Under the pieces are notes generated by a model. It saw nothing but the letters and a program-made list of their open reading frames with translations, did not search any database and was not told the origin of the DNA. 64,000 bases of DNA from a virus. The position numbers and the translations under genes were made by a program. Where the stretch lies: positions 119,209 through 183,208 of the IMG/VR virus record IMGVR_UViG_3300042923_001106; one strand, written 5' to 3'. Numbering within the stretch: position 1 is the stretch's first letter; the number at the start of each line of letters is the position of its first letter. Of this stretch, positions 1 through 64,000 are shown piece by piece.

Positions 1-1
1 A

Positions 2-295
2 AATATTTCATATAAATTAATGATTGATGCATATAAAGTTGCAGAAGATAAAATTAAGTGGTTTATTCGCGAAGTACTTCAGGACGGGAACAATGCAGAA
101 GATATAAATAAGGTAATAACGGTTATGATGAATTCAGGGTTGAATCAAGCGGCAAGAGAAGAACAAATGAGAAAAAGGCAGCAACAAGAAAAAGAAAAAC
201 TGATGGCACAGGAGACAAGTAACGATATGTCTCATGATAATTTAATAAATAAAAAAAATACAAAAGATATACTGGATATATCGGAGTTTCTTTAA
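2..295 (+). CDS. Hypothetical phage protein, 5'-truncated by the window edge (in the position of SPbeta yorH, upstream of the helicase)
   Basis: The frame is open from position 2 to TAA 293-295 and is followed directly by the helicase RBS. Confidence 0.6.
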   Translation, partial: NISYKLMIDAYKVAEDKIKWFIREVLQDGNNAEDINKVITVMMNSGLNQAAREEQMRKRQQQEKEKLMAQETSNDMSHDNLINKKNTKDILDISEFL

Positions 296-314
296 TGCTC
301 AGGAGGGGTAAGTT

Positions 315-1811
315 ATCGCAGAATATATCAAAGAGTTTGTTGACCCGTCTGGAGTTCATGAATCCTTATTCGTAGGGTATTTATGGAAAACTCCAAGTCT
401 ATACTCTAAATATAAAGTCCATAAAACAGAGAAGGACACATTTACAAAACCAGTATGGTATTTTTACTATTATATAGGAAAAGAAATGTATGAGAATGGT
501 ATGCGTACTTTTGACGACGCTTCTGTTTATTCATATCTTACTTCGAAGCCGAAAGAAAATGGAAAAAAATCATACTTTGAATATTACAACGAACACGGTG
601 GATGGTCCACTATTGAAGAGATCTTAAATGAATGTGATCCAGATAAAGGGAATGTAGACTATCATTTTAGTGAAGTTCAAAAATATGAAAGTTTGCGTAT
701 GTTTCAAAAGGAAGGCTTTATCAATGTACTGAGTTCGGATTTGATCAGCAAATTAACAAACATGAATCTGATCCAACTACAGCAATTCATGCAACTCAAG
801 GTTAAGTCTGGATTCTCACAAGTGAATTCTGGGGAAATAGTTATCTCGTATTTGGGCGATGATCTAAGTGAGACCATTAAAGAATTAAAAAATGGAGAAC
901 AGGCAGGAATTCCTTTATTTGAATCACCAAGACTCAATAGAAAAATAAACGGACAAAAACTAGGGAATTTAAATTACTTGATATTGCCTTCAGGTGTAGG
1001 TAAATCAAGTATATTGACAGAGAAAGCGGTAATGAGTCTATATGAAAATGACGAAAAAGGAATCATTTTTGCTAACGAGGAGGGGATAAAACGTTGGAGA
1101 TCCAGACTGCTTGTTACTGTGGCAGCAAGGGTATTAAAAAAGCCGGTCGCAAGAGACGTTGTTAATCGAGGATTTGGTGACGAGGTTGAGGCGATTCTGC
1201 ATGAAGCAAGAGAATGGATTGAATCGCATCGAAAAGAGAACATACTCTTTATCAATCTAAAGAAATATAGAATCCAAGACGTAATAAGTAATATTGAATT
1301 GTATAGGCCAAAGGGATACAAACACATATATTTTGATACTTTTAAACCTGATTTAACGCAGCAGATTGAAAGATGGTTGGCATTTTCTAATTCAGCGCAA
1401 TATTTGTATGACACTATAAAAGACGATGCCTACAATTGTCATTGTCTAGCTACTGTACAATTAAAAATTGGTAAAGAATTTAGATACATTGATCTTGATT
1501 GTATCGGAAAATCGGTCGAAATCTCAGAGGTCGGTGCTGTAATAATGGCCGGACGCTTAATGTTTGATGATGAATATAAAGTAGAAGGACACAAAAACAG
1601 GCTTAATCCGTACAATTGGGAGAAGGATGAACTCAACGGAAAGTGGTTTAAGAAAGAGTATAGACTTGATCCAGAGAAAAAATATCTAATTCTCTTCCTG
1701 CCAAAAAATCGTGAAGGGAGTGAAGATGAGCAGATCATCTTTGAAGTGAATTATGATTTTAACATATGGAGAGAAGTATCTCTAGTCCAAGTACCAAACA
1801 ATGGAAGGTAA
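315..1811 (+). CDS. DnaB-like replicative helicase (SPbeta YorI-like); probable non-canonical ATC start
   Basis: Walker A-like LPSGVGKS and acidic Walker B region YFDTFK. The frame is open from 312, after TAA 309-311. AGGAGG at 301-306 lies 8 nt before ATC 315, and the first ATG is at 486. Confidence 0.85.
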   Translation: MAEYIKEFVDPSGVHESLFVGYLWKTPSLYSKYKVHKTEKDTFTKPVWYFYYYIGKEMYENGMRTFDDASVYSYLTSKPKENGKKSYFEYYNEHGGWSTIEEILNECDPDKGNVDYHFSEVQKYESLRMFQKEGFINVLSSDLISKLTNMNLIQLQQFMQLKVKSGFSQVNSGEIVISYLGDDLSETIKELKNGEQAGIPLFESPRLNRKINGQKLGNLNYLILPSGVGKSSILTEKAVMSLYENDEKGIIFANEEGIKRWRSRLLVTVAARVLKKPVARDVVNRGFGDEVEAILHEAREWIESHRKENILFINLKKYRIQDVISNIELYRPKGYKHIYFDTFKPDLTQQIERWLAFSNSAQYLYDTIKDDAYNCHCLATVQLKIGKEFRYIDLDCIGKSVEISEVGAVIMAGRLMFDDEYKVEGHKNRLNPYNWEKDELNGKWFKKEYRLDPEKKYLILFLPKNREGSEDEQIIFEVNYDFNIWREVSLVQVPNNGR

Positions 1812-1828
1812 TCCTCTAAGGGAGGAGC

Positions 1829-2908
1829 ATGATGAGTGATGTTCTAACAGAAATAAGAAAAAAATTGTTACAAGATGACAATATACATACATTGCTTGAA
1901 AAGGCAGAGTGTGAAAATATAAAACGTCGAAGCAACAGGTATGAAGCAACGTTGCCAAGCAGGTTTAATTCAGATAACGATAGAGCCGTGCAAGTGTATT
2001 TAAATGAATCAATAACCTGTAAAATAAGAAGTCGAACCTTTTTAGGAAAAGGTATTTATGACTTAATTTCATATATTGTATTTGGATGTATAGAAATAAA
2101 AGAAATAAATAAATGCCTTCCGAAATCAAAAAGATGGATTTGTGAGCAATTGGGTTTTTTTGAGTATCTAAATAACTCATGGTATCATGAAAAGCCAAAG
2201 GAAGACCCGTTAAAATGGTTAAAAGATTTAAAGAGGAAACGAAACAAGGAAATTAAGATAATTGAAAATACCGTGCTAGATGATACTGTATTTAATCAGT
2301 ACATTATGTATCCTTACATTAATTATTTGAAAGAAGGCATCGACTATAACACGCAGCTCGAGTTTCAAATCGGTCTTGACCTAGTTAGTGAACGCGTAAT
2401 CTTTCCTATACATAATAAATACGGAGACTTGATTGGAATAAAGGGTAGAACTCTAGATCCAGATTACAAAACTAAAAAAATCCCGAAGTTTATGCATTTA
2501 TATAATGTAAATATGATTTCCGAGCTGTACAACTGGCATCGCGCGCTTTACTACATAATGGAGCAGAAAGAAATCATATTTTACGAAGCTGAAAAAACTT
2601 GCTGGCTAAGTACTCAATGGGGATATAGAAATTGCGTTGCTTTGGGGAGCAGTGAGATAACCGAGTGGCATGTCCAGATGGTCAAGGAACTTGGCTTAGA
2701 TATCCGAATCGTGTTGGGTTACGACAAAGATAAGGAAGCAAAGGAAATAAAGGAAGCAGCTAAGATGTTTGGATTCACTCACTCAATCAACGTTATGTGG
2801 GATGGGAGGAATGCATTTTCTGCAGAGAAGAAGCACTCTCCAACGGATTTAGGCAAAGATGCATTTGACCAACTATACAATGACAGGTATAAATACAAAA
2901 TAACATGA
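1829..2908 (+). CDS. Phage DNA primase (TOPRIM; YorJ-like)
   Basis: RVIFPIHNKYGDLIGIKGR, IIFYEAEK and IVLGYDKD primase motifs; RBS GGAGGAG; follows the helicase. Confidence 0.85.
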   Translation: MMSDVLTEIRKKLLQDDNIHTLLEKAECENIKRRSNRYEATLPSRFNSDNDRAVQVYLNESITCKIRSRTFLGKGIYDLISYIVFGCIEIKEINKCLPKSKRWICEQLGFFEYLNNSWYHEKPKEDPLKWLKDLKRKRNKEIKIIENTVLDDTVFNQYIMYPYINYLKEGIDYNTQLEFQIGLDLVSERVIFPIHNKYGDLIGIKGRTLDPDYKTKKIPKFMHLYNVNMISELYNWHRALYYIMEQKEIIFYEAEKTCWLSTQWGYRNCVALGSSEITEWHVQMVKELGLDIRIVLGYDKDKEAKEIKEAAKMFGFTHSINVMWDGRNAFSAEKKHSPTDLGKDAFDQLYNDRYKYKIT

Positions 2909-2936
2909 CAAATAAAATCGATATTTCATTCAATGG

Positions 2937-2975
2937 TAGCAAGCACAACTTGGAAAATAGTGCTTGCTATTCTTT
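2937..2975 (+). terminator. Intrinsic terminator after the primase gene
   Basis: TAGCAAGCAC (2937-2946) pairs with GTGCTTGCTA (2960-2969), followed by TTCTTT. Confidence 0.65.
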
Positions 2976-2980
2976 GTATC

Positions 2981-3010
2981 TTGATATAAAATAAAAGTAT
3001 GAAATAAACT
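2981..3010 (+). promoter_or_regulatory. Probable sigma-A promoter containing the shared 17-mer ATAAAATAAAAGTATGA
   Basis: TTGATA-N18-TAAACT; the 17-mer at 2986-3002 is identical to 29387-29403. Confidence 0.45.
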
Positions 3011-3039
3011 AATTGATGAGGAGGCGGACTAAATATTCG

Positions 3040-3174
3040 ATGTTTGTCTGGTGGATCATTGGAATATGTATTTACTTCTGTTTAGTAGTACTTATCGCAA
3101 AATGCTGTGGAGGAAATACAACTTTCGATTATAAAATAAAACATAATAATACATATGGGGAGAATGAGCGATGA
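3040..3174 (+). CDS. Small single-TM peptide (44 aa; MFVWWIIGICIYFCLVVLIAKCC...)
   Basis: Manual translation gives a hydrophobic N-terminus; the stop overlaps the next start (ATGA). The RBS is somewhat distant. Confidence 0.4.
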   Translation: MFVWWIIGICIYFCLVVLIAKCCGGNTTFDYKIKHNNTYGENER

Positions 3175-3503
3175 AGTTGTATCAATTGGGCAAAGGGGTA
3201 TATAAAACTTACCGGGAAACAGTTAAAGGGAATCAAAATATCACTCCACAACAAGCACAAAAGAAATTGACTCGAAACATTATACTGGCTTTTAAAGTTT
3301 CAAAAAGCAATAATGAAAATTTAAAGCAACGGTACTTCTATGGTAACTTGCACATACTCGTAGTTGGAAATAAAATCGTCTGGATCAAAAATATTAAGCA
3401 GAATGGCAACTGGTTTTATAAGGATCAGAAAAAGTATGATGAATTGAATGTGCTGCTTGGTATTGAAAATGATTCTGAAACTATTAATCAAAGAGTCAGT
3501 TAA
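3171..3503 (+). CDS. Hypothetical phage protein
   Basis: 110 aa ORF with RBS GGGGAG. Confidence 0.7.
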   Translation: MKLYQLGKGVYKTYRETVKGNQNITPQQAQKKLTRNIILAFKVSKSNNENLKQRYFYGNLHILVVGNKIVWIKNIKQNGNWFYKDQKKYDELNVLLGIENDSETINQRVS

Positions 3504-3518
3504 TAAGAGGGAGAAAAC

Positions 3519-3749
3519 ATGAGTGAGGCACTAAAAAATGCCCTATACGATGTAGTAGAAAAAGCAAAGAAATACGATGCGATTATACATCTTAGAAAAA
3601 ATGGAGAAATCCATTGTGATTTTTGCGGTAAGTGTCAATGCGATGTTAAGAAGTTAGTAGCTGGACCAAGAGTTTTTATTTGCGACGAATGCATAGAACT
3701 ATGTGTTGAAGTTATTAAAGAAGAGAAAGTGAATGAGGAAGACAAATAA
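3519..3749 (+). CDS. Stand-alone ClpX C4-type zinc-binding domain protein
   Basis: [31 protein letters not shown] matches the ClpX N-terminal CSFCGK...VxKLxAGP.VxICDECxxLC pattern. Confidence 0.85.
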
Positions 3750-3791
3750 AATTATGCTTTCATTGAAGAAAGGGGCGCCTATTGGAAAAAT

Positions 3792-4226
3792 ATGAGGGAT
3801 ACAAGGGAAATTAAATTCCGGGGACGCCGAATTTGCAATGGTGAGTGGGTATACGGTTGGTTGTATTCAATCGTTCCATATGGAAATCCTCATGAGCGTG
3901 GTTTTATGATCAAAGAGGATATAGGAGACGATTATGAGGTCGATCCCGAATCAGTAGGTCAATATAGCGGCGTTAACGATGACGACAAGGATGAAGAGTT
4001 ATTTTCTGGAGACATCATACAGGTGGGATACGACGGCGAAACGATTGTCTGTGAAGTGATGAGAGAAGGTCCGGGATTCTTGCTGGCATCAGGCGAATTT
4101 GATGACGGATATATCTGGATCAGTGAAATAGTAGAATCGCTTGATGGCAAGTTTTATATACCTGATTCGGAATTGTTGGGAAATCGCTGGGAGCATCCTC
4201 ATCTATTAGGAGGGAACCAAGCATGA
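3792..4226 (+). CDS. YopX family phage protein
   Basis: REIKFRG...WVYG, VDPESVGQYSG and terminal ELLGNRWEHPHLL signatures. Confidence 0.85.
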   Translation: MRDTREIKFRGRRICNGEWVYGWLYSIVPYGNPHERGFMIKEDIGDDYEVDPESVGQYSGVNDDDKDEELFSGDIIQVGYDGETIVCEVMREGPGFLLASGEFDDGYIWISEIVESLDGKFYIPDSELLGNRWEHPHLLGGNQA

Positions 4227-4609
4227 GGATAGACGATATGAAGCCGGGACCGGAATTGAATGCGGAATTTGCGAAAGCACTCGGAAAGCCGAATTTGCGC
4301 AAATATAACCACTGCTATGTTTGGGACAATGTGGGGTACGTCAACGGAAAACCAGTTGGATCAGTAATGGGAACGATCGATGTTCCAGAATACTCCACAA
4401 CATGGGACGGAATGAGCGAAGTTGTTGGGGAGATGCAACGACGGGGATACAGATATTTGCTCCATGACACTCATAACGGCATATCGCTTGCGCAGTTTCA
4501 AAAATATAATGCAGAATACGAACTGACTGGGTTCGGCAGGAGTGAAGGAAAAACGGCCCCTCACGCTGTAACGTTGGCAGCTATTAGGGCTCTACAAGGG
4601 GAGCAATAA
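4223..4609 (+). CDS. Phage ABA-sandwich/BC1872-like protein
   Basis: GPELNAEFA...PEYSTTWDGMSEVV...TAPHAVTLAAIRAL pattern. Confidence 0.6.
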   Translation: MRIDDMKPGPELNAEFAKALGKPNLRKYNHCYVWDNVGYVNGKPVGSVMGTIDVPEYSTTWDGMSEVVGEMQRRGYRYLLHDTHNGISLAQFQKYNAEYELTGFGRSEGKTAPHAVTLAAIRALQGEQ

Positions 4610-4613
4610 ACGT

Positions 4614-4790
4614 ATGAAGACGCTATGTACACGTTGTAAAAAGCCGGTTTATAAAAATCGAAACCACTGGACAGATGTACACGGAAATCGCAAGCATATT
4701 CGCTGCCAAAAAGAAGAAGAACAGGAGCGCCGTGAACGAGATAAAAGAACATCTCGCATGGAGGCTCTACAAGGGGAGGATACCCAATGA
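4614..4790 (+). CDS. 58-aa Cys/His microprotein (absent from the ORF track)
   Basis: MKTLCTRCKKPVYKN...KHIRCQ...EALQGEDTQ; it ends in the shared junction motif. Confidence 0.6.
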   Translation: MKTLCTRCKKPVYKNRNHWTDVHGNRKHIRCQKEEEQERRERDKRTSRMEALQGEDTQ

Positions 4791-5014
4791 GTAAAAAAGG
4801 CGGAGATATACTTTGTGATCTCTGGAGCCGAGTCGATCAAGCGGATTTTGACACCATGATTACGGAAGCATTCAAGAAGATTCCTACGAAAATCCAAAAG
4901 AAATTCATTGCAGAAATTCTTGAAAATAATATTTGGGATTTGAACGGAAAGCCTGATGATAGAACTTTATCCGAGTGCTGGGAATTTGTTGATGCAGGGG
5001 AGGATACCCGATGA
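4787..5014 (+). CDS. Hypothetical protein (cassette block)
   Basis: ATGA overlaps at both ends, with the shared RBS motif. Confidence 0.7.
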   Translation: MSKKGGDILCDLWSRVDQADFDTMITEAFKKIPTKIQKKFIAEILENNIWDLNGKPDDRTLSECWEFVDAGEDTR

Positions 5015-5208
5015 ATAACTGTGGAGTATGCAATCATCACTTAGACATCAACCATGCCCAATTAAGACGATTCGAATTGGATGGGACTCTTACGCCGTAC
5101 CATATGGGTTGTGAGGGTGAGGCGCGGAAACTTAAGCCTTGTGTAGACTGCGGCCAACATCGACTATTATGCAGCGATTGTGCAGAGGTAGGGGAGGATA
5201 CCCAATGA
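5011..5208 (+). CDS. Cys-rich zinc-finger-like microprotein
   Basis: CGVC, HMGC, CVDC and CSDC motifs; shared junctions. Confidence 0.65.
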   Translation: MNNCGVCNHHLDINHAQLRRFELDGTLTPYHMGCEGEARKLKPCVDCGQHRLLCSDCAEVGEDTQ

Positions 5209-5402
5209 ATATTATACCAATCATCAGAAATGAAAGAGGTAGCCTGACGCTTAATAGGGCTGATTTGGATATCATCATTGGTCAGATTATTGATATATGC
5301 AGAACAGAAAAGGAACTGGAATGGGTTCAAGATCAATTAATAGGCTGCATTGAATCCATGGTGGAAGGAAAATTGGAAGAGTTGGAGGATACCCAACCAT
5401 GA
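5205..5402 (+). CDS. Hypothetical protein (MNIIPIIRNERG...)
   Basis: Start refined to ATG 5205, after the junction RBS. Confidence 0.65.
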   Translation: MNIIPIIRNERGSLTLNRADLDIIIGQIIDICRTEKELEWVQDQLIGCIESMVEGKLEELEDTQP

Positions 5403-5602
5403 AATACGCGATAAAGTTCCAAGGCGAATATATGCGCCAAAGATACGGATCAGATTGCTTTACCGACGATCTTGGTTTCGCTGTCCTATTCGATTCTCGG
5501 GAAGAAGCTGTATCCGAACTTTTCGGTGATGAGCATGTCGTTGAAATACAAGAAGACGAAGAAGGCGGAATCTGGGAGGATACAGCAAATGGAATGGATT
5601 AA
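5399..5602 (+). CDS. Hypothetical acidic protein
   Basis: RBS junction and ATGA overlap. Confidence 0.65.
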   Translation: MKYAIKFQGEYMRQRYGSDCFTDDLGFAVLFDSREEAVSELFGDEHVVEIQEDEEGGIWEDTANGMD

Positions 5603-5906
5603 TTGCAGCGACAGAATGCCGGAACCGGCTCAACGTGTACTTGCAGTATTCCCAACAGGGTATAAGGGTGTCAGGCATATTTCCTTAGTCATTTACGTTC
5701 CGGCCAAATCAGTAAAGGCGGAAGATTTGTGGGACGACGACAGTGATTGTGTTGAATACGACGAAGAGAAGGATTGCTTCTACGTCGAAGAAGGTTGGTA
5801 TGAATCGTCTTACGAGTCGGAAAAGGATTGGCGTTTGAATTACGAGGTAACTCACTGGATGCCATTACCTCATGTTCCAGTGGCACAAGGGGAGGATAAA
5901 GGGTGA
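5589..5906 (+). CDS. DUF551-like phage protein
   Basis: MEWINCSDRMPE...VTHWMPLP; start refined to ATG 5589. Confidence 0.8.
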   Translation: MEWINCSDRMPEPAQRVLAVFPTGYKGVRHISLVIYVPAKSVKAEDLWDDDSDCVEYDEEKDCFYVEEGWYESSYESEKDWRLNYEVTHWMPLPHVPVAQGEDKG

Positions 5907-6163
5907 AACAGCCAAACATAAAAATATTCGGAAAAACTCATAAAGTCGTTCAAATCGAATTTAACGACGATGGCTTAATCCAAAAGATCATATATAAGGC
6001 AAATCAACACAATAACAGAATAGTATTCCGACGAGACGATATGGTGGATGAATCGCTCGTACGGAAATACAAAATCCACGAGCCAACAAATCATCCATAC
6101 CACAACTATGCTCATGCGCCTGATCTGGAGTCTTTATTGGTACAAGGGGAGGATACCCAATGA
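5903..6163 (+). CDS. Hypothetical protein
   Basis: GTG start after GGGGAGG; ends in GEDTQ. Confidence 0.65.
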   Translation: MKQPNIKIFGKTHKVVQIEFNDDGLIQKIIYKANQHNNRIVFRRDDMVDESLVRKYKIHEPTNHPYHNYAHAPDLESLLVQGEDTQ

Positions 6164-6318
6164 AGCGTGAACTGATTATATCCGGTTCGGTAGAAAAATG
6201 TTGGGCTTGCAAGGGTCGAGGATATTCGGGATCTGAAAACCATCCCGAATGCGTAGTTTGTAGTGGATATGGTTGGTTGCCGAAGGGAGAAGAAGATGCC
6301 GAGACGCCATCCAGATGA
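6160..6318 (+). CDS. 52-aa DnaJ-type zinc-finger microprotein (absent from the ORF track)
   Basis: CWACKGRG...CVVCSGYG, i.e. two CxxCxGxG motifs. Confidence 0.65.
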   Translation: MKRELIISGSVEKCWACKGRGYSGSENHPECVVCSGYGWLPKGEEDAETPSR

Positions 6319-6451
6319 AGTTAAGCAAAAATGCGGACGATGCAGCCGAGAGAGATACGAACTCGTTAAATGTGGCGGAATATATGTATGTTGGAACTGC
6401 TGCAACTACCTAAAAAAGTCGGGGGATGATACCCATGGAACCAGTAAGTAA
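6296..6451 (+). CDS. Cys-rich microprotein
   Basis: CGRC...CWNCC; RBS before ATG 6296. Confidence 0.5.
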   Translation: MPRRHPDEVKQKCGRCSRERYELVKCGGIYVCWNCCNYLKKSGDDTHGTSK

Positions 6452-6782
6452 TGCTGATAAGTTGAGAGATAAAGCACCGGAAGATATAGACGATGTCCTA
6501 TCCGAACTCGAAGACTTGAGCAAATTTTGGAAAGAGGCAATGAGGGAGCAAGCCGAGGAATATATTGAATCTCTCCAATCCATACAGCAGGAAAGGGATA
6601 AACTGCTTCGCAAACTGAACTATAAAGACTTGATTATCTCAAATGCGGTGGAATTAGTTGAGGATCGAGAAAAAGTGCTTTCGGAATTGCGACCATTCGT
6701 TTCACCAGAGCATCAAAAATTAATAGATTCAGTGGTGGACAACGGGAGTTTCAATGTCGGAGTAGGGGAGGAAAGGACATGA
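6435..6782 (+). CDS. Hypothetical coiled-coil protein
   Basis: ATG 6435 follows the junction variant; helical, charged sequence. Confidence 0.65.
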   Translation: MEPVSNADKLRDKAPEDIDDVLSELEDLSKFWKEAMREQAEEYIESLQSIQQERDKLLRKLNYKDLIISNAVELVEDREKVLSELRPFVSPEHQKLIDSVVDNGSFNVGVGEERT

Positions 6783-7045
6783 CCGAATTGACGGAACAGC
6801 GAAAACGGGAGATCGCTGAGATGGCCCGGAGGGATTTAAACGCTCATGCATGGTTATGCGAACAAGAGCAGGAAGAATATGCCACTGAGGTTCTTTCCCT
6901 CCAACAACAGGTAAACACGCTGACGAAACAGATTGAGGCAGCGTTAACCGATTTGGAAGCATATAAACCTTTAACGGCTATAGTCGTCCTTAAAAGTGCC
7001 ATACAGTCTATAAAGGAATCCCCGAGGGAGGAGCAAGGGAAATGA
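6779..7045 (+). CDS. Hypothetical protein
   Basis: RBS GGGGAGG and ATGA overlap. Confidence 0.65.
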   Translation: MTELTEQRKREIAEMARRDLNAHAWLCEQEQEEYATEVLSLQQQVNTLTKQIEAALTDLEAYKPLTAIVVLKSAIQSIKESPREEQGK

Positions 7046-7308
7046 TTAAATTGACATATTTTGAAGGTGACGCGCTGTATATTGCGCCAGATCGAATTAT
7101 CGCCGTTTATGATGATATTTCCGCGACAACGATAAGTTGCGGTGGAGAACTTTTCAGCGTGGAAGAAAAGCCAGAAGAAGTAGTACGCAAGATCATGGAT
7201 TACAAACTGGCTATGATTGAATACCGTTCGAAATTCCAAAACAATAAATCTGTTGCTGACATATTGTGGGGAATGAATAAACTGGCCGGATTGGAGCAGA
7301 CCCCATGA
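7042..7308 (+). CDS. FlbD/SwrD-like domain protein
   Basis: MIKLT...YIAPDRIIAV...TTISCGGELFSVEEKPEEVVRKI resembles the FlbD family pattern. Confidence 0.55.
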   Translation: MIKLTYFEGDALYIAPDRIIAVYDDISATTISCGGELFSVEEKPEEVVRKIMDYKLAMIEYRSKFQNNKSVADILWGMNKLAGLEQTP

Positions 7309-7709
7309 TAGTACGAATCACATTTGGCGACCGAGTAATGATGTTTGGAGATAGCTATAAGCCGTGGCACATGCAGATGGACGAATATATGCGGCGATGT
7401 GCAGAAGGATTGCCAAGACCGGAAAGGGTTGAAGTATCAAAATCAAAGTGGATCGGGTGGGGTGGCTTAAAGTGGTGTTCATCGGATAACTTTCAGCATG
7501 AGTTGAACCGTGAAGGGTGCCAAGAAAGCGATCCAGACAATTCTCGGCCACGTAAATACGCTGATATGGAGTTTGCTCCGGCAAAAGGAAAGGTGTTGGG
7601 GAAAGTATACGATGCATGGGAGTCTGGTCAGCGATTGATGAAAATCGGGAAATTAAATGATGAAGAATATAGGTTGTATCAGCGCGGAGAATTGAAAATA
7701 ACTGTCTAG
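7305..7709 (+). CDS. Conserved hypothetical phage protein
   Basis: 134 aa ORF with RBS and ATGA overlap. Confidence 0.7.
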   Translation: MIVRITFGDRVMMFGDSYKPWHMQMDEYMRRCAEGLPRPERVEVSKSKWIGWGGLKWCSSDNFQHELNREGCQESDPDNSRPRKYADMEFAPAKGKVLGKVYDAWESGQRLMKIGKLNDEEYRLYQRGELKITV

Positions 7710-7740
7710 GCCCAATAGGGGATAAAGGGAGAGAAAATGA

Positions 7741-7929
7741 ATGGCTAAATATGTGTTTTTTGCATCGACTGGGTATGTTGGATCAAGCCGTGAAGAAACT
7801 GTAGAAATTCCGGACGAGGAACTTGAGGGCATGTCTGAGAACGAACAAACTGCGTACGTTGATAAAAATTATTATCAGGATTGGTTGGCGGGAAACACTG
7901 AATTATCATTTTGGAAAGTCGACGAGTAA
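7741..7929 (+). CDS. Small acidic phage protein
   Basis: STGYVGSSREETVEIPDEEL; RBS GGGAG. Confidence 0.65.
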   Translation: MAKYVFFASTGYVGSSREETVEIPDEELEGMSENEQTAYVDKNYYQDWLAGNTELSFWKVDE

Positions 7930-8459
7930 AGGAGAATCCCCATGGAACAGATAGAGGGGTAGAAGGGTAACGTACCTATAACCCCCTTTATCGGCCCCCA
8001 CTTCGTTAAGCGGATTCGGTCGAGTCGTAGGATTAGTCAAAGGACGAAAGATGAACACCAATACAATGCGAGAAACTGCCGCAAGGGCTACGATGTGTGT
8101 ACTGCAAAACAATGGAAAAGAATAAGTTAGCGAAAGCAAAAAGTTGGTTTGGACAAGGGGAATACAATGTTAATTTGATGATTTCCGCTGGGGTAATAAC
8201 GGAATATCGAATTCTACAAATGTACGAAAAAGAAGTAGAAGGCAAGTAGCATTTTGAATAATTTGTCCGTAAGGGGTGAAACAGGGATGGATGAAAAGAA
8301 GTGTCCTAACGAGTGTGGAGATTTAGAAAATGTTAGAGGTCATATCGAAACGAATGACGGAAGAACGTATTTCAAAGTGGATATTTTATATTGTCCTGAT
8401 TGTCATTACATTCAAAACGTAGATGCCAACTTGTAACATTTTGAAAAGGCGGTGTAGAT

Positions 8460-8642
8460 GTGGAATTTAAGTATTTACCTCTTGATTTTTACTCGGTGGA
8501 TTATTGGAAGGGGCGGATTGAAAAATCGTCCTCTACAAAATATGAATTTGTAGTAGATCATACTGAGTTAGTGTTAGAGCAAAATGTTAGTCCAACTGAG
8601 AAATTAAAGGCGATTCAAGCGCTTATTAATGCAACAAAATGA
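8460..8642 (+). CDS. Hypothetical protein
   Basis: GTG start after AAGGCGGTG. Confidence 0.5.
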   Translation: MEFKYLPLDFYSVDYWKGRIEKSSSTKYEFVVDHTELVLEQNVSPTEKLKAIQALINATK

Positions 8643-8845
8643 ATAAAAAGTTACATCATAAGGCCGAACGGCCACCGAGTTGACCGAAATACTCAGGCGT
8701 AGCCGGTGGCCGGATCAATCCATTTTGGAGGTAACCCAAGACGATTTGAATTGCGTGAGATTGTAAAGTGGCTGTTCATTGAACCATTCTTGAATTATAA
8801 GAAAAACAAGCACGTAAAATACTGATTGTATTAAGGGGGACGAAA

Positions 8846-9289
8846 ATGAAAAAGGAAATTGTAAGTGTACCTAAAATTGAATATCAGCCAGTACAAACAG
8901 GTATTTCAAATGTTGAAATATGGATCACGAGCGATGGAGGAAGATTTGAAAACGAACAAGATGCCGAACATCACGAATTCTTGTGGCGCGTTGCTTGGAA
9001 AAATAAAAACCTTAACTTACATTATGATCCTGAAACTTTTGAATTTGAAAGTCTCGAGGATGCCATACGATATTTTAAAATTTATTCTGTTTATGAGAGG
9101 AAAGATTACTCCCTAGAGGAACTAAGTTATCCTTGCAAGGTTGTAAAGTACAGTGAGTATTCTTCCTGTGATTGCGCACTTCAGTATCAAAACGAGCATT
9201 ATTGTACGGAAGAAGATATGAGAATAACGAAAATCATTCCATTAGAAGACTACAAAAAGATGATGATCGAATATATAAGCGATCTATGA
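8846..9289 (+). CDS. Hypothetical protein
   Basis: Bounded by junction palindromes at 8813 and 9285; RBS AAGGGGG. Confidence 0.7.
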   Translation: MKKEIVSVPKIEYQPVQTGISNVEIWITSDGGRFENEQDAEHHEFLWRVAWKNKNLNLHYDPETFEFESLEDAIRYFKIYSVYERKDYSLEELSYPCKVVKYSEYSSCDCALQYQNEHYCTEEDMRITKIIPLEDYKKMMIEYISDL

Positions 9290-9524
9290 AATCTAAATTT
9301 CATGGGAAGGAGTATTTTCATGAGTTATGATCCAGAATTTTATTATCAAGAGTTGGGAATGGAAAAAGATGTTCTGGAACTCGAAATCAAGGATTGTGAA
9401 AAACTAATCGATAAACATAAAAAGAGAATTAAAAAAATAAATAAAAAGATGAAAGAGCTAGAGAATGAAATATAACTTTTATTCACCAAGGATCAAAAAT
9501 GAAGATTGAATGATGAGGTGAAAA

Positions 9525-10148
9525 ATGGATAATTACTTAGTCGAAGTTCAATTTGACTATGGAAGCAATAAAAATATACTCACCAGAGGACAACTTGATT
9601 TGCTTCAATCAATAAGTTCAAGAGAAGTCAGAGCCGATCAATTAAGCAAAAGACACTTAGATATTAATCAAACATCATTTTGGAGGGATGAAGACAAAAA
9701 CCATGAAGATGCTAGAGTTATGGTAGATGCATTCCATATTGGCGGAAAAACCAATATCGTATCTTTAAAAAATCTGTTAGATCTAGACATTCCTATTGAG
9801 TTTAAAATTCTAAATAAAATAAAAGAAATACCAGAATATAATGTGCAAGAAACGATATTTCATAAATTGATTAAACTTGAATCTAAATTAAATCAGTTTG
9901 ATCAACAAATGCAATTTAATTATAAAGTTGGTGTACATATCAGCGACCTTGGATTGCTGAACGTTAAACAGGTTACGTGGCTTGAAGATGCTTGCACAGA
10001 ACAACTTCAAAAAATGCTAGATAGAGGGTGGCGAATTCTTGCTGTCTGTCCACAACCCAATAGTCGTAGACCTGATTATGTATTAGGCAAAAATGATAAA
10101 TGTGAAGATGAGAAAGAGGGAATCCTTGCAGGTCGAAGTTGTAGTTAA
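9525..10148 (+). CDS. Conserved hypothetical phage protein
   Basis: 207 aa with RBS GAGGTG; C-terminal WLEDACTEQLQ...GWRILAVCPQP...RRPDYVLG. Confidence 0.7.
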   Translation: MDNYLVEVQFDYGSNKNILTRGQLDLLQSISSREVRADQLSKRHLDINQTSFWRDEDKNHEDARVMVDAFHIGGKTNIVSLKNLLDLDIPIEFKILNKIKEIPEYNVQETIFHKLIKLESKLNQFDQQMQFNYKVGVHISDLGLLNVKQVTWLEDACTEQLQKMLDRGWRILAVCPQPNSRRPDYVLGKNDKCEDEKEGILAGRSCS

Positions 10149-10181
10149 GTAAATAAAATATTTTTTATCAGGGGGTTGTAA

Positions 10182-10640
10182 ATGAACGGATTAACGGATG
10201 TTAGGTTTATTTTAGACCAAAAGCATGATTATGATATCGGTTCAGAAATTTCAATTTATCTCGGAAATAATGTTGTTGGTCAAGCAAAAGTTCTTTCAAA
10301 GAATTCAACATGCTGTATTAACCACCGAACTAATGATCGTGAACAACTTTATGATTATACCTTTGAAATCAGCGAAAATCTAAAGGCGTCTGGACACAAT
10401 AAATATACGCCTTATTTTAATGGGGCATACGGACGCCTGTGTGTTTCGGATAATGAATTGCTGAGAAAACAAGAGAAGGAAATGCACCAGCGGAACGTAG
10501 ATCGGGTTCGTAAGCAAGATATTAGTTTTAAATATGTATGCTTGTCTTGTGAAACTGTAATCGCTTCGAGCAAAGAGTTCAAATCTACCTCCTGTAAACA
10601 TTGCCGAAAGGGTAAATTAGAGCGAGTAAGTAATTGGTGA
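10182..10640 (+). CDS. Hypothetical protein with C-terminal zinc ribbon
   Basis: CLSC...CKHC; RBS GGGGG. Confidence 0.7.
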   Translation: MNGLTDVRFILDQKHDYDIGSEISIYLGNNVVGQAKVLSKNSTCCINHRTNDREQLYDYTFEISENLKASGHNKYTPYFNGAYGRLCVSDNELLRKQEKEMHQRNVDRVRKQDISFKYVCLSCETVIASSKEFKSTSCKHCRKGKLERVSNW

Positions 10641-10668
10641 TAAAAGACAAATTTGATTAGGTGAGAAA

Positions 10669-10872
10669 ATGGATAACGAAATATATGAGAGGCATTTACA
10701 TGTCCTTGATCCTTACGAGTATGAAGTTGTAGTCCGACGATACGGATTAAGAGGCTTTGAAAAAAGAACGCAAAAAGAAGTAGGCAATGAACTGGGTGTC
10801 AGCTGGTCGTTTGTATCCAGAGTTGAAAAACGGGGGATTTTTAAAATTAAACATGAGTTGATAAAAGAATAA
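10669..10872 (+). CDS. Stand-alone sigma-70 region 4 HTH resembling sporulation sigma-K/E
   Basis: LDPYEYEVVVRRYGL...RTQKEVGNELGVSWSFVSRVEKRGIFKI is close to the SigK-type TQREIAxxLGISRSYVSRIEKR pattern. Confidence 0.75.
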   Translation: MDNEIYERHLHVLDPYEYEVVVRRYGLRGFEKRTQKEVGNELGVSWSFVSRVEKRGIFKIKHELIKE

Positions 10873-10898
10873 TAACCATTAAATTGGAGTGTGCAGAT

Positions 10899-11123
10899 AT
10901 GCGAAAAACACTGTACGACTATATTAGCGAAAAGTACCCACACAGTATTAATGATTCGGATATGGAATGTATAGAAGATGACATTGCAGTCTATCTCATC
11001 CAAGGATTCACACTAGAAGAATGTGTTGATGCAGCAATACAGTATTACCATAATCATCGAATTTTCCAAGACGATCCTGCATCATGCTTTGGATTTGGAA
11101 TGCGAGAATATTTAGACGAATAA
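10899..11123 (+). CDS. Hypothetical protein
   Basis: ATG 10899 follows GGAGTG; the stop lies within the palindrome at 11119. Confidence 0.6.
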   Translation: MRKTLYDYISEKYPHSINDSDMECIEDDIAVYLIQGFTLEECVDAAIQYYHNHRIFQDDPASCFGFGMREYLDE

Positions 11124-11159
11124 AAGAGAATTTTCATTGGGAGATGAATTCAAAAGAAA

Positions 11160-11738
11160 ATGAATATTATTAATGATATTTTGCCATTTATTAAACCTTC
11201 CGGTAGAGACGAAAACGGAAAGTTCAATAAGAAATTATATAACTTGTTTAAAATGATTTCTAAGAATGAGTATAGCAATAGGCAACTTAGGGTTTTCTTT
11301 AAGCCCCAAAGTTGGTGGGACGGGAGTTACATCGATTTTCATAAAAACATTCACAAAGAAATTCATAGCCTTACAAGACAAATCATTCTTAGTCCATATG
11401 GAGAGCCGCATTCAGGATATTCACTTATGGAAGCACTAAATAAAAATAAACCAGAAGTGTATTCATGGATAATGCATAAGACGGAAGATTTTATCGATGT
11501 TACTGAGTGGTTCTTCAATACATATAGGTCGATTGGGCGATGCATGTTCGATAATTTACATCATGATTTCGATAACCAATACAACAATCGTTATTACATT
11601 ATTAATAAGAATCATCGTAAATGCCGTTGGTGCGGGAAACATTTTCATCGAGAACACCATAAAGAAGTTGAGGTCAGAAAATACACGATTTGGAAAGAGA
11701 CAAATAAAGAGGAGACAATTATTAATGCAAAAATTTAA
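11160..11738 (+). CDS. Hypothetical protein with C-terminal CxxC
   Basis: 192 aa ORF. Confidence 0.7.
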   Translation: MNIINDILPFIKPSGRDENGKFNKKLYNLFKMISKNEYSNRQLRVFFKPQSWWDGSYIDFHKNIHKEIHSLTRQIILSPYGEPHSGYSLMEALNKNKPEVYSWIMHKTEDFIDVTEWFFNTYRSIGRCMFDNLHHDFDNQYNNRYYIINKNHRKCRWCGKHFHREHHKEVEVRKYTIWKETNKEETIINAKI

Positions 11739-11907
11739 AGCATATCCAAAGGAAAATTTAGAATTGTTACCCCACACTTGGATAAAGGGATTGGATTATG
11801 AAGTGGTTCAAAAGAGTGATTATTTTGTACTTGCTTCAAATGAAGGACAAACCAATATAACCGGTATAGCAGTAGAAAGACTGGTAGACGTATTCGAATT
11901 TGAGTAA
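11725..11907 (+). CDS. Hypothetical protein (MQKFKAYP...)
   Basis: RBS AGAGGAG before ATG 11725. Confidence 0.55.
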   Translation: MQKFKAYPKENLELLPHTWIKGLDYEVVQKSDYFVLASNEGQTNITGIAVERLVDVFEFE

Positions 11908-11949
11908 CCTAACAAAACGAAGATTCTATAAGGAGGCAAAATTAGATTT

Positions 11950-12348
11950 ATGGTAAACATTGATGGGTACGCACGAGTCATTACTGATGAAAATGGTAAG
12001 ATTATTGACGTCACTGATTATCACTGGGACCATGACCAGTTATATGCATGTATAGGTAGAACAGAAATTATGGATTATGTATGCGATATTGAATCAAGCG
12101 ACGCCGAGGTACTGATTCCACTAACATATTTTTATCAAGAAGGAAAATGGATTGGTGCAGATTGGTGCGATCCCGAACAATGTCTAAATGTGGTTGCGGA
12201 ATATGTTTTGAGATGGGATTTTAAGAAAAAATATCTTGAAGATATCAAAAAAGCAAACAAAGATCAGCATGAATTGCAATATGTTGATGATATGATTAAA
12301 AATTTTGAAGAAATATATAAAGAAAAAGTTGATATCAAAAGCCAATAA
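11950..12348 (+). CDS. Hypothetical protein
   Basis: Bounded by palindromes at 11911 and 12344; RBS AAGGAGG. Confidence 0.7.
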   Translation: MVNIDGYARVITDENGKIIDVTDYHWDHDQLYACIGRTEIMDYVCDIESSDAEVLIPLTYFYQEGKWIGADWCDPEQCLNVVAEYVLRWDFKKKYLEDIKKANKDQHELQYVDDMIKNFEEIYKEKVDIKSQ

Positions 12349-12372
12349 AACGACGATTTTATCTGGAGGTGA

Positions 12373-12540
12373 TTGGATTCGTTGTACAGAGTTATCGAAT
12401 GGAAAGCTAATGATATTAAAGTTTATGATGTCGGCACAGATTTATCAGAGAATGAAGCAAGAGAATTATGTAATTAGGTGAAACGTGGTTTCTATCGAGA
12501 TATGGAACCAATGAAAATGTTTGAAGAGGATGAGGAATGA
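12373..12540 (+). pseudogene. Small ORF interrupted by an in-frame TAG at 12475
   Basis: GGAGGTGA followed by TTG 12373; the frame continues after the TAG to TGA 12538-12540. Confidence 0.35.
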
Positions 12541-12594
12541 ACACGGAATACCAGTATTTAAAGACAATAAAACAAAATATTAATTGGAGGAAAT

Positions 12595-13176
12595 ATGAAG
12601 AGAAACGTTGAGGAAGATATAAAAAAGCACTGGTTCCCCGAACATAAAGCAACTTTAACTCAGTATGGAGATTTGCAAGTTCTACAATGGGCAAAGCCGG
12701 GAACTAATACATATATGTGTCGATACGTGTTCGATGGAAATAAAATGTATATTAGTGGAGATATTGGTACTGCTGTATTCTGGCTGACTTGGAAAGCAGA
12801 TATCCATTCGTTCGATGATATCCATGTCGGCTACTTTGAAGAAAAGTTAACTGCTTATGAAGGTAAGCGAAGAAATTATGATGGCGATCAAGCTGAAAAA
12901 GAATTGAAAGACTGGAGAAAACGTCTCAATGAAAACGGAAAGAAATATGACCGAGAAATGATGCGGGAACTTATTAACGCTGCAAAATCGTGTTCAAGTA
13001 CAGATGAGTGGACCTACGAATATGTAAATGGGACTTATCACGAATTTATTTCTGATTTGGATTATGATTACTGGGATTGGATTTATACGATTGGTGATGT
13101 AATGCCAGTTCGTATACATGGCTACTTAGTAGGATTGAAAATGGCTTCAGAACAATTAAAGCAGCAAATGAAATAA
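12595..13176 (+). CDS. Conserved hypothetical phage protein
   Basis: 193 aa with RBS GGAGG; ...ISGDIGTAVF... motif. Confidence 0.75.
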   Translation: MKRNVEEDIKKHWFPEHKATLTQYGDLQVLQWAKPGTNTYMCRYVFDGNKMYISGDIGTAVFWLTWKADIHSFDDIHVGYFEEKLTAYEGKRRNYDGDQAEKELKDWRKRLNENGKKYDREMMRELINAAKSCSSTDEWTYEYVNGTYHEFISDLDYDYWDWIYTIGDVMPVRIHGYLVGLKMASEQLKQQMK

Positions 13177-13206
13177 CTCTTTAATCATGTATATTGGAGG
13201 AGTTCG

Positions 13207-13428
13207 ATGCAACTTTATTTTGGTTACCAATTATTAGAGATCCTGCATCCGAATCAAAAGGCATCTTGTGTCGAGGGGTTATACATAGGGTACGTGGTTC
13301 AAAAATTCATGTACGGTAACCAGTTGATATGGGCTAATGATGAAGTAGTTGAATTAAACGGAGGTAATGATCCGTTTTTCCGATATAGCAAATGGAAAAA
13401 AATTATTGACCAAGATTCGCAAACATGA
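13207..13428 (+). CDS. Hypothetical protein
   Basis: RBS GGAGG. Confidence 0.6.
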   Translation: MQLYFGYQLLEILHPNQKASCVEGLYIGYVVQKFMYGNQLIWANDEVVELNGGNDPFFRYSKWKKIIDQDSQT

Positions 13429-13470
13429 TAAATTAAATAAAAGAATATAATAAAAGGTGAGTGATAATAA

Positions 13471-13716
13471 GTGATTCTGAAATTAGTTGAAGTGGGGGAT
13501 ATCTCCGAAGCAAGATTTGTATCATTCGCTGTTAATCTAAATAATATCACAAAGGATAGACTTTATGAAGTAATGATTGGTAGACCAATTGCAATTGATG
13601 AAGTCGTTGGAAGACAACTCGAGCATATTTATCCTAATGAACACTATATCGTGAATGATTCCGGTAGAAAGCAACATGGAATCTGGGCTTTCATTAAGAC
13701 AAAGTATTATAAGTAA
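13471..13716 (+). CDS. Hypothetical protein
   Basis: GTG start after AAGGTGAG. Confidence 0.55.
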   Translation: MILKLVEVGDISEARFVSFAVNLNNITKDRLYEVMIGRPIAIDEVVGRQLEHIYPNEHYIVNDSGRKQHGIWAFIKTKYYK

Positions 13717-13747
13717 AAAAATAATACATAATCATTTGGAGGAAATC

Positions 13748-13963
13748 ATGAAGCAAATCGAGAAAGATGTGATTATGCTTGGGATGATCTCAGACTTTGT
13801 AAAAGGATATGGGAAGAAGATTAATGATTACATTCCTGAATATCAAGGAGATAAGGTTTGCAAATTTGGTGAGAAAGTAATTTTGAATGATGAGCATCTT
13901 GAAGGAATGCTTAAAAAATTGGCCAGTGATTGTTATAGAAGAGTTAAGAAGAAGTTAGATTAA
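13748..13963 (+). CDS. Hypothetical protein (MKQIEKDV...)
   Basis: Start refined to ATG 13748, after GGAGG. Confidence 0.6.
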   Translation: MKQIEKDVIMLGMISDFVKGYGKKINDYIPEYQGDKVCKFGEKVILNDEHLEGMLKKLASDCYRRVKKKLD

Positions 13964-14118
13964 TGAGTGATTTCATTGGAGGAAAATAAAATGGAAAAAG
14001 AAAATAAACAGGCAAACAACAATAATGTAAAGATTGAGTATAATTCATCGAAAAAGCACAATATAATCGTTGAAAAAATGATTAAAAAAAGTAGCGACAC
14101 AAGGAAAGATGACAATAA

Positions 14119-14577
14119 ATGATTTACGTAACAAATATCATTGCTGTATTATCACTAATTGTCTCGATTGGTCTAGCATTGTTCACGATTAGATTCAATA
14201 ATTATCAAATCAGTAACGTATACCTTGCTAACTCAAATCTGATATTTGAATCAAGAAGAAGGTCAAGCGAATTATTTGAGGCGTGTATTCCACTACTTGC
14301 CAAAGAAGAGATGGATATATTGAACGAATATGAGAAAACAATGCTTTCGTATTATCGAGAAATTTATGAAGAGTCTTTAGAAGTAACACTTACCGTATAC
14401 AATAACATTTGTTCGATATATCTTGATAAAAAAATGAACAAAAAAGCCTTCCTGAACTTTTACCAAAAAGAAATTGATGATTTTTTCAGTAGCAAACAAA
14501 TATCTAAAATTCTAGAAGAAAATAGAGATGAGTATTTGAAGCTGTGGATAGTATATTTACAATGGCGTAACAAATAA
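14119..14577 (+). CDS. Single-pass membrane protein
   Basis: Hydrophobic N-terminus IIAVLSLIVSIGLALFTI. Confidence 0.7.
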   Translation: MIYVTNIIAVLSLIVSIGLALFTIRFNNYQISNVYLANSNLIFESRRRSSELFEACIPLLAKEEMDILNEYEKTMLSYYREIYEESLEVTLTVYNNICSIYLDKKMNKKAFLNFYQKEIDDFFSSKQISKILEENRDEYLKLWIVYLQWRNK

Positions 14578-14617
14578 ATTAAAATAAAATCCTTATTTTA
14601 TTGGAGGTAATATAGGA

Positions 14618-14818
14618 ATGTTTTCAAATCAAGTAAACGTAAATGGAAAGTTTATCAGCGGCACAATTCAACGAAAGGAAGCTCACCATGCATATCTTTT
14701 TCTAAGTCAATTGAATTTGGGTGGTCGTGGAGCAAATACGTGGAACTCGAATACTCTACGAGAGATTGCAAATGAACTCAATGACGTTGCGAACGAGCTA
14801 GATAAGCAGAACATATGA
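14618..14818 (+). CDS. Hypothetical protein
   Basis: Bounded by palindromes at 14583 and 14814. Confidence 0.6.
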   Translation: MFSNQVNVNGKFISGTIQRKEAHHAYLFLSQLNLGGRGANTWNSNTLREIANELNDVANELDKQNI

Positions 14819-14854
14819 AACGAATGTTTTATCCAAGTTTTTGAGGAGGGACAC

Positions 14855-15100
14855 ATGAAACTTTGGGATATACTTAAAGATTTAAATTCAACGGATAAAT
14901 ACCCAATTGGCACTAAATTCAAGTCTTTAGCTCCTTATTGGTGCGATCTGACGGCAGAAGTAAAACCGATTAATAATTATCCTGACGGCTCAAACGGAAA
15001 GACGCTAAAGTGGGAAGAGGATGTAAATGGGTGTAAGGGGAAAATCATCGGATTATACGGTGGAGCAATTAAGTATGATTGGGAATTAATTAGCGAATAA
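14855..15100 (+). CDS. Hypothetical protein
   Basis: RBS GAGGAGG; stop within the palindrome at 15096. Confidence 0.65.
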   Translation: MKLWDILKDLNSTDKYPIGTKFKSLAPYWCDLTAEVKPINNYPDGSNGKTLKWEEDVNGCKGKIIGLYGGAIKYDWELISE

Positions 15101-15137
15101 AACTAAGTTTTTATCAACTAATAGGAGGAATAAAAAA

Positions 15138-15380
15138 ATGAAAATGTACATTATCGTTGATAAGTACAATGAAGGGTTTTACTACAACTTTGAAAAAGAA
15201 GATTTCTATATGGACATTACTGAGCAAAGTCTTCTACCTTCGAAAGAAATGGCTAAAACATATATTGAAGACCAACTATGTAGTGATTGTGTACCAGCGG
15301 AAATCGATATTGAAAGTGTTAGTAAAATGGGTACTTGGGTATATTCTATTGAGAATGTTTGGGATGATGATAAAGAATAA
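15138..15380 (+). CDS. Hypothetical acidic protein
   Basis: RBS AGGAGG. Confidence 0.65.
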   Translation: MKMYIIVDKYNEGFYYNFEKEDFYMDITEQSLLPSKEMAKTYIEDQLCSDCVPAEIDIESVSKMGTWVYSIENVWDDDKE

Positions 15381-15528
15381 ACAAATGAAATTAATTTTTT
15401 ATTCACCGAAGGAGGATAGAGACATGAAGTGTGCGTGGTTTGAGACTCTATCTAAAGAGATAAGTTTGATTAGCTTGTGGAGACAAAAGTTCTTTCCTAA
15501 TGCTAAATTTACGAAAGGAGTATGATGG

Positions 15529-17274
15529 TTGACAGAAATAGAAGAGAAGTATGAGAAATACTTTCAAAAACCAATGATTAAACCTACAAATGGCACAGAG
15601 TTTAAAGAAGTCGGGTTCAATCCTCATACGATCCAACATAAGCCCGATGATAGAGTGGTAATCATCGATGGTGATGGAAGCCCGAATTTCCCAAACCTAG
15701 CATTACAAAAGATAAGCGCATGGGAGAAGCGGAATGGTGTGAAAGAAGTTAAAATCATTAAACTTAAAGATAGACGTGTCAAAGGTATACTTTCAATCGA
15801 TCCAGAGTCAATTGAGGAACTTTATAAAATAAAAGATTACGATAGGGCTTATGTTAGTTTTATTTTCACAAGAAACAAGACTTTGGCACAGCAATTAATG
15901 GGGGAACTGATTAAAGAAGAAAAACTTTTTATTGACGGCAAGAAGATGAAAGTAAAAACGCCATTTTATATATCTAATATGTTCATTGGTGGTACAGGTG
16001 TTGACGAATACTTTGAGCTGCAAGAAGGTGACTTTAGATCAAGACCAAAGAGGATTACACAGTTACATTATGAGATTGAAAATATGTATCCTGATCATAC
16101 GCTTTATGAATCCGAATATGCGGATCTTAACGTGAAGTTTTGGTCTAATCCCGAACAATTCAAGATTCCAAAAAAATATACAAGTAAAATAAAACGGTAT
16201 GGATTAAGTCCAATTGATGGAACATGGGGGAAAACAAGCAAGGCAGTATCAATTAGCGACGATATAGTTGAGCGTTTTAATCATGCAAAGAATACATATG
16301 GTATTGAAGATGGAACAACATACAGAGGTTCAACAAGAGGAAATGGGTATTCATCAAAGGGATGTTCTCGAAAGTGTACGTTTTGCGTAGTTCCAGTTAT
16401 CCAAGGAGATATAGAACCGATGCATTACGGTCTGCTTGGTGTAATAAATTGGATTCTCCCCAGAAATTTATATCCTACAATGGATGAAATTGTACAGTTA
16501 TATAATGCCGGTTTGCTTAAGATGCGTCCACATGTATTTTGGAAGTTAAAAAAAGATAAGAAGACAAAAGAAATAAGTTATTATGTTGACCGAATTAGTG
16601 CATTCCTCACTATTTCAGATAACAACTTTCCAGCAGATCCAACTTGCTTAGAAAAAATGGATTACATGATTCTTAATGATATTGCTGTAAATTTGAATCA
16701 AGGTATGGATGCGAGACTGTTAACGGCTAAAGAACGTATTGACAAAAATGGTGTTCGTTATCCAAGTGGAACCGAAATATGTGAAAGGTTAAGTAAATTA
16801 TATTTCATCAACTTCACCGGTACATACAAACAGATGCACTTTAGTTGGGATTACATAGGTGTTGGCAGGATCGTGATTGAGGGAATCAGTCGATTAGTTA
16901 AGGAGTATGGGTTATCTTATTCAAACTTTGCTGTCTATTGTCTGTCAGGGTTCAATACAACTTTTGAGGAAGACTATAAACGCATTATGACTCTCAAGAA
17001 ATTAAAGATTGATCCTTACATGATGTTATTTAGAAATGTAGATGGCAGCGAAGGCACTAAATTTGATGGAACTCCACAAGACTGGCGAATGAAGCATTTA
17101 GCGCGATGGACCAATAATAAGATTCTGTTTAAAGCTGCACCGTTTGAAGAATATGATTATTATCTAAAAGAACTTGAAGAACGTTCAAAAGGATGTTTTG
17201 ATGAAGAAGTTGATAAGATGATAAGACTCGATGTGTTTGATTGGTTGACTACAGAATACATTAACCATGCTTAG
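15529..17274 (+). CDS. Radical SAM domain protein (581 aa)
   Basis: SKGCSRKCTFCVVP is the CxxxCxxC motif; also N-terminal D...FPNLALQKISAW and downstream DNNF and NQGMDARL motifs typical of phage radical SAM proteins. Confidence 0.8.
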   Translation: MTEIEEKYEKYFQKPMIKPTNGTEFKEVGFNPHTIQHKPDDRVVIIDGDGSPNFPNLALQKISAWEKRNGVKEVKIIKLKDRRVKGILSIDPESIEELYKIKDYDRAYVSFIFTRNKTLAQQLMGELIKEEKLFIDGKKMKVKTPFYISNMFIGGTGVDEYFELQEGDFRSRPKRITQLHYEIENMYPDHTLYESEYADLNVKFWSNPEQFKIPKKYTSKIKRYGLSPIDGTWGKTSKAVSISDDIVERFNHAKNTYGIEDGTTYRGSTRGNGYSSKGCSRKCTFCVVPVIQGDIEPMHYGLLGVINWILPRNLYPTMDEIVQLYNAGLLKMRPHVFWKLKKDKKTKEISYYVDRISAFLTISDNNFPADPTCLEKMDYMILNDIAVNLNQGMDARLLTAKERIDKNGVRYPSGTEICERLSKLYFINFTGTYKQMHFSWDYIGVGRIVIEGISRLVKEYGLSYSNFAVYCLSGFNTTFEEDYKRIMTLKKLKIDPYMMLFRNVDGSEGTKFDGTPQDWRMKHLARWTNNKILFKAAPFEEYDYYLKELEERSKGCFDEEVDKMIRLDVFDWLTTEYINHA

Positions 17275-17289
17275 GTGAGATGACTGTTA

Positions 17290-17517
17290 TTGGGCAGAAA
17301 ATTAAGTAGTACTAACAAGATGATTTTAGAATATCGGGGTATGTGCAATGAAATAAGTAGAAACATGCTTGATTACTGTGGATTTCTGTTCATTGATAGA
17401 CCAGATTTGACTGAAAAATATATTGAAGATGTCGAAAGGTTGCTCAGGAGTTTAGACGATAAGTTGTTCGATGCAAAGGTAAAGTTTTATCAAATAAAAA
17501 ATAAAGTAATCCGATGA
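17290..17517 (+). CDS. Hypothetical protein
   Basis: TTG start after AGGTGAG. Confidence 0.55.
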   Translation: MGRKLSSTNKMILEYRGMCNEISRNMLDYCGFLFIDRPDLTEKYIEDVERLLRSLDDKLFDAKVKFYQIKNKVIR

Positions 17518-17543
17518 AAAATGCGTTGTAGAGATAAGAGGTC

Positions 17544-18056
17544 ATGATTAGATTGAATAAGCGAACAACAGGAATGGGCGGACATCAATCGGCACGAATG
17601 ATGAAGGATGAATGGTTGACTCCACCAAATATTATAAAAGCGCTGGGCGAGTTTGATTTAGATCCGTGCTCTCCTATAAGTAGGCCATGGGGTACTGCGA
17701 AAAACCATTACACCATTTTAGACGATGGCTTATCAAAAGAATGGTTTGGTCGTGTGTGGCTAAACCCTCCGTATGGACGTGAAGCTTCGGATTGGTTGAA
17801 CAAGTTATCAATACATGGAAATGGCGTTGCATTAATCTTCGCTAGAACTGAAACAGAGATGTTCTTTGAACATGTATGGAATAAGGCAGATGCTTTGCTT
17901 TTCTTTAAAGGTCGTTTGTACTTTCATCATGTTAACGGGGAACGTGCAAGTGCGAATGCAGGAGCACCATCAGTACTTATTGCATATGGAACTGAGAATG
18001 TTAAGTCACTTGAGTTAGTTAGTAAGTGGGGACAATTGATTAAACTAAACCAATAA
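17544..18056 (+). CDS. Phage DNA N6-adenine methyltransferase (Dam-like phage family)
   Basis: DEWLTP, FDLDPC and WLNPPYG motifs. Confidence 0.85.
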   Translation: MIRLNKRTTGMGGHQSARMMKDEWLTPPNIIKALGEFDLDPCSPISRPWGTAKNHYTILDDGLSKEWFGRVWLNPPYGREASDWLNKLSIHGNGVALIFARTETEMFFEHVWNKADALLFFKGRLYFHHVNGERASANAGAPSVLIAYGTENVKSLELVSKWGQLIKLNQ

Positions 18057-18089
18057 AGAATTCATTTTATTACACCAAAGGAGGAAAAA

Positions 18090-18695
18090 TTGAAAATACA
18101 ACATTACAACTTTAAAGACTTCTTGCAACGTTATAATAACGATACAGATTTTGAACTATTTAAAGTACTTGAAGAGTTACCGATATTGACAGAGGGTGTT
18201 TGGATTGCAGGTGGGGCAATAAGACGTACAATAATTGGTGATCCGCTCACCTCAGATTTTGACTTCTTTTTCAGGGATAAAGAGTCCTTGGATACATATC
18301 GAAAACTGCTTCTGGAAAAGGGAGCAAAAGAAACTAAGAAAACGGACCATCAAGAAACATATACGATCACAGTTGCTGAGAAAGTACGGTTTATTCAATT
18401 AATAAAGATAAACTTTTATGTGGATGTTAAATCTGTTTTGGATTCATTTGATTTTACGATTAGCCAGTTTGCGTATGTTGGAACGAATTTGATATGCGGT
18501 GAGTATTCATTGTGGGATTTGTCCAGACGTAGACTAGCTTTACATAAACTTACGTATGGAGTAGCGACCATGAGAAGACTGATAAAATATTCTAATCAAG
18601 GATTTACCGCTTGTGCTGGTGTGATGCAAAGTATTCTGGAAGCAGTAGTGAATAAGCCAGAGACAATTAACTCGGAGATTCAATATATAGATTAG
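18090..18695 (+). CDS. Pol-beta-superfamily nucleotidyltransferase
   Basis: WIAGGAIRR...SDFDFFF...FDFTISQF, i.e. the AGG...DxD signature. Confidence 0.7.
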   Translation: MKIQHYNFKDFLQRYNNDTDFELFKVLEELPILTEGVWIAGGAIRRTIIGDPLTSDFDFFFRDKESLDTYRKLLLEKGAKETKKTDHQETYTITVAEKVRFIQLIKINFYVDVKSVLDSFDFTISQFAYVGTNLICGEYSLWDLSRRRLALHKLTYGVATMRRLIKYSNQGFTACAGVMQSILEAVVNKPETINSEIQYID

Positions 18696-18950
18696 AGGGA
18701 AGTATGAATGAAGAAAATCGAGCAGAATCTAAGGATTGTCCATAACGGTAGGAAATACAAGGTTCAATTTAATTTCTGTACAGAATGTAAATCGTTTAAA
18801 AACTGTTATGAGGATAATCCATTTCATCCAAGCTATTTGAGTCCAGAATGCTTAGAAATCGGTCAAAGTCTTGGGTATGATGCTTAACCGTAAAACTGTT
18901 TATCTTAATACTTTAGGATTAAATAAAAGTATCACTATCAAAAGAAAATA

Positions 18951-19220
18951 GTGAAGGTGGTCAATATGAATCCATGGATTAAACAAGTTCCAGCATTCAA
19001 CTTGGATTATTTCATCTTAGGAAAAGCAGTACGTATCACAGATAAAACTAAAAATAAGAAGTTTGACGGACTAATTCTAAGAAGAGAAGAAGATAGGATC
19101 GGTGTCTCAGTAGTCGAATGGTATTCACCTATGACCGGCACATCTGAGTATATAGCTCAAACATGCTATTTTGATATTAAGGATATTGTTAACGAGAAGT
19201 ATGAAATCGAATTGCTTTAA
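18951..19220 (+). CDS. Hypothetical protein
   Basis: 89 aa ORF; the start is uncertain (GTG 18951 or ATG 18966). Confidence 0.6.
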   Translation: MKVVNMNPWIKQVPAFNLDYFILGKAVRITDKTKNKKFDGLILRREEDRIGVSVVEWYSPMTGTSEYIAQTCYFDIKDIVNEKYEIELL

Positions 19221-19246
19221 GATAACTTATACTGGGGCGATAAACT

Positions 19247-19570
19247 ATGAGTGTAAAACGCGAGGAGTACCTAATTATTGGTGTCGATGTGAGTGATCAC
19301 TATGATGGGGATGATGACTATGATAAATACGAAAGATATTATCATAATACTGAAGTAGGTGAATTCACTCTGCTTGTTGATGGATATAGCAGAAACTACA
19401 CTATCTTTGGAGAGATCATGGAGTATGGAAATGAATACGAAGGCTTACCGCTGACGGAAATAAATTTAGACGAGTTCAATGAAGCCATATATAGAGTGAG
19501 GGATAAGGTTAGAAGTTTATTTGGAGTAACTGAGCAGCCAAGAATTTACGCATTGACCCACTGGAGTTAA
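19247..19570 (+). CDS. Hypothetical acidic protein
   Basis: 107 aa ORF. Confidence 0.65.
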   Translation: MSVKREEYLIIGVDVSDHYDGDDDYDKYERYYHNTEVGEFTLLVDGYSRNYTIFGEIMEYGNEYEGLPLTEINLDEFNEAIYRVRDKVRSLFGVTEQPRIYALTHWS

Positions 19571-19572
19571 AT

Positions 19573-19833
19573 ATGAGAGTAGCATCTATTGAAGTTGAAA
19601 GAGCGAAAGTTGAGTATAAAATGATTTTTAACGAAGATGCAGATGAGCATAATTTGTTTGACCTGTACCACATTGGATTAGTAACCTCATATGGAAAATT
19701 ATTTGGCGAATTAGAAAAGAGCCGTGAAATGGCATCTCTTCATATGAAATTAAGCAATAGTTTCTCGCAGGTTGGAATCAATTTAGACGATTATCAAATC
19801 ATTAATATGATCATGTGCATAATTAGGGAATAA
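19573..19833 (+). CDS. Hypothetical protein
   Basis: Stop within the palindrome at 19829. Confidence 0.6.
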   Translation: MRVASIEVERAKVEYKMIFNEDADEHNLFDLYHIGLVTSYGKLFGELEKSREMASLHMKLSNSFSQVGINLDDYQIINMIMCIIRE

Positions 19834-19864
19834 AATGAGTGTTTTATTCGAAAGGAGACGTTAA

Positions 19865-20551
19865 ATGAACGACGAATTACAGTCTACAATAATCTTCGAT
19901 ATTTATGAGCGGGTACATATTCCAGACGACTTGCCGTTACTCGCAAAGATTAAACGACACGCTTTGATTCCAGAGATTCAGTACTATCAAGTAGGAGACG
20001 AATATCATCTAAAAGGCAGTCTAAACTTATCACTTTACTACACGGGTATTGATAGTATTATGAATGAAAGAACACAAACCTTTTATCATCAGATCCCACT
20101 GGAAATAACAATACCTATCTCAAGAGGCGTTCCTGAATTCTGGCAAATTGGCACTGTAAATGTAGAACATCTTGGAAACAATATAATAAATGTTACAGGG
20201 ACATTTGAAGTTGATCTTTATACTGAAGAAGAAAGTGTAAAAATAGATAATATAAATAAATTCAAATGTACAAATGAAGAATGTATTGAACTACAACTTA
20301 AACAAAGTGAAGATATGCGCTTGATTTTAAATATTGAAGATGGTATTCGTCATCAATACTATCTTAATGAAGATGGTTCGCTTGAACATTATGATAGTGA
20401 TGGCATGGGACAAGAGATTTATTTACGTTGCAATGTTTGTGGTCAAAAGTATGAATTTGATTCTGATATTGGTCATGTATTTGAGCAACATATCCTGCCA
20501 TTAAATAAATGCGAAATACGGGATATAGGGATTATTAAAATTAGCAGATAG
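19865..20551 (+). CDS. SpoVID N-terminal-like domain fused to a zinc-ribbon domain
   Basis: IIFDIYERVHI...LIPEIQ...LKGSLNL...HQIPLEITIP...NVTG resembles the Paenibacillus-type SpoVID N-domain; the C-terminal part has CTNEEC and CNVC. Confidence 0.7.
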   Translation: MNDELQSTIIFDIYERVHIPDDLPLLAKIKRHALIPEIQYYQVGDEYHLKGSLNLSLYYTGIDSIMNERTQTFYHQIPLEITIPISRGVPEFWQIGTVNVEHLGNNIINVTGTFEVDLYTEEESVKIDNINKFKCTNEECIELQLKQSEDMRLILNIEDGIRHQYYLNEDGSLEHYDSDGMGQEIYLRCNVCGQKYEFDSDIGHVFEQHILPLNKCEIRDIGIIKISR

Positions 20552-20583
20552 ATAGTCTTTTTATTTTATTCTAACAAGGAGCG

Positions 20584-20964
20584 ATGAATATGAACGTTAT
20601 TGAGTTTGAAACTGATGAATTATGGGAGATTGCTTACGGTGATCATGAGTTTGCGCAAGTTATAAAAAAGGATACATACAGAGAAGGTTGGTATGAATAC
20701 CACGAAATCACATTCGTCTATGATGGTGTTCAATATTCGTTTGTTTATAAGGAACATACTTCTCCGAAAGTTTGCGATAGGGAAATTGTTCAAGATGCAA
20801 AGCCAACCGAAGCGCAGCCCATCTCTGTTAATCCAGATGAAGAAGCGGAGTTCATATGGGAGAATTTGATGAAAATGGATAAGGGATATATCAGCAAAGA
20901 AGATATTAAAACAATTACAGAATTACAAACAGAATATCTTATTAGTATTGGTGTTATTAAATAA
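20584..20964 (+). CDS. Hypothetical acidic protein
   Basis: RBS AAGGAG; stop within the palindrome at 20960. Confidence 0.65.
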   Translation: MNMNVIEFETDELWEIAYGDHEFAQVIKKDTYREGWYEYHEITFVYDGVQYSFVYKEHTSPKVCDREIVQDAKPTEAQPISVNPDEEAEFIWENLMKMDKGYISKEDIKTITELQTEYLISIGVIK

Positions 20965-20998
20965 AATATGATTTTCATTGCCTAATCGGAGGTCAAGT

Positions 20999-21193
20999 AT
21001 GGAGGATCTGATAGAGTATAGGGTTTACTATAAATTGATTATTGACCATATGGAAGCATGCACAACACCGTTAAGCGAAGATAAGGCGAACAGCACATAT
21101 TTAGGTTTACTTAACAACAATGAGTGCTACGATGTCAGGATTGTTAAGGAAACTGTTAAACGCGAGATAGTAAAAGCACATCTATTACATTAA
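20999..21193 (+). CDS. Hypothetical protein
   Basis: ATG 20999 follows GGAGG. Confidence 0.55.
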   Translation: MEDLIEYRVYYKLIIDHMEACTTPLSEDKANSTYLGLLNNNECYDVRIVKETVKREIVKAHLLH

Positions 21194-21210
21194 AATTAAC
21201 AAAATAAAAC

Positions 21211-21239
21211 TTTACAATAATATTTAAGTGTAGTATATT
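21211..21239 (+). promoter_or_regulatory. Sigma-A promoter upstream of recJ
   Basis: TTTACA-N17-TATATT with an A-rich UP element. Confidence 0.65.
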
Positions 21240-21259
21240 TATTGAGTGGAGGTGATGTG

Positions 21260-22900
21260 GTGAAGTGGAAACAAAAGCTTCCCAAAATAGAGTATTCACC
21301 ATTTGATGATTTAAAGGATCAACTTGCAGCAATCAACGGCATTGAAAATCTAAATGAGTTCCTAAATCCATCATGGGAACATATCAGTAATCCATGCTTG
21401 TTGAAAAATATTAAAGAAGGAACCAGACGAATAATCAAAGCGATACATAGTGGAGAAAAGATTGTTGTGATGGCAGATATCGATAGCGATGGAATTAATT
21501 CAGCCGCAATAATGGTAAATTACCTTGAAAAGCATAGCGCAAATGTTTCATATATTTATGCGCAGCGAAAAGACGGCCATGGTCTACACACCACAGTTGA
21601 TAAAATTCCAGAAGACACAAGACTATTGATTATTGTCGATTCATCATCATCAGAATGGAAAGAATGTAGACAACTAAAAGAAAAGGGCATCGATGTTTTA
21701 ATTATTGATCATCATCCACTGGACAACCCAAACTACTATTGTATCCTAATAAATCCTCAACAAGAGGGATGTGATTACCCTAACAAAAATATCTCTGGTT
21801 CAGGATTGACTTGGCAGGTGTGTCGAGTATTAGATAATAAACTTGATTCAACTTATGCTCTCGAACTTGTTGATATGGCTGCAATTGGTCTCATTTCAGA
21901 CATGATGTGTATGAATACGATGGAAAATAGAGCAATCGTAAATATCGGTTTGAGTAATGTTAAAAATATCGGACTGAATGCCATTTTGTCTGCTCAAGGT
22001 CTCCTTAAAAAGAAGCTTAGTACAACAGACATTGGATATAAAGTTTCAACCCTAATCAATGCTTCTGCTCGGTTGAATAAGATTGAATTGGCCTTAGAGT
22101 TGTTGACTACGGATACGACTGTTAGAGCAGACGAATTAGTCAAGGAAATAAATAAATTAAACAAGCAAAGAAAAACAAAACAAACTGTTCATGTTGATGA
22201 TTTGCTCGCAAAAGTGGATAGTACACAGAAAATAATAATCCACTTGGATCACAACAAAGAGATAAGTAAGGCATTCAGTGGACTCATAGCTAATGAAATT
22301 GCCAATACATATCAAAGACCTTGCTTAATTTTATCTCCTGATGAAAGTCAGGGAAATACATATAGTGGGAGTTATCGCTCTTATAGTGGATTCAACTTAA
22401 AAACTTTCTTCTCGAATTTATCGTTAGTCGAAACTACTGGAGGACATGAGGGAGCCGGTGGAATTTCGGTCAAGAATGAAAATCTTTTTGACTTTATTGA
22501 TATGGTGAAGGAGAACAGTGAAAGCCTTTCGTTTGAATCAGAAGTCGAATATGATCTGGAATTATCGTGTGATGAAATTGATGAGAAATTAATATATGTT
22601 ATCACCGATTTCTACAGAATATCAGGTGCAAACTTTCCAATGGGGAAATTTTTAGTATCGGATATCCTTGTAGATGAAGTAAAAGTTAAAGGAAAAAACG
22701 AAGATACTGTAGAGGCGATAAATCAAAATTTAAGTTTGATGAAGTTTAAAACTAGTAGAAAATTTGCTGAAAGTATACCACTTTTGACTAATATTTCTGC
22801 TGTTGGAACACTGAGTGTGAATGGATTTTATAATTTTGGTATAAAAAAATATGTGAAGACTAACCAAATCATTTTAGATGACTTTAAAGTGGTTAGTTAA
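21260..22900 (+). CDS. recJ: Single-stranded DNA exonuclease RecJ (DHH/DHHA1; YorK-like)
   Basis: DIDSDG, IIVD, IIDHH, DMAAIGLISD and GGHEGAGG motifs; GTG start after GGAGG. Confidence 0.9.
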   Translation: MKWKQKLPKIEYSPFDDLKDQLAAINGIENLNEFLNPSWEHISNPCLLKNIKEGTRRIIKAIHSGEKIVVMADIDSDGINSAAIMVNYLEKHSANVSYIYAQRKDGHGLHTTVDKIPEDTRLLIIVDSSSSEWKECRQLKEKGIDVLIIDHHPLDNPNYYCILINPQQEGCDYPNKNISGSGLTWQVCRVLDNKLDSTYALELVDMAAIGLISDMMCMNTMENRAIVNIGLSNVKNIGLNAILSAQGLLKKKLSTTDIGYKVSTLINASARLNKIELALELLTTDTTVRADELVKEINKLNKQRKTKQTVHVDDLLAKVDSTQKIIIHLDHNKEISKAFSGLIANEIANTYQRPCLILSPDESQGNTYSGSYRSYSGFNLKTFFSNLSLVETTGGHEGAGGISVKNENLFDFIDMVKENSESLSFESEVEYDLELSCDEIDEKLIYVITDFYRISGANFPMGKFLVSDILVDEVKVKGKNEDTVEAINQNLSLMKFKTSRKFAESIPLLTNISAVGTLSVNGFYNFGIKKYVKTNQIILDDFKVVS

Positions 22901-22938
22901 AAATAAATAATAAATATAATAAGGGAGAGAATTGTTGA

Positions 22939-23187
22939 ATGAACTATTATGTCGTAGCAAAGAATGCTGATGGAAAAGGGTTTGTTATTTCGAGTAGTGA
23001 AAATGTACGGCTATTTGCCCAACAAGAGATTGCAGAAGAATGTAATCAGCGAGGCTTGGTAGTAAATCTCGATGAAGTCCGAAAGGTATCTGGTAGTGGA
23101 AATCAAGGATCGACAAATACTAAATTCTTTAAGCACAGGAAGAAACATAATGGAGAAAATGGCGAAGGGTATTATAGTGCGCTGTAA
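22939..23187 (+). CDS. Hypothetical protein
   Basis: RBS GGGAG. Confidence 0.6.
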   Translation: MNYYVVAKNADGKGFVISSSENVRLFAQQEIAEECNQRGLVVNLDEVRKVSGSGNQGSTNTKFFKHRKKHNGENGEGYYSAL

Positions 23188-23267
23188 AAGTGGATTTTTG
23201 GGGAGTACCGTGACCGGCCAGAATGCGGTGGCTTAAATAAAATCATAATCTCATAGGGAGGGAAAGC

Positions 23268-23645
23268 ATGGAAACAGAAATTCAAAATAAAGTGTTCGAA
23301 TATATTGAGGCTGTAGCGCAAAAATTGGGTGTAGCAAGTGAATATGTTTTCGATTTGCTAGTTACACAACAAATCATAGAAGGCATAACTACCCTAAGTG
23401 TACTTGTACTCTTTTCACTTATGAGTGTAGCATCGTTGGTTGCCGGTTTTAAATGGATGAACAGAGACGGAGTAACTTTTAACGATGACGATTTTCATCC
23501 ATCTTTTATATTTATAATTGCAGGGTTTGTGGTATCTATTATCTTATTAGTTGCTTTTGCTGTTGAACTTGGTGAGAGCGTAATGCAAATAATTAACCCA
23601 AGGTATTATGCTGTTAAAGAAATCCTAAACGTATTTAGCAAATAA
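23268..23645 (+). CDS. Two-TM phage membrane protein
   Basis: Two hydrophobic segments; C-terminal INPRYYAVKEIL. Confidence 0.75.
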   Translation: METEIQNKVFEYIEAVAQKLGVASEYVFDLLVTQQIIEGITTLSVLVLFSLMSVASLVAGFKWMNRDGVTFNDDDFHPSFIFIIAGFVVSIILLVAFAVELGESVMQIINPRYYAVKEILNVFSK

Positions 23646-23700
23646 ATCTCTCACTAATTGATTAGCAGTGCATAATTTTCTTGAACAATCGAGGTGAAAA

Positions 23701-24156
23701 ATGCAACGAGTTTTAGACGCCTGTTGTGGAAGCAGAATGTTTTGGTTTGATAAGCACAATGAGGATGTACTTTTCATGGATATTCGCCAATTAAGCGATA
23801 CGTTATGTGACGGGCGAAAGTTAGTGGTTAGTCCAGACATAGTAGCCGATTTCAGAAACATGCCTTTCGAAGATAATGCATTTTATTTAGTAGTATTCGA
23901 TCCACCACATTTGTTAAAAGCGGGCGAAGATTCATGGTTAGCCAAGAAATACGGAAAACTCGGTCTGGATTGGAAAAACGACATCGCAAAAGGTTTTAGC
24001 GAATGTATGAGAGTTCTTAAACCAAATGGAACACTTATTTTTAAGTGGAATGAGGATCAAATACAATTACAAGAAATTCTTAAAGCGATTGATTACAAAC
24101 CGTTATTTGGAAATCGCAGAAGTAAAACGCATTGGTTGGCATTCATGAAAGACTAA
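23701..24156 (+). CDS. Class I SAM-dependent methyltransferase (small phage DNA MTase-like)
   Basis: VLDACCGSRMFWF, VVFDPPH and RVLKPNG motifs. Confidence 0.85.
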   Translation: MQRVLDACCGSRMFWFDKHNEDVLFMDIRQLSDTLCDGRKLVVSPDIVADFRNMPFEDNAFYLVVFDPPHLLKAGEDSWLAKKYGKLGLDWKNDIAKGFSECMRVLKPNGTLIFKWNEDQIQLQEILKAIDYKPLFGNRRSKTHWLAFMKD

Positions 24157-24204
24157 GTAAAAAAAAGTCTATCTAACCATATAAAATAAAAGGAGATAAT
24201 ACAT

Positions 24205-24444
24205 ATGAACTTTTTGAAGAATATTCTTAATATCAAAGGGGATCAAACCAAAGATACACGTACCATCACACAAAAGGAAGAACTTACAATTGCACTTCAA
24301 GCCGGTAAATTGCGCGAAGTAGCCATTGCAAGAGGTGGTACAGGGTATTTGCGACAAGAACTCTCCAATAAAGAAAAACAGCGTCGTAAGAACCGTCTGC
24401 GTCAAACTAAACAATCGCGCAAAGCTAATCGTAAGGCTGTGTAA
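24205..24444 (+). CDS. Small basic protein
   Basis: Arg/Lys-rich C-terminus RRKNRLRQTKQSRKANR. Confidence 0.65.
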   Translation: MNFLKNILNIKGDQTKDTRTITQKEELTIALQAGKLREVAIARGGTGYLRQELSNKEKQRRKNRLRQTKQSRKANRKAV

Positions 24445-24495
24445 TTCAAGAACATATCGAGTTCCAGAATTATAAAAATAAAATTATAAGGAGAA

Positions 24496-24708
24496 ATGAA
24501 AATGATTATTGGACAATTCAAACTCGAGGGTAAAACTGAAAGAATCAATGGTAAAGATTTGATTATCTCGGTTGATTTAGCACAAGTAGTTGAAGGGGAG
24601 GTGCAACAAAATCCTACAGTTGTAGGAAGGATTAGTGTACATAATATCAGTAAAGAAGTTGTAGATAAATTGGAAACAGGGAAAGTCTATAGTATCGATT
24701 TCAAATAA
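24496..24708 (+). CDS. Hypothetical protein
   Basis: RBS AAGGAG. Confidence 0.6.
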   Translation: MKMIIGQFKLEGKTERINGKDLIISVDLAQVVEGEVQQNPTVVGRISVHNISKEVVDKLETGKVYSIDFK

Positions 24709-24872
24709 GGTTGGGGGAATTATTCCCCTATGAAATAGTGGTTTCATTTGGCTTTGAGAGGAGGTGAAGTACTTTATAACTTTTGATTCATTGATAGATA
24801 ATCTCGAATGAATTGCTACGGAAACAAATACGGAGCACTTACAGATTAAATAAGTTTAGAAGGGAAAAGAAA

Positions 24873-26138
24873 ATGAAGTTGCCAAACGTAATTACGAAAC
24901 GTAATGGAACAACAGTTGAATTCAAAACAGATAAAATCACAAACGCTATTAAGAAAGCAGCAGCTCAGACAGGTGAGTTTGACGTTTCCGAGGCAATACG
25001 GTTGACGCAAGGCGTTTTAGAATTAATAAATCACAGTGATTATGACAAATTAACGGTTGAAACTGTGCAGGATTTAGTGGAAGTTGTTTTGTTAGAATCT
25101 AAATATAAATCAACAGCCAAAGCATATATTATCTACCGAGAAAAACGAAAACAAGCAAGGCGAATTGATATTTTCAAACGTCGTTTAAACTTGAAGCCAT
25201 TCGAATATCCAGACCTCACTAAATATAAGGAGGCCGTACAACATTCCTATTGGCTGCACACTGAGTTCAACTATACATCTGACATTCAGGATTATAAGGT
25301 TAATATATCGGATGTTGAGAGAAATATTATTAAAAATGCAATGCTTGCGATTGCTCAGGTTGAGGTCGCAGTTAAAACTTTTTGGGGAGACTTGTATCAT
25401 CGACTCCCAAAGCCGGAACTTGGATCTGTTGGGTATACATTTGCGGAAAGCGAAGTAAGGCATCATGATGCATACTCTCATTTGCTTGAAATATTGGGAC
25501 TGAATGATGAATTTGAGAAGATCGAGAACATCCCCGAATTGTTTCAGCGCATCGACTATTTGACAAAAGGTGTGGCACTAACGCGCACAGGAAACGATAG
25601 GGATTACGCCTTATCTATTCTTTTGTTTTCTCTATTTATTGAACATGTATCGCTATTTTCGCAATTCCTGATTATCATGTCGTTTAATAAGCATAGAAAT
25701 GTTTTTAAGGGAATGTCTAATGTTATTGAGGCAACATCTAAAGAAGAGCAGATTCATGGGTTATTTGGAATAGAACTCATCAATATTATTCGCACAGAGC
25801 ATCCTGAATGGTTTGATAATCGACTAGAACATTTGGTAATTGAAGCGTGTAAGGAATCTTATAAATCGGAGCAAATTGTTATTGACTGGATTTATGAATC
25901 TGGCGACTTGGATTTTTTGCCAAAAGCAACGGTTAAGGAGTTTGTTAAAAATCGTCTGAACAACTCACTTCGCAGCATAGGTTATAACCCAATTTTCGAT
26001 GTGGATGAAAATGCAATAGTAGCAACGGATTGGTTTGACACAGAGATTGTCAGTACAAAACATGTTGATTTCTTTGTGAAACGCTCGATCAATTACAGTA
26101 AACGAACAAAAAGTATTACGGGAGACGATTTATTTTAA
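24873..26138 (+). CDS. nrdB: Ribonucleotide reductase small subunit with an N-terminal ATP-cone (NrdBi-like)
   Basis: ATP-cone ITKRNG...FKTDKITNAI...VETVQDLVEVVL...AKAYIIYR, then LKPFEYP, HSYWLHTEF, ESEVRH and EEQIHG ferritin-like motifs. Confidence 0.9.
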   Translation: MKLPNVITKRNGTTVEFKTDKITNAIKKAAAQTGEFDVSEAIRLTQGVLELINHSDYDKLTVETVQDLVEVVLLESKYKSTAKAYIIYREKRKQARRIDIFKRRLNLKPFEYPDLTKYKEAVQHSYWLHTEFNYTSDIQDYKVNISDVERNIIKNAMLAIAQVEVAVKTFWGDLYHRLPKPELGSVGYTFAESEVRHHDAYSHLLEILGLNDEFEKIENIPELFQRIDYLTKGVALTRTGNDRDYALSILLFSLFIEHVSLFSQFLIIMSFNKHRNVFKGMSNVIEATSKEEQIHGLFGIELINIIRTEHPEWFDNRLEHLVIEACKESYKSEQIVIDWIYESGDLDFLPKATVKEFVKNRLNNSLRSIGYNPIFDVDENAIVATDWFDTEIVSTKHVDFFVKRSINYSKRTKSITGDDLF

Positions 26139-26164
26139 TAAAAGACTTGGGGGATATTCATTAC

Positions 26165-27835
26165 ATGAAGTGGTTAAACGAAAATAGTAGAAATTTTTTA
26201 TCACGCGGATATTTAACAGAAGGGGTTACTCCAGAGCAGAGAATTCGTACAATTGCCAATGCCGCAGAATCCATTCTTGGCATTAAGGGATTTGCAGATA
26301 AATTTTATGAATATATTGAAAAGGGATATTATTCGCTATCCACGCCAGTATGGTCTAATTTCGGAATAAACAAAGGACTCCCTATCAGTTGCTTTGGATC
26401 ATTTTTGTCAGACAGTATGGGGAGTATTCTATATACACAGTCTGAAGTTGGAATGATGAGTAAATTTGGCGGAGGTACTTCCGGTTATTTTGGTGATTTG
26501 CGTCATCGTGGAGCACCTATAAAGGATAACGGGCAATCATCAGGCTCTGTACATTTTATGAAATTATTCGAGTCAACCATGGATGTAGTAAGTCAGGGCA
26601 GTACGCGCAGAGGTAGATTCTCTCCATATTTACCAATTGACCATCCAGATATTGAAGAGTTTTTGAAGATTGGTACTGAAGGTGATCCAATTCAAGAATT
26701 GACGCACGGAGTTACTGTTAAGGATAAATGGATGAAAGAAATGATCGCAGGAGATGTTGAGAAACGCGCATTATGGGCTAAGGTTATTCAGCGTCGTGTT
26801 GAGATTGGATATCCATATATTCTTTTTGAAGATACGGTCAATAAAAATACAGTAGATGTTTATAAAGATAAAGAATTAAAGATTAAACAGAGCAACTTAT
26901 GCAGTGAAATAGCATTACCAAACAACGACAAAGAATCATTTGTATGCAACCTATCGTCTATGAATTTATTGTATTATGACGAATGGAAAGAAACAGACGC
27001 TGTTGAAACGATGGTATTTTTCCTAGATGCGGTCATGACCGATTTCCTAAATAAACTCGAACAAATGCGAGATTCTGATAAAAAAGAAGATAAACTTGCG
27101 TTTTATTTTATGGAGAGGGCATATAATTTTGCAAAAGCGCACCGTGCATTAGGATTAGGAGCATTAGGATGGCACTCCTATCTCCAATCTAAAATGATCC
27201 CCTTCGAAAGCTTGGATGCATCTAAACTAAATTCACGCATATTTAGTTTTATTCAAACAAGGGCACATAAGGCTTCGATGGAATTGGCGAATCTTTATGG
27301 GGAACCTGAATTATTAAAGGGTTACGGTCGCCGTAATACAACATTGACTGCGATTGCACCGACAACATCTTCTGCCTTTATTTTAGGGCAAGTTTCACAA
27401 AGTATTGAACCCATTTGGTCAAATTGCTATGTAAAAGATGTTGCAAAGATGAAAGTCACAATTCAAAATACACAATTAAAGAAAGTCTTGCAGTTCTACG
27501 ACAAAGACACTCGGGAAGTGTGGAATAGTATTCGAGATAATGACGGTTCCGTGCAGCATCTTGAATTTCTAAACGACAATGAAAAAGAAGTATTCAAAAC
27601 ATTTAGCGAAATTGACCAGTATGTTATTTTAGATCAGGCTTCTACCCGACAACTATTTTTAGATCAAAGCCAATCATTAAATCTAATGGTCAATCCCAAA
27701 ATGCCAGCCAAGCAGATTAACGAATTATATTTGTTTGCTTGGGAGAACAATGTTAAAACACTATATTACCAACATAGTACAAATGCGGCTCAACAATTCA
27801 GTAAGGATAAGTTATGCGTCAATTGTGAAGCGTAA
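26165..27835 (+). CDS. nrdA: Ribonucleotide reductase large subunit, short form without ATP-cone (NrdAi-like)
   Basis: LPISCFG, QSNLCSEI, VCNLSS, IAPTTSSA, DQSQSLN and TLYY motifs. Confidence 0.9.
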   Translation: MKWLNENSRNFLSRGYLTEGVTPEQRIRTIANAAESILGIKGFADKFYEYIEKGYYSLSTPVWSNFGINKGLPISCFGSFLSDSMGSILYTQSEVGMMSKFGGGTSGYFGDLRHRGAPIKDNGQSSGSVHFMKLFESTMDVVSQGSTRRGRFSPYLPIDHPDIEEFLKIGTEGDPIQELTHGVTVKDKWMKEMIAGDVEKRALWAKVIQRRVEIGYPYILFEDTVNKNTVDVYKDKELKIKQSNLCSEIALPNNDKESFVCNLSSMNLLYYDEWKETDAVETMVFFLDAVMTDFLNKLEQMRDSDKKEDKLAFYFMERAYNFAKAHRALGLGALGWHSYLQSKMIPFESLDASKLNSRIFSFIQTRAHKASMELANLYGEPELLKGYGRRNTTLTAIAPTTSSAFILGQVSQSIEPIWSNCYVKDVAKMKVTIQNTQLKKVLQFYDKDTREVWNSIRDNDGSVQHLEFLNDNEKEVFKTFSEIDQYVILDQASTRQLFLDQSQSLNLMVNPKMPAKQINELYLFAWENNVKTLYYQHSTNAAQQFSKDKLCVNCEA

Positions 27836-27876
27836 TGGTTTTTCATTAGACAATATAAAAAGGGAGATATCATCGG

Positions 27877-28494
27877 ATGTTTCAATTAGAAGATAAAGTA
27901 TATATTACACAAGAAAAAACAACGGGAGTAATTAAAGAATATAATTCCGAATCAGAAGAGTATTTCATTACATATTTTCCAAAAAACACTCCAAAAAAAC
28001 GTAAAAAAGATTGGTTTAAACCTAGTCAAATTCGTAAGTTTAAAAAGCCTTTGGAGATTAAAGTAAAATATTTTTCTGATATTGAAAAGATAGAAAAGAT
28101 CTCTCAAGGTGACTGGATCGATCTTCGAGCTGCTGAAACTGTAGAACTTAAAGCAGGAGAATTTAAACTTATCCCACTTGGTATTGGTATGAAACTTCCA
28201 AAAGGATATGAAGCAAATCCCGTTCCTCGTTCTAGTACATTTAAAAACTGGGGAATTATCCAAACAAACTCCTTCGGAGTAATTGATAATTCTTATTCTG
28301 GAGATGATGACCAATGGTTTTTCCCGGCTTATGCTACTCGTGATACCGTTATTGAAAAGAATAGTCGAATTTGTCAGTTCCGTATTAATCGAGTTCAACC
28401 GAAAATTCAATTTACTGTAGTCCAAAATCTTGATGAGATATCTCGCGGTGGATTTGGATCAACTGGTAAAACTGACCTACCTCAATCTCGTTAA
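27877..28494 (+). CDS. dut: Trimeric dUTPase with an N-terminal extension of about 55 aa
   Basis: [22 protein letters not shown] and RGGFGSTG motifs. Confidence 0.9.
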
Positions 28495-28615
28495 TACTAC
28501 GTTTTACTCGTTTTCTCTAATGCTAATATCAGATAAAATTGTTCTTTCATTGGCTAATTTTATGGGCAGTAGTTTTGTCTACTGTCCTTTTTAATCTAAA
28601 ATAAGGGAGAATAAA

Positions 28616-29377
28616 ATGAACACAAACACGCTGAAAGTTTTGAATAAAGGTTACGTTACGTTGGTAGATTCTATGGGATCAGATTTGTCTGTTGTAAATA
28701 GCGCTCGTTGTTCGTACATGAAAAAATCTGACGAATTAACCGATAAAGATATTCGACTCATCAAATTTCTAGCTAGGGAAGGACATCTATCCCCGTTCAG
28801 ACATGCGGTTCTGCAATTTGAACTGTACACTCCTTTACTCGTAGCCAGACAGTGGTTTAAATATCGAATTGGCTCCGCCCATTCAGAGGATACTGCAAAC
28901 AATGACGAAGTGATTTTTACAAATAACGGAGATGACGATGGATTTGGCGATCCAATTCATGGCCGGAATGAAGCCAGTCGTAGATATATTACATTGACTC
29001 CAGAATTTTATATTCCATTGCCTAACGAATGGCGTAGTAAGCCAGAGAACAGTAAACAGGGTAGCGGAGATAACTTGTCTGAAACAACAGGAAAACTTCT
29101 TACCGAGGTGCTTATCAATCAAATTGATGAGGGTATAAAGAATTATGAATGGGCACTAGGACAAGGTGTTGCACCTGAACAAGCAAGATTGTTTATTCCA
29201 TCTGCTTACGGACTTTATACGGCATGGTACTGGACGACGAGTTTACAGGGTGTATGTCATTTTCTAGAACAACGACTAGAACACGATGCTCAATCTGAAA
29301 TTCGCGATTATGCAAGAGCAGTATATTATTTAGCAAAACAAAAATTCCCTGTTTCGATAGAAGAATTAATAAAATAA
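28616..29377 (+). CDS. thyX: Flavin-dependent thymidylate synthase
   Basis: GHLSPFRH, ARQWFKYR, RNEASRRY, EQARLF and HDAQSEIR motifs. Confidence 0.9.
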   Translation: MNTNTLKVLNKGYVTLVDSMGSDLSVVNSARCSYMKKSDELTDKDIRLIKFLAREGHLSPFRHAVLQFELYTPLLVARQWFKYRIGSAHSEDTANNDEVIFTNNGDDDGFGDPIHGRNEASRRYITLTPEFYIPLPNEWRSKPENSKQGSGDNLSETTGKLLTEVLINQIDEGIKNYEWALGQGVAPEQARLFIPSAYGLYTAWYWTTSLQGVCHFLEQRLEHDAQSEIRDYARAVYYLAKQKFPVSIEELIK

Positions 29378-29380
29378 ATG

Positions 29381-29409
29381 TATACAATAAAATAAAAGTA
29401 TGATATATT
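29381..29409 (+). promoter_or_regulatory. Sigma-A promoter (extended -10) with the conserved 17-mer spacer
   Basis: TATACA-ATAAAATAAAAGTATGA-TATATT, with TG at -15/-14. Confidence 0.6.
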
Positions 29410-29467
29410 GGTTTCAGGACAAAGTTATAAAATTCCTGAAACCAATTTTTGTATAGGAGGTCAAGAT

Positions 29468-29848
29468 ATGTGTTTAGCGAAAGATCATCTTGAGGCCATC
29501 AATAATGTAATGAGTAATCTTGAAAGGGATTATGAATTGCTAAAATCGAAGCAATCAGAACTAGATGCTAAATTAAGCACCATGTATCATGAGGTTGAAG
29601 TTTTGAAATTTAGCGGTGTTGGCGGATATAAAAAGCTTCGACAACTACAAATATTGTTAAGAGAAAGGCGAGTTGTTAAACATGAACTCGCTCAAATGCA
29701 GCAAGTAATGCATCATATTACTCCTAAAAGTATAATAGAAAAAATACATAAGACTAGCGGGAATGTAGGTAAAAGCGATGCAGGGAATCAAGCATACCGT
29801 ATAGGCTGGAACATCAAAATTGAAGATATCTTAAAAGCAGATTATTAA
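29468..29848 (+). CDS. Hypothetical coiled-coil protein
   Basis: ATG 29468 follows AGGAGG. Confidence 0.7.
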   Translation: MCLAKDHLEAINNVMSNLERDYELLKSKQSELDAKLSTMYHEVEVLKFSGVGGYKKLRQLQILLRERRVVKHELAQMQQVMHHITPKSIIEKIHKTSGNVGKSDAGNQAYRIGWNIKIEDILKADY

Positions 29849-29870
29849 AATAAAAATATAATACATTGGG

Positions 29871-30461
29871 GTGTTGATAATCCGAACACTGGTTGTACTG
29901 TGTTTATACATTGCACTAATCATTACCGAATTGCTTACATTCAACAAATACACCATTGTCCTTGGACCCATTGTCATATTCACATTGCTTATCAATAGAT
30001 ATCTTGACGAAATTAAACGAACAGACATAAACAAACTTCTTAAAGATAAAAGCATTTGGAAATGGTCATGGTACATTACCGTTTATGCATTGATTTCACA
30101 ATGGGTAGCAAATGAAATAACTCAACACGGTCTCAACATTAAACCTCCAGATATCAACTTTGCGTACACTATTGTCGCGGCACCAATTGTATCTGTAATG
30201 TTTTCATCCGTTATCGAAGAAGTGATATTTCGAAAAATAATATTCACATATTTGGATAAGAAATTCAACTTTTACATTGCAGCAATCATCAGTTCAGCAT
30301 TATTCGCTTTAGGACACTATAATTACGCAGGTTGGCTAGGTTACTTTGTCCTTGGGCTGTTCTGGTGTTGGATTTATAAGAAGACTGGCAATATAACGAT
30401 ATCAATTTTGTCACATACATACTATAATTTATTCTCATTCATTATGTTAACTGTGAGGTGA
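29871..30461 (+). CDS. CPBP (CAAX protease-like/Abi) intramembrane metalloprotease
   Basis: IEEVIFRK, SSALFALGH and SHTYYN motifs; multiple TM segments. Confidence 0.85.
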   Translation: MLIIRTLVVLCLYIALIITELLTFNKYTIVLGPIVIFTLLINRYLDEIKRTDINKLLKDKSIWKWSWYITVYALISQWVANEITQHGLNIKPPDINFAYTIVAAPIVSVMFSSVIEEVIFRKIIFTYLDKKFNFYIAAIISSALFALGHYNYAGWLGYFVLGLFWCWIYKKTGNITISILSHTYYNLFSFIMLTVR

Positions 30462-30465
30462 AAAC

Positions 30466-30678
30466 ATGGTTTCGGAAGCTGCGCAAGCATTTATTGATAG
30501 GTGTTATAAAGACGGAGTAGCAATGGCGATTCATCCGATATTCGATAGTATATATGAGATTGATGGTAAGATGCATAAGTTTACAAAGGAGGTTTTGGAA
30601 GAAATCAAGCGATCCAATAAAGTTAAAGTTCTTTATGAAGGTTCAAAATCGGCAAACTTAATGGGATTCAGGCAATAA
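30466..30678 (+). CDS. Hypothetical protein
   Basis: RBS GAGGTG; stop within the palindrome at 30674. Confidence 0.6.
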   Translation: MVSEAAQAFIDRCYKDGVAMAIHPIFDSIYEIDGKMHKFTKEVLEEIKRSNKVKVLYEGSKSANLMGFRQ

Positions 30679-30710
30679 AATTCATATTTTAATAGGAGAG
30701 TAGAATACAT

Positions 30711-31250
30711 ATGAAAGAAATATCAAAGTGTACCTACGAAGATAATGTTCAAGAAATTCTCAAGTCTGTATTACCAGATGATATTAGTATCGAAAATATA
30801 GTTTTTGTCTGCATCGGAACAGATAGGTCTACAGGAGATTCCCTTGGCCCGTTGGTTGGCACATATCTTCAGTCAATGGGATACTCGAATGTATATGGAA
30901 CAGTTGATGAACCCGTTCATGCTCTAAACATTGAAGAAGTGATGGAAACTATTCCAAAAGATAAGACTATAATTGGGATTGACTCCTCCCTCGGAGACCA
31001 CAACATCGTTGGCAGAATTAGAGCGTTTAAGGGTTCAATCAAACCCGGAGCAGGAGTAGGAAAAGAACTGATGCCAGTTGGAGATTATTCGATTAGCGCT
31101 GTTGTTAATGTGGGAGGTTTTATGGAATATTTTGTTCTTCAAAATACAAGACTTTCGCTTGTAATGAAATTGGCTAGTTGGATTGTAAATGGTATAAGTA
31201 AAAGAATACCCGCAATGGAATCATTAGAAGTAGCTGCTTCAAAACAATAA
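30711..31250 (+). CDS. yyaC: Spore protease YyaC family protein
   Basis: VCIGTDRSTGDSLGPLVG, PVHALN, IDSSLG, IKPGAGVGK and LQNTRLSLVMKLA motifs. Confidence 0.9.
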   Translation: MKEISKCTYEDNVQEILKSVLPDDISIENIVFVCIGTDRSTGDSLGPLVGTYLQSMGYSNVYGTVDEPVHALNIEEVMETIPKDKTIIGIDSSLGDHNIVGRIRAFKGSIKPGAGVGKELMPVGDYSISAVVNVGGFMEYFVLQNTRLSLVMKLASWIVNGISKRIPAMESLEVAASKQ

Positions 31251-31462
31251 AAGATGCACTTCAAGGGAGGAGAATGATATATGAAAAAGTCTTTTACCGA
31301 CTATGTTAATGAACTCAAAATTAAAGAATTAGAAAACAAACTTATGTTAATCGAAATAGATAAAGCCCAAAATATTGAGGATATAAAGAAAATTCTTAAG
31401 AAAGCTCTATTAAAATAGCCGATGAAAGGCGACTTTATCGAATGGAGAGGAGAAAATGTTAA

Positions 31463-31654
31463 ATGAATTTGTGGAAGAGATTAGAAGAATGTGGACACGA
31501 AGAATACACTCTTGATAGTACTTGGCACTTGTATGCTGTTGATCTGAGTGACGGCGATGATTTTGCAGAAGTAAAATTCGCCCAGAAGAACGGAAACAAA
31601 TATCGCACCAAGAATGACATCGTAGGATTTGTTGGATTCAGGGATTTACTATAG
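31463..31654 (+). CDS. Hypothetical protein
   Basis: RBS GGAGAGGAG. Confidence 0.55.
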   Translation: MNLWKRLEECGHEEYTLDSTWHLYAVDLSDGDDFAEVKFAQKNGNKYRTKNDIVGFVGFRDLL

Positions 31655-31685
31655 AATCCTCATTTTTATAGGATGGTGAAGAATA

Positions 31686-31901
31686 ATGACATGTAAATAT
31701 TGCAAGGAGAAGGAAGAGTATTATGGTCTATGTGAAACTCATTGGATGTTGGGAGTATATTTTCAATATGAGCAATGTGGCAAAATGTGGAACTATAATG
31801 AAGGTAATGATGGTATGATGCGAAAATATGAAATGTGGATTAAAACATTGACAGAAGACTATATACAGGAAATTCGTTATAATTATTGGTTAATAAAATA
31901 A
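31686..31901 (+). CDS. Hypothetical Cys-containing protein
   Basis: CKYC...CETH. Confidence 0.55.
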   Translation: MTCKYCKEKEEYYGLCETHWMLGVYFQYEQCGKMWNYNEGNDGMMRKYEMWIKTLTEDYIQEIRYNYWLIK

Positions 31902-31940
31902 ACCCGATAAAATCATTTTTGCAGGGATAGGAGAGTACGT

Positions 31941-32417
31941 ATGAATAATAAGTTGCAAGAGGTTGTAAAAACGCGCCAACCAAAGATTAAAAACCTTGAG
32001 GATGAAGAAAAGCGTGCATATAAGGCTGGACTTATGATGTTAGGGATTACAGTAGATGAAGACTTTTTTGATATTCCCGAACTTCCTTCAAATAAATATG
32101 AGAATGATGGATTGTTCTATGAAATACCATACTTCACTTCAGAACAACTCTGGACGCAGGATAATCAGAGAATGCTTGTAGTTGTATATAAAATAGAGAA
32201 TAGATCGTCTTATTGTCCACTAAGGATTGATTTTAAATTTGAACTCAAAGATAAGGAAACAGACTATTGGTTATATGTTTATGATCAATCGGGACAAAAA
32301 ACTGTTAAATGGGAATTGGTAGTACATGAAAATCAAGAGCAGTATACAACGATTCCTGAATACAACACTATAAAATTATCTGAATTAATTGGTTATCGAC
32401 GTAAGGATTTGTTCTAA
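31941..32417 (+). CDS. Hypothetical protein
   Basis: RBS AGGAG. Confidence 0.65.
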   Translation: MNNKLQEVVKTRQPKIKNLEDEEKRAYKAGLMMLGITVDEDFFDIPELPSNKYENDGLFYEIPYFTSEQLWTQDNQRMLVVVYKIENRSSYCPLRIDFKFELKDKETDYWLYVYDQSGQKTVKWELVVHENQEQYTTIPEYNTIKLSELIGYRRKDLF

Positions 32418-32479
32418 AAGATTTAAACGATGAGTAATTAAATAAAACATGGAATTTCATTGGAATTGGAGGTTAGGAG

Positions 32480-33598
32480 TTGAGCAAGTTTGAATTGAGT
32501 TTATCCAAGGATTATGTTCCATCTTGGACCGTAGTCGATGCAGTTAGAGAACTATTTCAAAATGCTCTCGACCAACAGACAACTGTTGAAGATAATGTAA
32601 TGTTCTTTAACTATGATCAAAATACCCACACTCTATACATAGGTAATAAATCATCAGTACTAAGCGCAAAGACATTGCTGCTAGGTACGTCAACGAAGCG
32701 AGATGATCCTAATACGATTGGTCAATTCGGAGAAGGTTATAAAATCGCTACTCTTGTTTTAACCCGTCTAAACAAGAAAGTGACGTTCTACAACTATGGA
32801 GCAAAGGAAGTCTGGAATCCTCGGTTTGTGAAGTCTAAGCGATACGAGGGAGAGGAGATTCTAACATTCTTCGTTGACAAGAAGTTCATTTGGCAGAAGG
32901 TTCCCGACAATAATCTGACTATAACCATCGAGGATATTAATCCTCATGAATATGAGCAAGTTGTTGAGTCTAATCTTCACTGTCAGGATGTTGGGGAGAT
33001 AATTGAGACTTCTGCGGGAAGAATCCTATTAGATCCCAGACATGCTAAAAAGGTCTTCGTAAATGGTCTCTTTGTATGCGGAAATCGTGAATATACATAC
33101 GGTTATGATTTCAAACCAAAGGAATTGAAGATAGACCGTGACAGAAAACTTGCAGATAACTTTGAACTCAAATGGTTAGCATCAAAGATGTGCGCTCAGG
33201 TTCAGGATCATGATATTGTTGTTGAATTGATTCGTCAAGACGCGGCTGATATCGCATTCATCTCCTCGATGAACATGTACGCCGACAACCAAACCAAGCA
33301 GAGAAACCTTGGTGCTATCGCGGATAAGACCTATGGGCGATTTATAGAGGAACACGGCGAAAATGCTGTACCTGTGACAACTCAAGAAGAGTTTGACAAA
33401 GTGAAGAAGCAATACAAGCCTGTCATTGTTTCATCTTCATACGCTTCAATGGTTAAGAAAAGCGACATGTATAAGGCTCCAAGAGTAAAGAGGCAGACAA
33501 CAAAAGATAAGTTAGAAGAATGGTATAGGAACAATAAGAAAAACCTGTCCAGTAAAGCATCTAGAAAGTTGAAAAAAATTATTGATGAAATGCAATAA
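32480..33598 (+). CDS. GHKL (HATPase-fold) ATP-binding protein
   Basis: AVRELFQNALD (N box) and IGQFGEGYK (G box); bounded by palindromes at 32441 and 33594. Confidence 0.8.
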   Translation: MSKFELSLSKDYVPSWTVVDAVRELFQNALDQQTTVEDNVMFFNYDQNTHTLYIGNKSSVLSAKTLLLGTSTKRDDPNTIGQFGEGYKIATLVLTRLNKKVTFYNYGAKEVWNPRFVKSKRYEGEEILTFFVDKKFIWQKVPDNNLTITIEDINPHEYEQVVESNLHCQDVGEIIETSAGRILLDPRHAKKVFVNGLFVCGNREYTYGYDFKPKELKIDRDRKLADNFELKWLASKMCAQVQDHDIVVELIRQDAADIAFISSMNMYADNQTKQRNLGAIADKTYGRFIEEHGENAVPVTTQEEFDKVKKQYKPVIVSSSYASMVKKSDMYKAPRVKRQTTKDKLEEWYRNNKKNLSSKASRKLKKIIDEMQ

Positions 33599-33626
33599 AA
33601 ACTAGATTTCATTAGGAGTTTCGATA

Positions 33627-33848
33627 ATGGGTTTAATATATCCAAAATACATAGTAAGACTCGATTGGGACGAGCGCGAAGGTGAGGTTGGTAGTTTGAT
33701 CGATATATTTCAACATCCAGATGACCAGCGAGTAATGTATACTATTGAATTTAATGATGGTCAATTAAAAGGATACTATGATGGAGAAATTGAACCAATG
33801 CTGAAATTATTAAAAAAACCCAAGGAAAGTATCATTTCATTTGATTAA
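33627..33848 (+). CDS. Hypothetical protein
   Basis: RBS AGGAG. Confidence 0.55.
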   Translation: MGLIYPKYIVRLDWDEREGEVGSLIDIFQHPDDQRVMYTIEFNDGQLKGYYDGEIEPMLKLLKKPKESIISFD

Positions 33849-33862
33849 AGGGGAACAGCTAA

Positions 33863-34055
33863 ATGATTGTAAGTCTAATTCAAAATTATAGGCTTCCTAT
33901 ATGTATTAGGTGGAATCATATCACTGATTTTTTACCTTATTGATTTTCGTGATGTTGAATGGTGTAGAGACAAAATTATCGTTAGCACAGTAGCGATTTT
34001 ATTATGGACATTGTTTTGGCTATTTCGAGCAATTCTTGCATCAGGGTTTAAATAA
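33863..34055 (+). pseudogene. Two-TM membrane protein with a 1-nt frameshift near codon 5
   Basis: The ATG 33863 frame stops early. The TM-rich frame FKIIGFLYVLGGIISLIFY...WLFRAILASGFK begins at 33879, right after TAA 33876; removing one A joins the two. Confidence 0.6.
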
Positions 34056-34075
34056 GGGAAAGGATTAGATTATTT

Positions 34076-34333
34076 ATGGCTCAAAACCCGAAAATTAAAA
34101 TCGAAGAAATTATCTCTGACTTGATTTTAGGAAACGAAGATTATTTTGACATCTATACGGTTAACCATAAGAAAAAGGAAAATCTAGACTTTGTAAGAGT
34201 ATATGTTACCGCATCCGGTAAAACGAAAGTGTATATTGCTAATGATGCAGGATTAGAAATTCTTGAATGGAAAGGTGCTGCTGAATTCAGGAAAGACGTA
34301 ATGTTGGAAGAAGAAGAGTTTGAAAGTAAATAA
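34076..34333 (+). CDS. Hypothetical protein
   Basis: Stop within the palindrome at 34329. Confidence 0.6.
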   Translation: MAQNPKIKIEEIISDLILGNEDYFDIYTVNHKKKENLDFVRVYVTASGKTKVYIANDAGLEILEWKGAAEFRKDVMLEEEEFESK

Positions 34334-34371
34334 AATAGCATTTTCATTCGAGATAAAAATAAAAGGAAAAG

Positions 34372-34755
34372 GTGATAATGAATTTGAAACAGTTTTCAAC
34401 TAAAGGCATACATATCATGGTAGATGCATATGGCATTAAACCTGAACTATTAGATAACATCCACTATCTTCATCAGTTAGGCAAAATCGCTATTGCAAAG
34501 TCAGGAGCCTCATTCGTAGATATGGTAGTAAAGAAATTTAGTCCATATGGCTGCACTCTTCTATTTCTACTCGAAGAAAGTCATATTAGTTTTCATACTT
34601 TTATAGAAAATTTAGATGATTTGGAAAGATCATATATAGCCATTGATGCTTTCACATGTTCGTCCGCCGATCCTGAACTTGCAATCAATTACATAGTTGA
34701 ACAATTAAAACCAAAAGAAGTATACAAACAACATATTGTAAGAGGTGTCCGATAA
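34372..34755 (+). CDS. speD: Pyruvoyl-dependent S-adenosylmethionine decarboxylase proenzyme family
   Basis: GIHIMVD, FSPYGCT, LEESHISFHTF (E-S autocleavage site) and IDAFTC motifs. Confidence 0.85.
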   Translation: MIMNLKQFSTKGIHIMVDAYGIKPELLDNIHYLHQLGKIAIAKSGASFVDMVVKKFSPYGCTLLFLLEESHISFHTFIENLDDLERSYIAIDAFTCSSADPELAINYIVEQLKPKEVYKQHIVRGVR

Positions 34756-34979
34756 TGAAATATGGGAGTGTAGTGAAGAACAAAGTAACAGGTGAATACG
34801 GTACTTGTCACTATAGCACATTCGGTGCATCTATACATACATACGATGAAATCGAGAATTTGTTAACTAAGACTCTGGGCGATTCATTGGAAAATGTCAT
34901 GAAACATTGGGAAGTTTGCGAAATGCCAGAAGGTTACGAGTGGAGTGAAAGCAATATCTATATTAGGAGAATACATTAA
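34755..34979 (+). CDS. Hypothetical protein
   Basis: TAATG overlap with speD. Confidence 0.6.
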   Translation: MKYGSVVKNKVTGEYGTCHYSTFGASIHTYDEIENLLTKTLGDSLENVMKHWEVCEMPEGYEWSESNIYIRRIH

Positions 34980-35128
34980 TGTCACGTGATCAGTATGATG
35001 TTGAAGTTGAGAAGCAACGCACGATACAGGAATCGGTTAGTAAGATCTTCTGGATTGCATTTACCTTCCTCATTGTAGGGGGATGTACTGCAACAGAGAT
35101 ATGGGGTAAATAAGAAAGGAGTAATAGT

Positions 35129-35365
35129 ATGGTTGAGATGTATCTTTATGAATACGTTGGCGAAGACAATGGATGGTTTACAAAGAATAGTAATTATATT
35201 GGACGCAGAAATAAAGCAGGTGAAATAATGGCAAAAAATAATATTGGTTATTGGGTTACAGTTGATAGTTTTAAGTTGACCATAAGCAGATTGAAAAATG
35301 AAATGCAGATTATAGAGAAGTTTTATGTCCGAAATCACAAGGAAGCAATTAATTATAAAAGGTAA
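35129..35365 (+). CDS. Hypothetical protein
   Basis: RBS AAGGAG. Confidence 0.55.
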   Translation: MVEMYLYEYVGEDNGWFTKNSNYIGRRNKAGEIMAKNNIGYWVTVDSFKLTISRLKNEMQIIEKFYVRNHKEAINYKR

Positions 35366-35386
35366 ATAAAATAACTATTTGAAAGG

Positions 35387-35593
35387 GTGAAAGTAATGAA
35401 TGCTTATCAACATGCAAGTTTCTGTGGAAATGTTGCAAAAAGAATTAGTAAAGAATTTAATAGGTTAGGACTAGATGTCGATCCTGTCTTTGGTTTTTAT
35501 TATTACAATGAGGAGAAAACATATGCTTACATGCATCCAGAGGATTTGTACAAGAAATACGATGAAATTAAATATCCTCACGGAGATATTTAA
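35387..35593 (+). CDS. Hypothetical protein
   Basis: 68 aa ORF. Confidence 0.5.
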   Translation: MKVMNAYQHASFCGNVAKRISKEFNRLGLDVDPVFGFYYYNEEKTYAYMHPEDLYKKYDEIKYPHGDI

Positions 35594-35629
35594 TCAAACA
35601 AAATTGCGATTTTATAAGGAGGTAAATGA

Positions 35630-35787
35630 ATGCTGCAAGGTAAGTAGAATTGCTTAGAACTAATGACGGCGCGCTTAGACTGGTTGAAGACAAAATGACC
35701 AATAGTTACAGTATTGGTTTAAGAACAAATGGCGGGCTGCACTGGAAATATGTTAGTAAAGAACTTTTTGATTTAATGAAATCATAA
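35630..35787 (+). pseudogene. Small protein with a 1-nt deletion at codon 5
   Basis: AGGAGG-N7-ATG CTG CAA GGT AAG TAG; adding one A gives MLQGKVELLRTNDGALRLVEDKMTNSYSIG...LMKS*. Confidence 0.55.
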
Positions 35788-35819
35788 TTAATGGATCAAG
35801 AGGGGGATGTAATGAGCAG

Positions 35820-36014
35820 ATGAAAAAGGAACATAAGGATTGGATTGATAATGCTAGTTACCAACAATTAATGAGTAAATGGCGAACTGCACCAGTAGGC
35901 GATCCTTTCTTTATGGACGATACTGGAGAATATTATGCAAAAATTATGAGCGAGAAAAGAAATATGATCAGTAGTTCTGAACAAGTAAGCATTAGTAAAA
36001 ATGTTGGTTGGTAG
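35820..36014 (+). CDS. Conserved small phage protein
   Basis: WIDNASYQQLMSKWRTAPVGDPFF. Confidence 0.65.
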   Translation: MKKEHKDWIDNASYQQLMSKWRTAPVGDPFFMDDTGEYYAKIMSEKRNMISSSEQVSISKNVGW

Positions 36015-36039
36015 CCTAAAAACAAATAAAAAATAAAAT

Positions 36040-36492
36040 ATGGAGGAAAACAAAATGAAAACTGTAGCTGACTGGTATGTAGTAAGAGAGGCAGAAAATA
36101 AAGGTCTTGTTGTTGCTATGACTCCAATTGTCGAACGCAAACGTACCGAATTGAATAACGAGTTGGGCAGATACTTCAGAGATCAGTATCCAGACTATAA
36201 CGGTACTTACGATGAAGATGCGTGTGAAGATATTCTGTACTCGCTAAATTCATATATCGAAGAAAACAATATCGATATGTATCCTTTAGATTTTCCGATC
36301 AGTGAAGGAACAGATATACATCTATTAAAAGTAAATGATAACATTTCACTAAAGGTCGTAATTGCTGATGAATATTATGGCAGTGGGAGCTATAGCAAAT
36401 ACATCGATATTAGCAACTTTTTAATCAATGAAAATGCGACAAAGAGTGATGTTGATCATCTGATTGATTTTGTAAAAGAATATCTTAGATAG
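36040..36492 (+). CDS. Hypothetical acidic protein
   Basis: 150 aa ORF; the probable start is ATG 36055, after GGAGG. Confidence 0.7.
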   Translation: MEENKMKTVADWYVVREAENKGLVVAMTPIVERKRTELNNELGRYFRDQYPDYNGTYDEDACEDILYSLNSYIEENNIDMYPLDFPISEGTDIHLLKVNDNISLKVVIADEYYGSGSYSKYIDISNFLINENATKSDVDHLIDFVKEYLR

Positions 36493-36509
36493 GAAATGGA
36501 GGATTTATT

Positions 36510-37046
36510 TTGAGCATTGAACAATGGCAAAGTGAAATTGAAGAAATTCAAAACATCTACAGTTCAATAAAAAGTCAAACGGCTAGATCGGTACTTGCTG
36601 ATGCAAATAGAACATTAAAAAAGAAAATTGAAGATGAACACAAAAGAATTGAATTTGAAAAGAATCAAGAAGACGGTATGCCAGAATCTTTTAAACGTAT
36701 GGGAGTATATAATCAGAAGTATATTCGTGACGGCAATGTTATTTATGCAATTGATGATTCTGGAGAGTTAGACAAGGATGGTAGTTATCATTGGCATCAC
36801 CATGTATGGATTCCACAAACTAAAATTAAATTTGCAAATCTCTGTGTACGAACATTAGGCAAAGATGTTTATGGTGATAGGTATTACTTAGAAGTCGATT
36901 ATTATAAACATCCTGCAGATCCGTTTCCATACATGACAAAACGAATTGATCCATTTAATCGTACATATTTGCCATATGTCCATTATGTATTAGACTCGCT
37001 CGGATTGAAGAAAGAGGAATATAAACAAAGGACAAGGATGATTTAA
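36510..37046 (+). CDS. Hypothetical protein
   Basis: TTG start after GGAGG. Confidence 0.7.
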   Translation: MSIEQWQSEIEEIQNIYSSIKSQTARSVLADANRTLKKKIEDEHKRIEFEKNQEDGMPESFKRMGVYNQKYIRDGNVIYAIDDSGELDKDGSYHWHHHVWIPQTKIKFANLCVRTLGKDVYGDRYYLEVDYYKHPADPFPYMTKRIDPFNRTYLPYVHYVLDSLGLKKEEYKQRTRMI

Positions 37047-37423
37047 ATGGGGCTAATAAGCACAGTCGCTGGATTAATACTGCAATAAAATTAGCGAAAC
37101 GCAATAAAGTAAATAATAGTAAGCACGTTTCGATACTAATTCGTGGAGGGAAAATAATCAGTATTGGTCTCAATAAGGATACCAAGAAGGGGATACTGGG
37201 TGACGATAGTTATGAGCCGTGGTGTGGATGGCATTCAGAACTAGATTGTTTACATAAAATAGACCAGAGATTGATTGATGGCTCAATACTATATGTTGCA
37301 GGATGGAATAGCAACGGACACTCGCTCTATTCAAAACCATGCCGGTACTGTCAACAATATTTAAAAAAGTTTGACCTGAAGGCAATTTATTATTCTAAAC
37401 CAAATGGTTATGAAGTGATGTAG
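37047..37423 (+). pseudogene. Cytidine/dCMP-deaminase-fold protein, frameshifted at codon 2 (absent from the ORF track)
   Basis: The frame 37025-37423 encodes KHVSILIRGGKIISIG...HSE...SKPCRYC but has no canonical start before the HSE motif. ATG 37047 (AAGGA 8 nt upstream) is one base out of frame at the GGGG run. Confidence 0.75.
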
Positions 37424-37488
37424 GACAAAAATTGGACAATAAAACCAAGATTTCATTTGGTAAGAATAAAAAGGAGAATATAAAATAA

Positions 37489-38673
37489 ATGAATTATGAA
37501 TTCGAGAAGAATAAGCTATACTCATTGATAGGTAAAAACCTATTATCAGAACTAAAGGGTAAAGAGTGTTACATTGCCGGTGGGACAATTACCAGCCTTT
37601 TTTGTAATCGGGAAATCAACGATATCGATATTTACTTCAAAAGCGAAAAAGCATTTATCGAGTTTGTTGAATCGATTTGGGAAGATGGTAATGGCTGGAT
37701 TGTCGCAAGTACTGATAAAGCAACTTTGGTAAAATCGAGCAAATATGAAGAGTATCAAATGATTCACTTCAAATTCTTTCCGAATGCTGAAGATATCTTT
37801 AAAGCATTTGATTTTACAGTTTGTATGGGGGCGTTTGATTTTGAAACAGAAACATTCAAATTACACCCAGACTTTTTACAGCATAATTCACAACGTATTC
37901 TGAAATACAACGCAAACACAGCGTTTCCTATCGTTTCGTTACTTCGTGTTCAAAAATACAAAGATAAAGGTTATACAATCTCTAAGCCAGAACTCATCCG
38001 AATCGTCTTATCATGTATGAATTTAGAAATAAATACATATGAAGAGTTAAAAGAGCAAATGGGTGGAATGTATGGGGTTAATTACGATAAGTTGTTCAAA
38101 GATAAAGAAGGCAAAGTTGACATAAAAGAAGCAATAGATGTTATTGCGAATTTAAGTCTTAGCGAAGATTACTTTAAGGCTCCAGAATCAATTGGCCAAG
38201 AAATGTGTAGTATGGAAGACTATTTAGATGATATCGCGAAAACCCCAATTCCGTATACAGTAATCGATGATGAAGTATTTCGATTGTCAAAAGGAAAATT
38301 GAAGCCATCAAATAAGAAGCCAAAAATTGGAGATTTATTCGATTATAAAGAGTTTTTAAGAGGGAAGAAATTTTATAAATTTGTGAAGAAGAAGGAGGGA
38401 AAATATTATAGTTTTTATGATTCTAATTTTGAATATGCCGTAGGTAAAAAGGTATTTGCAGTAGGAGATAAATATACTAGTGATCCAGTGCTTTATTTTG
38501 TTTACCTAGATACTGTAGAATCGGCTACATACAGAAACGAAAAGGAGAGAGTATTGATTGAAGTGGAATTTGATATTGATGATCTTTCAAGTATAGATGA
38601 GGATACAATAGAGTTAAAGGCATGCACTATGATAAGAGAAGTACCTGAGACTGAATATAAACAACATTTGTGA
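37489..38673 (+). CDS. Pol-beta-superfamily nucleotidyltransferase with a C-terminal extension
   Basis: CYIAGGTI...NDIDIYF...FDFTVCMGAF...LRVQKYKDKGY. Confidence 0.75.
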   Translation: MNYEFEKNKLYSLIGKNLLSELKGKECYIAGGTITSLFCNREINDIDIYFKSEKAFIEFVESIWEDGNGWIVASTDKATLVKSSKYEEYQMIHFKFFPNAEDIFKAFDFTVCMGAFDFETETFKLHPDFLQHNSQRILKYNANTAFPIVSLLRVQKYKDKGYTISKPELIRIVLSCMNLEINTYEELKEQMGGMYGVNYDKLFKDKEGKVDIKEAIDVIANLSLSEDYFKAPESIGQEMCSMEDYLDDIAKTPIPYTVIDDEVFRLSKGKLKPSNKKPKIGDLFDYKEFLRGKKFYKFVKKKEGKYYSFYDSNFEYAVGKKVFAVGDKYTSDPVLYFVYLDTVESATYRNEKERVLIEVEFDIDDLSSIDEDTIELKACTMIREVPETEYKQHL

Positions 38674-38689
38674 GTAATAAGTTGAGGAG

Positions 38690-39415
38690 ATGATATTAAT
38701 TAGAACATTGGCGATTTCGGATATTCACGGCTGCTATGATGAGTTTAATGCTTTGCTGAAAAAGGTTGGATACAACCCACACGAAGATAAACTAATCCTT
38801 CTTGGAGACTATGTTGATCGAGGACAGAAAAGCAAAGAAACTGTAGACCAAATTCGATATTTAGTTAAAGATTACAATGTCATTGCTCTTCGTGGAAATC
38901 ATGATCAAATGTTTCTTGATGCATTGAACAACGATGAAGACTATATATTCCTTCATAATGGCGGCATACATACAATTGAAAGTTACTGCGGACTTAATTG
39001 GTTTGAAAACTGTGATGGATTTGATTATGACAGATATATTGTAGCAAAGAAGTTCATTAAGTCGAACTATAGTGAGCACATCGATTTTCTAGAAAGCCTG
39101 CCACATTATCATGAGGATGACTCGCATATCTACGTTCATGCAGGTCTGAGTCCATCATATGAAAATTGGAGAGAACAACCTGCTGAGAACTTTATTTGGA
39201 TTAGAGATGTATTCTTAAACAATAGAACGATTGTTGATAAGACAGTTATCTTTGGACACACTCCGACGGTGAATTTTCAACAAACATCAAACGTTTGGTT
39301 TGCTGGTGATAAGATTGGAGTAGACGGTGGGTGCTGCTTTGGTTATGCATTGAACTGCTTGGAAATATCTCAAGATGGATACCTCGAATATTCAGTGAAA
39401 AGAGGAAGCAAATGA
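38690..39415 (+). CDS. Calcineurin-like metallophosphoesterase (phage Ser/Thr phosphatase family)
   Basis: SDIHG, LGDYVDRG, RGNHD, VHAG and FGHTP motifs. Confidence 0.9.
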   Translation: MILIRTLAISDIHGCYDEFNALLKKVGYNPHEDKLILLGDYVDRGQKSKETVDQIRYLVKDYNVIALRGNHDQMFLDALNNDEDYIFLHNGGIHTIESYCGLNWFENCDGFDYDRYIVAKKFIKSNYSEHIDFLESLPHYHEDDSHIYVHAGLSPSYENWREQPAENFIWIRDVFLNNRTIVDKTVIFGHTPTVNFQQTSNVWFAGDKIGVDGGCCFGYALNCLEISQDGYLEYSVKRGSK

Positions 39416-39455
39416 AATTATCCTTTTATGGGATATTTAATATAGGAGTGATGAT

Positions 39456-40397
39456 ATAATTAAGAGAAATAATGCTAGTTTCGCAAACGAAGTTTATCAT
39501 CAATATGACTGGTGTTATCAAAAGTTTATTATAGAAGGTTTAAATCATCAAGAAATGGCTCAAGAAGCAGGAACGACTGCGAGAACAATTAAGAAATGGG
39601 TGGTCGAAAAACACAGACTTAAAGGAAATATTAGAAGGAAAGTCAAAAGACTCAATCAATTACAAGAGGATTTAATCATCGGGTCAATTCTTGGTGACGG
39701 ACATATCACCAACGAAAAATTCAAACCTATATTCATAGTATCTCATGCGGCAGACGAGAAAGATTATTTGTACTGGAAACACGATATATTGAAAGATTTT
39801 TGCAACAAGGGTCCAAGATTGATTGAGGCACAGATAAAGCCATTTGGTGATAAAGAGTATTTGTCTCAAGATGCCTATAGGATTAACACCAGAGTACAGG
39901 ATGATTTAATAAAATATCGTGATATGTCAATAAAAGAAATAGTAAAAAAATTAAATGAATTTTCATTCTCTATTTGGTTATTAGACGACGGACATAGGAG
40001 TAGTGGATGTTGGGACTTATGTGTTGCTCCATACAGTGCCGATGAGGTAAATGAAATCTTAAATGTAATACATGAAAGATTTAAACTAGAATGTAAAATA
40101 AAATCAGACAATAGGTATATATTGTTTACAGCAAAGTCGAGCAGGGATTTGGATCAAATAATTCTAAAAAATATTCCTAATGAACTAGATGTAATAAGGA
40201 AAAAGATAACAGAGAAAGATATTGATACTGAAGCAAATTACTTTTGGGTTACTTATAATAATGAAGAGATTGGATTGAATAGGTTCTGTCGTGAAAACAA
40301 GATTGTATATTCAGCAGCTAGAAAACTTTATTTTGAAGGTGTGACTGATGGAATCGCTCTGATTGAAAAATGCTGTGCGAAAACTAAATATAAATAA
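39456..40397 (+). CDS. Free-standing LAGLIDADG homing endonuclease with N-terminal HTH; probable ATA/ATT start
   Basis: LIIGSILGDG and SIWLLDDG motifs. The frame is open from 39441; AGGAG 39444-39448 precedes ATA 39456 and ATT 39459, and the first ATG is at 39555. Confidence 0.75.
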   Translation: MIKRNNASFANEVYHQYDWCYQKFIIEGLNHQEMAQEAGTTARTIKKWVVEKHRLKGNIRRKVKRLNQLQEDLIIGSILGDGHITNEKFKPIFIVSHAADEKDYLYWKHDILKDFCNKGPRLIEAQIKPFGDKEYLSQDAYRINTRVQDDLIKYRDMSIKEIVKKLNEFSFSIWLLDDGHRSSGCWDLCVAPYSADEVNEILNVIHERFKLECKIKSDNRYILFTAKSSRDLDQIILKNIPNELDVIRKKITEKDIDTEANYFWVTYNNEEIGLNRFCRENKIVYSAARKLYFEGVTDGIALIEKCCAKTKYK

Positions 40398-40400
40398 ATA

Positions 40401-40429
40401 TATACAATAAAAATGGTATGTGTTAATCT
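40401..40429 (+). promoter_or_regulatory. Probable sigma-A promoter for dnaE
   Basis: TATACA-N17-TAATCT with an extended TG. Confidence 0.5.
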
Positions 40430-40464
40430 TAGTATAAGGCATTTTTTTTGAAGGAGGTAGAAAA

Positions 40465-43400
40465 TTGCGATACAATAACTATCATAAACATACCCATTAC
40501 AGTAACATCGTCACACCTGACTGTATTGTTAAACCGATAGATTACGCAAAGCGAGCAATCGAATTGGGTCACACTACGATTTGTACAACTGAGCATGGCT
40601 ATGCTGGGAATGTATTTGAATATTATGATGTAACTAAACAGCATAACCTTAAACTTATCTTTGGAGTAGAATTTTACTATGTCAACGACCGCTTTGAAAA
40701 GGACAAATCGAATACTCACTTAATGATTCTTGCTAAGAATAATGAAGGTAAACGAGAGTTAACTAGACTTATTACGGAATCGAACAAGACTGGATTTTAT
40801 TATAAGCCTCGTATAGACAAACAATTAGTGATGGGTCTAAATCCTGAAAATGTTCTAGTTACATCCACTTGTATAATCAGTTATGTGGGCAAATGTGAAG
40901 ACTACGAACAGAACTTTGTATTGCCATTTATGAATCACTTTAAGTGTAACTTCCTGCTGGAGATTCATGATAATGCCCATAGAATGCAAGTAAACTATAA
41001 TAAAAAAATCCTTGCCTTACATGAGAAATATAATATTCCCTTAATTCACGCTACTGATTCTCATTACATATATCCTGAGCAGGATAAGGATCGAACACAG
41101 TTCTTGAATGGTAAGAATATTTACTATGAAGAAGAAGAAGGATTCATACTTGATTATCCTGATTCTGAAACAATCTTTAAACGGTATGAAGAGCAGGGTG
41201 TTTTCACAAAAGAACAAGTGGAGCAATCTTTAAATAACACCCTGCTCCTCGATGATTTTGAAAATATCAAAATGGACAAAGAAATAAAGATGCCATCAAT
41301 TTACCCGAATTGGTCGCATGAACAAAAGGTTAAAAAACTAAAAGAAATAATCACAGAGGAATGGAAAAAGGACAAAAAAGAAATCAATCCAAAACGTGTC
41401 GGTGAATATCTTGATGCAATTCGATTTGAAACAAAAATTATTGAAGATACATCAATGGAAGATTACTTTTTGCTCAATTATGATATCATCAAACGGGCAA
41501 AAGAGAACGGAGGGATATTGACTCGTACAGGTCGAGGATCGGCACCGAGTTTTTACATAAATAAACTCCTTGGCTTTACAGAAATTGACCGATTAGAAGC
41601 ACCAGTAACACTTTATCCAACTCGATTTATGAGTACATCTCGTATTCTTGAATCTAAAAGTTTGCCAGATATCGATTTTAATACATCTCAACCTGAAGCA
41701 TTTATTAAAGCAGCCATAGAGATACTTGGTGAAGATAATGTTTATTACATGACAGCTTACGGTACAATGCAAGCAAGCGAGGCGTTCAGAAACTATTGTA
41801 GAGCTATTAACTTAAAAATGGACGATTACAATGATGTCGGAAAAAATCTTGACCAGTATAGGAATGATGATAAATGGAAAGACATTATCAAAGAATCAGA
41901 GAAGTTTATAGATGTTATTGATAGCGTTTCTCCACATCCTTGTGCGTTTATCCTATTGTCTCAACCTGTATCTGAAGAGATAGGAATTATTAGAGTTGGA
42001 AGTAAAGAGAAGGTTAACTTTTGTGCATTGATAGACAGTACTACATCTGACTCTTGGAAATATCTGAAGAATGACTTTCTCACAGTAAGTGTATGGGAAA
42101 TTATCGCTAACACTTATAAGATGATTGGAATTCCAATACATAATATTCGTGAATTATCTCGCTTAGTTGAAAGTGATAAGCGAGTTTGGGATTTGTATGA
42201 AAATGGATTAACTGTTACACTCAATCAAACAGGAACGGATTCAGGGACACCTCAAGTTATGCAATATAAACCTAAGAATGTACGAGAATTAACTGGTTGG
42301 GTCAGCGCAATTCGACCATCATTCGTATCTATGAAGCATTACTTTTTAAATAGACAAGAATTCTCATACGGGATTAAAGAACTCGATGACCTTTTAATCG
42401 AAAGTGACAACTTTATTTTATACCAAGAGAATATAATGCGTGTTCTTGTGTGGGTAGGGTTCCCCGAAGATGAAACATACGGGCTATTAAAAGCCATCGC
42501 CAAAAAGAAAGAAGGAATCATTGAACCGATTTATGAGCGGTTTATTGATGGTTTCGTAGAGAAGACAAATAGCGAAGAGAACGCCGAGTTAGTTTGGAAG
42601 ATAATAGAGAATTCTGTGGACTATGGTTTTAACTCTTCGCATGCTTACTCTGTAGCATTGGACAGTCTTTATGGAGCATACCTTAAGGTAAATTACCCAC
42701 TTGAATATTTTACAGTAATACTTACGAAATACGAGGATGACACAGAGACAACAAGTAAAATTTTTAAAGAATTACCATACTTCAGTATAAGTATATCACC
42801 AATCAAATTCAGACAATCAAAAGCACATTATTCACCTAATAAAGAAAAAAATACAATTTACAAAGGCATTAAAAGTGTTAAATATCTGAATGAGAAGATT
42901 GCCGAGGAGTTGTTTGAACTTGGCAAAAAACATTATGATTCATTCATTGATTTACTCATTGATATTACCGAGAGCACATCGGTAAATACAAGGCAACTTG
43001 ATATTTTGATAAAACTGAACTTTTTTTCTGAATTTGGTCAAAACAATGAATTGTTGCAAATATACAATGAATTTACGTCAATGTACAAAAAAACATACGT
43101 TGAGAAAACAAAAGTAAAACGGATAGGAGAGTTAAGGCAACGAGAAGATGAGATTCGAAATATGTTACAAGATAAAACTTTACCTATTCACGAATCCATC
43201 ATGTTCCAGAAAGAAATGCTTGGGTATGCTGATTTAAGGTTTCCAAACTCTAAAGATTGGTTTGTTATCGTTGATATCGATAAAAAGTATACTCCTAGAC
43301 TAACCGTATATGAATTATTAACCGGCGAAGAAAAATCAATCAAAGTAGAGAAGAAGAAATTCTTCATCGGAAATGGAGAAACCTTAAAAATAGGTGATAC

Positions 43401-43515
43401 AGTCAAGATTACTCAGTCAGAGATGAGACCGAAGAGCAAACTTGTAGATGGAAAATGGGTTAAATCTGAAGATCAGTTTGATGAGTGGTTGGTGTCGTGC
43501 TCAATCAAGAGATAG
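40465..43515 (+). CDS. dnaE: DNA polymerase III alpha subunit (PHP plus polymerase; YorL-like)
   Basis: NYHKHTHYS, TTEHG, GRGSA, PDIDF, ILYQE and YGFNSSHAYS motifs. Confidence 0.92.
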   Translation: MRYNNYHKHTHYSNIVTPDCIVKPIDYAKRAIELGHTTICTTEHGYAGNVFEYYDVTKQHNLKLIFGVEFYYVNDRFEKDKSNTHLMILAKNNEGKRELTRLITESNKTGFYYKPRIDKQLVMGLNPENVLVTSTCIISYVGKCEDYEQNFVLPFMNHFKCNFLLEIHDNAHRMQVNYNKKILALHEKYNIPLIHATDSHYIYPEQDKDRTQFLNGKNIYYEEEEGFILDYPDSETIFKRYEEQGVFTKEQVEQSLNNTLLLDDFENIKMDKEIKMPSIYPNWSHEQKVKKLKEIITEEWKKDKKEINPKRVGEYLDAIRFETKIIEDTSMEDYFLLNYDIIKRAKENGGILTRTGRGSAPSFYINKLLGFTEIDRLEAPVTLYPTRFMSTSRILESKSLPDIDFNTSQPEAFIKAAIEILGEDNVYYMTAYGTMQASEAFRNYCRAINLKMDDYNDVGKNLDQYRNDDKWKDIIKESEKFIDVIDSVSPHPCAFILLSQPVSEEIGIIRVGSKEKVNFCALIDSTTSDSWKYLKNDFLTVSVWEIIANTYKMIGIPIHNIRELSRLVESDKRVWDLYENGLTVTLNQTGTDSGTPQVMQYKPKNVRELTGWVSAIRPSFVSMKHYFLNRQEFSYGIKELDDLLIESDNFILYQENIMRVLVWVGFPEDETYGLLKAIAKKKEGIIEPIYERFIDGFVEKTNSEENAELVWKIIENSVDYGFNSSHAYSVALDSLYGAYLKVNYPLEYFTVILTKYEDDTETTSKIFKELPYFSISISPIKFRQSKAHYSPNKEKNTIYKGIKSVKYLNEKIAEELFELGKKHYDSFIDLLIDITESTSVNTRQLDILIKLNFFSEFGQNNELLQIYNEFTSMYKKTYVEKTKVKRIGELRQREDEIRNMLQDKTLPIHESIMFQKEMLGYADLRFPNSKDWFVIVDIDKKYTPRLTVYELLTGEEKSIKVEKKKFFIGNGETLKIGDTVKITQSEMRPKSKLVDGKWVKSEDQFDEWLVSCSIKR

Positions 43516-43727
43516 TTATTTTTACCCAATGAATCATCGCTTTCATTAGTAAATAAAATAAAACAATAACGTACAAGGAGAAATAAAATGATCACATACG
43601 CTATTTTCAAATCCAATATCGAAAAATTACTGAACAGGCAAATCACAAATGACGAAATGATTGAACTTTGTGGTGAGCCCCTATATAAACTGCTGCAAGA
43701 AACCTTTCAGTTAAAGGGGTTGAAACA

Positions 43728-43916
43728 TTGAAACCGATTAGGATGAAGAGATATCGAGAGCAAGAGTTAGAGGCTGCAATTAAAGATAATGAAAGTAGAG
43801 GATTTACTGTTGTGAGGCGTTGGGAAGTACCGATTACATATGATATGGGAGCAAGAACGCGATATACATATTGCGCCGAGATGATTAAGTCGGTAGATAA
43901 AACGAATATTTCATAG
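43728..43916 (+). CDS. Hypothetical protein
   Basis: TTG start; stop within the palindrome at 43896. Confidence 0.5.
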   Translation: MKPIRMKRYREQELEAAIKDNESRGFTVVRRWEVPITYDMGARTRYTYCAEMIKSVDKTNIS

Positions 43917-43928
43917 GAGAGTGATTAG

Positions 43929-44474
43929 TTGGCCAAAAAGAACCCCGGTAAAGAATTCGAAGCACAACTACAAAAAAGTTGCCAAAGTGTTGGAGTGTTC
44001 TATGATCGAATAAAGGATACTCCACCAAAAGTCAAGGTAGGTAAAAATAAGTATGACTATTACATATATCAGATACCAAATTTGTTTGCCCTAGAATTAA
44101 AATCAACAGGAGATAAATCGATAAGTTTTAGCGAGAAGATAATCAAACAACATCAAATAGACAATCTTACAGAAGCAGCAACACATAAAGGTATTATTGC
44201 GGGGTTCATCTTTAATTACAGGGAATATGATAATGCTACCTTCTTTGTACATATCACAGAGTTCAACAAGTACAAGTTAGTCGCTCAATCAACAAGTGAT
44301 GATCATACATACGTGAAAGTAAATAAAAGTTCGATTCCACTTGAAGTGTGTGAGCAGATTGGAATAAAAATAAATAATTATAAAATGAGAACTAATTATC
44401 ATTATCATATAAAGGATTTTATTGATAAAGCTGTATCTACATATAGCATAGGACAAATGAATGAAAATAATTAA
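43929..44474 (+). CDS. recU: RecU-like Holliday junction resolvase
   Basis: GKEFE, YDY, LELKST, IKQHQI and GFIFN, i.e. the PD-(D/E)xK RecU pattern. Confidence 0.8.
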   Translation: MAKKNPGKEFEAQLQKSCQSVGVFYDRIKDTPPKVKVGKNKYDYYIYQIPNLFALELKSTGDKSISFSEKIIKQHQIDNLTEAATHKGIIAGFIFNYREYDNATFFVHITEFNKYKLVAQSTSDDHTYVKVNKSSIPLEVCEQIGIKINNYKMRTNYHYHIKDFIDKAVSTYSIGQMNENN

Positions 44475-44561
44475 AATATTGATGTTTTACAGGACAAACA
44501 AATTTTCACAAAACTCAACATATTCATTTATAAGCGACTCCTCAAAGGAGGGTATGCTTTG

Positions 44562-44726
44562 ATGAATACAAATGAGGCTTCACAACAAGCGGAAGAACAA
44601 ATTATCGAAACATTACCTTCAGGAGTAACGATGGTTATTAATGGATCACCAAGTATTGAAGGCTGTAGAGAGTTTCTGAAAACTCTAATAAAAGCAAATT
44701 ACAAAAACAAAGAAGTTAGCACATAG
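44562..44726 (+). CDS. 54-aa protein; candidate recombination directionality factor (SprB-like role)
   Basis: AGGAGGG-N9-ATG; MNTNEASQ...VTMVINGSPSIEGCREFLKTLIK; directly upstream of the integrase. The function is inferred from size and position. Confidence 0.5.
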   Translation: MNTNEASQQAEEQIIETLPSGVTMVINGSPSIEGCREFLKTLIKANYKNKEVST

Positions 44727-44764
44727 GCATATGTGCTTTTTCTTGTTCCTGTTGATATTCTACA

Positions 44765-44794
44765 TTTACTCATAAATATTGAGTGGTGTATAAT
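44765..44794 (+). promoter_or_regulatory. Sigma-A promoter of the serine recombinase, with an overlapping inverted repeat
   Basis: TTTACT-N18-TATAAT; ACTCA-N7-TGAGT in the spacer. Confidence 0.55.
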
Positions 44795-44840
44795 GGTAAT
44801 TAATATGTTTCATAAAAAACAACAAGGAGGCACTGAAGTT

Positions 44841-46346
44841 GTGTCGCAATACACTGTAAAATATGTAGCAATATATGTACGAAAATCTAGAGGCGATTTA
44901 GAGCACGATTTGGCAAAGCATCTAGCAGAACTAATCAAGCTGTGTGAAGAAAATAACTGGACTTATGCAGTTTACAGTGAAATAGGAACATCTGATTCCA
45001 TTGAATTACGCCCTGTTATGAGCGAATTGTTGTCAGATGTTGAACTTGGCATGTTCGATGCCGTCTGCGCGGTTCACATCGACCGTTTGAGTCGTGGTGA
45101 TGCAGTGGATAGAGCCAAGATACAGAAAATTTTGGGGAAGACAGAAACCTTATTAATAACTCCTCAAAGAGTATATGATTTCACAAACGAGACTGATTTG
45201 CTTATGGCTGAATTTGAAGGCTTAATGGCTCGGATGGAGTACAAACAAACATCAAGAAGGTTTAAGCAAGGAAAAGCACGAAATGCAAAATTGGGATTCT
45301 GGTCAAATGGAAAACCGCCGTATCCATATTATCGAGACAGTGAAAAAAAGAAAGCCGTTGTAAATCCAGATTATCGACCAGTATACAGAAGAATGGTCGA
45401 CTTGTGTATGCAGGGTTGGACATTTACAGATATTGCGTGGGAGCTAAACAAATTAGCCATTCTTTCACCCAAGGGTGGAATGTGGAGTCATGTAGTAGTT
45501 GGTAATTTGCTTCAGGATGAAGTTCATCTAGGACATATTGTGGTAGGAAAAACAACAAAAACGGCTACCGGAGATAAGATTCACAGAGAAAAGGAAAAAT
45601 GGATTGTATACAAAAATTGTCATGAAGCCGTAAAGACGCAAGAAGAGCACGATAAAATTATTTTTTTAACAAACAGAAATAAAAGATCGAGTAAGGCCAG
45701 TAGAGCAGGTAAGCAAGTATTTTCTGGATTACTTTATTGCGCCTGTTGTAGTAAAGCGATGCAAATTCAAAAGCAAAAGAACAGACCAAATGACTCAGTA
45801 CGATCTTGTAGAACGCATGATGCTTTTGGAGTCAGATGTATTAATTTAGGCGGAAGTGTTACAGCAATAAATGAAGTAATTTATAATGCACTAATAAAGA
45901 AGAAAGAATATTTAATTAAAGCAATCAATGAAGGAATATCAGATGATGATACTAATGAACTTCAACAGATTGCATCAACTAAGTTGAAAGAAATAAAACT
46001 CCATGAAAAAAGAATTGAGAAAATTTATCGTAATCAAGAAAGTATGCTGTACTCAGAAGAAGAAGATGAGAACGATGCAATATTCCGTGAAAGATTAAAA
46101 AAAGCAAAAGAAGAATTAAAGCTACTTGAGGACGAGTATACTTCTTTGTCCACCCAAATTGAACGAGCACTCGACACAAGGAACGAAGATTTACTTCTAA
46201 ATATTGAGGACGTTTTGAAACTACTCAACAAGCCATCAATCGAAGATAAAGAAAAAAATCGTGCATTGAAAAGTATCATTAACAGGATAGAGTGGAAAAG
46301 ATTAAGGATTGATGAACAGCCGACAATATATGTAAATTTTCTTTAG
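44841..46346 (+). CDS. Large serine recombinase/integrase (SprA-like)
   Basis: YVRKSR (catalytic Ser), DRLSRG, NGKPPYPY, zinc ribbon FSGLLYCACC and a coiled coil; GTG 44841 follows GGAGG. Confidence 0.92.
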   Translation: MSQYTVKYVAIYVRKSRGDLEHDLAKHLAELIKLCEENNWTYAVYSEIGTSDSIELRPVMSELLSDVELGMFDAVCAVHIDRLSRGDAVDRAKIQKILGKTETLLITPQRVYDFTNETDLLMAEFEGLMARMEYKQTSRRFKQGKARNAKLGFWSNGKPPYPYYRDSEKKKAVVNPDYRPVYRRMVDLCMQGWTFTDIAWELNKLAILSPKGGMWSHVVVGNLLQDEVHLGHIVVGKTTKTATGDKIHREKEKWIVYKNCHEAVKTQEEHDKIIFLTNRNKRSSKASRAGKQVFSGLLYCACCSKAMQIQKQKNRPNDSVRSCRTHDAFGVRCINLGGSVTAINEVIYNALIKKKEYLIKAINEGISDDDTNELQQIASTKLKEIKLHEKRIEKIYRNQESMLYSEEEDENDAIFRERLKKAKEELKLLEDEYTSLSTQIERALDTRNEDLLLNIEDVLKLLNKPSIEDKEKNRALKSIINRIEWKRLRIDEQPTIYVNFL

Positions 46347-46509
46347 GGGTATAGTGTGTATTAGACTAGCAATCATAAGCTAGGTGCTGATTTGTGAAAA
46401 TATGAAAAAAAGCCTTAATCCCGTCAACGAAATGATGTATATTACGAAGTCGACACGGATGGGCATTTCATAAAATACATCACAAATTAAGCTGCACTAT
46501 ACCCCTAAA
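46342..46509. ncRNA. 168-nt branched long hairpin (candidate structured RNA or recombination-linked DNA element)
   Basis: Perfect 15-bp terminal IR TTTAGGGGTATAGTG/CACTATACCCCTAAA, with nested stems CTAGC/GCTAG, TGATTTGTGA/TCACAAATTA, TATGAAA/TTTCATA, GCC/GGC, ATCC/GGAT and GTC/GAC. Confidence 0.55.
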
Positions 46510-46512
46510 TTG

Positions 46513-46529
46513 TTTATACTGAGTATAAA
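46513..46529. promoter_or_regulatory. 17-bp palindrome, candidate operator or protein-binding site
   Basis: TTTATACT-G-AGTATAAA, 3 nt from the long hairpin. Confidence 0.45.
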
Positions 46530-46568
46530 TTATAAAAATACGAACGGGGTGGGAACATTAGTAGCAGT

Positions 46569-47402
46569 ATGAAATTGGAAGAACAAAAAAGAATGGTCAG
46601 CAATATCGATGTGGGTTTCGAATTGCTATCGGACAAGCCTTTAAAATATAAAGAAAAATGTATTATTCTATGCTCCAAGGGGCATCAAATCGAAACGGCA
46701 TGGAGAGACATAAAGAAGAAACTGGAAAGCGCAGGTTTTTGTAATAATTGTTTTATGGTCAAAAAGATGATGGAACGAGCTATGGAAAAAGGTTATACCC
46801 TACTCAGCGATGAATGGAACGGTTACACAGCAGATTATAAATTTTTATGTCCAAATAATCACGAGCAAACATATGTTTGGAAATATTTTAATGATCATGA
46901 TGGTAACCATTGTATCGAATGTTACAATCAACGGGTTTTAGAAGGCAATCACACAGCCACATCAGAAGAATTCAAGCAGCATCAAAAGGAAAGGTTATTG
47001 AGTAGAATGAGTGAGCTAGGATATACTCTAGATCAGCAAAGTTATTCTTATGTAAACAATAAAGATAGAATTAATATGATTTGCTCAAGTAATCATAAAT
47101 ACGAAGTTGAATATGCTCATTTTATGCAAGGTAAGAAATGTAGAAAATGTGGCTATGATAACTGGCGACTATCCGAAGAGGAAGTTAAAACAGAACTTGA
47201 AAGTATGGGCTATACCTATCTTGGTGAATATCATAGAATAGACGAGCCATTGAAATATATTTGCACATGCGGACATGTTACCAGAAAGAGATTGACCGAC
47301 CTACGAAGAGGTCAAAAATGTATTCGGTGTGCAAAGAAATATACAGTTGAGAATAGACGGAAAGAGCGAATGATATTATTAGAGCAAGAGTTTAATAAGT
47401 AA
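46569..47402 (+). CDS. Four-repeat zinc-ribbon protein (homing-endonuclease-type DNA-binding repeats, no nuclease domain seen)
   Basis: Four repeats of about 55 aa: G(F/Y)xL...C-x1-3-(G/N)H...CxxC. Confidence 0.75.
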   Translation: MKLEEQKRMVSNIDVGFELLSDKPLKYKEKCIILCSKGHQIETAWRDIKKKLESAGFCNNCFMVKKMMERAMEKGYTLLSDEWNGYTADYKFLCPNNHEQTYVWKYFNDHDGNHCIECYNQRVLEGNHTATSEEFKQHQKERLLSRMSELGYTLDQQSYSYVNNKDRINMICSSNHKYEVEYAHFMQGKKCRKCGYDNWRLSEEEVKTELESMGYTYLGEYHRIDEPLKYICTCGHVTRKRLTDLRRGQKCIRCAKKYTVENRRKERMILLEQEFNK

Positions 47403-47426
47403 TATTGCATCAAAAGGAGAAGAGGT

Positions 47427-47759
47427 ATGACTCATCAATTCCGTGGATTAATTAAATGTTTGAATTGTGGTAAGAACTACAAGACAAAAAGTGAACGTAA
47501 AAAGTCTGTATATGTGTGTTCAGGATTTGCAAATTATGGAAAAGATTTTTGTTCATATTTCCCTCTTCAGGAAGAAGACCTAACGTACACTGTATCGAAA
47601 CACTTATCTCTACAAAATAAAAGTGCTGTATCAAGCTTGTCCGAATACGTACTTGTAATCGAAGTTAAAGGGATTGGATATAGGATACTCTACAAAGACG
47701 GAACTGAATCGCTGATTAATTGGAACGGTAGTGAATACGGTGTAAAGGTAAAGTATTGA
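47427..47759 (+). CDS. Stand-alone recombinase zinc-beta-ribbon domain protein
   Basis: FRGLIKCLNCG...YVCSGFANYGKDFC...LQEEDL. Confidence 0.75.
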   Translation: MTHQFRGLIKCLNCGKNYKTKSERKKSVYVCSGFANYGKDFCSYFPLQEEDLTYTVSKHLSLQNKSAVSSLSEYVLVIEVKGIGYRILYKDGTESLINWNGSEYGVKVKY

Positions 47760-47824
47760 TTCCAAGATTTCCATATGTCATCTTAAATCTTCCTATGCTA
47801 TGTTTAAATTTAGGAGATGACATA

Positions 47825-48712
47825 ATGAGGTTAAATCAACCGTTTGATCCAATGGTACTCGTAAAGTCCGATTCGATTCCAAAAGGTGACTACCTACATC
47901 AATTCAAATGGGATGGTCATAGAGGGCTTCTACATTATGACAATGGAACCAACAGGCTTTATACAAGAGAAATGAATCTGATCGGAAACTATCCTGAAAT
48001 AAACAGCCTAAAACTTACTGCAAAGAACTGCATTCTTGATGGAGAGTGTATTGTTTTGTCTAACGAATCGAACCCCCCATTACCATGCTTCGAAAGTATC
48101 ATGACTCGGTTCCACACAACTAAGACAATGAAAGTCAAATCATTACTAAATACTCTGCCAGTTCACTTTGTCGTATGGGACATACTTTACCTCAATGATG
48201 AACCGTTGGTTAGACTGCCACTTTATAAACGTCTTGAGATACTAAAAAACTTGATTATACCGGATCAAAGAATTTCAATAACTCCTTCTTTTGAGGACGG
48301 AGAAGCCTTGTTTAAACAAGTTGTTGCAATAGGTGCTGAAGGGGTTGTCAGTAAACCGAAGGATGGTATTTATACTTTTGGGACTTCTTCGGGCAGAAAT
48401 GCGTGGTATAAAATCAAAAATTATCAATATGCTATTGTTGAGATTAATGGATTCAAGAAGAAAGACTTTGGTTGGAGCTTATCAATCGACGGAAAATATG
48501 TCGGGGTATTGGAGTTTCCCCCACCAAAAAAACAAATATTTGAATTTTACAGTGTTGCAAAACAATTGATAAAAAGAGAAAATGAAAATTGGATATATAT
48601 TGAACCGATACTCAAATGCAAAGTGAAATTTCAATGCTATAGTAGGGATGGTAAACTAAGATCTCCAAGTTTTGTCGAGTACATCAACTTAGGTGTGGGT
48701 GATAAGGAATGA
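47825..48712 (+). CDS. ATP-dependent DNA ligase
   Basis: QFKWDG (motif I), ILDGE, FVVWD, EGVVSK and WYKIK motifs; ATG 47825 follows AGGAG. Confidence 0.9.
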   Translation: MRLNQPFDPMVLVKSDSIPKGDYLHQFKWDGHRGLLHYDNGTNRLYTREMNLIGNYPEINSLKLTAKNCILDGECIVLSNESNPPLPCFESIMTRFHTTKTMKVKSLLNTLPVHFVVWDILYLNDEPLVRLPLYKRLEILKNLIIPDQRISITPSFEDGEALFKQVVAIGAEGVVSKPKDGIYTFGTSSGRNAWYKIKNYQYAIVEINGFKKKDFGWSLSIDGKYVGVLEFPPPKKQIFEFYSVAKQLIKRENENWIYIEPILKCKVKFQCYSRDGKLRSPSFVEYINLGVGDKE

Positions 48713-48912
48713 TGGTCGAGAAATACAAACTTAAAAACGAAGCAGATAAGACAATGTTCGTTTTCAACCAAAGTGGAAAAGTCTATGGGCATATCATTAA
48801 GGATCGTACTGAAAAAGCACCCGCAAAACTTATCTTCGAAACGGGGAAGTACACAACTGTAGAAGAATTAAAAAATGATTACCCAGAAATCGAAGGAACT
48901 GATGGTGAGTGA
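48709..48912 (+). CDS. Hypothetical protein
   Basis: ATGA overlap with the ligase. Confidence 0.6.
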   Translation: MMVEKYKLKNEADKTMFVFNQSGKVYGHIIKDRTEKAPAKLIFETGKYTTVEELKNDYPEIEGTDGE

Positions 48913-49112
48913 TAATAAGTGGGGAAAAGGTCAGAATATTAGATTCTAATTTGCATTTGTATACAGCGGCAGTAGAGGACTCAAAAATTCTTGTGTTCCT
49001 CGGTTTTGAAATGATTGGTAGCGGAAAGATTGAGGGGATAACCGATTTATCGGTGCAAGTAAATGGAGTAAAGTATCCAAAAGAAAATTGCATATTTTAT
49101 GCGGTGGGGTAA
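48909..49112 (+). CDS. Hypothetical protein
   Basis: GTGA overlap. Confidence 0.55.
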   Translation: MIISGEKVRILDSNLHLYTAAVEDSKILVFLGFEMIGSGKIEGITDLSVQVNGVKYPKENCIFYAVG

Positions 49113-49117
49113 AATAT

Positions 49118-49252
49118 ACCTCCCTCATGATAATTATGTGAAAAAAGTAACTTAGGACGACAATTTTTATAAAATTCTTTTTGTCCTATTTAACATGAGG
49201 GAGGTTTAAGGCGCATTACAATAATGTTTATAGGTTCGAGTTAGGACGACAA
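49118..49252. repeat. Intergenic hairpin with a 12-bp IR and a 12-bp direct repeat
   Basis: ACCTCCCTCATG 49118-49129 pairs with CATGAGGGAGGT 49194-49205; inner TAGGAC/GTCCTA; TTAGGACGACAA occurs at 49152 and 49241. Confidence 0.6.
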
Positions 49253-49402
49253 AATAACCTCGTTTTTTCGTCGATTTACTCATTTTTGCTACGTTTTTCA
49301 CGTTCATTTATCCAATGAAATTGTTATTTTATTTGCTCTCCTAATAAACTCGTTGCCCAGAAGTATTGCCCAATTGTATAATCGTGGTAATGGGGGAGAT
49401 AT

Positions 49403-49906
49403 ATGAACGAGATCATTGATTCTGTGAAAGGTATTAATATTCTAGATTTTTTCGTCGGCAATTTATTATGGGAAGTCGTTGCTATAGTTTTATTTGGATT
49501 TGTTTTCAAGGGACTCTATAACTTCTTTAAATTTAATAAAAAAGCTAATGAAATATCCTATAAACTACTTTCGAATAATCGACCTGCAATGAATGGAAAG
49601 AGTCCACTATATTTAGCAGATCGGTTCATACAAATATGGAACTGGAACACTAAACGCAATCAACCATTGAGGTATGATAATAAGCATCCGTACACTCCTA
49701 TAGTATTTTCAAAATGTTATTTTCATGAAGTTGCAATACACAAAGAACTTAAAGAACTTGGATTAATTGTTGTCAACGATGATCCACTGAAGACAATATC
49801 TCCTGTTAAAAACAAACTCAATACATTTGTATACAAGAAATGTACTAAATATCTAATCAAGTATCAGTTTGATACCGAAGAGACGCATAAAAGTTTATCA
49901 TTGTGA
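49403..49906 (+). CDS. Single-pass membrane protein, hypothetical
   Basis: TM segment FFVGNLLWEVVAIVLFGFVF; RBS GGGGAG. Confidence 0.7.
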   Translation: MNEIIDSVKGINILDFFVGNLLWEVVAIVLFGFVFKGLYNFFKFNKKANEISYKLLSNNRPAMNGKSPLYLADRFIQIWNWNTKRNQPLRYDNKHPYTPIVFSKCYFHEVAIHKELKELGLIVVNDDPLKTISPVKNKLNTFVYKKCTKYLIKYQFDTEETHKSLSL

Positions 49907-49920
49907 AATATTTTTATGGA

Positions 49921-50321
49921 TTATTTCTTATAGGTATCTGGCAATTTTTCAACAGCAATATCAATCGAAGTAGAGATTACATTTTTCTCAATATCGCTTA
50001 TTGTAAAGCCAAGAGTAGCCAGTGATCGAATAACACTATCTAAAGCCAATTGCTTTTTTACACAATTTTCATTTGTTTTTGCTACTTGTTCAACATATTT
50101 AACAACTTCTTTGATGAGCACATTAGTAACGGTTGCTTTGCTGGAGTGGAGAAATCATTATTCGATACTTTTTGGATAAGAAAATCAATTATACTCAATG
50201 TTTGTTTGACATTTTGTATATTCTCGTCTGACAAATATCCTTTATTCTTAAGTTTCTTTACCACAATAAATCCAACAATTACTGCGACTATCGATGCTAA
50301 GATGTAATATATCATATCCAC
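49921..50321 (-). pseudogene. LL-H-type holin-like gene split by a 1-nt deletion
   Basis: The track ORFs 50082-50321 and 49921-50121 join into MDMIYY...TPAKATVTNVLIKEVVKYVEQ... if GCAAAGCA (minus strand, about 50137) has one more A. Confidence 0.65.
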
Positions 50322-50356
50322 ACTATACGCTCCTCCATAGTTTCCAATAAATAAGA

Positions 50357-50383
50357 AGACCTCACCGGTTTAGAGTGAGGTCT
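50357..50383 (-). terminator. Hairpin terminator after the endolysin
   Basis: AGACCTCAC-N9-GTGAGGTCT with an A/T-rich flank. Confidence 0.6.
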
Positions 50384-50394
50384 CTCAAATTCAT

Positions 50395-51252
50395 TTAATT
50401 TTTAACTTCAATCCCTTTATCTTTGGCCAAGAGCACGATTGCCAACCATGCCAAGTCATCGAGTTTCATATCTCTTTTAAATGCTTGATTTGCCCATGTA
50501 TAATCAGTCAGTAACGGATGTTCAAATTCACCATTTACGCTCTTCTCATACAGTCCATGTAATGCTTGACCAAGAAGAGTCCACTGCCAATCCTTCGAAA
50601 AATTCACTTTCCCACCATCCCCTTTTAATTGCAAAAGAAATTCATTAATATTACCATCGAACTCGTTCAAATCCACATTTCCGGAAATGCCGTCTAGTCG
50701 ACCGGTTTCACTATATTGAAATATTGTCCAACGGTCCCACACCGGATTGCTCATTGGAGTATCCGTGCCATAATGAGCCACCCACAGAGGATAGTTCGAC
50801 AAATCCGATTCAAAGTATGTTCTTGCAAATGAAGCCCCAGTATAAATCATTGGCTTTTTGCCGGTTACCTCTTGCACCTTATTAAGCCATTTTCTAGACC
50901 AATCGCTTACTTGAGATTTTGTATAACTAACACCGTCCAAAGATCCATGTTCCATATCTAAGACATGCCATAATTCAACCTCTAATCCCTCAACGCTTTT
51001 TAAATAATGTTCAGCCTCTTTCACGGGATCATTGGAAACATGGGCAAAGTGGTAGAAGCCTAATGGGATACTGTTGTCCTTCGCGCCTTGATAGTTCTGA
51101 TTTAGTTTTATATCAACTGTACGTGTTCCCTCAGTTGCTTTAATTATTGCAAACTTAACACCTGAATTCTTCAACGCAATCCAATCAACTTCACCTTGCC
51201 ATTTTGATACATCAATGCCTTTACAATTTGCTTCTTTATTTCGAGTTTGCAT
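50395..51252 (-). CDS. GH25 muramidase endolysin
   Basis: GIDVSKWQG, IKATEG, GFYHF, LDME, LWVAHY, IFQYS and VDLNEF motifs. Confidence 0.92.
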   Translation of the reverse strand: MQTRNKEANCKGIDVSKWQGEVDWIALKNSGVKFAIIKATEGTRTVDIKLNQNYQGAKDNSIPLGFYHFAHVSNDPVKEAEHYLKSVEGLEVELWHVLDMEHGSLDGVSYTKSQVSDWSRKWLNKVQEVTGKKPMIYTGASFARTYFESDLSNYPLWVAHYGTDTPMSNPVWDRWTIFQYSETGRLDGISGNVDLNEFDGNINEFLLQLKGDGGKVNFSKDWQWTLLGQALHGLYEKSVNGEFEHPLLTDYTWANQAFKRDMKLDDLAWLAIVLLAKDKGIEVKN

Positions 51253-51689
51253 TATTTGTCACCACTCTTATTTTTTAATACAGCGATAAGTTGCTTAAGT
51301 TGAGGAGGCATCGGAAGTCCAATTCTTCCTAAATTCTCTGTAATCGAAATCAGTTCATTTGCTATGTAAAAATAAGTAACTCCAAGCATCAATCCTATAG
51401 CTCCTTCAATTCCGAGAAGTAAATCTGCTCTATGCAAGATTGCTATTACTACAAACATGAGAGCCTTTTTAAATATCCCCCAATAACCCTTATTAGAATT
51501 AATTCCTTTATTTTCTAATGGATCGCTCTTCTTTCCCTCAATGGCTGATGCAGCGAGACCTGTAATAAAATCAACAACAACCAATAGAGCAAGAAATGCT
51601 AGCGCTTCGTGCCAACCTCCGAAAGCATAATTTACGATTACTCCGAAAATCGCTGCAATCGAATTGAAACTAAATTGATACCCATTCAT
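51252..51689 (-). CDS. Phage holin (toxin-secretion/phage-lysis family)
   Basis: VVDFITG...NSNKGYWGIFKK...NELISITENLGRIG; ATG follows GGAGGG. Confidence 0.9.
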   Translation of the reverse strand: MNGYQFSFNSIAAIFGVIVNYAFGGWHEALAFLALLVVVDFITGLAASAIEGKKSDPLENKGINSNKGYWGIFKKALMFVVIAILHRADLLLGIEGAIGLMLGVTYFYIANELISITENLGRIGLPMPPQLKQLIAVLKNKSGDK

Positions 51690-51764
51690 AAATTCCCTCC
51701 GTGACAACTACAAGTGTTGATGATAATATTTATTTAATCTTTATTTCCCCATGTGGACAAAGGG

Positions 51765-51804
51765 AAAGAGGATGTTATGTACGCCACTACATAGCATCCT
51801 CTTT
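51765..51804. terminator. Bidirectional-type terminator hairpin
   Basis: AAAGAGGATGTTATGT / ACATAGCATCCTCTTT. Confidence 0.65.
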
Positions 51805-51818
51805 GTTTCTCCTAATTC

Positions 51819-52031
51819 CTATGCAATTACTTTTGCTAATGTCTGATTGTACTCATCTTCGCTAATCCAATCCTTATCTAATGCATTATCAATCTGTGTT
51901 TGGGTAAACGTTTCAACAGCATAAACCATAACTGGATCAACATAAGCAACGGGGATGTCGGCAAACAATTGTGTACCATAAAGATAAATATTCCTAGCGT
52001 ACGAACTTGTTCTGAAAGTGTAAATTGGCAT
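51819..52031 (-). CDS. Small tail-associated protein (XkdX/CD1375-like position)
   Basis: Typical small gene after tail-fibre genes; ...IDNALDKDWISEDEY. Confidence 0.6.
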   Translation of the reverse strand: MPIYTFRTSSYARNIYLYGTQLFADIPVAYVDPVMVYAVETFTQTQIDNALDKDWISEDEYNQTLAKVIA

Positions 52032-52064
52032 TTTTTCATACTCCTTTTTATTATTTTATTTTAT

Positions 52065-52739
52065 TTATGCCTCCGTTGGATTCTGTGAAAAATAGAAATC
52101 CATGAAGGCTACGAAGTCGGTATTAATTTGAGCTAGCTGTTGAAATAATGCTGCCTTCTCGGCAGATAAAAGATCGATTTTATTCTGCTGTTCATGAATC
52201 AACTCTTTATCCGACTTCGGTCTAGGTGGTTGAGGTGGATCTGGAATAGGAATAAGTTCGAATATTTCCTCTAATCCTTCAACAAAATCTGGATGATCTT
52301 CAGTTATTTCGATTGGTTCTTGCGGTACATATTGAATTTGATCATCGTACTCAGTTTTCCAAAATAGTAAATTATCTTCCTCATCTACCACTTGTACCTG
52401 TTCGGTTGTCCAAAGTTTAATAAATTGACCTGTACCTTCTTGACCGATTATTGCCCCATTGGTATATCCGATGACATTTTCTTCGTTGTCGTAGATTGGA
52501 ATTTGCTCATAGATCGGCTTCGTTACCTCATAACTTGCCTGAACTCCATCGGACATTAAGGGAACTTGTTTTGTTACCATAACTGGCTCATCTGTTGACT
52601 CAATCGATTGTACTTGACGAGGAATATTATATATTTCTTCCAAAGGAGGTTGAGGAAGCCAAAACAGCAGCTTCCCTTCCTCATCCAGTTTAGGACGCTT
52701 TTCGAAGCGCCCATGACCGTCTATCATGATTATTTCCAT
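52065..52739 (-). CDS. Tail fibre assembly/chaperone-like protein
   Basis: Position after the fibre gene; Pro-rich linker and C-terminal coiled coil. Confidence 0.6.
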   Translation of the reverse strand: MEIIMIDGHGRFEKRPKLDEEGKLLFWLPQPPLEEIYNIPRQVQSIESTDEPVMVTKQVPLMSDGVQASYEVTKPIYEQIPIYDNEENVIGYTNGAIIGQEGTGQFIKLWTTEQVQVVDEEDNLLFWKTEYDDQIQYVPQEPIEITEDHPDFVEGLEEIFELIPIPDPPQPPRPKSDKELIHEQQNKIDLLSAEKAALFQQLAQINTDFVAFMDFYFSQNPTEA

Positions 52740-52743
52740 ACGC

Positions 52744-55700
52744 TTACACCCCCTTCAACAGCGGCCTACCGGGGATTTTGAAAAAGTCCCAAGCAGAACC
52801 ATTACCAATTTCTTTGATCCCTTCGCCTATACCAGTTACAACAGCTAGATACAACTCTTCATCATGCGAAACAAGGTAATACACAATACTCTGAGAGGTT
52901 ACAGCTTTTGGAAGCAACGCCCCAACAGCGTAGAAATTGGCACGGTTTGGTAAGGCGATTTGAGGTTGTGAAGACTGAACGCTGTAGTTCCCTTGTATTA
53001 CTTTTGTCCCTGATAGAAACTTCACGGAACTGCCTACGATACCGTTTTCAAATGTGCCTATGCCGTGAGCGTAGTAGTAGTTCTCTACAGGAATGTTTTG
53101 TCTAAAAACGTTAGGAACAGGCAAGTACCCACTACCTATTGAATCATCAAAACTCTCGCTCATTAATCTCCATGTTTCCTTGTTCAAAGGAAGTCGGGAC
53201 GCCATACCAATATATGAAGCGAATGCGCTAGGCGGGACACTTCCAGTACCCATAGTGTGAGCCATTATGCCGTTGCTTTTAGCGAGAACTTTTACGGTCT
53301 TCTCTACACCTTCCGCCGCTATACCCTGATACGGTACGTGTTGATAGTTCAAAGACACAACGTCACTATTCGCACCACCACCAAGATTCCGGTATGAACG
53401 AGCCGGGAACTGAAGCTTGGTTTCCTTGGTCTCTGGGCGAACTTTTACGATGTTACTTTTGACATAATCGACGTAATCCGCAAATGCAGGTTTAAAACTT
53501 ACGTAGTCGGTATACAAATTTGAAGGGATCGTCGGGCCTGATGGATAAGTAGAATGCACTAATACATAAATCTTTTGGTTTTTTGTGATGAAATTTCTGG
53601 TCGGCCATGACGTGTCTATACCATTAATAATTAGCGAAGGTGACGAAGAAGTATTAACCCAGCCCCCATCGCCGCCAATCCAAGTTTGATCTACATCATC
53701 CCATACTTTTGCGATAGCTCCATACGACAAAACTCCGCCGTTGTCTCCACTTCCATATCCTACCCAACTAAATGTTAACCCTCTCACAGCAGCCTTCAGT
53801 TGCGACAGAGACATTCCAAGGTGCGACAAGTCAAATTCATAAATATCTTGAGGGTAATACCCTTCAATTGAAACTGGCTGAACATTTAAAATCCCATCTT
53901 GTTTGCTTATATTGTCATAAGTACCTTGCCAGTGTTCCGACGAGGAAACTGTCGGTGGTTGATTTACACTTGCCAATTGTCTCCATAGCACCCTATTAGG
54001 ATTTTCGAACATACTGCCTGCGGATTTCCCCAAGTAGTTCAGTGTTAGATTGCTTTTGCGTCCCGGCGTCCAAGTTGTAGCAATGGCACCTTCTTGAAAT
54101 TTGAGTCGACTAATTTTTGCCGTTTTAGTTATACCGTCCGTTGTACTAACGGATTCGACTATAAATTGGATAGAACTGTTGGATATGCTATTAAATGTTA
54201 TAGAAATACGTCTTCGCGGCCCAGTTGATATTGCGTCAGCGGATTTAATGATGGAATTTAAAGGTTGTCCCCAAATATAGCTGTATATGTCACCCCCCGT
54301 TACAGAATCGATATCATACGAAAGAGTGTATAGAGTGTTGCTTTTAATTGGGATGTTCATATTTAATCGCTTGCTTCTGTCTGAGGTCATAGTCACCAAG
54401 AGAGTCCCCAATGAGTCAAGGTCAACCCCAGCGTCCAGAGAGATACCGTTAGCGTCAACAGGCAAGGCTTGATTCTGCGTCAATACATTTTCACTCACGA
54501 CCGGGAACGGGTTTTCCGGTTGGAGGACGGTGTATCCGGTTTCTGCTGTGTTTAGTGTAACTTCGAGTTCTACATAGTCTGAACGTATTGATGAAGCTGT
54601 TCCTGTAGGCCCGTCGGATGCCTCAGCGAAAGCAAGGAAGTGAACGAAACCATTTATGTCTATTACATCCCAGCTGTTAATAAGGTCGTTAAACACAACT
54701 TGCTGCACCTTACTAACTGAACCTAGAGTACTAATACCCGTAGAGTTTTGCCACCAAGCGCTATTAGCTTCTGTCCAAATCGCAAGAGTCGCCTTGTTCC
54801 CTAATGGACCAGAACCATACCCCCACCAATTACACATAATAGTACTCAAATTTGCCTTCAACTTCGCTACCTTCGCTGCCGTGTCAACACAATCCGCAAA
54901 GAACCCTTCGCCATACTTGTCCTCCATAAGACGGATAAGATTGAAGGAGAATATGTGTTGAGAAATATTGCCGCTTACGCCAGTGATGTTGGTGGATACA
55001 AGACCGTCTAGGGTCGAAACGTATCGATACTCTAAAGTATCACGTTCTACCCAATTGACTGAAGAAGGTACTTGTAAAGCGCTATTAGCAACAAATTTGA
55101 ACGTGTGCGGTATAGCATCCGTACTCCCTGATACTTTCCCCACAAAGTTCGCCTTAGCGCTCACCGTCGCCCCTGAGACATTCCGCTGACCATTAACATA
55201 GGCGTCGAGTACATTCGTTGCTACATTGTTGATCCCCTTACCCGGAGGAAACACTGCCGAATAGTCAATCTTGATATTGGTCGTAGTCACGGTTGGCACT
55301 GTCGTTATGGTGTAGGTGACTTCTTTCGTTCCCAGATTTGACCATGTACCTGCGATACCCGTTGCGGTTACGGTTGGGGCGGACGAGGATGCTGTGGTAT
55401 CAATGACCCACCCATTAATATAACCAACAGGAAGGGCAAAAGCGTTCATATTTAACGATGTTGCTCCGTTGATGGACAAAATAGTATCACTGTAGCCGAC
55501 GCTGAAATCACTCTTTAAAACCCTCACAGTATCAGAAGGAAAAAACTGACCATTATTTTGAATATTGATGATCTTGCTCAGCCCATCGCCGTCTGTTAGA
55601 ATCCTAGTGATTCCAGTATCAGAATCCAAGACGCCTGTTATAACTCCATAATCATTCCGAATCTTGATGGTATCCCCAACCGCCCATACGCCTTCAGTTG

Positions 55701-58700
55701 CTTGCGTTACCTTGATGTGTCCTTGAGGAGTCTTCAAGGCTTCTACAATGTCCGAACAGGTTTCAACCGTTAATGCATCTGAGAAAACAGAACGGTTTGA
55801 ACTGAACTGAGTCCCGTTTACACCGTCGTAATGGATTAGACTGTTGTTACCAAGGTGAGAGTTGTAGCCTTGGTAGTTCGCCGGAATTAACCAGCGTCCA
55901 AATGGAACGAATGGGTTGAAATCTGCTCCTTTTGTTAGTTGCCAGTTCGAGTAGGTGATGATTCCGGGCGCGCTGTTATTTAAATCGACAAATACGCTGC
56001 TTGCATCGACGGGAGTTGTAAATGTAAACGGACAACTAAACGCTTCCGGCACATACGATAGCACGTTGCCGTTTGCATCATGAAAGATTAACCTAAAGTA
56101 TGCGTTTGTACTACCGCTAACATTGAAAGTATATTGTTGATTCGGCAAAACACTAACCGTAGGCCCGGAAGGTTGCCATGCCGTTGTCGCATTCAGTGTC
56201 AACGCATAAGGCCCCGTCACGTTAGCATTCGCGTGCAACGTATCTGGCCGGTCCGGCAGCAAGTTCTCCACAATATTCGGCAGCGAGTCTACATATGGAA
56301 ACAAGGCACCAATTTTGTCTTCGCCAGTCCAGTTCGGATCGACGTCGATAAGGTTGTATGTTGCTTGGTCGATTTCGTAAATTGATACCTCATCAATATA
56401 CGCGGACAGTCCACCAGCACCTCCAGCACCTACTAAGAGCCGGAATCCATTCGTCGTGACCGTGTTTGAGGTATCTATTGTAATTTTGAGCAATTGCCAT
56501 GACCCGATTTGCGCAACACTTGCTTGACTTAAGTAGCGTGTATTGAATGTGCCCCGGTCCCTTATTGATATTTCTACGCCGCCGTCGGTGTACGACTCGA
56601 TATACACCCACGCTAACACCAGATATCTCTTACCTGTATCCAATTTATACGAATAATCTCTGTATACATAGCTACCAAAATTAACATTCGGCAAAACTTT
56701 CACAGACGTGTTTCCTGAACGTTTAACCGTCGTGGACAATTCGGGAGATACTCCGGAAAAATTCCACCCGATAAGGTTTTCAAACCCCCCATCCATACCT
56801 AACAAGTTCTTCAAGTCCACAAATGTCCCATCCGCTCTCTTCACATGCACCGACTGCAAGTCTTGCGGTACGCCAATTGGTGCGCGTTGTAACCCGTAGG
56901 TCTCGTTCACGGTCGTTTTCGTGTCCTTTGTCGTAAGGGTTCCGCGAAGCAAGCTGTCCAAACTACCCTCAAGGAGACTCTGGTAATTCACGCCTGTAAG
57001 CGAAACCTTGTGGCGAAGATCGATGATGTCATCAGCGTTTACGATGTTGGAGTATATTCCGTCGGGACGGTCAGATTGTTTCCATACTGCATAAGAACCC
57101 CAAAATATCGCTGAGTTTTTCGATACTGTTACATTCATGAGCGTGGCGCTTTTAGTCTCGTTGATAACTGATGGAAAATCTGTGTTCAAGATATAAATTT
57201 TATCCCCTGTTTTGAATCCTGCCGTGGACGCAACGGGTAAGTCAAATGGTACACCCATCGTAAATGCGTAGTCTGCTCCCGTTATAATAGTACTAGTGTA
57301 ATCCCGCGCCCCGTTAACATTATCCGCACGATACCCACCAGAGTTCCGACGCTTTACACGGAAAAGCGGAATGGCGTATACGTAGCCGTCGATTGTTTTC
57401 AGGGCGTCTTTGGAGGTTTGGGAGCCGTCGCCTGCCACCCACAATCCTTTATCCTCCAAGGCTATACCTTTAGTACTGGAGTAACCATTAATGGCGTAGT
57501 ATGATCTTGCAGATTCGGTAAAAAACGCAGAGTGCTTAAAAAAATCAGCTGACCCAGACCATATAGGAGCATTATTTAGTGGAACGGAATTTCCACCTTG
57601 TGCCTGAACAACAGGGTTTGGTATTGAACTGTCGATACCATCTCTATAATTTTCAAAATCCACCCCGGCGACGGAACGAATACGCCACTGCATAACTCCT
57701 TTTTGTCCCACATGTGGAAACCATGCTTCAAGAAATACAAGATCGTCGCGAGTCCCATAGGTTGGAGGAGCCGGAAGCAATACGCGATTCCACTCGTGAG
57801 TACCCATTTCTGCGTTAGCCGATTTTACTAACAGTTTGTACCCGTTGATAATGGCGTTAAATGGATTTGTCATTAAGTTGTTAGGGTACAATGAAAAGAA
57901 GTTTGATGGGACAATTTGTAATGCTCCGTCCACAGGGAGACTGCCTGAGCTGAATCCTTGAAAACCTGAGTTTAGATTGGTTATACCACTATGAACTTGT
58001 TGTCTTACAAGTTCAGCACTCGCCAGTGCTACGACATCTATATCCGCACTAGTTGCTGCTCCTGATAGATTAAAAGTATTAATATGAGTCCAAGCCGACC
58101 CATCATAACGATAATACGTATTATCTGCCAAGACCTGAACGGCATCTCCCAATTGAGGAGACGGATATGTTGTTACAATATCTGCGTATGTTGCAACCGG
58201 TGTTTTATAGTTTAGTTTCGTAGTATTAATCGCTGTATTAAGATTGCTTATCGCATTCGTCGTATTCGTTTGACGTGTTAATTCTTGTGATTGTCTTGTC
58301 GTTTCGTTGGTCTGTCTAGCCGTTTCATTAGTAGATCTTGCTGTTTCTGCTGTACTACGAGTATTCTCATTGGTATCTCGTTCATTTTCCGCTATCACAC
58401 GTGCAGACTCAACAGACACTCGATTTGCTTCAACTGATGCCCTCGAATTTTCAGCATTTACTCTTGCTGACTCCACACTTACCCGATTATTTTCCGCTGT
58501 CACTCTAGCCGATTCATTATTCTGTCTCGTTGTTTCATTCCCTGCTCTTGTTGTTTCTGCTAAGGCCCGATTCGATTCTTCTGTTGCTCTTGCACTCTCA
58601 GCAGACGCTCTTCCACTCTCCATAGTTACTCTGGAGGATTCAGCGCTTGCCCTCGCAGTCTCCGCACTCACTCTCGAACTTTCTGCATTTACTCGATTAG

Positions 58701-59682
58701 TCTCAGAAGTGTCGCGAATATTTTCTGCTGCATCACGTGCAGACTCATCGGATATTCGATCTGATTCTGCTGATGCCCTCGCGTTTTCAGCATTTACACG
58801 AGAAGACTCGGCACTCACTCGATTATTTTCCTCTGTCAGCCTAACTGATTCATTGCCCTGTCTTGTCGCTTCATTTCCTATTCTTGTTGTTTCGGCAATG
58901 GATCGATTTGAGTCTGCCGATACTCTCGCATTTTCGGCTAACGACCTATCATTTTCTGCTGTCACTCTTGAGGATTCTGCACTCGATCTCGAACTTTCCG
59001 CATTTACCCGGTTAGTCTCCGTTGTAGCCCGATTACTTTCTGCAGTAACACGCGCATTTTCTACACCAACGCGACCTGTCTCCGCACTTACTCTCGATGA
59101 TTCCTGAGACTGTCTCGTAGCTTCTTGTGATTGCCTTGTTGATTCCTGCGAGTTCCTCGTATTTTCAGATGACACTCTAACTGATTCAGCGCTTTGAATA
59201 TTCGTATTTGTTGAGTTAACTGTGTTTGTTGCATTGATTGCAGCTTGAGTTGCAGTCTCTGCATCATCGATGGCTTCACTTATTAAAGCTAAATCTTCAA
59301 TTGCTTGCTCTCCTTCGGAGATAATATCCCCGAGTGTCTTTGTCACGTCTCCGTTTGAATCTGTTTCTACATATACCCTCGTTGCAGGGTAAAACTGCAA
59401 TCCCTTTGCTTTAAAACTATATGAAAGCTGTAATCCTTCTCTTGACGAATGATGTGTGACTACTCCATTTGTATAGTCTACATAATATTCATTAGCAAAA
59501 GGTGAATGATTTTTTGTCTCGATCCACGTTACACCGATGCCACTTACTTGAACCTTTGCAAAAGAATCTGGTAATTCAGAAAGTACAACTTTAGAATTAA
59601 CAATCTGCTGTGATTCAGATTTATCTATATAATTAGTTCTCATTTGTGAGATTATTGGGTTTTGATAATCAAAAATGCTCAT
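52744..59682 (-). CDS. Giant tail fibre/receptor-binding protein (2312 aa)
   Basis: N-terminal anchor, long heptad repeat stalk, VATYADIVTTYPSPQLGD motif, carbohydrate-binding-like modules (NLLGMDGGFE..., LNATTAWQ..., NVLTQNQ...) and a duplicated C-terminal module. Confidence 0.85.
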   Translation of the reverse strand: MSIFDYQNPIISQMRTNYIDKSESQQIVNSKVVLSELPDSFAKVQVSGIGVTWIETKNHSPFANEYYVDYTNGVVTHHSSREGLQLSYSFKAKGLQFYPATRVYVETDSNGDVTKTLGDIISEGEQAIEDLALISEAIDDAETATQAAINATNTVNSTNTNIQSAESVRVSSENTRNSQESTRQSQEATRQSQESSRVSAETGRVGVENARVTAESNRATTETNRVNAESSRSSAESSRVTAENDRSLAENARVSADSNRSIAETTRIGNEATRQGNESVRLTEENNRVSAESSRVNAENARASAESDRISDESARDAAENIRDTSETNRVNAESSRVSAETARASAESSRVTMESGRASAESARATEESNRALAETTRAGNETTRQNNESARVTAENNRVSVESARVNAENSRASVEANRVSVESARVIAENERDTNENTRSTAETARSTNETARQTNETTRQSQELTRQTNTTNAISNLNTAINTTKLNYKTPVATYADIVTTYPSPQLGDAVQVLADNTYYRYDGSAWTHINTFNLSGAATSADIDVVALASAELVRQQVHSGITNLNSGFQGFSSGSLPVDGALQIVPSNFFSLYPNNLMTNPFNAIINGYKLLVKSANAEMGTHEWNRVLLPAPPTYGTRDDLVFLEAWFPHVGQKGVMQWRIRSVAGVDFENYRDGIDSSIPNPVVQAQGGNSVPLNNAPIWSGSADFFKHSAFFTESARSYYAINGYSSTKGIALEDKGLWVAGDGSQTSKDALKTIDGYVYAIPLFRVKRRNSGGYRADNVNGARDYTSTIITGADYAFTMGVPFDLPVASTAGFKTGDKIYILNTDFPSVINETKSATLMNVTVSKNSAIFWGSYAVWKQSDRPDGIYSNIVNADDIIDLRHKVSLTGVNYQSLLEGSLDSLLRGTLTTKDTKTTVNETYGLQRAPIGVPQDLQSVHVKRADGTFVDLKNLLGMDGGFENLIGWNFSGVSPELSTTVKRSGNTSVKVLPNVNFGSYVYRDYSYKLDTGKRYLVLAWVYIESYTDGGVEISIRDRGTFNTRYLSQASVAQIGSWQLLKITIDTSNTVTTNGFRLLVGAGGAGGLSAYIDEVSIYEIDQATYNLIDVDPNWTGEDKIGALFPYVDSLPNIVENLLPDRPDTLHANANVTGPYALTLNATTAWQPSGPTVSVLPNQQYTFNVSGSTNAYFRLIFHDANGNVLSYVPEAFSCPFTFTTPVDASSVFVDLNNSAPGIITYSNWQLTKGADFNPFVPFGRWLIPANYQGYNSHLGNNSLIHYDGVNGTQFSSNRSVFSDALTVETCSDIVEALKTPQGHIKVTQATEGVWAVGDTIKIRNDYGVITGVLDSDTGITRILTDGDGLSKIINIQNNGQFFPSDTVRVLKSDFSVGYSDTILSINGATSLNMNAFALPVGYINGWVIDTTASSSAPTVTATGIAGTWSNLGTKEVTYTITTVPTVTTTNIKIDYSAVFPPGKGINNVATNVLDAYVNGQRNVSGATVSAKANFVGKVSGSTDAIPHTFKFVANSALQVPSSVNWVERDTLEYRYVSTLDGLVSTNITGVSGNISQHIFSFNLIRLMEDKYGEGFFADCVDTAAKVAKLKANLSTIMCNWWGYGSGPLGNKATLAIWTEANSAWWQNSTGISTLGSVSKVQQVVFNDLINSWDVIDINGFVHFLAFAEASDGPTGTASSIRSDYVELEVTLNTAETGYTVLQPENPFPVVSENVLTQNQALPVDANGISLDAGVDLDSLGTLLVTMTSDRSKRLNMNIPIKSNTLYTLSYDIDSVTGGDIYSYIWGQPLNSIIKSADAISTGPRRRISITFNSISNSSIQFIVESVSTTDGITKTAKISRLKFQEGAIATTWTPGRKSNLTLNYLGKSAGSMFENPNRVLWRQLASVNQPPTVSSSEHWQGTYDNISKQDGILNVQPVSIEGYYPQDIYEFDLSHLGMSLSQLKAAVRGLTFSWVGYGSGDNGGVLSYGAIAKVWDDVDQTWIGGDGGWVNTSSSPSLIINGIDTSWPTRNFITKNQKIYVLVHSTYPSGPTIPSNLYTDYVSFKPAFADYVDYVKSNIVKVRPETKETKLQFPARSYRNLGGGANSDVVSLNYQHVPYQGIAAEGVEKTVKVLAKSNGIMAHTMGTGSVPPSAFASYIGMASRLPLNKETWRLMSESFDDSIGSGYLPVPNVFRQNIPVENYYYAHGIGTFENGIVGSSVKFLSGTKVIQGNYSVQSSQPQIALPNRANFYAVGALLPKAVTSQSIVYYLVSHDEELYLAVVTGIGEGIKEIGNGSAWDFFKIPGRPLLKGV
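58250..59190 (-). repeat. Degenerate 7/14-aa coiled-coil repeat within the tail fibre
   Basis: (E)SARVSAENxRxxAE-type repeats; these produce the stop-free antisense ORF 58307-59107. Confidence 0.85.
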
Positions 59683-59883
59683 TGTAATGGTTCCCTCCTT
59701 ATTACTAAATCATTTAATACCTTGAATGCAATAAAAGGTGCTTACATGCATACGATGAAATAAAAACTTTTACTTAATAAATAGCTTACGTATTGGCGTT
59801 ATTAAACGTCATTAAGGTGCTTATGGTCAATTTTTTAAATAGTTAAGCTATAAAGAAACTTATCTAAAATTCAATGTGACCTA

Positions 59884-61575
59884 CTATACGGAGTTGTTGA
59901 ATGCGTCCACTAGTTGATTCAAGTCACTAGCATAAATAATACTTCCGCTTACCTTTGATGCAGGTACGTTAGCATTCGGATTCAAATCTAAAATTGCATT
60001 TCTAATTTGATTAAAGAAATAATAATAAAAATTTCCGTTGGGGCTAGCCACCGTGAAGGAATTGTCCCCGTGGTAATAATTGAAAAATGAAAACTGAGAC
60101 AAGCCTTTATCTGATAATGCTTGGTTGATTTTTATTTGAAATTTATTCCACTCATCATTTGCTGATATATAAAATCCATGATTCGCCAACTTTTGAGGGC
60201 CAGTGATTAAAGTGCCGCTTGAATTATATCCGGCGTACTTCCATATAAACGGGTCTACAGGCGTTGTAAAATACGAATACCCAGAAGGCAATGAAAATAA
60301 ATCTGCATAGTATGACCCAATTGCAACAGACCATGCTTGGAATTTATACTGTGTGTTTGGTTTTAATTCAGTCTTATTAAAGTATAACTTCTTATCAGGT
60401 AATGAGCTGCCTGAGACAGCCATACAATTAATCATTCGCGCGATTGCAGCACTTGATCCACCGACAGGCAGATCCTCACAGTACAGCAACTTCAACACCT
60501 TTTGATCAATATCAGGGTATGTGGTGGGTCTTCCAGAAAAAATATTTTCATAAAAGCAACTATTCTTATATGCATTTCCATCATTTCCTGCTCCAAGCAC
60601 TTGCGCTACTTCTTCATGCATAATCGCTTGAAATGACATATCTATTGGATCAGTCGCCAGTTTAATCCAACCGGAGTACAATACTCCATTGCCATCCCAA
60701 TTTGCAAACCATTGTCCGTTATACCTGAAATCTGGATATACAAATCCCAATTCTGATGCTGTTCCAAAAGTCACCTCGATATCATAGTCTCCAGTAGTAA
60801 CAAGTTGGAGAGTCACGCCACTGCCGGAAATTATGCTGTTTAATTCGTTTAAATTACTTGATAATAGGTCATTGTAATATGATGAATTCCCCACTGCCGA
60901 GGACAGAAAAGTAGACTTATATCTAACTACAGGTTTCGTCCATCTTTTCAAAACAGTTGGAAATGATTCGTTGAATCTCCAATTTACTGATTCTCTAGAA
61001 TTTAAACAAATTGAATAAAAATATTGCCGTTCTTCAGGCGTATAGTTTTGAAAACGAGGGTTTGCTGTCGAATCAACTTCTCCCCACAGATACGCTACTC
61101 TTGATTCGCTCGAAGTGGTTGACATTGTGAAATCACTAGAATTAAAAGTAAGGTTTGTAGGAACTGATAGTGTGCATGTCATTGTCCAAGAAGGAAGCGA
61201 AAACCAGTCATACCCATTCGAACGGTTTAATCTAAAATAAATATCGTAACTAGTTCCTTGCGTAAGATTATATGCAAACATTTCTACGTATTGTTGACCA
61301 TTATTACTTACTGATTGTGAGAAAACTGGGGAACCTGATGGGAATATGCTGCCAGCATGCTGTATTATAAATTGAAAACTATAATATTGACTCGTGCTAT
61401 ACGCTGCATTAGTAAACATTCCTAGCGATCCATCATATTCATTCGATATAGCTAAGAATTTAAAATCTGCATGTCCAGTTCCGCTTGAAATAGTAGATGT
61501 AGTACCAGAATCACTCCCTCCACCCTTCATCATTAGATAGCCGCCTGTTCCGCCTCTGCTACTATATGTTTTCAT
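59884..61575 (-). CDS. Tail-module protein with a DUF2927-like zinc-metalloprotease domain
   Basis: RWTKPV, AIMHEEVAQVLGAGND and YPDIDQKVLKLLY motifs, flanked by Ser/Thr-rich beta domains; ATG 61575 follows GGAGG. Confidence 0.65.
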   Translation of the reverse strand: MKTYSSRGGTGGYLMMKGGGSDSGTTSTISSGTGHADFKFLAISNEYDGSLGMFTNAAYSTSQYYSFQFIIQHAGSIFPSGSPVFSQSVSNNGQQYVEMFAYNLTQGTSYDIYFRLNRSNGYDWFSLPSWTMTCTLSVPTNLTFNSSDFTMSTTSSESRVAYLWGEVDSTANPRFQNYTPEERQYFYSICLNSRESVNWRFNESFPTVLKRWTKPVVRYKSTFLSSAVGNSSYYNDLLSSNLNELNSIISGSGVTLQLVTTGDYDIEVTFGTASELGFVYPDFRYNGQWFANWDGNGVLYSGWIKLATDPIDMSFQAIMHEEVAQVLGAGNDGNAYKNSCFYENIFSGRPTTYPDIDQKVLKLLYCEDLPVGGSSAAIARMINCMAVSGSSLPDKKLYFNKTELKPNTQYKFQAWSVAIGSYYADLFSLPSGYSYFTTPVDPFIWKYAGYNSSGTLITGPQKLANHGFYISANDEWNKFQIKINQALSDKGLSQFSFFNYYHGDNSFTVASPNGNFYYYFFNQIRNAILDLNPNANVPASKVSGSIIYASDLNQLVDAFNNSV

Positions 61576-61678
61576 ACTGTCCTCCATAAAATAATAAAAG
61601 CCAACCGGAGTTGACTTGTAATTCATCCTATTCACTTTTATCAAAGAGTAATCTTCCTACCAAATACAGCCAATAATA

Positions 61679-61687
61679 TGTTATAAT
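61679..61687 (+). promoter_or_regulatory. Extended -10 promoter of the inverted moron
   Basis: TG-T-TATAAT, followed by AGGAG RBS. Confidence 0.5.
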
Positions 61688-61713
61688 GCAACTTAAAAAG
61701 GAGTTGATCATTT

Positions 61714-62421
61714 ATGAAAAAATACATTATTGGTGCTGTTGCCGGTGCCATCATAGCCACAACAATATCTGCCTATGCCGATGAAGGCTTAGAAAAAATT
61801 GAAGCTTATATCCGAAAAGGACTTCCCATTACATTAAATGGTTCTCATGTAACATTGGAAAGTCCTCCGGTTATGGTAGATGGTTCGACGTACTTAAAAT
61901 TAAGAGATGTTGCTTCATTGACTGGGTTGAATGTCAACTGGAATGAAGCCGCTCAGACTGTTGAATTGAGCAATGGTACTGAAAATCAAGGTACTGCTGT
62001 TGGTAATGGTTCTATAACTGTATCCAATACGCCAGTTGAGAATGTTGGGACTAACCAGCAAGATGGTATTGCTAAGAATGAACAACCACCTCTGTTCACT
62101 ATGGTGGATGAACTAAAGAAGATTTATTCTAAGAATTACGACTATGAATATAACGAAAATAATAACACTGCGGTCGTAACGATTTCAGATCAAGAGTATA
62201 ATATTTACAAAAACATTGATAATCAGAAAGATCGCATTACTTATTGTTTTATTTTCTTCGAAAAATTTATCTTAAATGCTTCGAGTACTTTTAAAAATTT
62301 TATAAATGAAAGGGATAAAATTGAAAATCTAAGGCTTATTTTTCAATATAATGGCGCAGATGTTTTAGAATTTAGAGATTTGGGAAATGAAACTTCTTCA
62401 CAAGATCTAACTATGAAATAA
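61714..62421 (+). CDS. Secreted protein with a copper-amine-oxidase N-terminal (stalk)-like domain; moron in inverted orientation
   Basis: Signal peptide MKKYIIGAVAGAIIATTISAYA; PVMVDGSTYLKLRDVA...VNWN...TVEL. Confidence 0.8.
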   Translation: MKKYIIGAVAGAIIATTISAYADEGLEKIEAYIRKGLPITLNGSHVTLESPPVMVDGSTYLKLRDVASLTGLNVNWNEAAQTVELSNGTENQGTAVGNGSITVSNTPVENVGTNQQDGIAKNEQPPLFTMVDELKKIYSKNYDYEYNENNNTAVVTISDQEYNIYKNIDNQKDRITYCFIFFEKFILNASSTFKNFINERDKIENLRLIFQYNGADVLEFRDLGNETSSQDLTMK

Positions 62422-62430
62422 TTTTTTAAA

Positions 62431-63999
62431 TTAACCAAATGTCGCATGAACGCCCGATACATTCCCTGTGAAGTTCCAATTTCCATTCGCAGTAACTGTT
62501 CCGTTTATTCCCGGAGTGATCGCTATACCTCCATACGGGTTAGATGATGCATCAATCTGGATTGAACCCGTATCAGATGCTGTTGTGGCTAACCTAACTA
62601 TTCCACCACTCTGAGTTAGAGTACCTCGCTTTGTTCCAAGATGGTACATGTCGAGTGATCGGTTTGCGGCATCAATAACCACTCCAGATAACTGATCAGA
62701 AGAATTGTAAGAGTAGAAACCTGTGGTATCCATTTGAATCCTTTGATTGTTATCTGAAGTTCTAAAAACTCCTCCAATAAAAGTACCGGCTCGAATTTCA
62801 GGTGAATATATGAATTTACCGCTAATAAACGTCCCACCACTATAAGTACCGTTTGCGATAGCAGTAGCTGTATTCAATGCTCCATTTGCTGTCCCCTGTG
62901 CCCCATTTGCTGTGTTCTGTGCAGTGGCAATTTTAGGATCAGCGTTTACATAGTTCCAATCAATCGTTGCATTGGCTCCAAGAGATATCCCTTGAATCGC
63001 ATTAATCTGATTCGCTGTTAATATCCCTGTATATATCCCTTGTGGAGTTAGATATGTTGTCTTTCCATTCCAAATTCCCGCTGAAGCAATCGCATTATCG
63101 CCAAACTGAGATGTCACAACAATCTGCCCAGTGGTAATTGAATCAATATAATTACCACTGATTCTATTTCCATTTAACACACTAGTTCCATTTATTCTAA
63201 AATCTGTTGCATTCACAACACCGGAAATGTTGACTTGTGAAGCCACCATATTTCCGGACATATCGACTCGAAACGGAGCATTTGCGAACGTTGCATTTCC
63301 TAAACTAATCCCCGATCCATTAGCCCTGAAAACATTGTTACCCGATCCAATAGTCAAGTTAACGCTGTTCATTTCCCCTGCTTTTATCTTCGAAGCTGTT
63401 ACTCCCTCACCGTCAATTACCGTTGTACCATCTGTACTTGTAATCTGAATAGCTCCATTCTGTACATACAGTCCGCGATAATCCAAACGTACAAACTTAT
63501 TCACATCAGTTGTGCTTGCGGTAATACCATTAGAATCTAACCGAATACTCGTTGGCAACGGTGCCTGTAGGCGTAAATCGTTTCGGATAGCACTATTAAT
63601 CGTATTCGAGTAGGTGTTCGCTGTAATTAAATTAGTATCCGAGTATACCTTAGCAGCCTGTAAATTTACATCCGAATGGGCAATTGCTTCGTCTTTCCTA
63701 ACGGAACCTATTTTATTAATCAATTTGGATTTTTTGTCTTGGACGTCTGCAAATTTATTATTAATATTTGTTCGGTCTGTTAAAGAAATAGCAGCCGGAT
63801 AAATAGGTCTGGTTGTCCACATTACTATCTCAGTATTAAGAATGCTCAATGCATTTTGATAATTTGTCTTCTCTGTGGAAATTCCAAGTGCTGTAGCCAC
63901 ATTGATGATATCATTGGATTCCTGATTAACTTGAGTTAGTGCAATGGCTAATGCTTGTGCTTCAGGATACGATATCATACCATCGTCCGCATATTCGTC
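62431..63999 (-). CDS. Phage tail spike/minor tail protein, 5'-truncated by the window edge
   Basis: The frame is open to the window edge; ITASKIKAG, APFRVDMSG and ITTGQI beta-helix-type repeats. Confidence 0.8.
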   Translation of the reverse strand, partial: DEYADDGMISYPEAQALAIALTQVNQESNDIINVATALGISTEKTNYQNALSILNTEIVMWTTRPIYPAAISLTDRTNINNKFADVQDKKSKLINKIGSVRKDEAIAHSDVNLQAAKVYSDTNLITANTYSNTINSAIRNDLRLQAPLPTSIRLDSNGITASTTDVNKFVRLDYRGLYVQNGAIQITSTDGTTVIDGEGVTASKIKAGEMNSVNLTIGSGNNVFRANGSGISLGNATFANAPFRVDMSGNMVASQVNISGVVNATDFRINGTSVLNGNRISGNYIDSITTGQIVVTSQFGDNAIASAGIWNGKTTYLTPQGIYTGILTANQINAIQGISLGANATIDWNYVNADPKIATAQNTANGAQGTANGALNTATAIANGTYSGGTFISGKFIYSPEIRAGTFIGGVFRTSDNNQRIQMDTTGFYSYNSSDQLSGVVIDAANRSLDMYHLGTKRGTLTQSGGIVRLATTASDTGSIQIDASSNPYGGIAITPGINGTVTANGNWNFTGNVSGVHATFG

Positions 64000-64000
64000 A

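Follow-up and report, generated by a model that had tools for sequence, protein, structure and literature searches.

Distribution and structure of the palindromes

In this large SPbeta-like phage, a palindrome of 20 bases, in the following named linker, separates about 100 gene pairs, and nearly all of its copies are placed after a stop codon and before the ribosome-binding site that follows. The window analyzed here is a stretch of 64,000 nucleotides (positions 119,209 to 183,208 of the virus record IMGVR_UViG_3300042923_001106), to which the coordinates given below refer unless the genome is named. In the window, the sequence AATRAAA-N6-TTTYATT (RATRAAA-N6-TTTYATY) occurred in 16 exact copies, while 0.13 were expected and the largest count in 100 dinucleotide shuffles was two. 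With at most one mismatch 28 copies were found, in good agreement with the about 30 of the original prediction, whose five example coordinates were all correct. The full genome of 183,208 bp contained 51 exact copies, compared to 0.3 expected from dinucleotide shuffles, and 103 copies when one mismatch was allowed (4.7 expected). When the arms were placed at spacers of 2-11 bp other than 6 bp, exact matches numbered only 0-3, and 1-5 were obtained with the arms in direct or everted order. The predicted layout of two inverted arms around a 6-bp spacer is real, the spacer being strictly 6 bp, and the proposed comparison with shuffled DNA placed the motif far above composition. Intergenic DNA is AT-rich and the left arm includes a TAA or TGA stop, as would suit a compositional by-product of AT-rich stop-RBS junctions, but this hardly credible reading was refuted by the spacer-length and shuffle controls; reversed-pattern controls gave 0-2 matches.

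The first copy (2911-2930) is exact and intergenic, lying 2 nt past the stop of the ORF 1829-2908. In the exact copy at 3745-3764, the last one before a GC-rich block, the stop of the ORF 3519-3749 takes positions 3-5. The block itself (3.8-8.4 kb) harbors no copy, as had been stated. Exact copies whose left arm holds the stop of the upstream ORF were found at 11119-11138 (ORF 10884-11123), 12344-12363 (ORF 11950-12348), 15096-15115 (ORF 14855-15100), 19829-19848 (ORF 19573-19833), 20960-20979 (ORF 20584-20964), 33594-33613 (ORF 32480-33598) and 34329-34348 (ORF 34076-34333). The same arrangement with one mismatch is present at 14814-14833 (ORF 14618-14818), 18052-18071 (ORF 17544-18056), 30674-30693 (ORF 30466-30678) and 39411-39430 (ORF 38690-39415). 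The 12 stop coordinates listed previously all proved right, though only 11 of them take up arm positions 3-5 in copies that deviate by one mismatch at most; the stop at 9289 (ORF 8846-9289) takes these positions in a copy (9283-9302) with two outer mismatches, a perfect inner core and a Shine-Dalgarno (SD) sequence next to it.

The other exact copies of the plus arm were located by pattern match at 9464-9483, at 14583-14602, where the right arm adjoins the SD of the ORF 14618-14818, at 15384-15403, 3 nt past the stop of the ORF 15138-15380, at 28532-28551 between the dUTPase and ThyX genes, and at 37438-37457, 31 nt upstream of the start of the ORF 37489-38673. One mismatch each was found in the copies at 10639-10658 (between the ORFs 10182-10640 and 10669-10872), 13167-13186 (with the stop of the ORF 12595-13176 in the spacer), 24729-24748 (between the ORFs 24496-24708 and 24813-26138, upstream of the ribonucleotide reductase genes), 43528-43547 (directly downstream of the DNA polymerase gene, 12 nt past its stop at 43515) and 43896-43915 (13 nt upstream of the start of the ORF 43929-44474). 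The lysis/tail arm had been described as devoid of copies. This was nearly right, since the exceptions are one exact copy (49314-49333) in the divergent region where the plus and minus arms meet, and another (52165-52184) inside the minus-strand ORF 52065-52739, which may be a chance or non-junction copy.

In 40 of 95 early-arm copies of the genome, a frame of 40 or more codons ends with the TAA or TGA of the arm. As about one third is expected from the reading phase alone, the stop inside the left arm seems to save space rather than to indicate coupling. An SD-like sequence follows within 12 nt of the right arm in 70 of the 95 copies, corresponding to the ribosome-binding site predicted there, and 10-25 nt separate the end of the right arm from the start codon. 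Such a fixed place between stop and SD would also suit an RNA-level signal, e.g., a processing site, translational operator or enhancer in the polycistronic mRNA. We judge this very improbable. Dyad symmetry would be needless in an unpaired RNA site, on the transcribed strand an A.C mismatch results from the most frequent combination of arms, the palindrome matched no Rfam family, copies also exist at divergent and minus-arm junctions, and the position-specific conservation of the cores would stay unexplained. A hairpin was dropped altogether: the bases at positions 4 and 17 of the arms vary independently of each other (A-T 32, A-C 31, G-T 20, G-C 17), and four out of six copies tested by RNA folding had no predicted structure. 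Both results point to duplex DNA read by a protein, and the 7-bp inverted arms, the same at every junction, are most readily taken for the half-sites of a dimeric protein.

Proposed gene exchange at linkers in related phages

The top-scoring palindrome of this genome is the same one as in SPbeta. A Paenibacillus prophage has it, too, and other large Bacillales phages contain it at lower density; KKP_3916, vB_BcoS-136 and Sundance carry it as well (reversed controls 0). SPbeta-like genomes contain 34-45 core copies each, as opposed to 5-13 in shuffles. In the 9.2-Mb genome of Paenibacillus ferrarius, 30 of 46 exact copies are concentrated in a prophage of ~155 kb (reversed-pattern control 2). 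The motif is specific to the phage, and a host regulon was dismissed.

Breakpoints were studied in six SPbeta-like genomes and one Paenibacillus prophage pair. The six genomes yielded 51 same-core families, 36 of which had at least one unrelated flank, with both flanks unrelated in 21. Among 392 genome pairs sharing a core, both flanks were unrelated in 114, compared to ~6 chance coincidences expected. Identity stopped 5-7 nt outside the core at the edges of the arms, leaving islands with a median of 20 bp, and the outer arm variants went with their own flank. Shared cores were perfectly collinear in 15 of 15 genome pairs (Kendall tau 1.0), and the substitution rate amounted to 1.2% in the cores and 2.6-4.5% in the flanks. 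Mosaic breakpoints were detected at 67 of 69 motif junctions versus ~48% of other junctions and ~60% of others of similar length, an enrichment that may in part be confounded because motif-rich regions are variable regions. Breakpoints are frequent at junctions without the motif, too. In the Paenibacillus pair, a cassette of 730 bp, 98% identical in two species, ends exactly at two linkers, and four cores occur in identical order; Paenibacillus is an independent lineage that shows the same pattern. The assumption that breakpoints of gene gain and loss fall at the motif was thus borne out in the relatives.

Within a genome, no 6-bp core was duplicated in any of eight genomes. By chance, 2.6 duplicate pairs were expected for this phage and 1.7 for the Paenibacillus prophage (P ~0.01-0.02 for both combined), so that the lack of duplicates is only marginally significant. 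Five cores, with unrelated flanks, are common to these two (1.8 expected) and may be shared by chance. In this phage, homologues in relatives were found for 2 of 33 genes with linkers on both sides and for 27 of 120 genes without linkers.

As an explanation, which we give about an even chance, the palindromes would be inter-gene linkers serving as ordered exchange points for genes. A linker consists of invariant inverted 7-bp arms around a 6-bp core differing at every junction, and two phages of the group have some 20 bp of common identity only at same-core junctions. Recombination at linkers with shared cores would then replace the gene or genes between two linkers and keep the gene order. 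Approximately 100 linkers, 26-28 of them in the window, divide the early arm into slots that mostly hold one to three small accessory genes. The compared genomes fit such a slot-by-slot replacement between related phages at shared-core junctions with retained order. Our leading guess for the enzyme is a phage Xer-like tyrosine recombinase that would cross over within the 6-bp core. About as likely as the recombinase is that the linker is preserved for another purpose and that short-homology recombination or template switching takes place there. The closest relative of the window's phage in the collections searched has at most about 60% protein identity, and exchange at its own linkers is therefore extrapolated; presumably the same process acts in this phage. 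As the same element marks gene swaps in relatives, gene-boundary mosaicism becomes testable in a model phage.

Laboratory crosses of SPbeta and phi3T (Suppl. Table 1 of preprint 10.1101/2020.05.06.055103) are dominated by ordinary homologous recombination, 14 of 16 junctions residing in long homologous blocks. Two junctions coincide with linker copies of SPbeta, as anticipated for breakpoints at the motif: junction 7 ('30 bp') with the copy 69422-69441 and N1, the sole non-homologous junction, with position 4 of the copy 116413-116432. Both are compatible with microhomology alone.

Candidate recombinases and DNA-binding proteins

The original prediction correctly noted that the window encodes no tyrosine recombinase, and the suggested search of the rest of the genome disclosed three proteins with a tyrosine-recombinase fold, all outside the window. 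A YomM-like protein (genome 13680-14663) possesses the full R-K-HxxR-H-Y set and is, by its sequence, our leading candidate for the linker recombinase. A further candidate is the YopP-like protein (genome 40242-41378). HxxK replaces HxxR in SPbeta YomM and in both YopP proteins. Since YomM-like and YopP-like genes were also found in phages with few copies, their occurrence gives no discriminating profile.

The arms are probably bound by a protein, and they might be operators instead of exchange points. Among the proteins of the genome are a member of the MrpR family (70.8 bits; relatives PDB 8a0a and 9rd5), whose gene is adjoined by that of a YopQ homologue of the DndB/ParB superfamily, and an HU-like YonN homologue. 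According to this alternative, which the original prediction had named and we regard as possible though rather unlikely, a phage DNA-binding protein, e.g., one of the three, would coat or road-block the long early operons in the manner of stoperators or KorB sites, and recombination would be only a by-product, since nothing but the sites is conserved between the variable genes. A dimeric DNA binder would suit the dyad symmetry, the strict spacing and the missing pairing covariation, and sigma-A-like promoters are almost absent near the ~100 intra-operonic sites. There is also a precedent, as SPbeta is silenced through a repeated element, SPBRE, which is bound by a recombinase-fold repressor and was long known from sequence only (PMC10516654). 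SPBRE is the operator of MrpR (YopR) and resides between -35 and -10 in about 11 early promoters (PMC10516654). SPBRE and the palindrome are both repeats of this phage family. That both are identical was rejected owing to the different sequence, the promoter location of SPBRE and its absence here (0 matches in this genome at up to 3 mismatches). Without SPBRE, however, the MrpR homologue of this phage needs another site. On the other hand, SPbeta carries both elements, and the ten peaks of MrpR ChAP-seq were all at SPBRE sites, none at palindromes (PMC10516654). A pure operator would moreover leave the conservation, uniqueness and collinearity of the cores unexplained, and a second, promoter-associated repeat in this genome is the better SPBRE analogue. 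An operator role, even as the primary function of the arms, can be compatible with the exchange role.

As far as the accessible parts of the reports on cluster A mycobacteriophages go, stoperators are similar to linkers in that the genome of a temperate phage carries tens of copies of a short site, scattered over its short intergenic gaps (PMC9283540, PMC6550527). They are, according to the same parts, asymmetric sites of 13 bp that follow the direction of transcription; a monomeric repressor binds them, a variable core is absent, and a role as exchange points is not reported there, while linkers are symmetric with a variable core (PMC9283540, PMC6550527).

Comparison with systems of gene exchange

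In recombinase-mediated cassette exchange with heterospecific lox or FRT sites, the arms are identical, only sites with like spacers recombine, and the segment between two different sites is replaced in place. Linkers share the identical arms and differing spacers, with a putative recombinase activity, whereas the lox/FRT exchange is a laboratory design; to our knowledge, no natural phage equivalent of it has been described. Xer/dif and pdif sites are also similar in having a central region of 6 bp flanked by inverted inner arms rich in A/T. These have 11-bp XerC and XerD arms of differing sequence and make use of the host XerCD, and pdif sites of Acinetobacter plasmids bound gene modules found in different contexts. 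Linkers differ from them by symmetric arms of 7 bp, phage-specific sites, unique cores and a recombinase whose role is putative. Integron cassettes are single promoterless genes that lie between recombination sites whose core sequences are 7 bp long. Here, too, single genes without a promoter lie between sites, but there is neither an IntI/attI/Pc platform nor a folded single-strand attC structure, linker sites are not duplicated by insertion, and their order is fixed.

The original prediction had taken the unit of RBS, ORF and stop/site for such an integron- or pdif-like cassette, excised as a circle and inserted elsewhere by a tyrosine recombinase. The 7-6-7 layout typical of tyrosine-recombinase core sites, the 33 single genes of the early arm bounded by two sites, the Paenibacillus cassette moved as a unit between two sites and the presence of Xer-like genes agree with this idea. 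Nevertheless we consider it very improbable, and the data spoke against circles that excise and insert. Insertion at a single site leaves two same-core sites, which none of the eight genomes contained, the invariant order of cores between phages indicates that cassettes do not move to new positions, and an integron-type integrase, attI/Pc platform and attC-like structure are missing.

The proposed ordered exchange at linkers is in several respects similar to that of the PeSL (promoter-early stem-loop) cassettes of T4-type phages. In both, a short conserved motif lies between small non-essential genes in hypervariable regions, and the end points of insertions, deletions and replacements between related phages fall at the motif. 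PeSLs are composites of promoter and terminator stem-loops, and their exchange has been ascribed to homologous recombination between any two PeSLs, nearby ones giving rise to mini-circles (PMC2839356, PMC4122927). The linker, by contrast, is a 20-bp palindrome without promoter or terminator, and its arms are invariant while the 6-bp core is specific to the position, which would limit the partners to the same junction and keep the gene order.

A palindrome of constant spacing between the genes of a distant SPbeta-like phage

The predicted pattern of two inverted 7-bp arms around a 6-bp spacer proved to be real, as the window contains 16 exact matches to the degenerate pattern against 0.13 expected. 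Genome-wide, the 20-bp palindrome AATRAAA-N6-TTTYATT (hereafter linker, its spacer being the core) was found in 51 exact copies and in 103 copies with at most one mismatch, compared to 0.3 and 4.7 in shuffled sequences. The same arms at spacers other than 6 bp yielded 0-3 matches, direct or everted arrangements 1-5. The length of 20 bp is constant, 7 bp are conserved per arm and both arms represent the same half-site. The profile of the motif is dyad-symmetric, including weak preferences at the edges of the spacer and just beyond the arms.

The copies are scattered over 130 kb of the genome and are located between co-directional genes, with a stop codon on one side and an SD on the other. The distance from the end of the right arm to the next start codon is 10-25 nt, and 70 of 95 copies are followed by an SD-like sequence within 12 nt. 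In 40 of the 95 copies, the upstream gene ends with a stop codon located in the left arm. Since TRA is a stop codon in one of three phases, so that about one third is expected, we read this arrangement as compaction and not as coupling to termination. According to a crude gene call, the early arm comprises about 241 plus-strand genes; the core motif occurs at 77 junctions, and 33 single genes have linkers on both sides. Homologues in two relatives were detected for 2 of these 33 genes versus 27 of 120 linker-free genes. Thus, we concluded that the linkers are a feature of those accessory parts of the genome in which genes turn over fast, and that the same holds for SPbeta.

The record (183,208 bp, G+C 35.8%) is complete according to CheckV, and the window is its final 64 kb. 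Matches to SPbeta proteins with identities of 22-60% were obtained for 26 ORFs of the record, including those for tail proteins, a YonO-type RNA polymerase, YopP, YopQ, YopR/MrpR, a primase, a RecJ-like exonuclease, a DNA polymerase and a large serine recombinase. Pfam domains in the window were those of ribonucleotide reductase, dUTPase, ThyX, a Pol III alpha-type polymerase, an ATP-dependent ligase, a LAGLIDADG endonuclease, a serine recombinase and a GH25 lysin. On account of the protein matches and the Pfam content, the phage is classed as a distant SPbeta-like phage. No relative above ~60% protein identity was found among phages (megablast and tblastn), viral contigs, genome contigs and in a protein database; the nearest one in the collections reached ~60%, for one well-conserved protein.

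Occurrence in related phages and comparison with known elements

The linker palindrome is the strongest palindromic signal in SPbeta. Its core motif T-R-AAA-N6-TTT-Y-A is present in 34-45 copies in each of six SPbeta-like genomes, a Paenibacillus prophage has 72-75 copies, and the palindrome was also found in a metagenomic contig. At lower density it occurs in Alicyclobacillus phage KKP_3916, Bacillus phage vB_BcoS-136 and Brevibacillus phage Sundance, for which reversed-pattern controls gave zero matches. Judged by these sequences, the linker palindrome is a trait of the family, and it offers a simple marker for a wider group of large Bacillales phages. The SPbeta publications examined, which did not include the 1999 genome paper (Lazarevic et al.), do not mention it. 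SPbeta-like phages possess a further repeat of ~18 bp, AGAATAAAAATAAAATTA, which is located after the right arm of some linkers and ahead of the SD that follows (positions 132766, 120659 and 113677 of the SPbeta record L003; phi3Ts 107374-107393).

Several known elements were compared with the linker. SPBRE is a repeated SPbeta element that serves as operator of the recombinase-fold repressor MrpR (PMC10516654). Its consensus was derived from ten SPbeta promoters reported as MrpR ChAP-seq targets (PMC10516654) and comprises ~20 bp containing ATACAAA-W-AATATGTAT, embedded between the -35 and -10 regions. SPbeta harbors 11-13 copies, and the genome of the window's phage gave 0 matches at up to 3 mismatches. 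SPBRE lies inside sigma-A early promoters, whereas the linker resides between stop codon and SD; beside the 51 exact linker copies no conserved -35/-10 was detected. Because of the different sequence, the location in promoters and the missing matches, an identity of the linker with SPBRE was rejected. The reported MrpR ChAP-seq peaks in SPbeta are at SPBRE only (PMC10516654). A gene of the MrpR family is present in our phage (genome 92993-93991), and just downstream of the YopQ/MrpR-like pair, outside the window, an AgrB-family protein is encoded (genome 94800-95327, corresponding to 6800-7327 of stretch L098; 66.4 bits).

A second repeat, AATAAAATAAA-Y/W-R-T, was noticed at window 29371-29412 (genome 148579) and at genome positions 43118, 43722, 44050, 47574 and 48629/48647. 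It often consists of two direct copies 18 bp apart, which overlap sigma-A-like promoters, and opens with the same half-site as the left arm of the linker. It is a candidate SPBRE analogue and might be the operator to which this phage's MrpR-like repressor binds. When a second repeat was looked for by counting exact 11-mers, only a promoter-associated A/T repeat emerged.

An RNA hairpin was rejected as well, since the variable arm positions combine independently and show no pairing covariation. The commonest combination of arms gives an A.C mismatch on the coding strand, four of six folded copies had no predicted structure, and scans for Rfam families and tRNAs gave no matches. Likewise, a host regulon was rejected because in Paenibacillus ferrarius the exact copies are concentrated in the prophage: 30 of 46 reside in one prophage of ~155 kb within a genome of 9.2 Mb.

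In integrons, attI and Pc lie next to the IntI integrase gene and an array of cassettes comes after them; the cassettes are bounded by attC sites, which are set by their folded structure and vary in sequence and length. In our genome this platform is absent; the two Phage_integrase genes belong to the tail region and the yopM-R-like operon and not to the head of the array. Unlike the folded, variable attC sites, the linker has a constant length of 20 bp and conserved arm sequences, and exhibits neither covariation nor a stable fold. In the Xer/dif (pdif) system, XerC and XerD recombine sites composed of 11-bp XerC and XerD arms, which match the dif consensus and are inverted around a 6-bp central region. 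The linker resembles pdif in its symmetric inverted arms around a strict 6-bp spacer, but it conserves 7 bp in identical half-sites and is nearly confined to the prophage in the 9.2-Mb host genome.

PeSL of T4-type phages is a regulatory repeat that acts as a site of modular shuffling (PMC2839356, PMC4122927). Like PeSL, the linker is an end point of indels and replacements between related phages (SPbeta-like phages, a Paenibacillus prophage). However, PeSL combines a strong promoter with a terminator stem-loop, whereas the linker is a bare palindrome lacking a promoter consensus and a stable stem-loop; moreover, its core is position-specific and the linkers make up a collinear scaffold. Stoperators (PMC9283540, PMC6550527) are described as asymmetric sites that follow the direction of transcription and to which the immunity repressor binds, unlike the dyad-symmetric linker. 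Altogether, the linker does not show the features by which SPBRE, integrons, dif/pdif and stoperators are defined, and PeSL is the closest known concept.

Unrelated genes around conserved cores

Because the window's phage has no close relative, the breakpoint test was moved to the six SPbeta-like genomes (SPbeta, phi3T, SPbetaL4, SPR, Goe11 and SPbetaL2); these form mosaics with DNA identities of 90-99%. In an initial 20-kb segment, mosaic breakpoints coincided with all seven motif junctions versus 13 of 33 others. Altogether, 67 of 69 motif junctions were broken in at least one comparator, compared to ~48% of the other junctions (~60% of those with a gap of at least 25 nt). Upon alignment by core, an identical 6-bp core was seen to be kept in several phages even though the gene upstream, downstream or on both sides was unrelated. 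Relatedness of flanks was determined by Smith-Waterman alignment of 100 nt with a threshold above the null maximum. Of 51 same-core families found genome-wide, 36 had flanks that were unrelated on one side or both, and in 21 this applied to both sides; both flanks were unrelated in 114 of 392 genome pairs sharing a core, where ~6 are expected as chance coincidences. The order of the shared cores (21-32 per pair) was the same in all 15 genome pairs (Kendall tau 1.000).

Identity mostly stopped 5-7 nt beyond the core, the outermost arm bases going with their own flank, and the median length of islands unrelated on both sides was 20 bp. When orthologues were defined solely by their flanks, substitutions amounted to 1.2% in the core, 1.7-2.4% in the arms and 2.6-4.5% in the flanks. 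No core was duplicated within any genome; among the 92 cores of the window's phage 2.6 pairs would be expected, and for three lineages combined this result has a P of ~0.01-0.02. At 15 bp, an unbiased screen for short exact matches standing in isolation gave much noise (1397 real versus 624 null matches), yet it returned 80 motif islands versus 0 in the null. The window's phage and the Paenibacillus prophage have five cores in common (1.8 expected), but as their flanks are unrelated these tell nothing about exchange and may be due to chance.

In the P. ferrarius prophage, a 730-bp cassette is 98% identical to a segment of another species. The homology runs from one linker to the next, the DNA outside being unrelated, and the locus in the other species contains four cores of the prophage in the same order (0.16 expected by chance). 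Taken together, the original prediction stood with respect to the breakpoints, which do lie at the motif in relatives (the six SPbeta-like phages and the Paenibacillus prophage); its integron-like mechanics remained unsupported, with neither the platform nor an attC-type fold being present. The ORF of one Paenibacillus prophage cassette (G001:C1:139928-140591) has 82-85% DNA identity to copies in three other Paenibacillus genomes (L102-L104). There its context is bacterial, it has a promoter of its own and linkers are lacking, and the homology covers the ORF alone. This may reflect capture of a gene into a slot, or export from one.

For laboratory hybrids of SPbeta and phi3Ts, 16 homologous junctions and one non-homologous junction have been reported (10.1101/2020.05.06.055103, Supplementary Table 1). 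Chromosomal positions were converted to phage coordinates by the offset implied by PMC8270828. Junction 7, listed as '30 bp', maps to a linker (SPbeta 69422-69441 / phi3Ts 62421-62440) where identity is limited to 21 bp between unrelated flanks. Junction N1, the non-homologous one, corresponds to position 4 of the linker SPbeta 116413-116432, 13 nt from the phi3Ts copy with the same core; it also lies within a copy of the AGAATAAAAATAAAATTA repeat. The remaining junctions fall into homologous blocks of kilobase length, and linkers form the ends of several of these blocks. In Hyb1-3, the crossovers lie somewhere within long identical blocks, and four of six block edges are linkers.

Possible mechanism, significance and modules in the window

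The dyad symmetry and strict spacing of the arms call for a dimeric protein that reads duplex DNA, and the junction-specific, conserved and never duplicated core calls for a process comparing the cores of two DNA molecules. A tyrosine recombinase with a 6-bp crossover region would meet both requirements; recombination or template switching needing ~20 bp of full identity would do so less specifically. The palindrome may be an exchange linker, a reading that we judge to be evenly poised between right and wrong, and within which the site-specific and the short-homology version are about equally likely. A pure regulatory lattice, at which recombination is a side effect, appears improbable to us, and it would be compatible with an exchange role.

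Integrase-fold proteins were found beyond the window, namely two Phage_integrase proteins and the MrpR-family protein; the genome also encodes a YopQ homologue (Pfam DndB, ParB/Srx superfamily) and an HU homologue. The YomM-like integrase aligns to archaeal XerA and has kept R, K, HxxR, H and Y, and HxxK is found in the YopP-like integrase and in both SPbeta proteins. The phylogenetic profile of the YomM-like and YopP-like genes against motif density is not discriminating. It is conceivable, albeit on the doubtful side, that the exchange linkers are a natural counterpart of recombinase-mediated cassette exchange, by which an Xer-like tyrosine recombinase of the phage trades genes slot by slot. 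This enzyme would recognise the invariant 7-bp arms and exchange strands across the 6-bp core. Since cores differ from junction to junction, recombination would be restricted to equivalent junctions of two phages residing in one cell. The ~100 cores would thus act as an address code, enabling the phage family to swap single genes without deletions or loss of gene order.

Why the joints of mosaic phages lie so precisely at gene boundaries has been debated since the modular theory of phage evolution, either short conserved linkers guiding the exchange or random illegitimate joints being filtered by selection. We regard the system described here as a novel form of conserved linker, and there is a real chance that it represents a site-specific system of a new type; if a dedicated recombinase does read arms and core, it would be a new kind of site-specific recombination. 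It is clear and countable, with one 20-bp palindrome in ~35-100 copies per genome and unrelated genes on either side. As SPbeta and phi3T, two phages amenable to genetics in Bacillus subtilis, both contain the palindrome, the boundary question is open to ordinary experiment. For annotation, the linkers bound accessory slots in which SPbeta-like phages carry defence and counter-defence genes, e.g., Gad1 and Gad2.

Some modules of the window deserve mention. The two ribonucleotide reductase genes (24813-27835), just downstream of a linker at 24729, have 80-85% protein identity to their counterparts in the P. ferrarius prophage, compared to 20-63% for the other genes common to both phages. This difference suggests that the pair is a recently exchanged module. 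The region 3792-8436 (G+C 44% versus ~35% around) contains ~15 short, tightly overlapping ORFs and no linker copy. It starts 28 nt past the linker 3745-3764, a lone left-arm-like sequence lies beyond it near 8643, and it looks like a foreign module inserted into one slot. A free-standing LAGLIDADG homing-endonuclease gene (39555-40397; 75.6 bits) directly precedes the gene of the Pol III alpha-type DNA polymerase (40465-43515), and the gene of the large serine recombinase, a SprA homologue (44733-46346), resides near the end of the plus arm. At ~49.3 kb the plus arm gives way to the minus-strand lysis/tail genes, and the divergent gap (49112-49403) contains an exact palindrome.

Follow-up and report, generated by a model that had tools for sequence, protein, structure and literature searches.

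The window analyzed here, a stretch of 64,000 nucleotides, makes up the end of a virus record of 183,208 bp (IMGVR_UViG_3300042923_001106; 100% complete by CheckV) whose assembly originates from soil metagenomes. Its GC content is 35.8%, and almost every gene between ~0.5 and 50 kb lies on the plus strand, in an array that includes Dam, a RecJ-like protein, both ribonucleotide reductase subunits, a DnaE-type polymerase, and a large serine recombinase and that is followed, on the opposite strand, by a GH25 lysin. The polymerase shares 60-66% identity with its counterparts in Geobacillus virus E3, Psychrobacillus phage Perkons, and Tsamsa-like Bacillus phages, and 65% with a prophage gene of Heyndrickxia camelliae; given these relatives, the record is assigned to a large, probably temperate phage of endospore-forming Bacilli. 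Two stretches of 42-46% GC (4001-8000 and 52001-58000) stand out from the 35% GC phage, the second of them inside a 2312-aa ORF on the minus strand (52744-59682) that has no Pfam match.

Within the array lies an ORF, P0001, whose product joins a domain of the spore-coat morphogenetic protein SpoVID to a module with four cysteines (Table 1). Assemblies from at least four soil samples contain this ORF with the same nucleotide sequence, so it is not an assembly artifact; the stretch is present in three soil DNA runs, and the listed holders include no RNA dataset. The palindrome ATRAAA-N6-TTTYAT occurs 33 times in the window (up to one mismatch, plus strand, 2912 to 52183), against 5.2 expected copies. 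The exact copies on either side of P0001 are intergenic, overlapping the stop codon of the preceding gene or coming directly after it, and thus delimit a single inter-palindrome unit made up of P0001 and a 126-aa ORF. The latter has homologues among hypothetical proteins of Tsamsa-like Bacillus phages and a weak YozD-like match below the cut-off (21.9 bits). Upstream of P0001, sigE/sigK-like promoter patterns and terminators are absent, and sigma-70-type matches occur at chance level. Neither a start codon nor a ribosome-binding site is found internally around residue 130, so P0001 is made as a single chain. For the 201-aa ORF two genes 5' of P0001, the precomputed Gad2 match was not reproduced with a local Pfam copy, which returned a weak PolyA_pol match instead.

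Table 1. Features of the window (positions counted from its first nucleotide), together with the prophage that carries the P0001 relative P0159
Feature	Position	Strand	Basis or remark
ClpX C4 zinc finger without AAA+ module, residues 32-68 of 76 aa	3519-3749	+	Pfam 51.7 bits, cut-off 27
Stand-alone Sigma-70 region 4, 67 aa	10669-10872	+	Pfam 43.2 bits, cut-off 24.1
201-aa ORF, two genes 5' of P0001	18090-18695	+	precomputed Pfam PF26128 Gad2 (anti-Gabija) match
Exact junction palindrome ATRAAA-N6-TTTYAT	19830-19847	+	left arm contains the upstream stop codon
Ribosome-binding site AAAGGAG, 7 nt 5' of ATG	19851-19857	+	sequence
Whole ORF P0001, 228 aa, SpoVID-N plus 4-Cys module	19865-20551	+	ATG start; 183-kb phage record
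SpoVID N-terminal (SPOCS) domain, residues 6-117	19880-20215	+	phmmer, profile, Atlas model
Region E equivalent, final N-domain strand	20183-20215	+	HMM placement of the B. subtilis region E peptide
Short acidic linker, residues 118-129	20216-20251	+	Y119-T-E-E aligned with the cellular W-x-E-E that opens the SpoVID linker
C-module, residues 130-228	20252-20548	+	family of free-standing ~100-aa 4-Cys proteins
First Cys pair, C135-x4-C140	20267-20284	+	family alignment
Second Cys pair, C189-x2-C192, family CPxCG motif	20429-20440	+	C189 in all rows, C192 in 90% or more
126-aa ORF, partner of P0001 in the inter-palindrome unit	20584-20964	+	
Next exact junction palindrome, end of the two-gene unit	20961-20978	+	
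Full-length YyaC spore protease homologue, 179 aa	30711-31250	+	TIGR02841 166.7 bits, cut-off 84.9
P0159 prophage, Paenibacillus sp. V4I3	JAUSZA010000001.1:2672517-2693236; 2676958-2718126 of genome		

An exhaustive phmmer search of 1.84 billion representatives splits P0001 into two modules, wherein residues 4-120 match, at 35-43% identity, the N-terminal ends of 300-600-aa proteins and residues 130-228 match free-standing proteins of 63-123 aa (identity up to 53%); none of the matches listed is a second protein combining both modules, and the 183-kb genome holds each part once, both within the P0001 ORF. A single alignment for both modules put the final N-domain strands in the wrong place, and local MAFFT performed worse, so the modules were handled separately; with a mean pLDDT of 37, the single-sequence AlphaFold model of full-length P0001 was not usable. 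The long relatives of the N-module, which are named stage VI sporulation protein D or LysM protein and come from Paenibacillus, Cohnella, Gorillibacterium, and Gordoniibacillus, carry Pfam PF20918 (SPOCS_spoVID-N) at 70-88 bits together with a C-terminal LysM domain, and P0001 is ~34-43% identical to Paenibacillaceae SpoVID N-termini (E down to 8e-11). PF20918 itself recognizes residues 11-87 of P0001 at 23.2 bits (E 6.6e-5), short of its gathering cut-off of 27.1, which the relatives P0015 and P0159 exceed, whereas a profile derived from 124 SpoVIDs with a minimum length of 300 aa, the query left out, gives P0001 76.1 bits and aligns model positions 5-117 with residues 6-117. A comparison with SpoVID_N models, proposed in the initial annotation, is thus positive with the SpoVID-built profile and negative at the Pfam threshold.

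The structural comparison suggested at the same time came out in favor of the SPOCS fold: the ESM Atlas model covering residues 1-121 reaches a TM score of 0.79 over 115-118 residues to SipL/DUF3794(+LysM) clusters, both sides being predicted, and its Atlas feature similarity to CotE/SipL clusters is 0.94; no experimental SpoVID-N structure was found for fold comparison. SPOCS proteins are at work throughout spore-envelope assembly (bioRxiv 10.64898/2026.09.03.749163), and other coat proteins of this superfamily (CotE, SipL/DUF3794, and CsxA/CsxC) have the same predicted fold as the N-module; by sequence, P0001 nevertheless belongs to the SpoVID-N family and not to CotE or SipL, and its cysteines lie outside the SPOCS domain. 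The SpoVID of Heyndrickxia, a member of the Bacillaceae, gives only a local match of 12 residues with P0001, yet can be aligned with the Paenibacillus protein, and the domain is thus assigned to the Paenibacillaceae type. Judged by sequence and predicted fold, the N-module is a genuine SpoVID N-terminal (SPOCS) domain of this type, as had been proposed for residues ~6-120 in the initial annotation, whose assignment to Paenibacillus-type SpoVID is borne out by the phmmer matches, the 76.1-bit profile score, the Atlas model, and the nearest named proteins, which come from Paenibacillus. P0001 is a domain homologue of SpoVID, not an orthologue. The locus is a case of a phage, with relatives that infect spore-formers, carrying a homologue of a host gene specific to sporulation.

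Functional dissection of Bacillus subtilis SpoVID provides a map of what P0001 retains and lacks. There, the N domain terminates in region E, in which L125, I127, L131, and I133 are required for SafA/CotE binding and encasement and which alone suffices for SafA binding; the C-terminal region A binds SpoIVA and is the main forespore-targeting signal, with a lesser contribution from LysM (PMC6282716). Two of the SpoVID roles that the initial annotation took as established, SpoIVA binding by the N domain and anchoring by LysM, are to be corrected in this light. Homology between P0001 and the SpoVIDs of Paenibacillaceae and B. subtilis extends over the full N domain and takes in the region E strand as well as the FDIYER, H-x-IPVEI, and NVTG motifs. 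By HMM placement, the region E peptide maps to profile positions 108-118, such that I108, V110, F114, and V116 of P0001 are the counterparts of the four required residues. The hydrophobic pattern of the SafA/CotE-binding strand is thereby retained, which makes this strand a putative binding surface. Homology to SpoVID stops at residue ~117-122. Whereas cellular SpoVID is a protein of 300-600 aa with linker, region A, and LysM, the 228-aa phage protein has none of the three: the long middle linker and region A are absent, and LysM gives no match at E values up to 10, although all cellular relatives end in this domain. The loss of linker and LysM and their replacement by a Cys-rich part, both noted initially, are thus upheld. 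P0001 also departs from the cellular proteins at several near-invariant residues (G8T, R10I, E33A, G57L, F98V, D99N, and R106N).

The explanation that we favor, tentatively and at somewhat less than an even chance, is that P0001 serves as an untethered competitor for SpoVID partners in the mother cell, i.e., as a dominant-negative decoy. It would be made in the mother cell of the sporulating host, where its N domain would offer a SafA/CotE-binding surface and bind the partners of the SpoVID N domain; without linker, region A, and LysM, it would have neither SpoIVA-directed placement nor a tether, and by competing with host SpoVID it would titrate or mislocalize the SafA/CotE hubs, with disturbed coat encasement of the spore as the outcome. 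The 4-Cys module would be a separate small phage protein joined to the domain by gene fusion. Competition in trans has an experimental precedent, because free region E peptide competes in vitro with SpoVID for SafA (Nunes et al., 2018; PMC6282716). That peptide, likewise a SpoVID piece supplied in trans, is an experimental analogue of the proposed decoy, but it is a synthetic 17-mer studied in vitro, whereas P0001 comprises the entire domain and is of natural origin.

The C-module has relatives of its own. Residue 130 of P0001 is aligned with Met1 of the free-standing protein P0002, and 17 relatives share Cx2-4C and CPxCG pairs around a beta-rich core as well as a DGxLE...DSDGxGQE motif. Modeled by AlphaFold with the family alignment, the C-module attains a pLDDT of 73; its fold has no match at E <= 0.001 in Foldseek searches of PDB or BFVD, a best Z of 2.8 in the wide VIA-align search, and TM values of ~0.5 at best, to unnamed viral clusters, in the Atlas. 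Comparison with PDB sequences yielded weak zinc-site matches only, and all Pfam zinc-ribbon matches fall below cut-off. Of the zinc ribbon in the initial annotation, the four conserved cysteines therefore stand, and they suggest zinc binding, while membership in a zinc-ribbon family or fold found no match. Both available contexts of free-standing 4-Cys proteins are phage-like arrays of small genes, neither of which contains a SpoVID-N gene; one contig, L003 (7090-9620), also has a gene for a radical SAM protein and, side by side, genes for an ATP-dependent DNA ligase and a WGR/PARP-domain protein. Synteny of the window with L003 around the C-module was considered and rejected, as the flanking genes have no detectable relationship.

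The N domain, for its part, belongs to a rare, phage-only subfamily. When 5.8 billion proteins were searched with a phage-type profile, at least five phage-type proteins (P0001, P0015, P0158, P0159, and P0051) ranked above the cellular ones, and further divergent members may exist beyond the matches listed. P0015 (237 aa) and P0159 (239 aa) combine SpoVID-N with a DUF1642-like C-part, P0158 (245 aa) has a C-part that can be aligned to those of P0015 and P0159 (33-38% identity), and P0051 (121 aa) is the SpoVID-N domain alone. P0015 and P0158 are encoded on short contigs of small overlapping ORFs (1.3 and 1.4 kb, respectively), P0159 in a prophage of Paenibacillus sp. V4I3, and P0051 in the early region of a temperate phage, between Bro-N/ANT and ERF/SSB genes; the slot of P0159 in its prophage is equivalent to that of P0051, and wherever context exists the other phage-type copies occupy early regions of temperate phages. 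These copies reside on elements of ~42% GC tied to Paenibacillus, in contrast to the 35.8% GC phage of P0001, and their C-termini are absent or DUF1642-like, as opposed to the 4-Cys module. A tblastn search with P0001 and P0051 found no other phage copies in 50,697 deposited phage genomes, nor did a pattern scan of IMG/VR.

P0001 is 35-39% identical to the other phage-type copies. Half of the cellular near-invariant positions (18 of 36) are conserved in all five, hydrophobic character is kept at the four region E positions throughout, and in each protein SpoVID homology ends just past region E. Derived residues are also held in common: G57 has changed to I or L, L116 to V or I, and G8 has been lost in every copy, and D99 has become N in four. 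In a tree that took in three of the five proteins (P0001, P0015, and P0051), these are set apart from 72 cellular domains with branch support of 99/94 and long branches. Between P0015 and P0158, the N domain shows a dN of 0.18 and a dS of ~2.1 (dN/dS ~0.09, a rough ratio given a dS close to saturation, yet with dN far under dS) and is 74% identical, compared with 38% for the remainder of the protein; the N domain is hence the conserved, selected part, and in this comparison the phage-type domain is under purifying selection. The copies of P0001 are all identical in nucleotide sequence, as are three copies of P0051. A decaying, captured spoVID fragment that lacks function and was fused by chance to the next gene would agree with the fusion being seen only in this phage among the matches listed, and selection on P0001 itself is not measurable from sampled copies that are all the same. 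Such a relic is nonetheless very improbable in view of the intact frame, the strong ribosome-binding site, the completeness of the domain over residues 6-117, and the low dN of its relatives, in which the core motifs are conserved across 33-41% identity.

The varied C-parts bear on a second role, in which the SpoVID-N domain is a docking adaptor that rides SafA or CotE to the nascent coat and carries its C-terminal module (4-Cys in P0001, DUF1642-like in P0015, P0158, and P0159) to the forespore surface, where it could mark sporangia or position a phage factor. SafA and CotE arrive at the forespore without needing SpoVID (PMC6282716), so a bound N domain would be carried along, and four of the five phage-type proteins do possess a C-terminal extension akin to small phage proteins. 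We consider this role unlikely: P0051, being the N domain alone, indicates that no cargo is needed; C-parts of different lineages are unrelated and fast-evolving; and the occurrence of the 4-Cys module on contigs without a SpoVID-N gene, and vice versa, fits an accidental fusion. Because other lineages have no C-part or unrelated, fast-evolving ones, we read the fusion of the 4-Cys module to SpoVID-N as a secondary event.

The host context of P0159 ties the subfamily to spore-formers in a further way. Its ~40.6-kb prophage has a large serine recombinase that adjoins a truncated cotJC, and the two parts of cotJC, matching model positions 1-80 and 76-198, lie 40.6 kb apart; the prophage thus interrupts a spore-coat gene, in which it resembles the sporulation-gene intervening elements of the skin and SPbeta type. 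Paenibacillus sp. V4I3 also has a normal SpoVID, to whose N domain P0159 is only 30% identical, and canonical SpoVID is single-copy in all 37 species genomes of its Paenibacillus-related genus, the extra copy occurring only in V4I3. The best TIGR02899 match in V4I3 was rejected as its SafA given the presence of a signal peptide, and a complex prediction of the N-module with the V4I3 CotE, run without controls, scored 0.00 and weighs neither way. The divergence of P0159 from its own host's domain points to an ancient capture, as would be expected of a third alternative, in which a SPOCS beta-barrel acquired in the distant past would by now bind a target in the phage or the vegetative cell, outside sporulation. 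A repurposed scaffold of this kind would be in keeping with the agreement between P0001 and phage GC, the loss of several cellular invariants, and the position of the gene amid early/replication genes and near the ORF with the precomputed Gad2 anti-defense match. Its probability is low, since every known context is a phage or prophage of a spore-former, one of them inserted in cotJC, since the phage carries other sporulation-linked genes, and since half of the cellular invariants persist, as does the region E pattern.

Three such genes are encoded in the window (Table 1). The stand-alone Sigma-70 region 4 has its best NCBIfam matches in SigK C-termini, followed by SigE, and is 57% identical to loci of Paenibacillus sp. 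V4I3 versus 44% to Heyndrickxia, a weak lean toward Paenibacillus; it is possibly a decoy for mother-cell transcription. V4I3 itself holds at least six loci with equal-scoring SigK-like region 4 (ORFs of 122-242 aa, near 3.33-3.37 Mb and 6.79-7.01 Mb), which may be several sigK-related genes or fragments. The YyaC homologue is 53-54% identical to host genes of two spore-formers, Paenibacillus and Heyndrickxia being equally close. Together with the ClpX zinc finger, the SpoVID-N and SigK/E region 4 domains, each isolated from the remainder of its parent protein, make single domains of mother-cell proteins a repeated theme in this phage.

These neighbors raise a further alternative, whereby P0001, the ClpX zinc finger, and the SigK/E region 4 would tune the coat-assembly checkpoint of the mother cell, either preventing or triggering the destruction of sporangia that hold a trapped phage genome. 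SpoVID is the central factor of this checkpoint (SpoVID, SpoVK, and lipid II) (PMC11513918), ClpXP with CmpA exerts spore-envelope quality control on SpoIVA, which is degraded in a sigma-K-dependent manner (PMC5506225), and fragments of SpoVID, ClpX, and SigK/E are all encoded in the window. The checkpoint activities of SpoVID nonetheless map to its C-terminus and LysM (PMC11513918), which the phage protein is missing; the direction of any effect is not readable from sequence, and the three genes are 7-16 kb apart with nothing to indicate joint action. Manipulation of the checkpoint is accordingly rated quite improbable.

Competition by an untethered SpoVID-N domain, the favored reading, draws on several of these observations: the region E pattern is retained, phage copies show purifying selection, the subfamily includes a member that is the domain alone, P0001 is missing the region A and LysM that targeting needs, and the phage has further isolated domains in the window, a SigK/SigE-type region 4 and a ClpX zinc finger. 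Other considerations speak against it. With near-invariant residues changed in P0001, partner specificity may have shifted, and since region E is also the final strand of the fold, its conservation may be purely structural. The phage backbone is Bacillaceae-like, in contrast to a domain of Paenibacillaceae type, and a sporulation-type promoter is absent upstream of P0001. The benefit that coat damage would bring to a phage is also not obvious, given that such damage alone does not stop spore formation. In its widest form, the proposal would be that a small lineage of temperate phages infecting spore-formers has turned the SpoVID domain that binds partners into an untethered decoy, which in this phage would be part of a set (SpoVID-N, ClpX zinc finger, and SigK/E region 4) controlling mother-cell coat assembly and quality control; we regard this wider version as doubtful.

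Phages of spore-formers are known to carry homologues of sporulation genes (e.g., sigF/sigG-like sigma factors and spo0A), some of which lower spore yield (PMC9429907; PMC10294663), and a survey counted 31 such homologues, mostly with functions in regulation, chromosome partitioning, DNA repair, and the cell wall. The survey text and its text-form supplements contain no mention of spoVID, safA, cotE, or any coat morphogenetic protein, and among the papers searched, those that mention SpoVID together with phage describe no phage-encoded SpoVID. The statement that no phage SpoVID mimic had been described before thus agrees with the literature searched. Whereas the surveyed homologues are whole genes, of regulators and the like, P0001 carries a truncated single domain of a coat protein; phage-borne sporulation genes are hence familiar as a concept; the new element, as far as could be found, is a coat morphogenetic domain carried by phages in truncated form.

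If the decoy proposal is true, it would be the first case of a virus interfering with spore-coat morphogenesis. The ways in which phages are known to manipulate sporulation act on regulators (sigma factors, Spo0A, and Rap-Phr), and an anchor-less SpoVID would extend this reach to structural spore assembly. P0001 would also supply a natural dominant-negative tool for separating the partner binding of SpoVID from its targeting, and the phage subfamily shows which SPOCS residues are still constrained once the tether is removed. Lastly, the cotJC-splitting prophage and the isolated mother-cell domains suggest a wider, testable strategy of domain decoys in the phages of spore-formers.

Follow-up and report, generated by a model that had tools for sequence, protein, structure and literature searches.

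A paired stem spanning attP and a candidate -1 frameshift signal at the end of a large serine integrase gene

Results

The DNA analysed here (the window, 64,000 nt) is part of a viral genome, G000, present as a single contig of 183,208 nt. Its ends overlap by 2,552 nt, which shows the genome to be circular and its attachment site to be an intact attP. Around that site lie genes for DnaE, RecU, a large serine recombinase (the integrase), a ligase and an endolysin in an SPbeta-like layout, with the integrase co-oriented behind the replication genes. A free-standing LAGLIDADG endonuclease gene (39555-40397) sits directly upstream of the DnaE gene. The longest reading frame of the integrase opens at 44733, and its likely start, a GTG at 44841 behind GGAGG, was inferred from this ribosome-binding site and the N-termini of relatives. 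Just ahead of the gene, at 44718-44794, a terminator-like hairpin is followed by a sigma-70-type promoter (10/12), and these two sites suggest that the integrase is its own transcription unit. The features are listed in Table 1.

Table 1. Features at the 3' end of the integrase gene and beyond it, in window coordinates.
Feature	Position	Strand	Basis and remarks
Large serine recombinase (integrase)	44841..46346	+	Pfam Resolvase, Recombinase, Zn_ribbon_recom; ends V-N-F-L-stop
Candidate slippery heptamer A_AAT_TTT	46334..46340	+	X_XXY_YYZ in frame (codons V-N-F); conservation at synonymous positions
Putative -1-frame tail S-L-G-V and its stop (46352-46354)	46340..46354	+	Translation; stop conservation
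Outer stem P1, left arm	46342..46358	+	15 Watson-Crick pairs and 2 G·U; remains at attR upon integration
Side hairpin P2, core	46366..46383	+	Closer relatives: position kept, sequence variable; elsewhere shrunk to a bulge
Three-base helix start, then lineage-specific extra segment	46386..46432	+	Helix start pairs with 46490-46492
Predicted attP, canonical 50 bp	46433..46482	.	Crossover dinucleotide GG 46457-46458; symmetry scan
Outer stem P1, right arm	46493..46509	+	Transfers to attL upon integration
AT-rich 17-bp palindrome	46513..46529	.	Probably outside the element; chance level, not in G003
Cys-rich repeat protein	46569..47402	+	PHROG 559/681; resembles non-catalytic part of phage HNH endonucleases
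Stand-alone recombinase zinc-ribbon protein, 110 aa	47427..47759	+	PF13408; on attL side of attP

The Cys-rich repeat protein gives weak CapR-like and HNH-phage profile hits, with no nuclease domain seen in it, and several relatives have a gene like it behind attP (L001, 4695-5393; L113; L117; L194). In prophages inserted in gerW this gene would fall under the host promoter at attL. The zinc-ribbon protein, to which an ORF right after attP in L179 is similar, is a candidate directionality factor.

The integrase TAG lies within a perfect 15-bp inverted repeat (46342-46356 and 46495-46509). At spacers of up to 500 nt, this repeat ties with two others for the longest perfect arm in the 183-kb genome, and the spacers of those two are 12-14 nt. 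The 168-nt segment folds strongly (z = -4.6 on the plus strand and -5.9 on the minus strand; none of 200 shuffles folds as well), and its long interrupted stem is present in both the MFE and the centroid fold. Repeat search and folding place every feature described in the initial annotation at the coordinates given there, and its further reading of these features fared unevenly. The long inner stem, on which a rod-shaped 6S-like RNA would depend, is missing from G003, the closest relative at 79% identity, where the same segment folds locally. Nor does Rfam bear out such a decoy: over the window there is no gathering-level match to 6S or any other family, with two sub-threshold E-value hits over 371 nt, and a conserved rod with a central bubble was not found in a family whose members range from 104 to 168 nt. 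A MITE remnant is not borne out either, since the genome holds no dispersed copies with terminal inverted repeats; the element occurs once per genome, fixed at the integrase stop. The 17-bp palindrome does exist, but 11 such palindromes in the genome against 6-14 in five shuffles is what chance would give, and it was not seen after the right arm in G003; a promoter role for it was rejected, as relatives show no consistent spacing. Within the element, the side-hairpin segment folds better on the plus strand in five of the six elements that have the side hairpin, G000 being the exception. Pairing between the extra segment and the right half of attP is possible in G000 only, and the segment was rejected as a third integrase half-site, neither its spacing nor its sequence being kept in G003. 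A DNA search for the element among cultured phages found nothing similar.

A symmetry scan with a neutral 24+2+24 layout identifies the centre of the element. In G000 the best placement has 17 of 24 symmetric positions, the next best has 11, and the scan finds a GG centre in all seven close members; in G001-G003 this centre coincides with the end of the sequence common to attL and attR. The same scan recovers, at 21/24, the published SPbeta centre in phage SPbetaL4 (available text of PMC5499854). Judged from this symmetry and from the junctions, the central 50 bp are almost certainly the attP of a large serine integrase, and the suggestion of an extended att region is borne out. Given this placement, the 8-bp pairing (46433-46440 with 46475-46482) that had been taken for a competitor of the main stem, and which extends to a 16-nt inverted repeat (88%), corresponds to the outer arms of attP.

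Among DNA reads, the intact site is present in the probable source run, and in two other runs the contigs of a relative begin at 46454, a weak hint. Soil runs X1-X3 (44500-47800) contain a second phage, roughly 90% identical, that diverges over 46412-46453 and keeps the right half of attP. My searches found neither an integrated copy of this exact phage nor its host target.

Integrated relatives show what recombination does to the element. In two Paenibacillus genomes (G001, from P. barcinonensis, and G002) the integrase, 52% identical to that of G000, is followed by the left arm, the side hairpin and about 60 nt, after which gerW/ytfJ resumes with its 3' half. The 5' half of that gene, with the right arm beside it, is found about 161 kb away. 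In G003 a membrane-protein gene is split likewise, with the arms 173 kb apart; a profile search gave no family hit for this gene, which I take to be YcgA-like. The arms are separated by 115 kb in G574, 119 kb in G557 and 33 kb in G533, and in G794 they lie on separate contigs. For these last four, the 5' half of the host gene served to locate attL, and the right arm lay there, as predicted, in 4/4. In every one of the seven integrated relatives with both ends located, attR holds the left arm and attL the right. In six of these (G001-G003, G574, G533 and G794), attL and attR split at the central dinucleotide and rejoining restores the host gene, the core of G557 having been placed separately from the automatic rejoining; the junctions of G794, once joined, agree with the free element L113 in 129 of 135 nt. 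An invertible switch between the 15-bp arms was rejected, since the orientation is the same in every relative and each prophage end receives one of the arms. The conformational switch proposed in the initial annotation therefore survives in altered form: the element is switch-like, but is flipped by DNA recombination and not by the alternative 8-bp pairing.

Several motif scans were run to widen the set. Across 401 Bacilli genomes the scan stayed at control level overall (20 matches in 18 genomes). Five G-rich matches picked from it by hand, with 14 others outside, served as a prospective test and are all LSR ends in attR form; four of them are G574, G557, G533 and G794 above, and the fifth (G603) is not part of the both-ends count. 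Of 52 matches in IMG/VR DNA, two lie behind an LSR and both were already in the set. The Paenibacillus genus scan matched in 4 of 93, two of them new and neither with heptamer or P1 by eye, and the family scan in 2 of 401, none new.

Five prophages break gerW/ytfJ at the same codon region (L003/L009, L004/L008, L261/L272, L263/L273, L264/L274). The same integrase group also targets a gene for a 500-aa membrane protein, a dicarboxylate-symporter gene and another gene, presumably DUF255/YyaL-like (loci L022/L194; L262/L268; L114, L116, L124, L131, L134, L265). Across these targets the outer stem is kept and the att core changes.

The outer stem, P1, begins at the integrase stop in the free elements L001, L113, L117, L179 and L096/L099/L101/L102 and does so too in Staphylococcus and Mammaliicoccus phages in culture; SPbeta-type loci and more distant ones lack it. 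Its pairs were counted by register in scripts because the variable interiors could not be aligned (MAFFT). In 17 elements (10 natural and 7 rejoined in script, with the near-identical L099/L102 left out), all 170 cells of columns stop+4 to stop+13 are paired, a figure to be read in the knowledge that the helix search admitted G·U pairs and that these columns were picked after it. Five of the ten columns carry 3-6 pair types, and there are 17 G·U pairs and no A·C (about seven separate events), a bias that the att core does not share (15 vs 18, ten elements). The stem energy is -12 to -27 kcal/mol. Such compensatory change, with G·U and without A·C, means that the outer stem is probably RNA on the integrase mRNA, and to this extent the structured RNA suspected at the outset, and the covariation expected of it across homologous downstream regions, are borne out. 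At attR, host sequence still provides the left arm with a partial partner (0.51-0.58 vs 0.87-0.92). I consider it very likely that P1 is an mRNA stem on the integrase transcript, formed only across an intact attP; no terminator-like site was seen between the integrase stop and the right arm.

Two features that the initial annotation had overlooked lie at the same place, namely the slippery heptamer and a stop in the -1 frame. Of 106 distinct LSR loci, 21 have the heptamer at the same position and one has a different heptamer. A_AAT_TTT is found in 25 of 29 genes ending x-N-F-x, and the four N-F-ending genes that lack it lack P1 and the four-codon stop as well; the background in G000 is 14/123 for x-N-F and 3/23 for V/I-N-F. 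Among 21 representatives below 70% identity, drawn from 40 loci and including one selected by motif (L262), 19 have the heptamer. The codon columns for its N and F rank second and third of 79 conserved columns (0.95 and 0.90), against a mean codon fixation of 0.69 across 31 other two-codon columns, and one unrelated Tyr column is likewise codon-fixed (18/18). Genes with P1 end R-T-A, A-A-T, T-T-T, C-T-N in all 14 listed, and CTN accounts for 42% of the other Leu codons.

The -1 frame is constrained as well. A stop after exactly four codons is present in 20 of 22 heptamer loci vs 7 of 84 others, and in all 17 paired elements this stop, which is inside the covarying helix, is TAA or TAG. Of the 22 heptamer loci, 11 contain a P1 of at least ten pairs and most of the remainder are attR forms; among the 84 other loci, one has such a P1. 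The first G-C pair comes 5-7 nt past the heptamer in 12/13, and weak A-U or G·U pairing starts less than 5 nt from it in 11/17. Locus L258 has heptamer and stop without P1 in the locus, and in L032 (2995-3060) the heptamer is directly followed by a plain attP hairpin, with a -1 tail of nine codons; this is possibly the ancestral state, in which attP itself would be the stimulator. The lineages are related, and on a fast tree it takes three changes to set the rows with P1 apart from those that have the heptamer but no observed P1. The tail itself is weakly conserved, with nothing kept beyond S-(L/I/V), and its hydrophobic residue is forced because the -1 frame overlaps the normal stop codon.

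These observations coincide with several traits of frameshift signals: a heptamer of an efficient class, a 3' structure roughly 5-8 nt downstream, and conservation at synonymous sites and in the -1 frame. The available part of PMC4066793 ranks heptamers of the form H_HH.U_UU.Y with the most efficient ones in E. coli, places the beginning of stimulators 5-8 nt downstream, and does not name A_AAT_TTT in its listing of common IS heptamers. A +1 frameshift or stop read-through was rejected by eye, as no frame is conserved that would serve it. Transcriptional slippage needs a longer run than this one and was rejected on that ground; it would also be unable to sense a downstream stem.

A -1 shift would turn the N-F-L tail of the integrase into N-F-S-L-G-V. 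In an AlphaFold model (mean pLDDT 86) the last strand spans residues 512-517, and the fold matches the SPbeta integrase (Z 25). Model residue 518 corresponds to residue 531 of the SPbeta integrase in 4/4 structure entries, the match being the range end of flexible whole-chain alignments with an rmsd of 12-26. On this alignment, the new Leu would therefore occupy the position of F532, a residue flanked by L37 and F40 of the RDF and important for directionality (PMC11722253).

Discussion

What do a stem that recombination takes apart, a slippery heptamer and a fixed stop in the -1 frame have to do with one another? I think that they probably constitute a programmed -1 frameshift at the end of the integrase gene, gated by the recombination state. 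Those parts of the argument that were computed are the attP identity, the split arms, the covariation, the conservation of heptamer and stop, and the residue correspondence. RNA polymerase outruns ribosomes in Bacillota, and the distant arm could fold in time. In the free or excised phage the integrase transcript would run through attP and P1 would form in it, with its G-C core 5 nt behind the heptamer, so that a fraction of ribosomes might shift to the -1 frame, bypass the normal stop and terminate four codons on. Integration would move the right arm far away, the stimulator would be lost and mainly the short form would be made. The long form would gain a hydrophobic residue at the equivalent of F532, on the directionality surface, where it may affect recombination, and the integrase gene would thereby serve as a readout of its own recombination state.

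If the shift is real, there is about an even chance that the long form is the integration-competent one, the reading that best matches a gain of function starting near zero and reaching tens of percent. It is rather less likely that the long form blocks re-integration, whether sensitised to the RDF or dominant negative in the tetramer, and a change in stability or a degron is less likely still. In its widest form, which I put forward tentatively and with some doubt, the proposal is that a family of SPbeta-like integrases, from spore-formers to staphylococci, sets the direction of recombination by recoding: the -1 shift would supply the F532 equivalent only in the unintegrated state, and one gene would encode two forms, one for integration and one for excision or idling, the state of the gene's target site deciding between them.

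Of the other explanations, retroregulation in the manner of lambda sib fares best, although I consider it unlikely. P1 would be a nuclease substrate, and the integrase mRNA would be destroyed or truncated only when the phage is excised, which would prevent re-integration. RNase III might act in the stem or RNase Y in the preceding AU-rich stretch, and either would be compatible with frameshifting. This explanation calls for the same dependence on state and the same covariation, is in keeping with the arms being split in every integrated relative with both ends located and with the orientation of the integrase behind the replication genes, and can draw on the preference of RNase Y for AU-rich unstructured RNA. 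It stays a live rival because RNase III of B. subtilis cuts long-range duplexes of 10-36 bp (10.1101/2023.03.12.532304, in the part available). Left unexplained are the in-frame heptamer and the restriction of the third position in the -1 frame to TAA or TAG, and the consensus of RNase Y, weak and GA-centred, is unlike a fixed heptamer motif.

Improbable in my view is that P1 is a protective or pausing 3' structure, which would stabilise the integrase mRNA or slow termination in the free phage with no recoding at all. A strong stem directly at the stop, found in attP only, would suit this function, but the function requires neither a heptamer nor a second stop, and no terminator follows P1. 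Quite improbable, too, is an element acting as DNA, with the outer arms as accessory sites for the integrase, an RDF or the zinc-finger proteins, or as a cruciform gating attP. Both strands do fold well, zinc-finger genes come after attP, and the distance from the right arm to the crossover is nearly fixed (46-51 nt in 9/10). Against this, the left distance varies over 56-115 nt with no helical phasing, the G·U pairs are confined to the sense strand, the arm sequence covaries and is not conserved as such, and the minimal attP of SPbeta is 52 bp (PMC5499854, as above). A discrete ncRNA excised from the attP transcript, whether a 6S-like decoy or a partner of the integrase, is very improbable, for all its paired 5' and 3' ends and strong folding, given the absence of an Rfam match, the variable length, the loss of the rod in G003 and an interior that is an att site varying with the target.

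The gated frameshift bears on how serine integrases are regulated after infection and excision; the regulation of SPbeta integration had not been investigated according to the accessible portion of a 2021 review (PMC8270828). If the proposal is true, mobile elements would have a new means of detecting their integration, namely a frameshift stimulator that site-specific recombination makes and unmakes, and conditional recoding would gain a new class. For genome engineering, it would mean that cloning no more than the annotated ORF of an integrase in this group yields the short form only. I found no report of a frameshift or an RNA structure at a serine-integrase attP in the open-access literature, main texts only, and the words 'integrase' and 'recombinase' do not occur in PMC3711429 or in the part available of PMC5009743. 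Sites of attachment, sib-like sensing of state and -1 frameshifting are each known; their combination is new only if the shift is real, a claim for which I have moderate confidence. Should the shift not be real, the element would still be an undescribed RNA stem spanning attP, akin to retroregulation.

The nearest known system is SPbeta with SprA and SprB, which shares the protein family, the fold and a 50-bp symmetric attP right behind the integrase. The SPbeta prophage interrupts a sporulation gene, as the relatives described here split the sporulation gene gerW/ytfJ; SPbeta and gin are treated as sporulation-gene elements in the accessible parts of PMC8270828, PMC4191935 and PMC5595907, and the name gerW was not found in the available text of those SPbeta/gin papers that were searched for it. 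The two systems differ in that the SprA-type site of SPbetaL4 is a plain attP, without outer stem or heptamer, and in that SprA has F532 in frame, whereas here the equivalent position exists in the -1 frame only. With 6S RNA the likeness is confined to a rod-like MFE drawing in G000 alone; an Rfam match, a conserved central bubble and a conserved length are all missing, and the interior is an att site.

The sib element of lambda lies on the other side of attP, wholly beyond it, and is cut by RNase III. Like the element described here it is 3' of the integrase gene, and it lowers or alters Int output (PMC5300877, PMC2951348, PMC6379469, in the parts available). Lambda, however, has a tyrosine integrase and acts through mRNA decay, whereas here one arm lies on each side of the crossover, the stop codon falls within the structure, and what is proposed to change is the isoform of the protein. 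In mycobacteriophage BPs, too, the recombination state changes the C-terminus of a protein: attP lies inside the repressor ORF and integration removes a tag (PMC3694055, available text). Here attP lies beyond the ORF, and the protein altered, by recoding, would be the integrase itself. Finally, the -1 frameshift signals of IS3/IS911, dnaX and phage structural genes have the same design of a heptamer with a 3' structure, placed 5-8 nt downstream, and branched stimulators are known (PMC4066793 and PMC5009743, as far as available). In those systems the stimulator is fixed in the gene; here the shift would merely replace the last residue by four, and its stimulator would be assembled and dismantled by DNA recombination.
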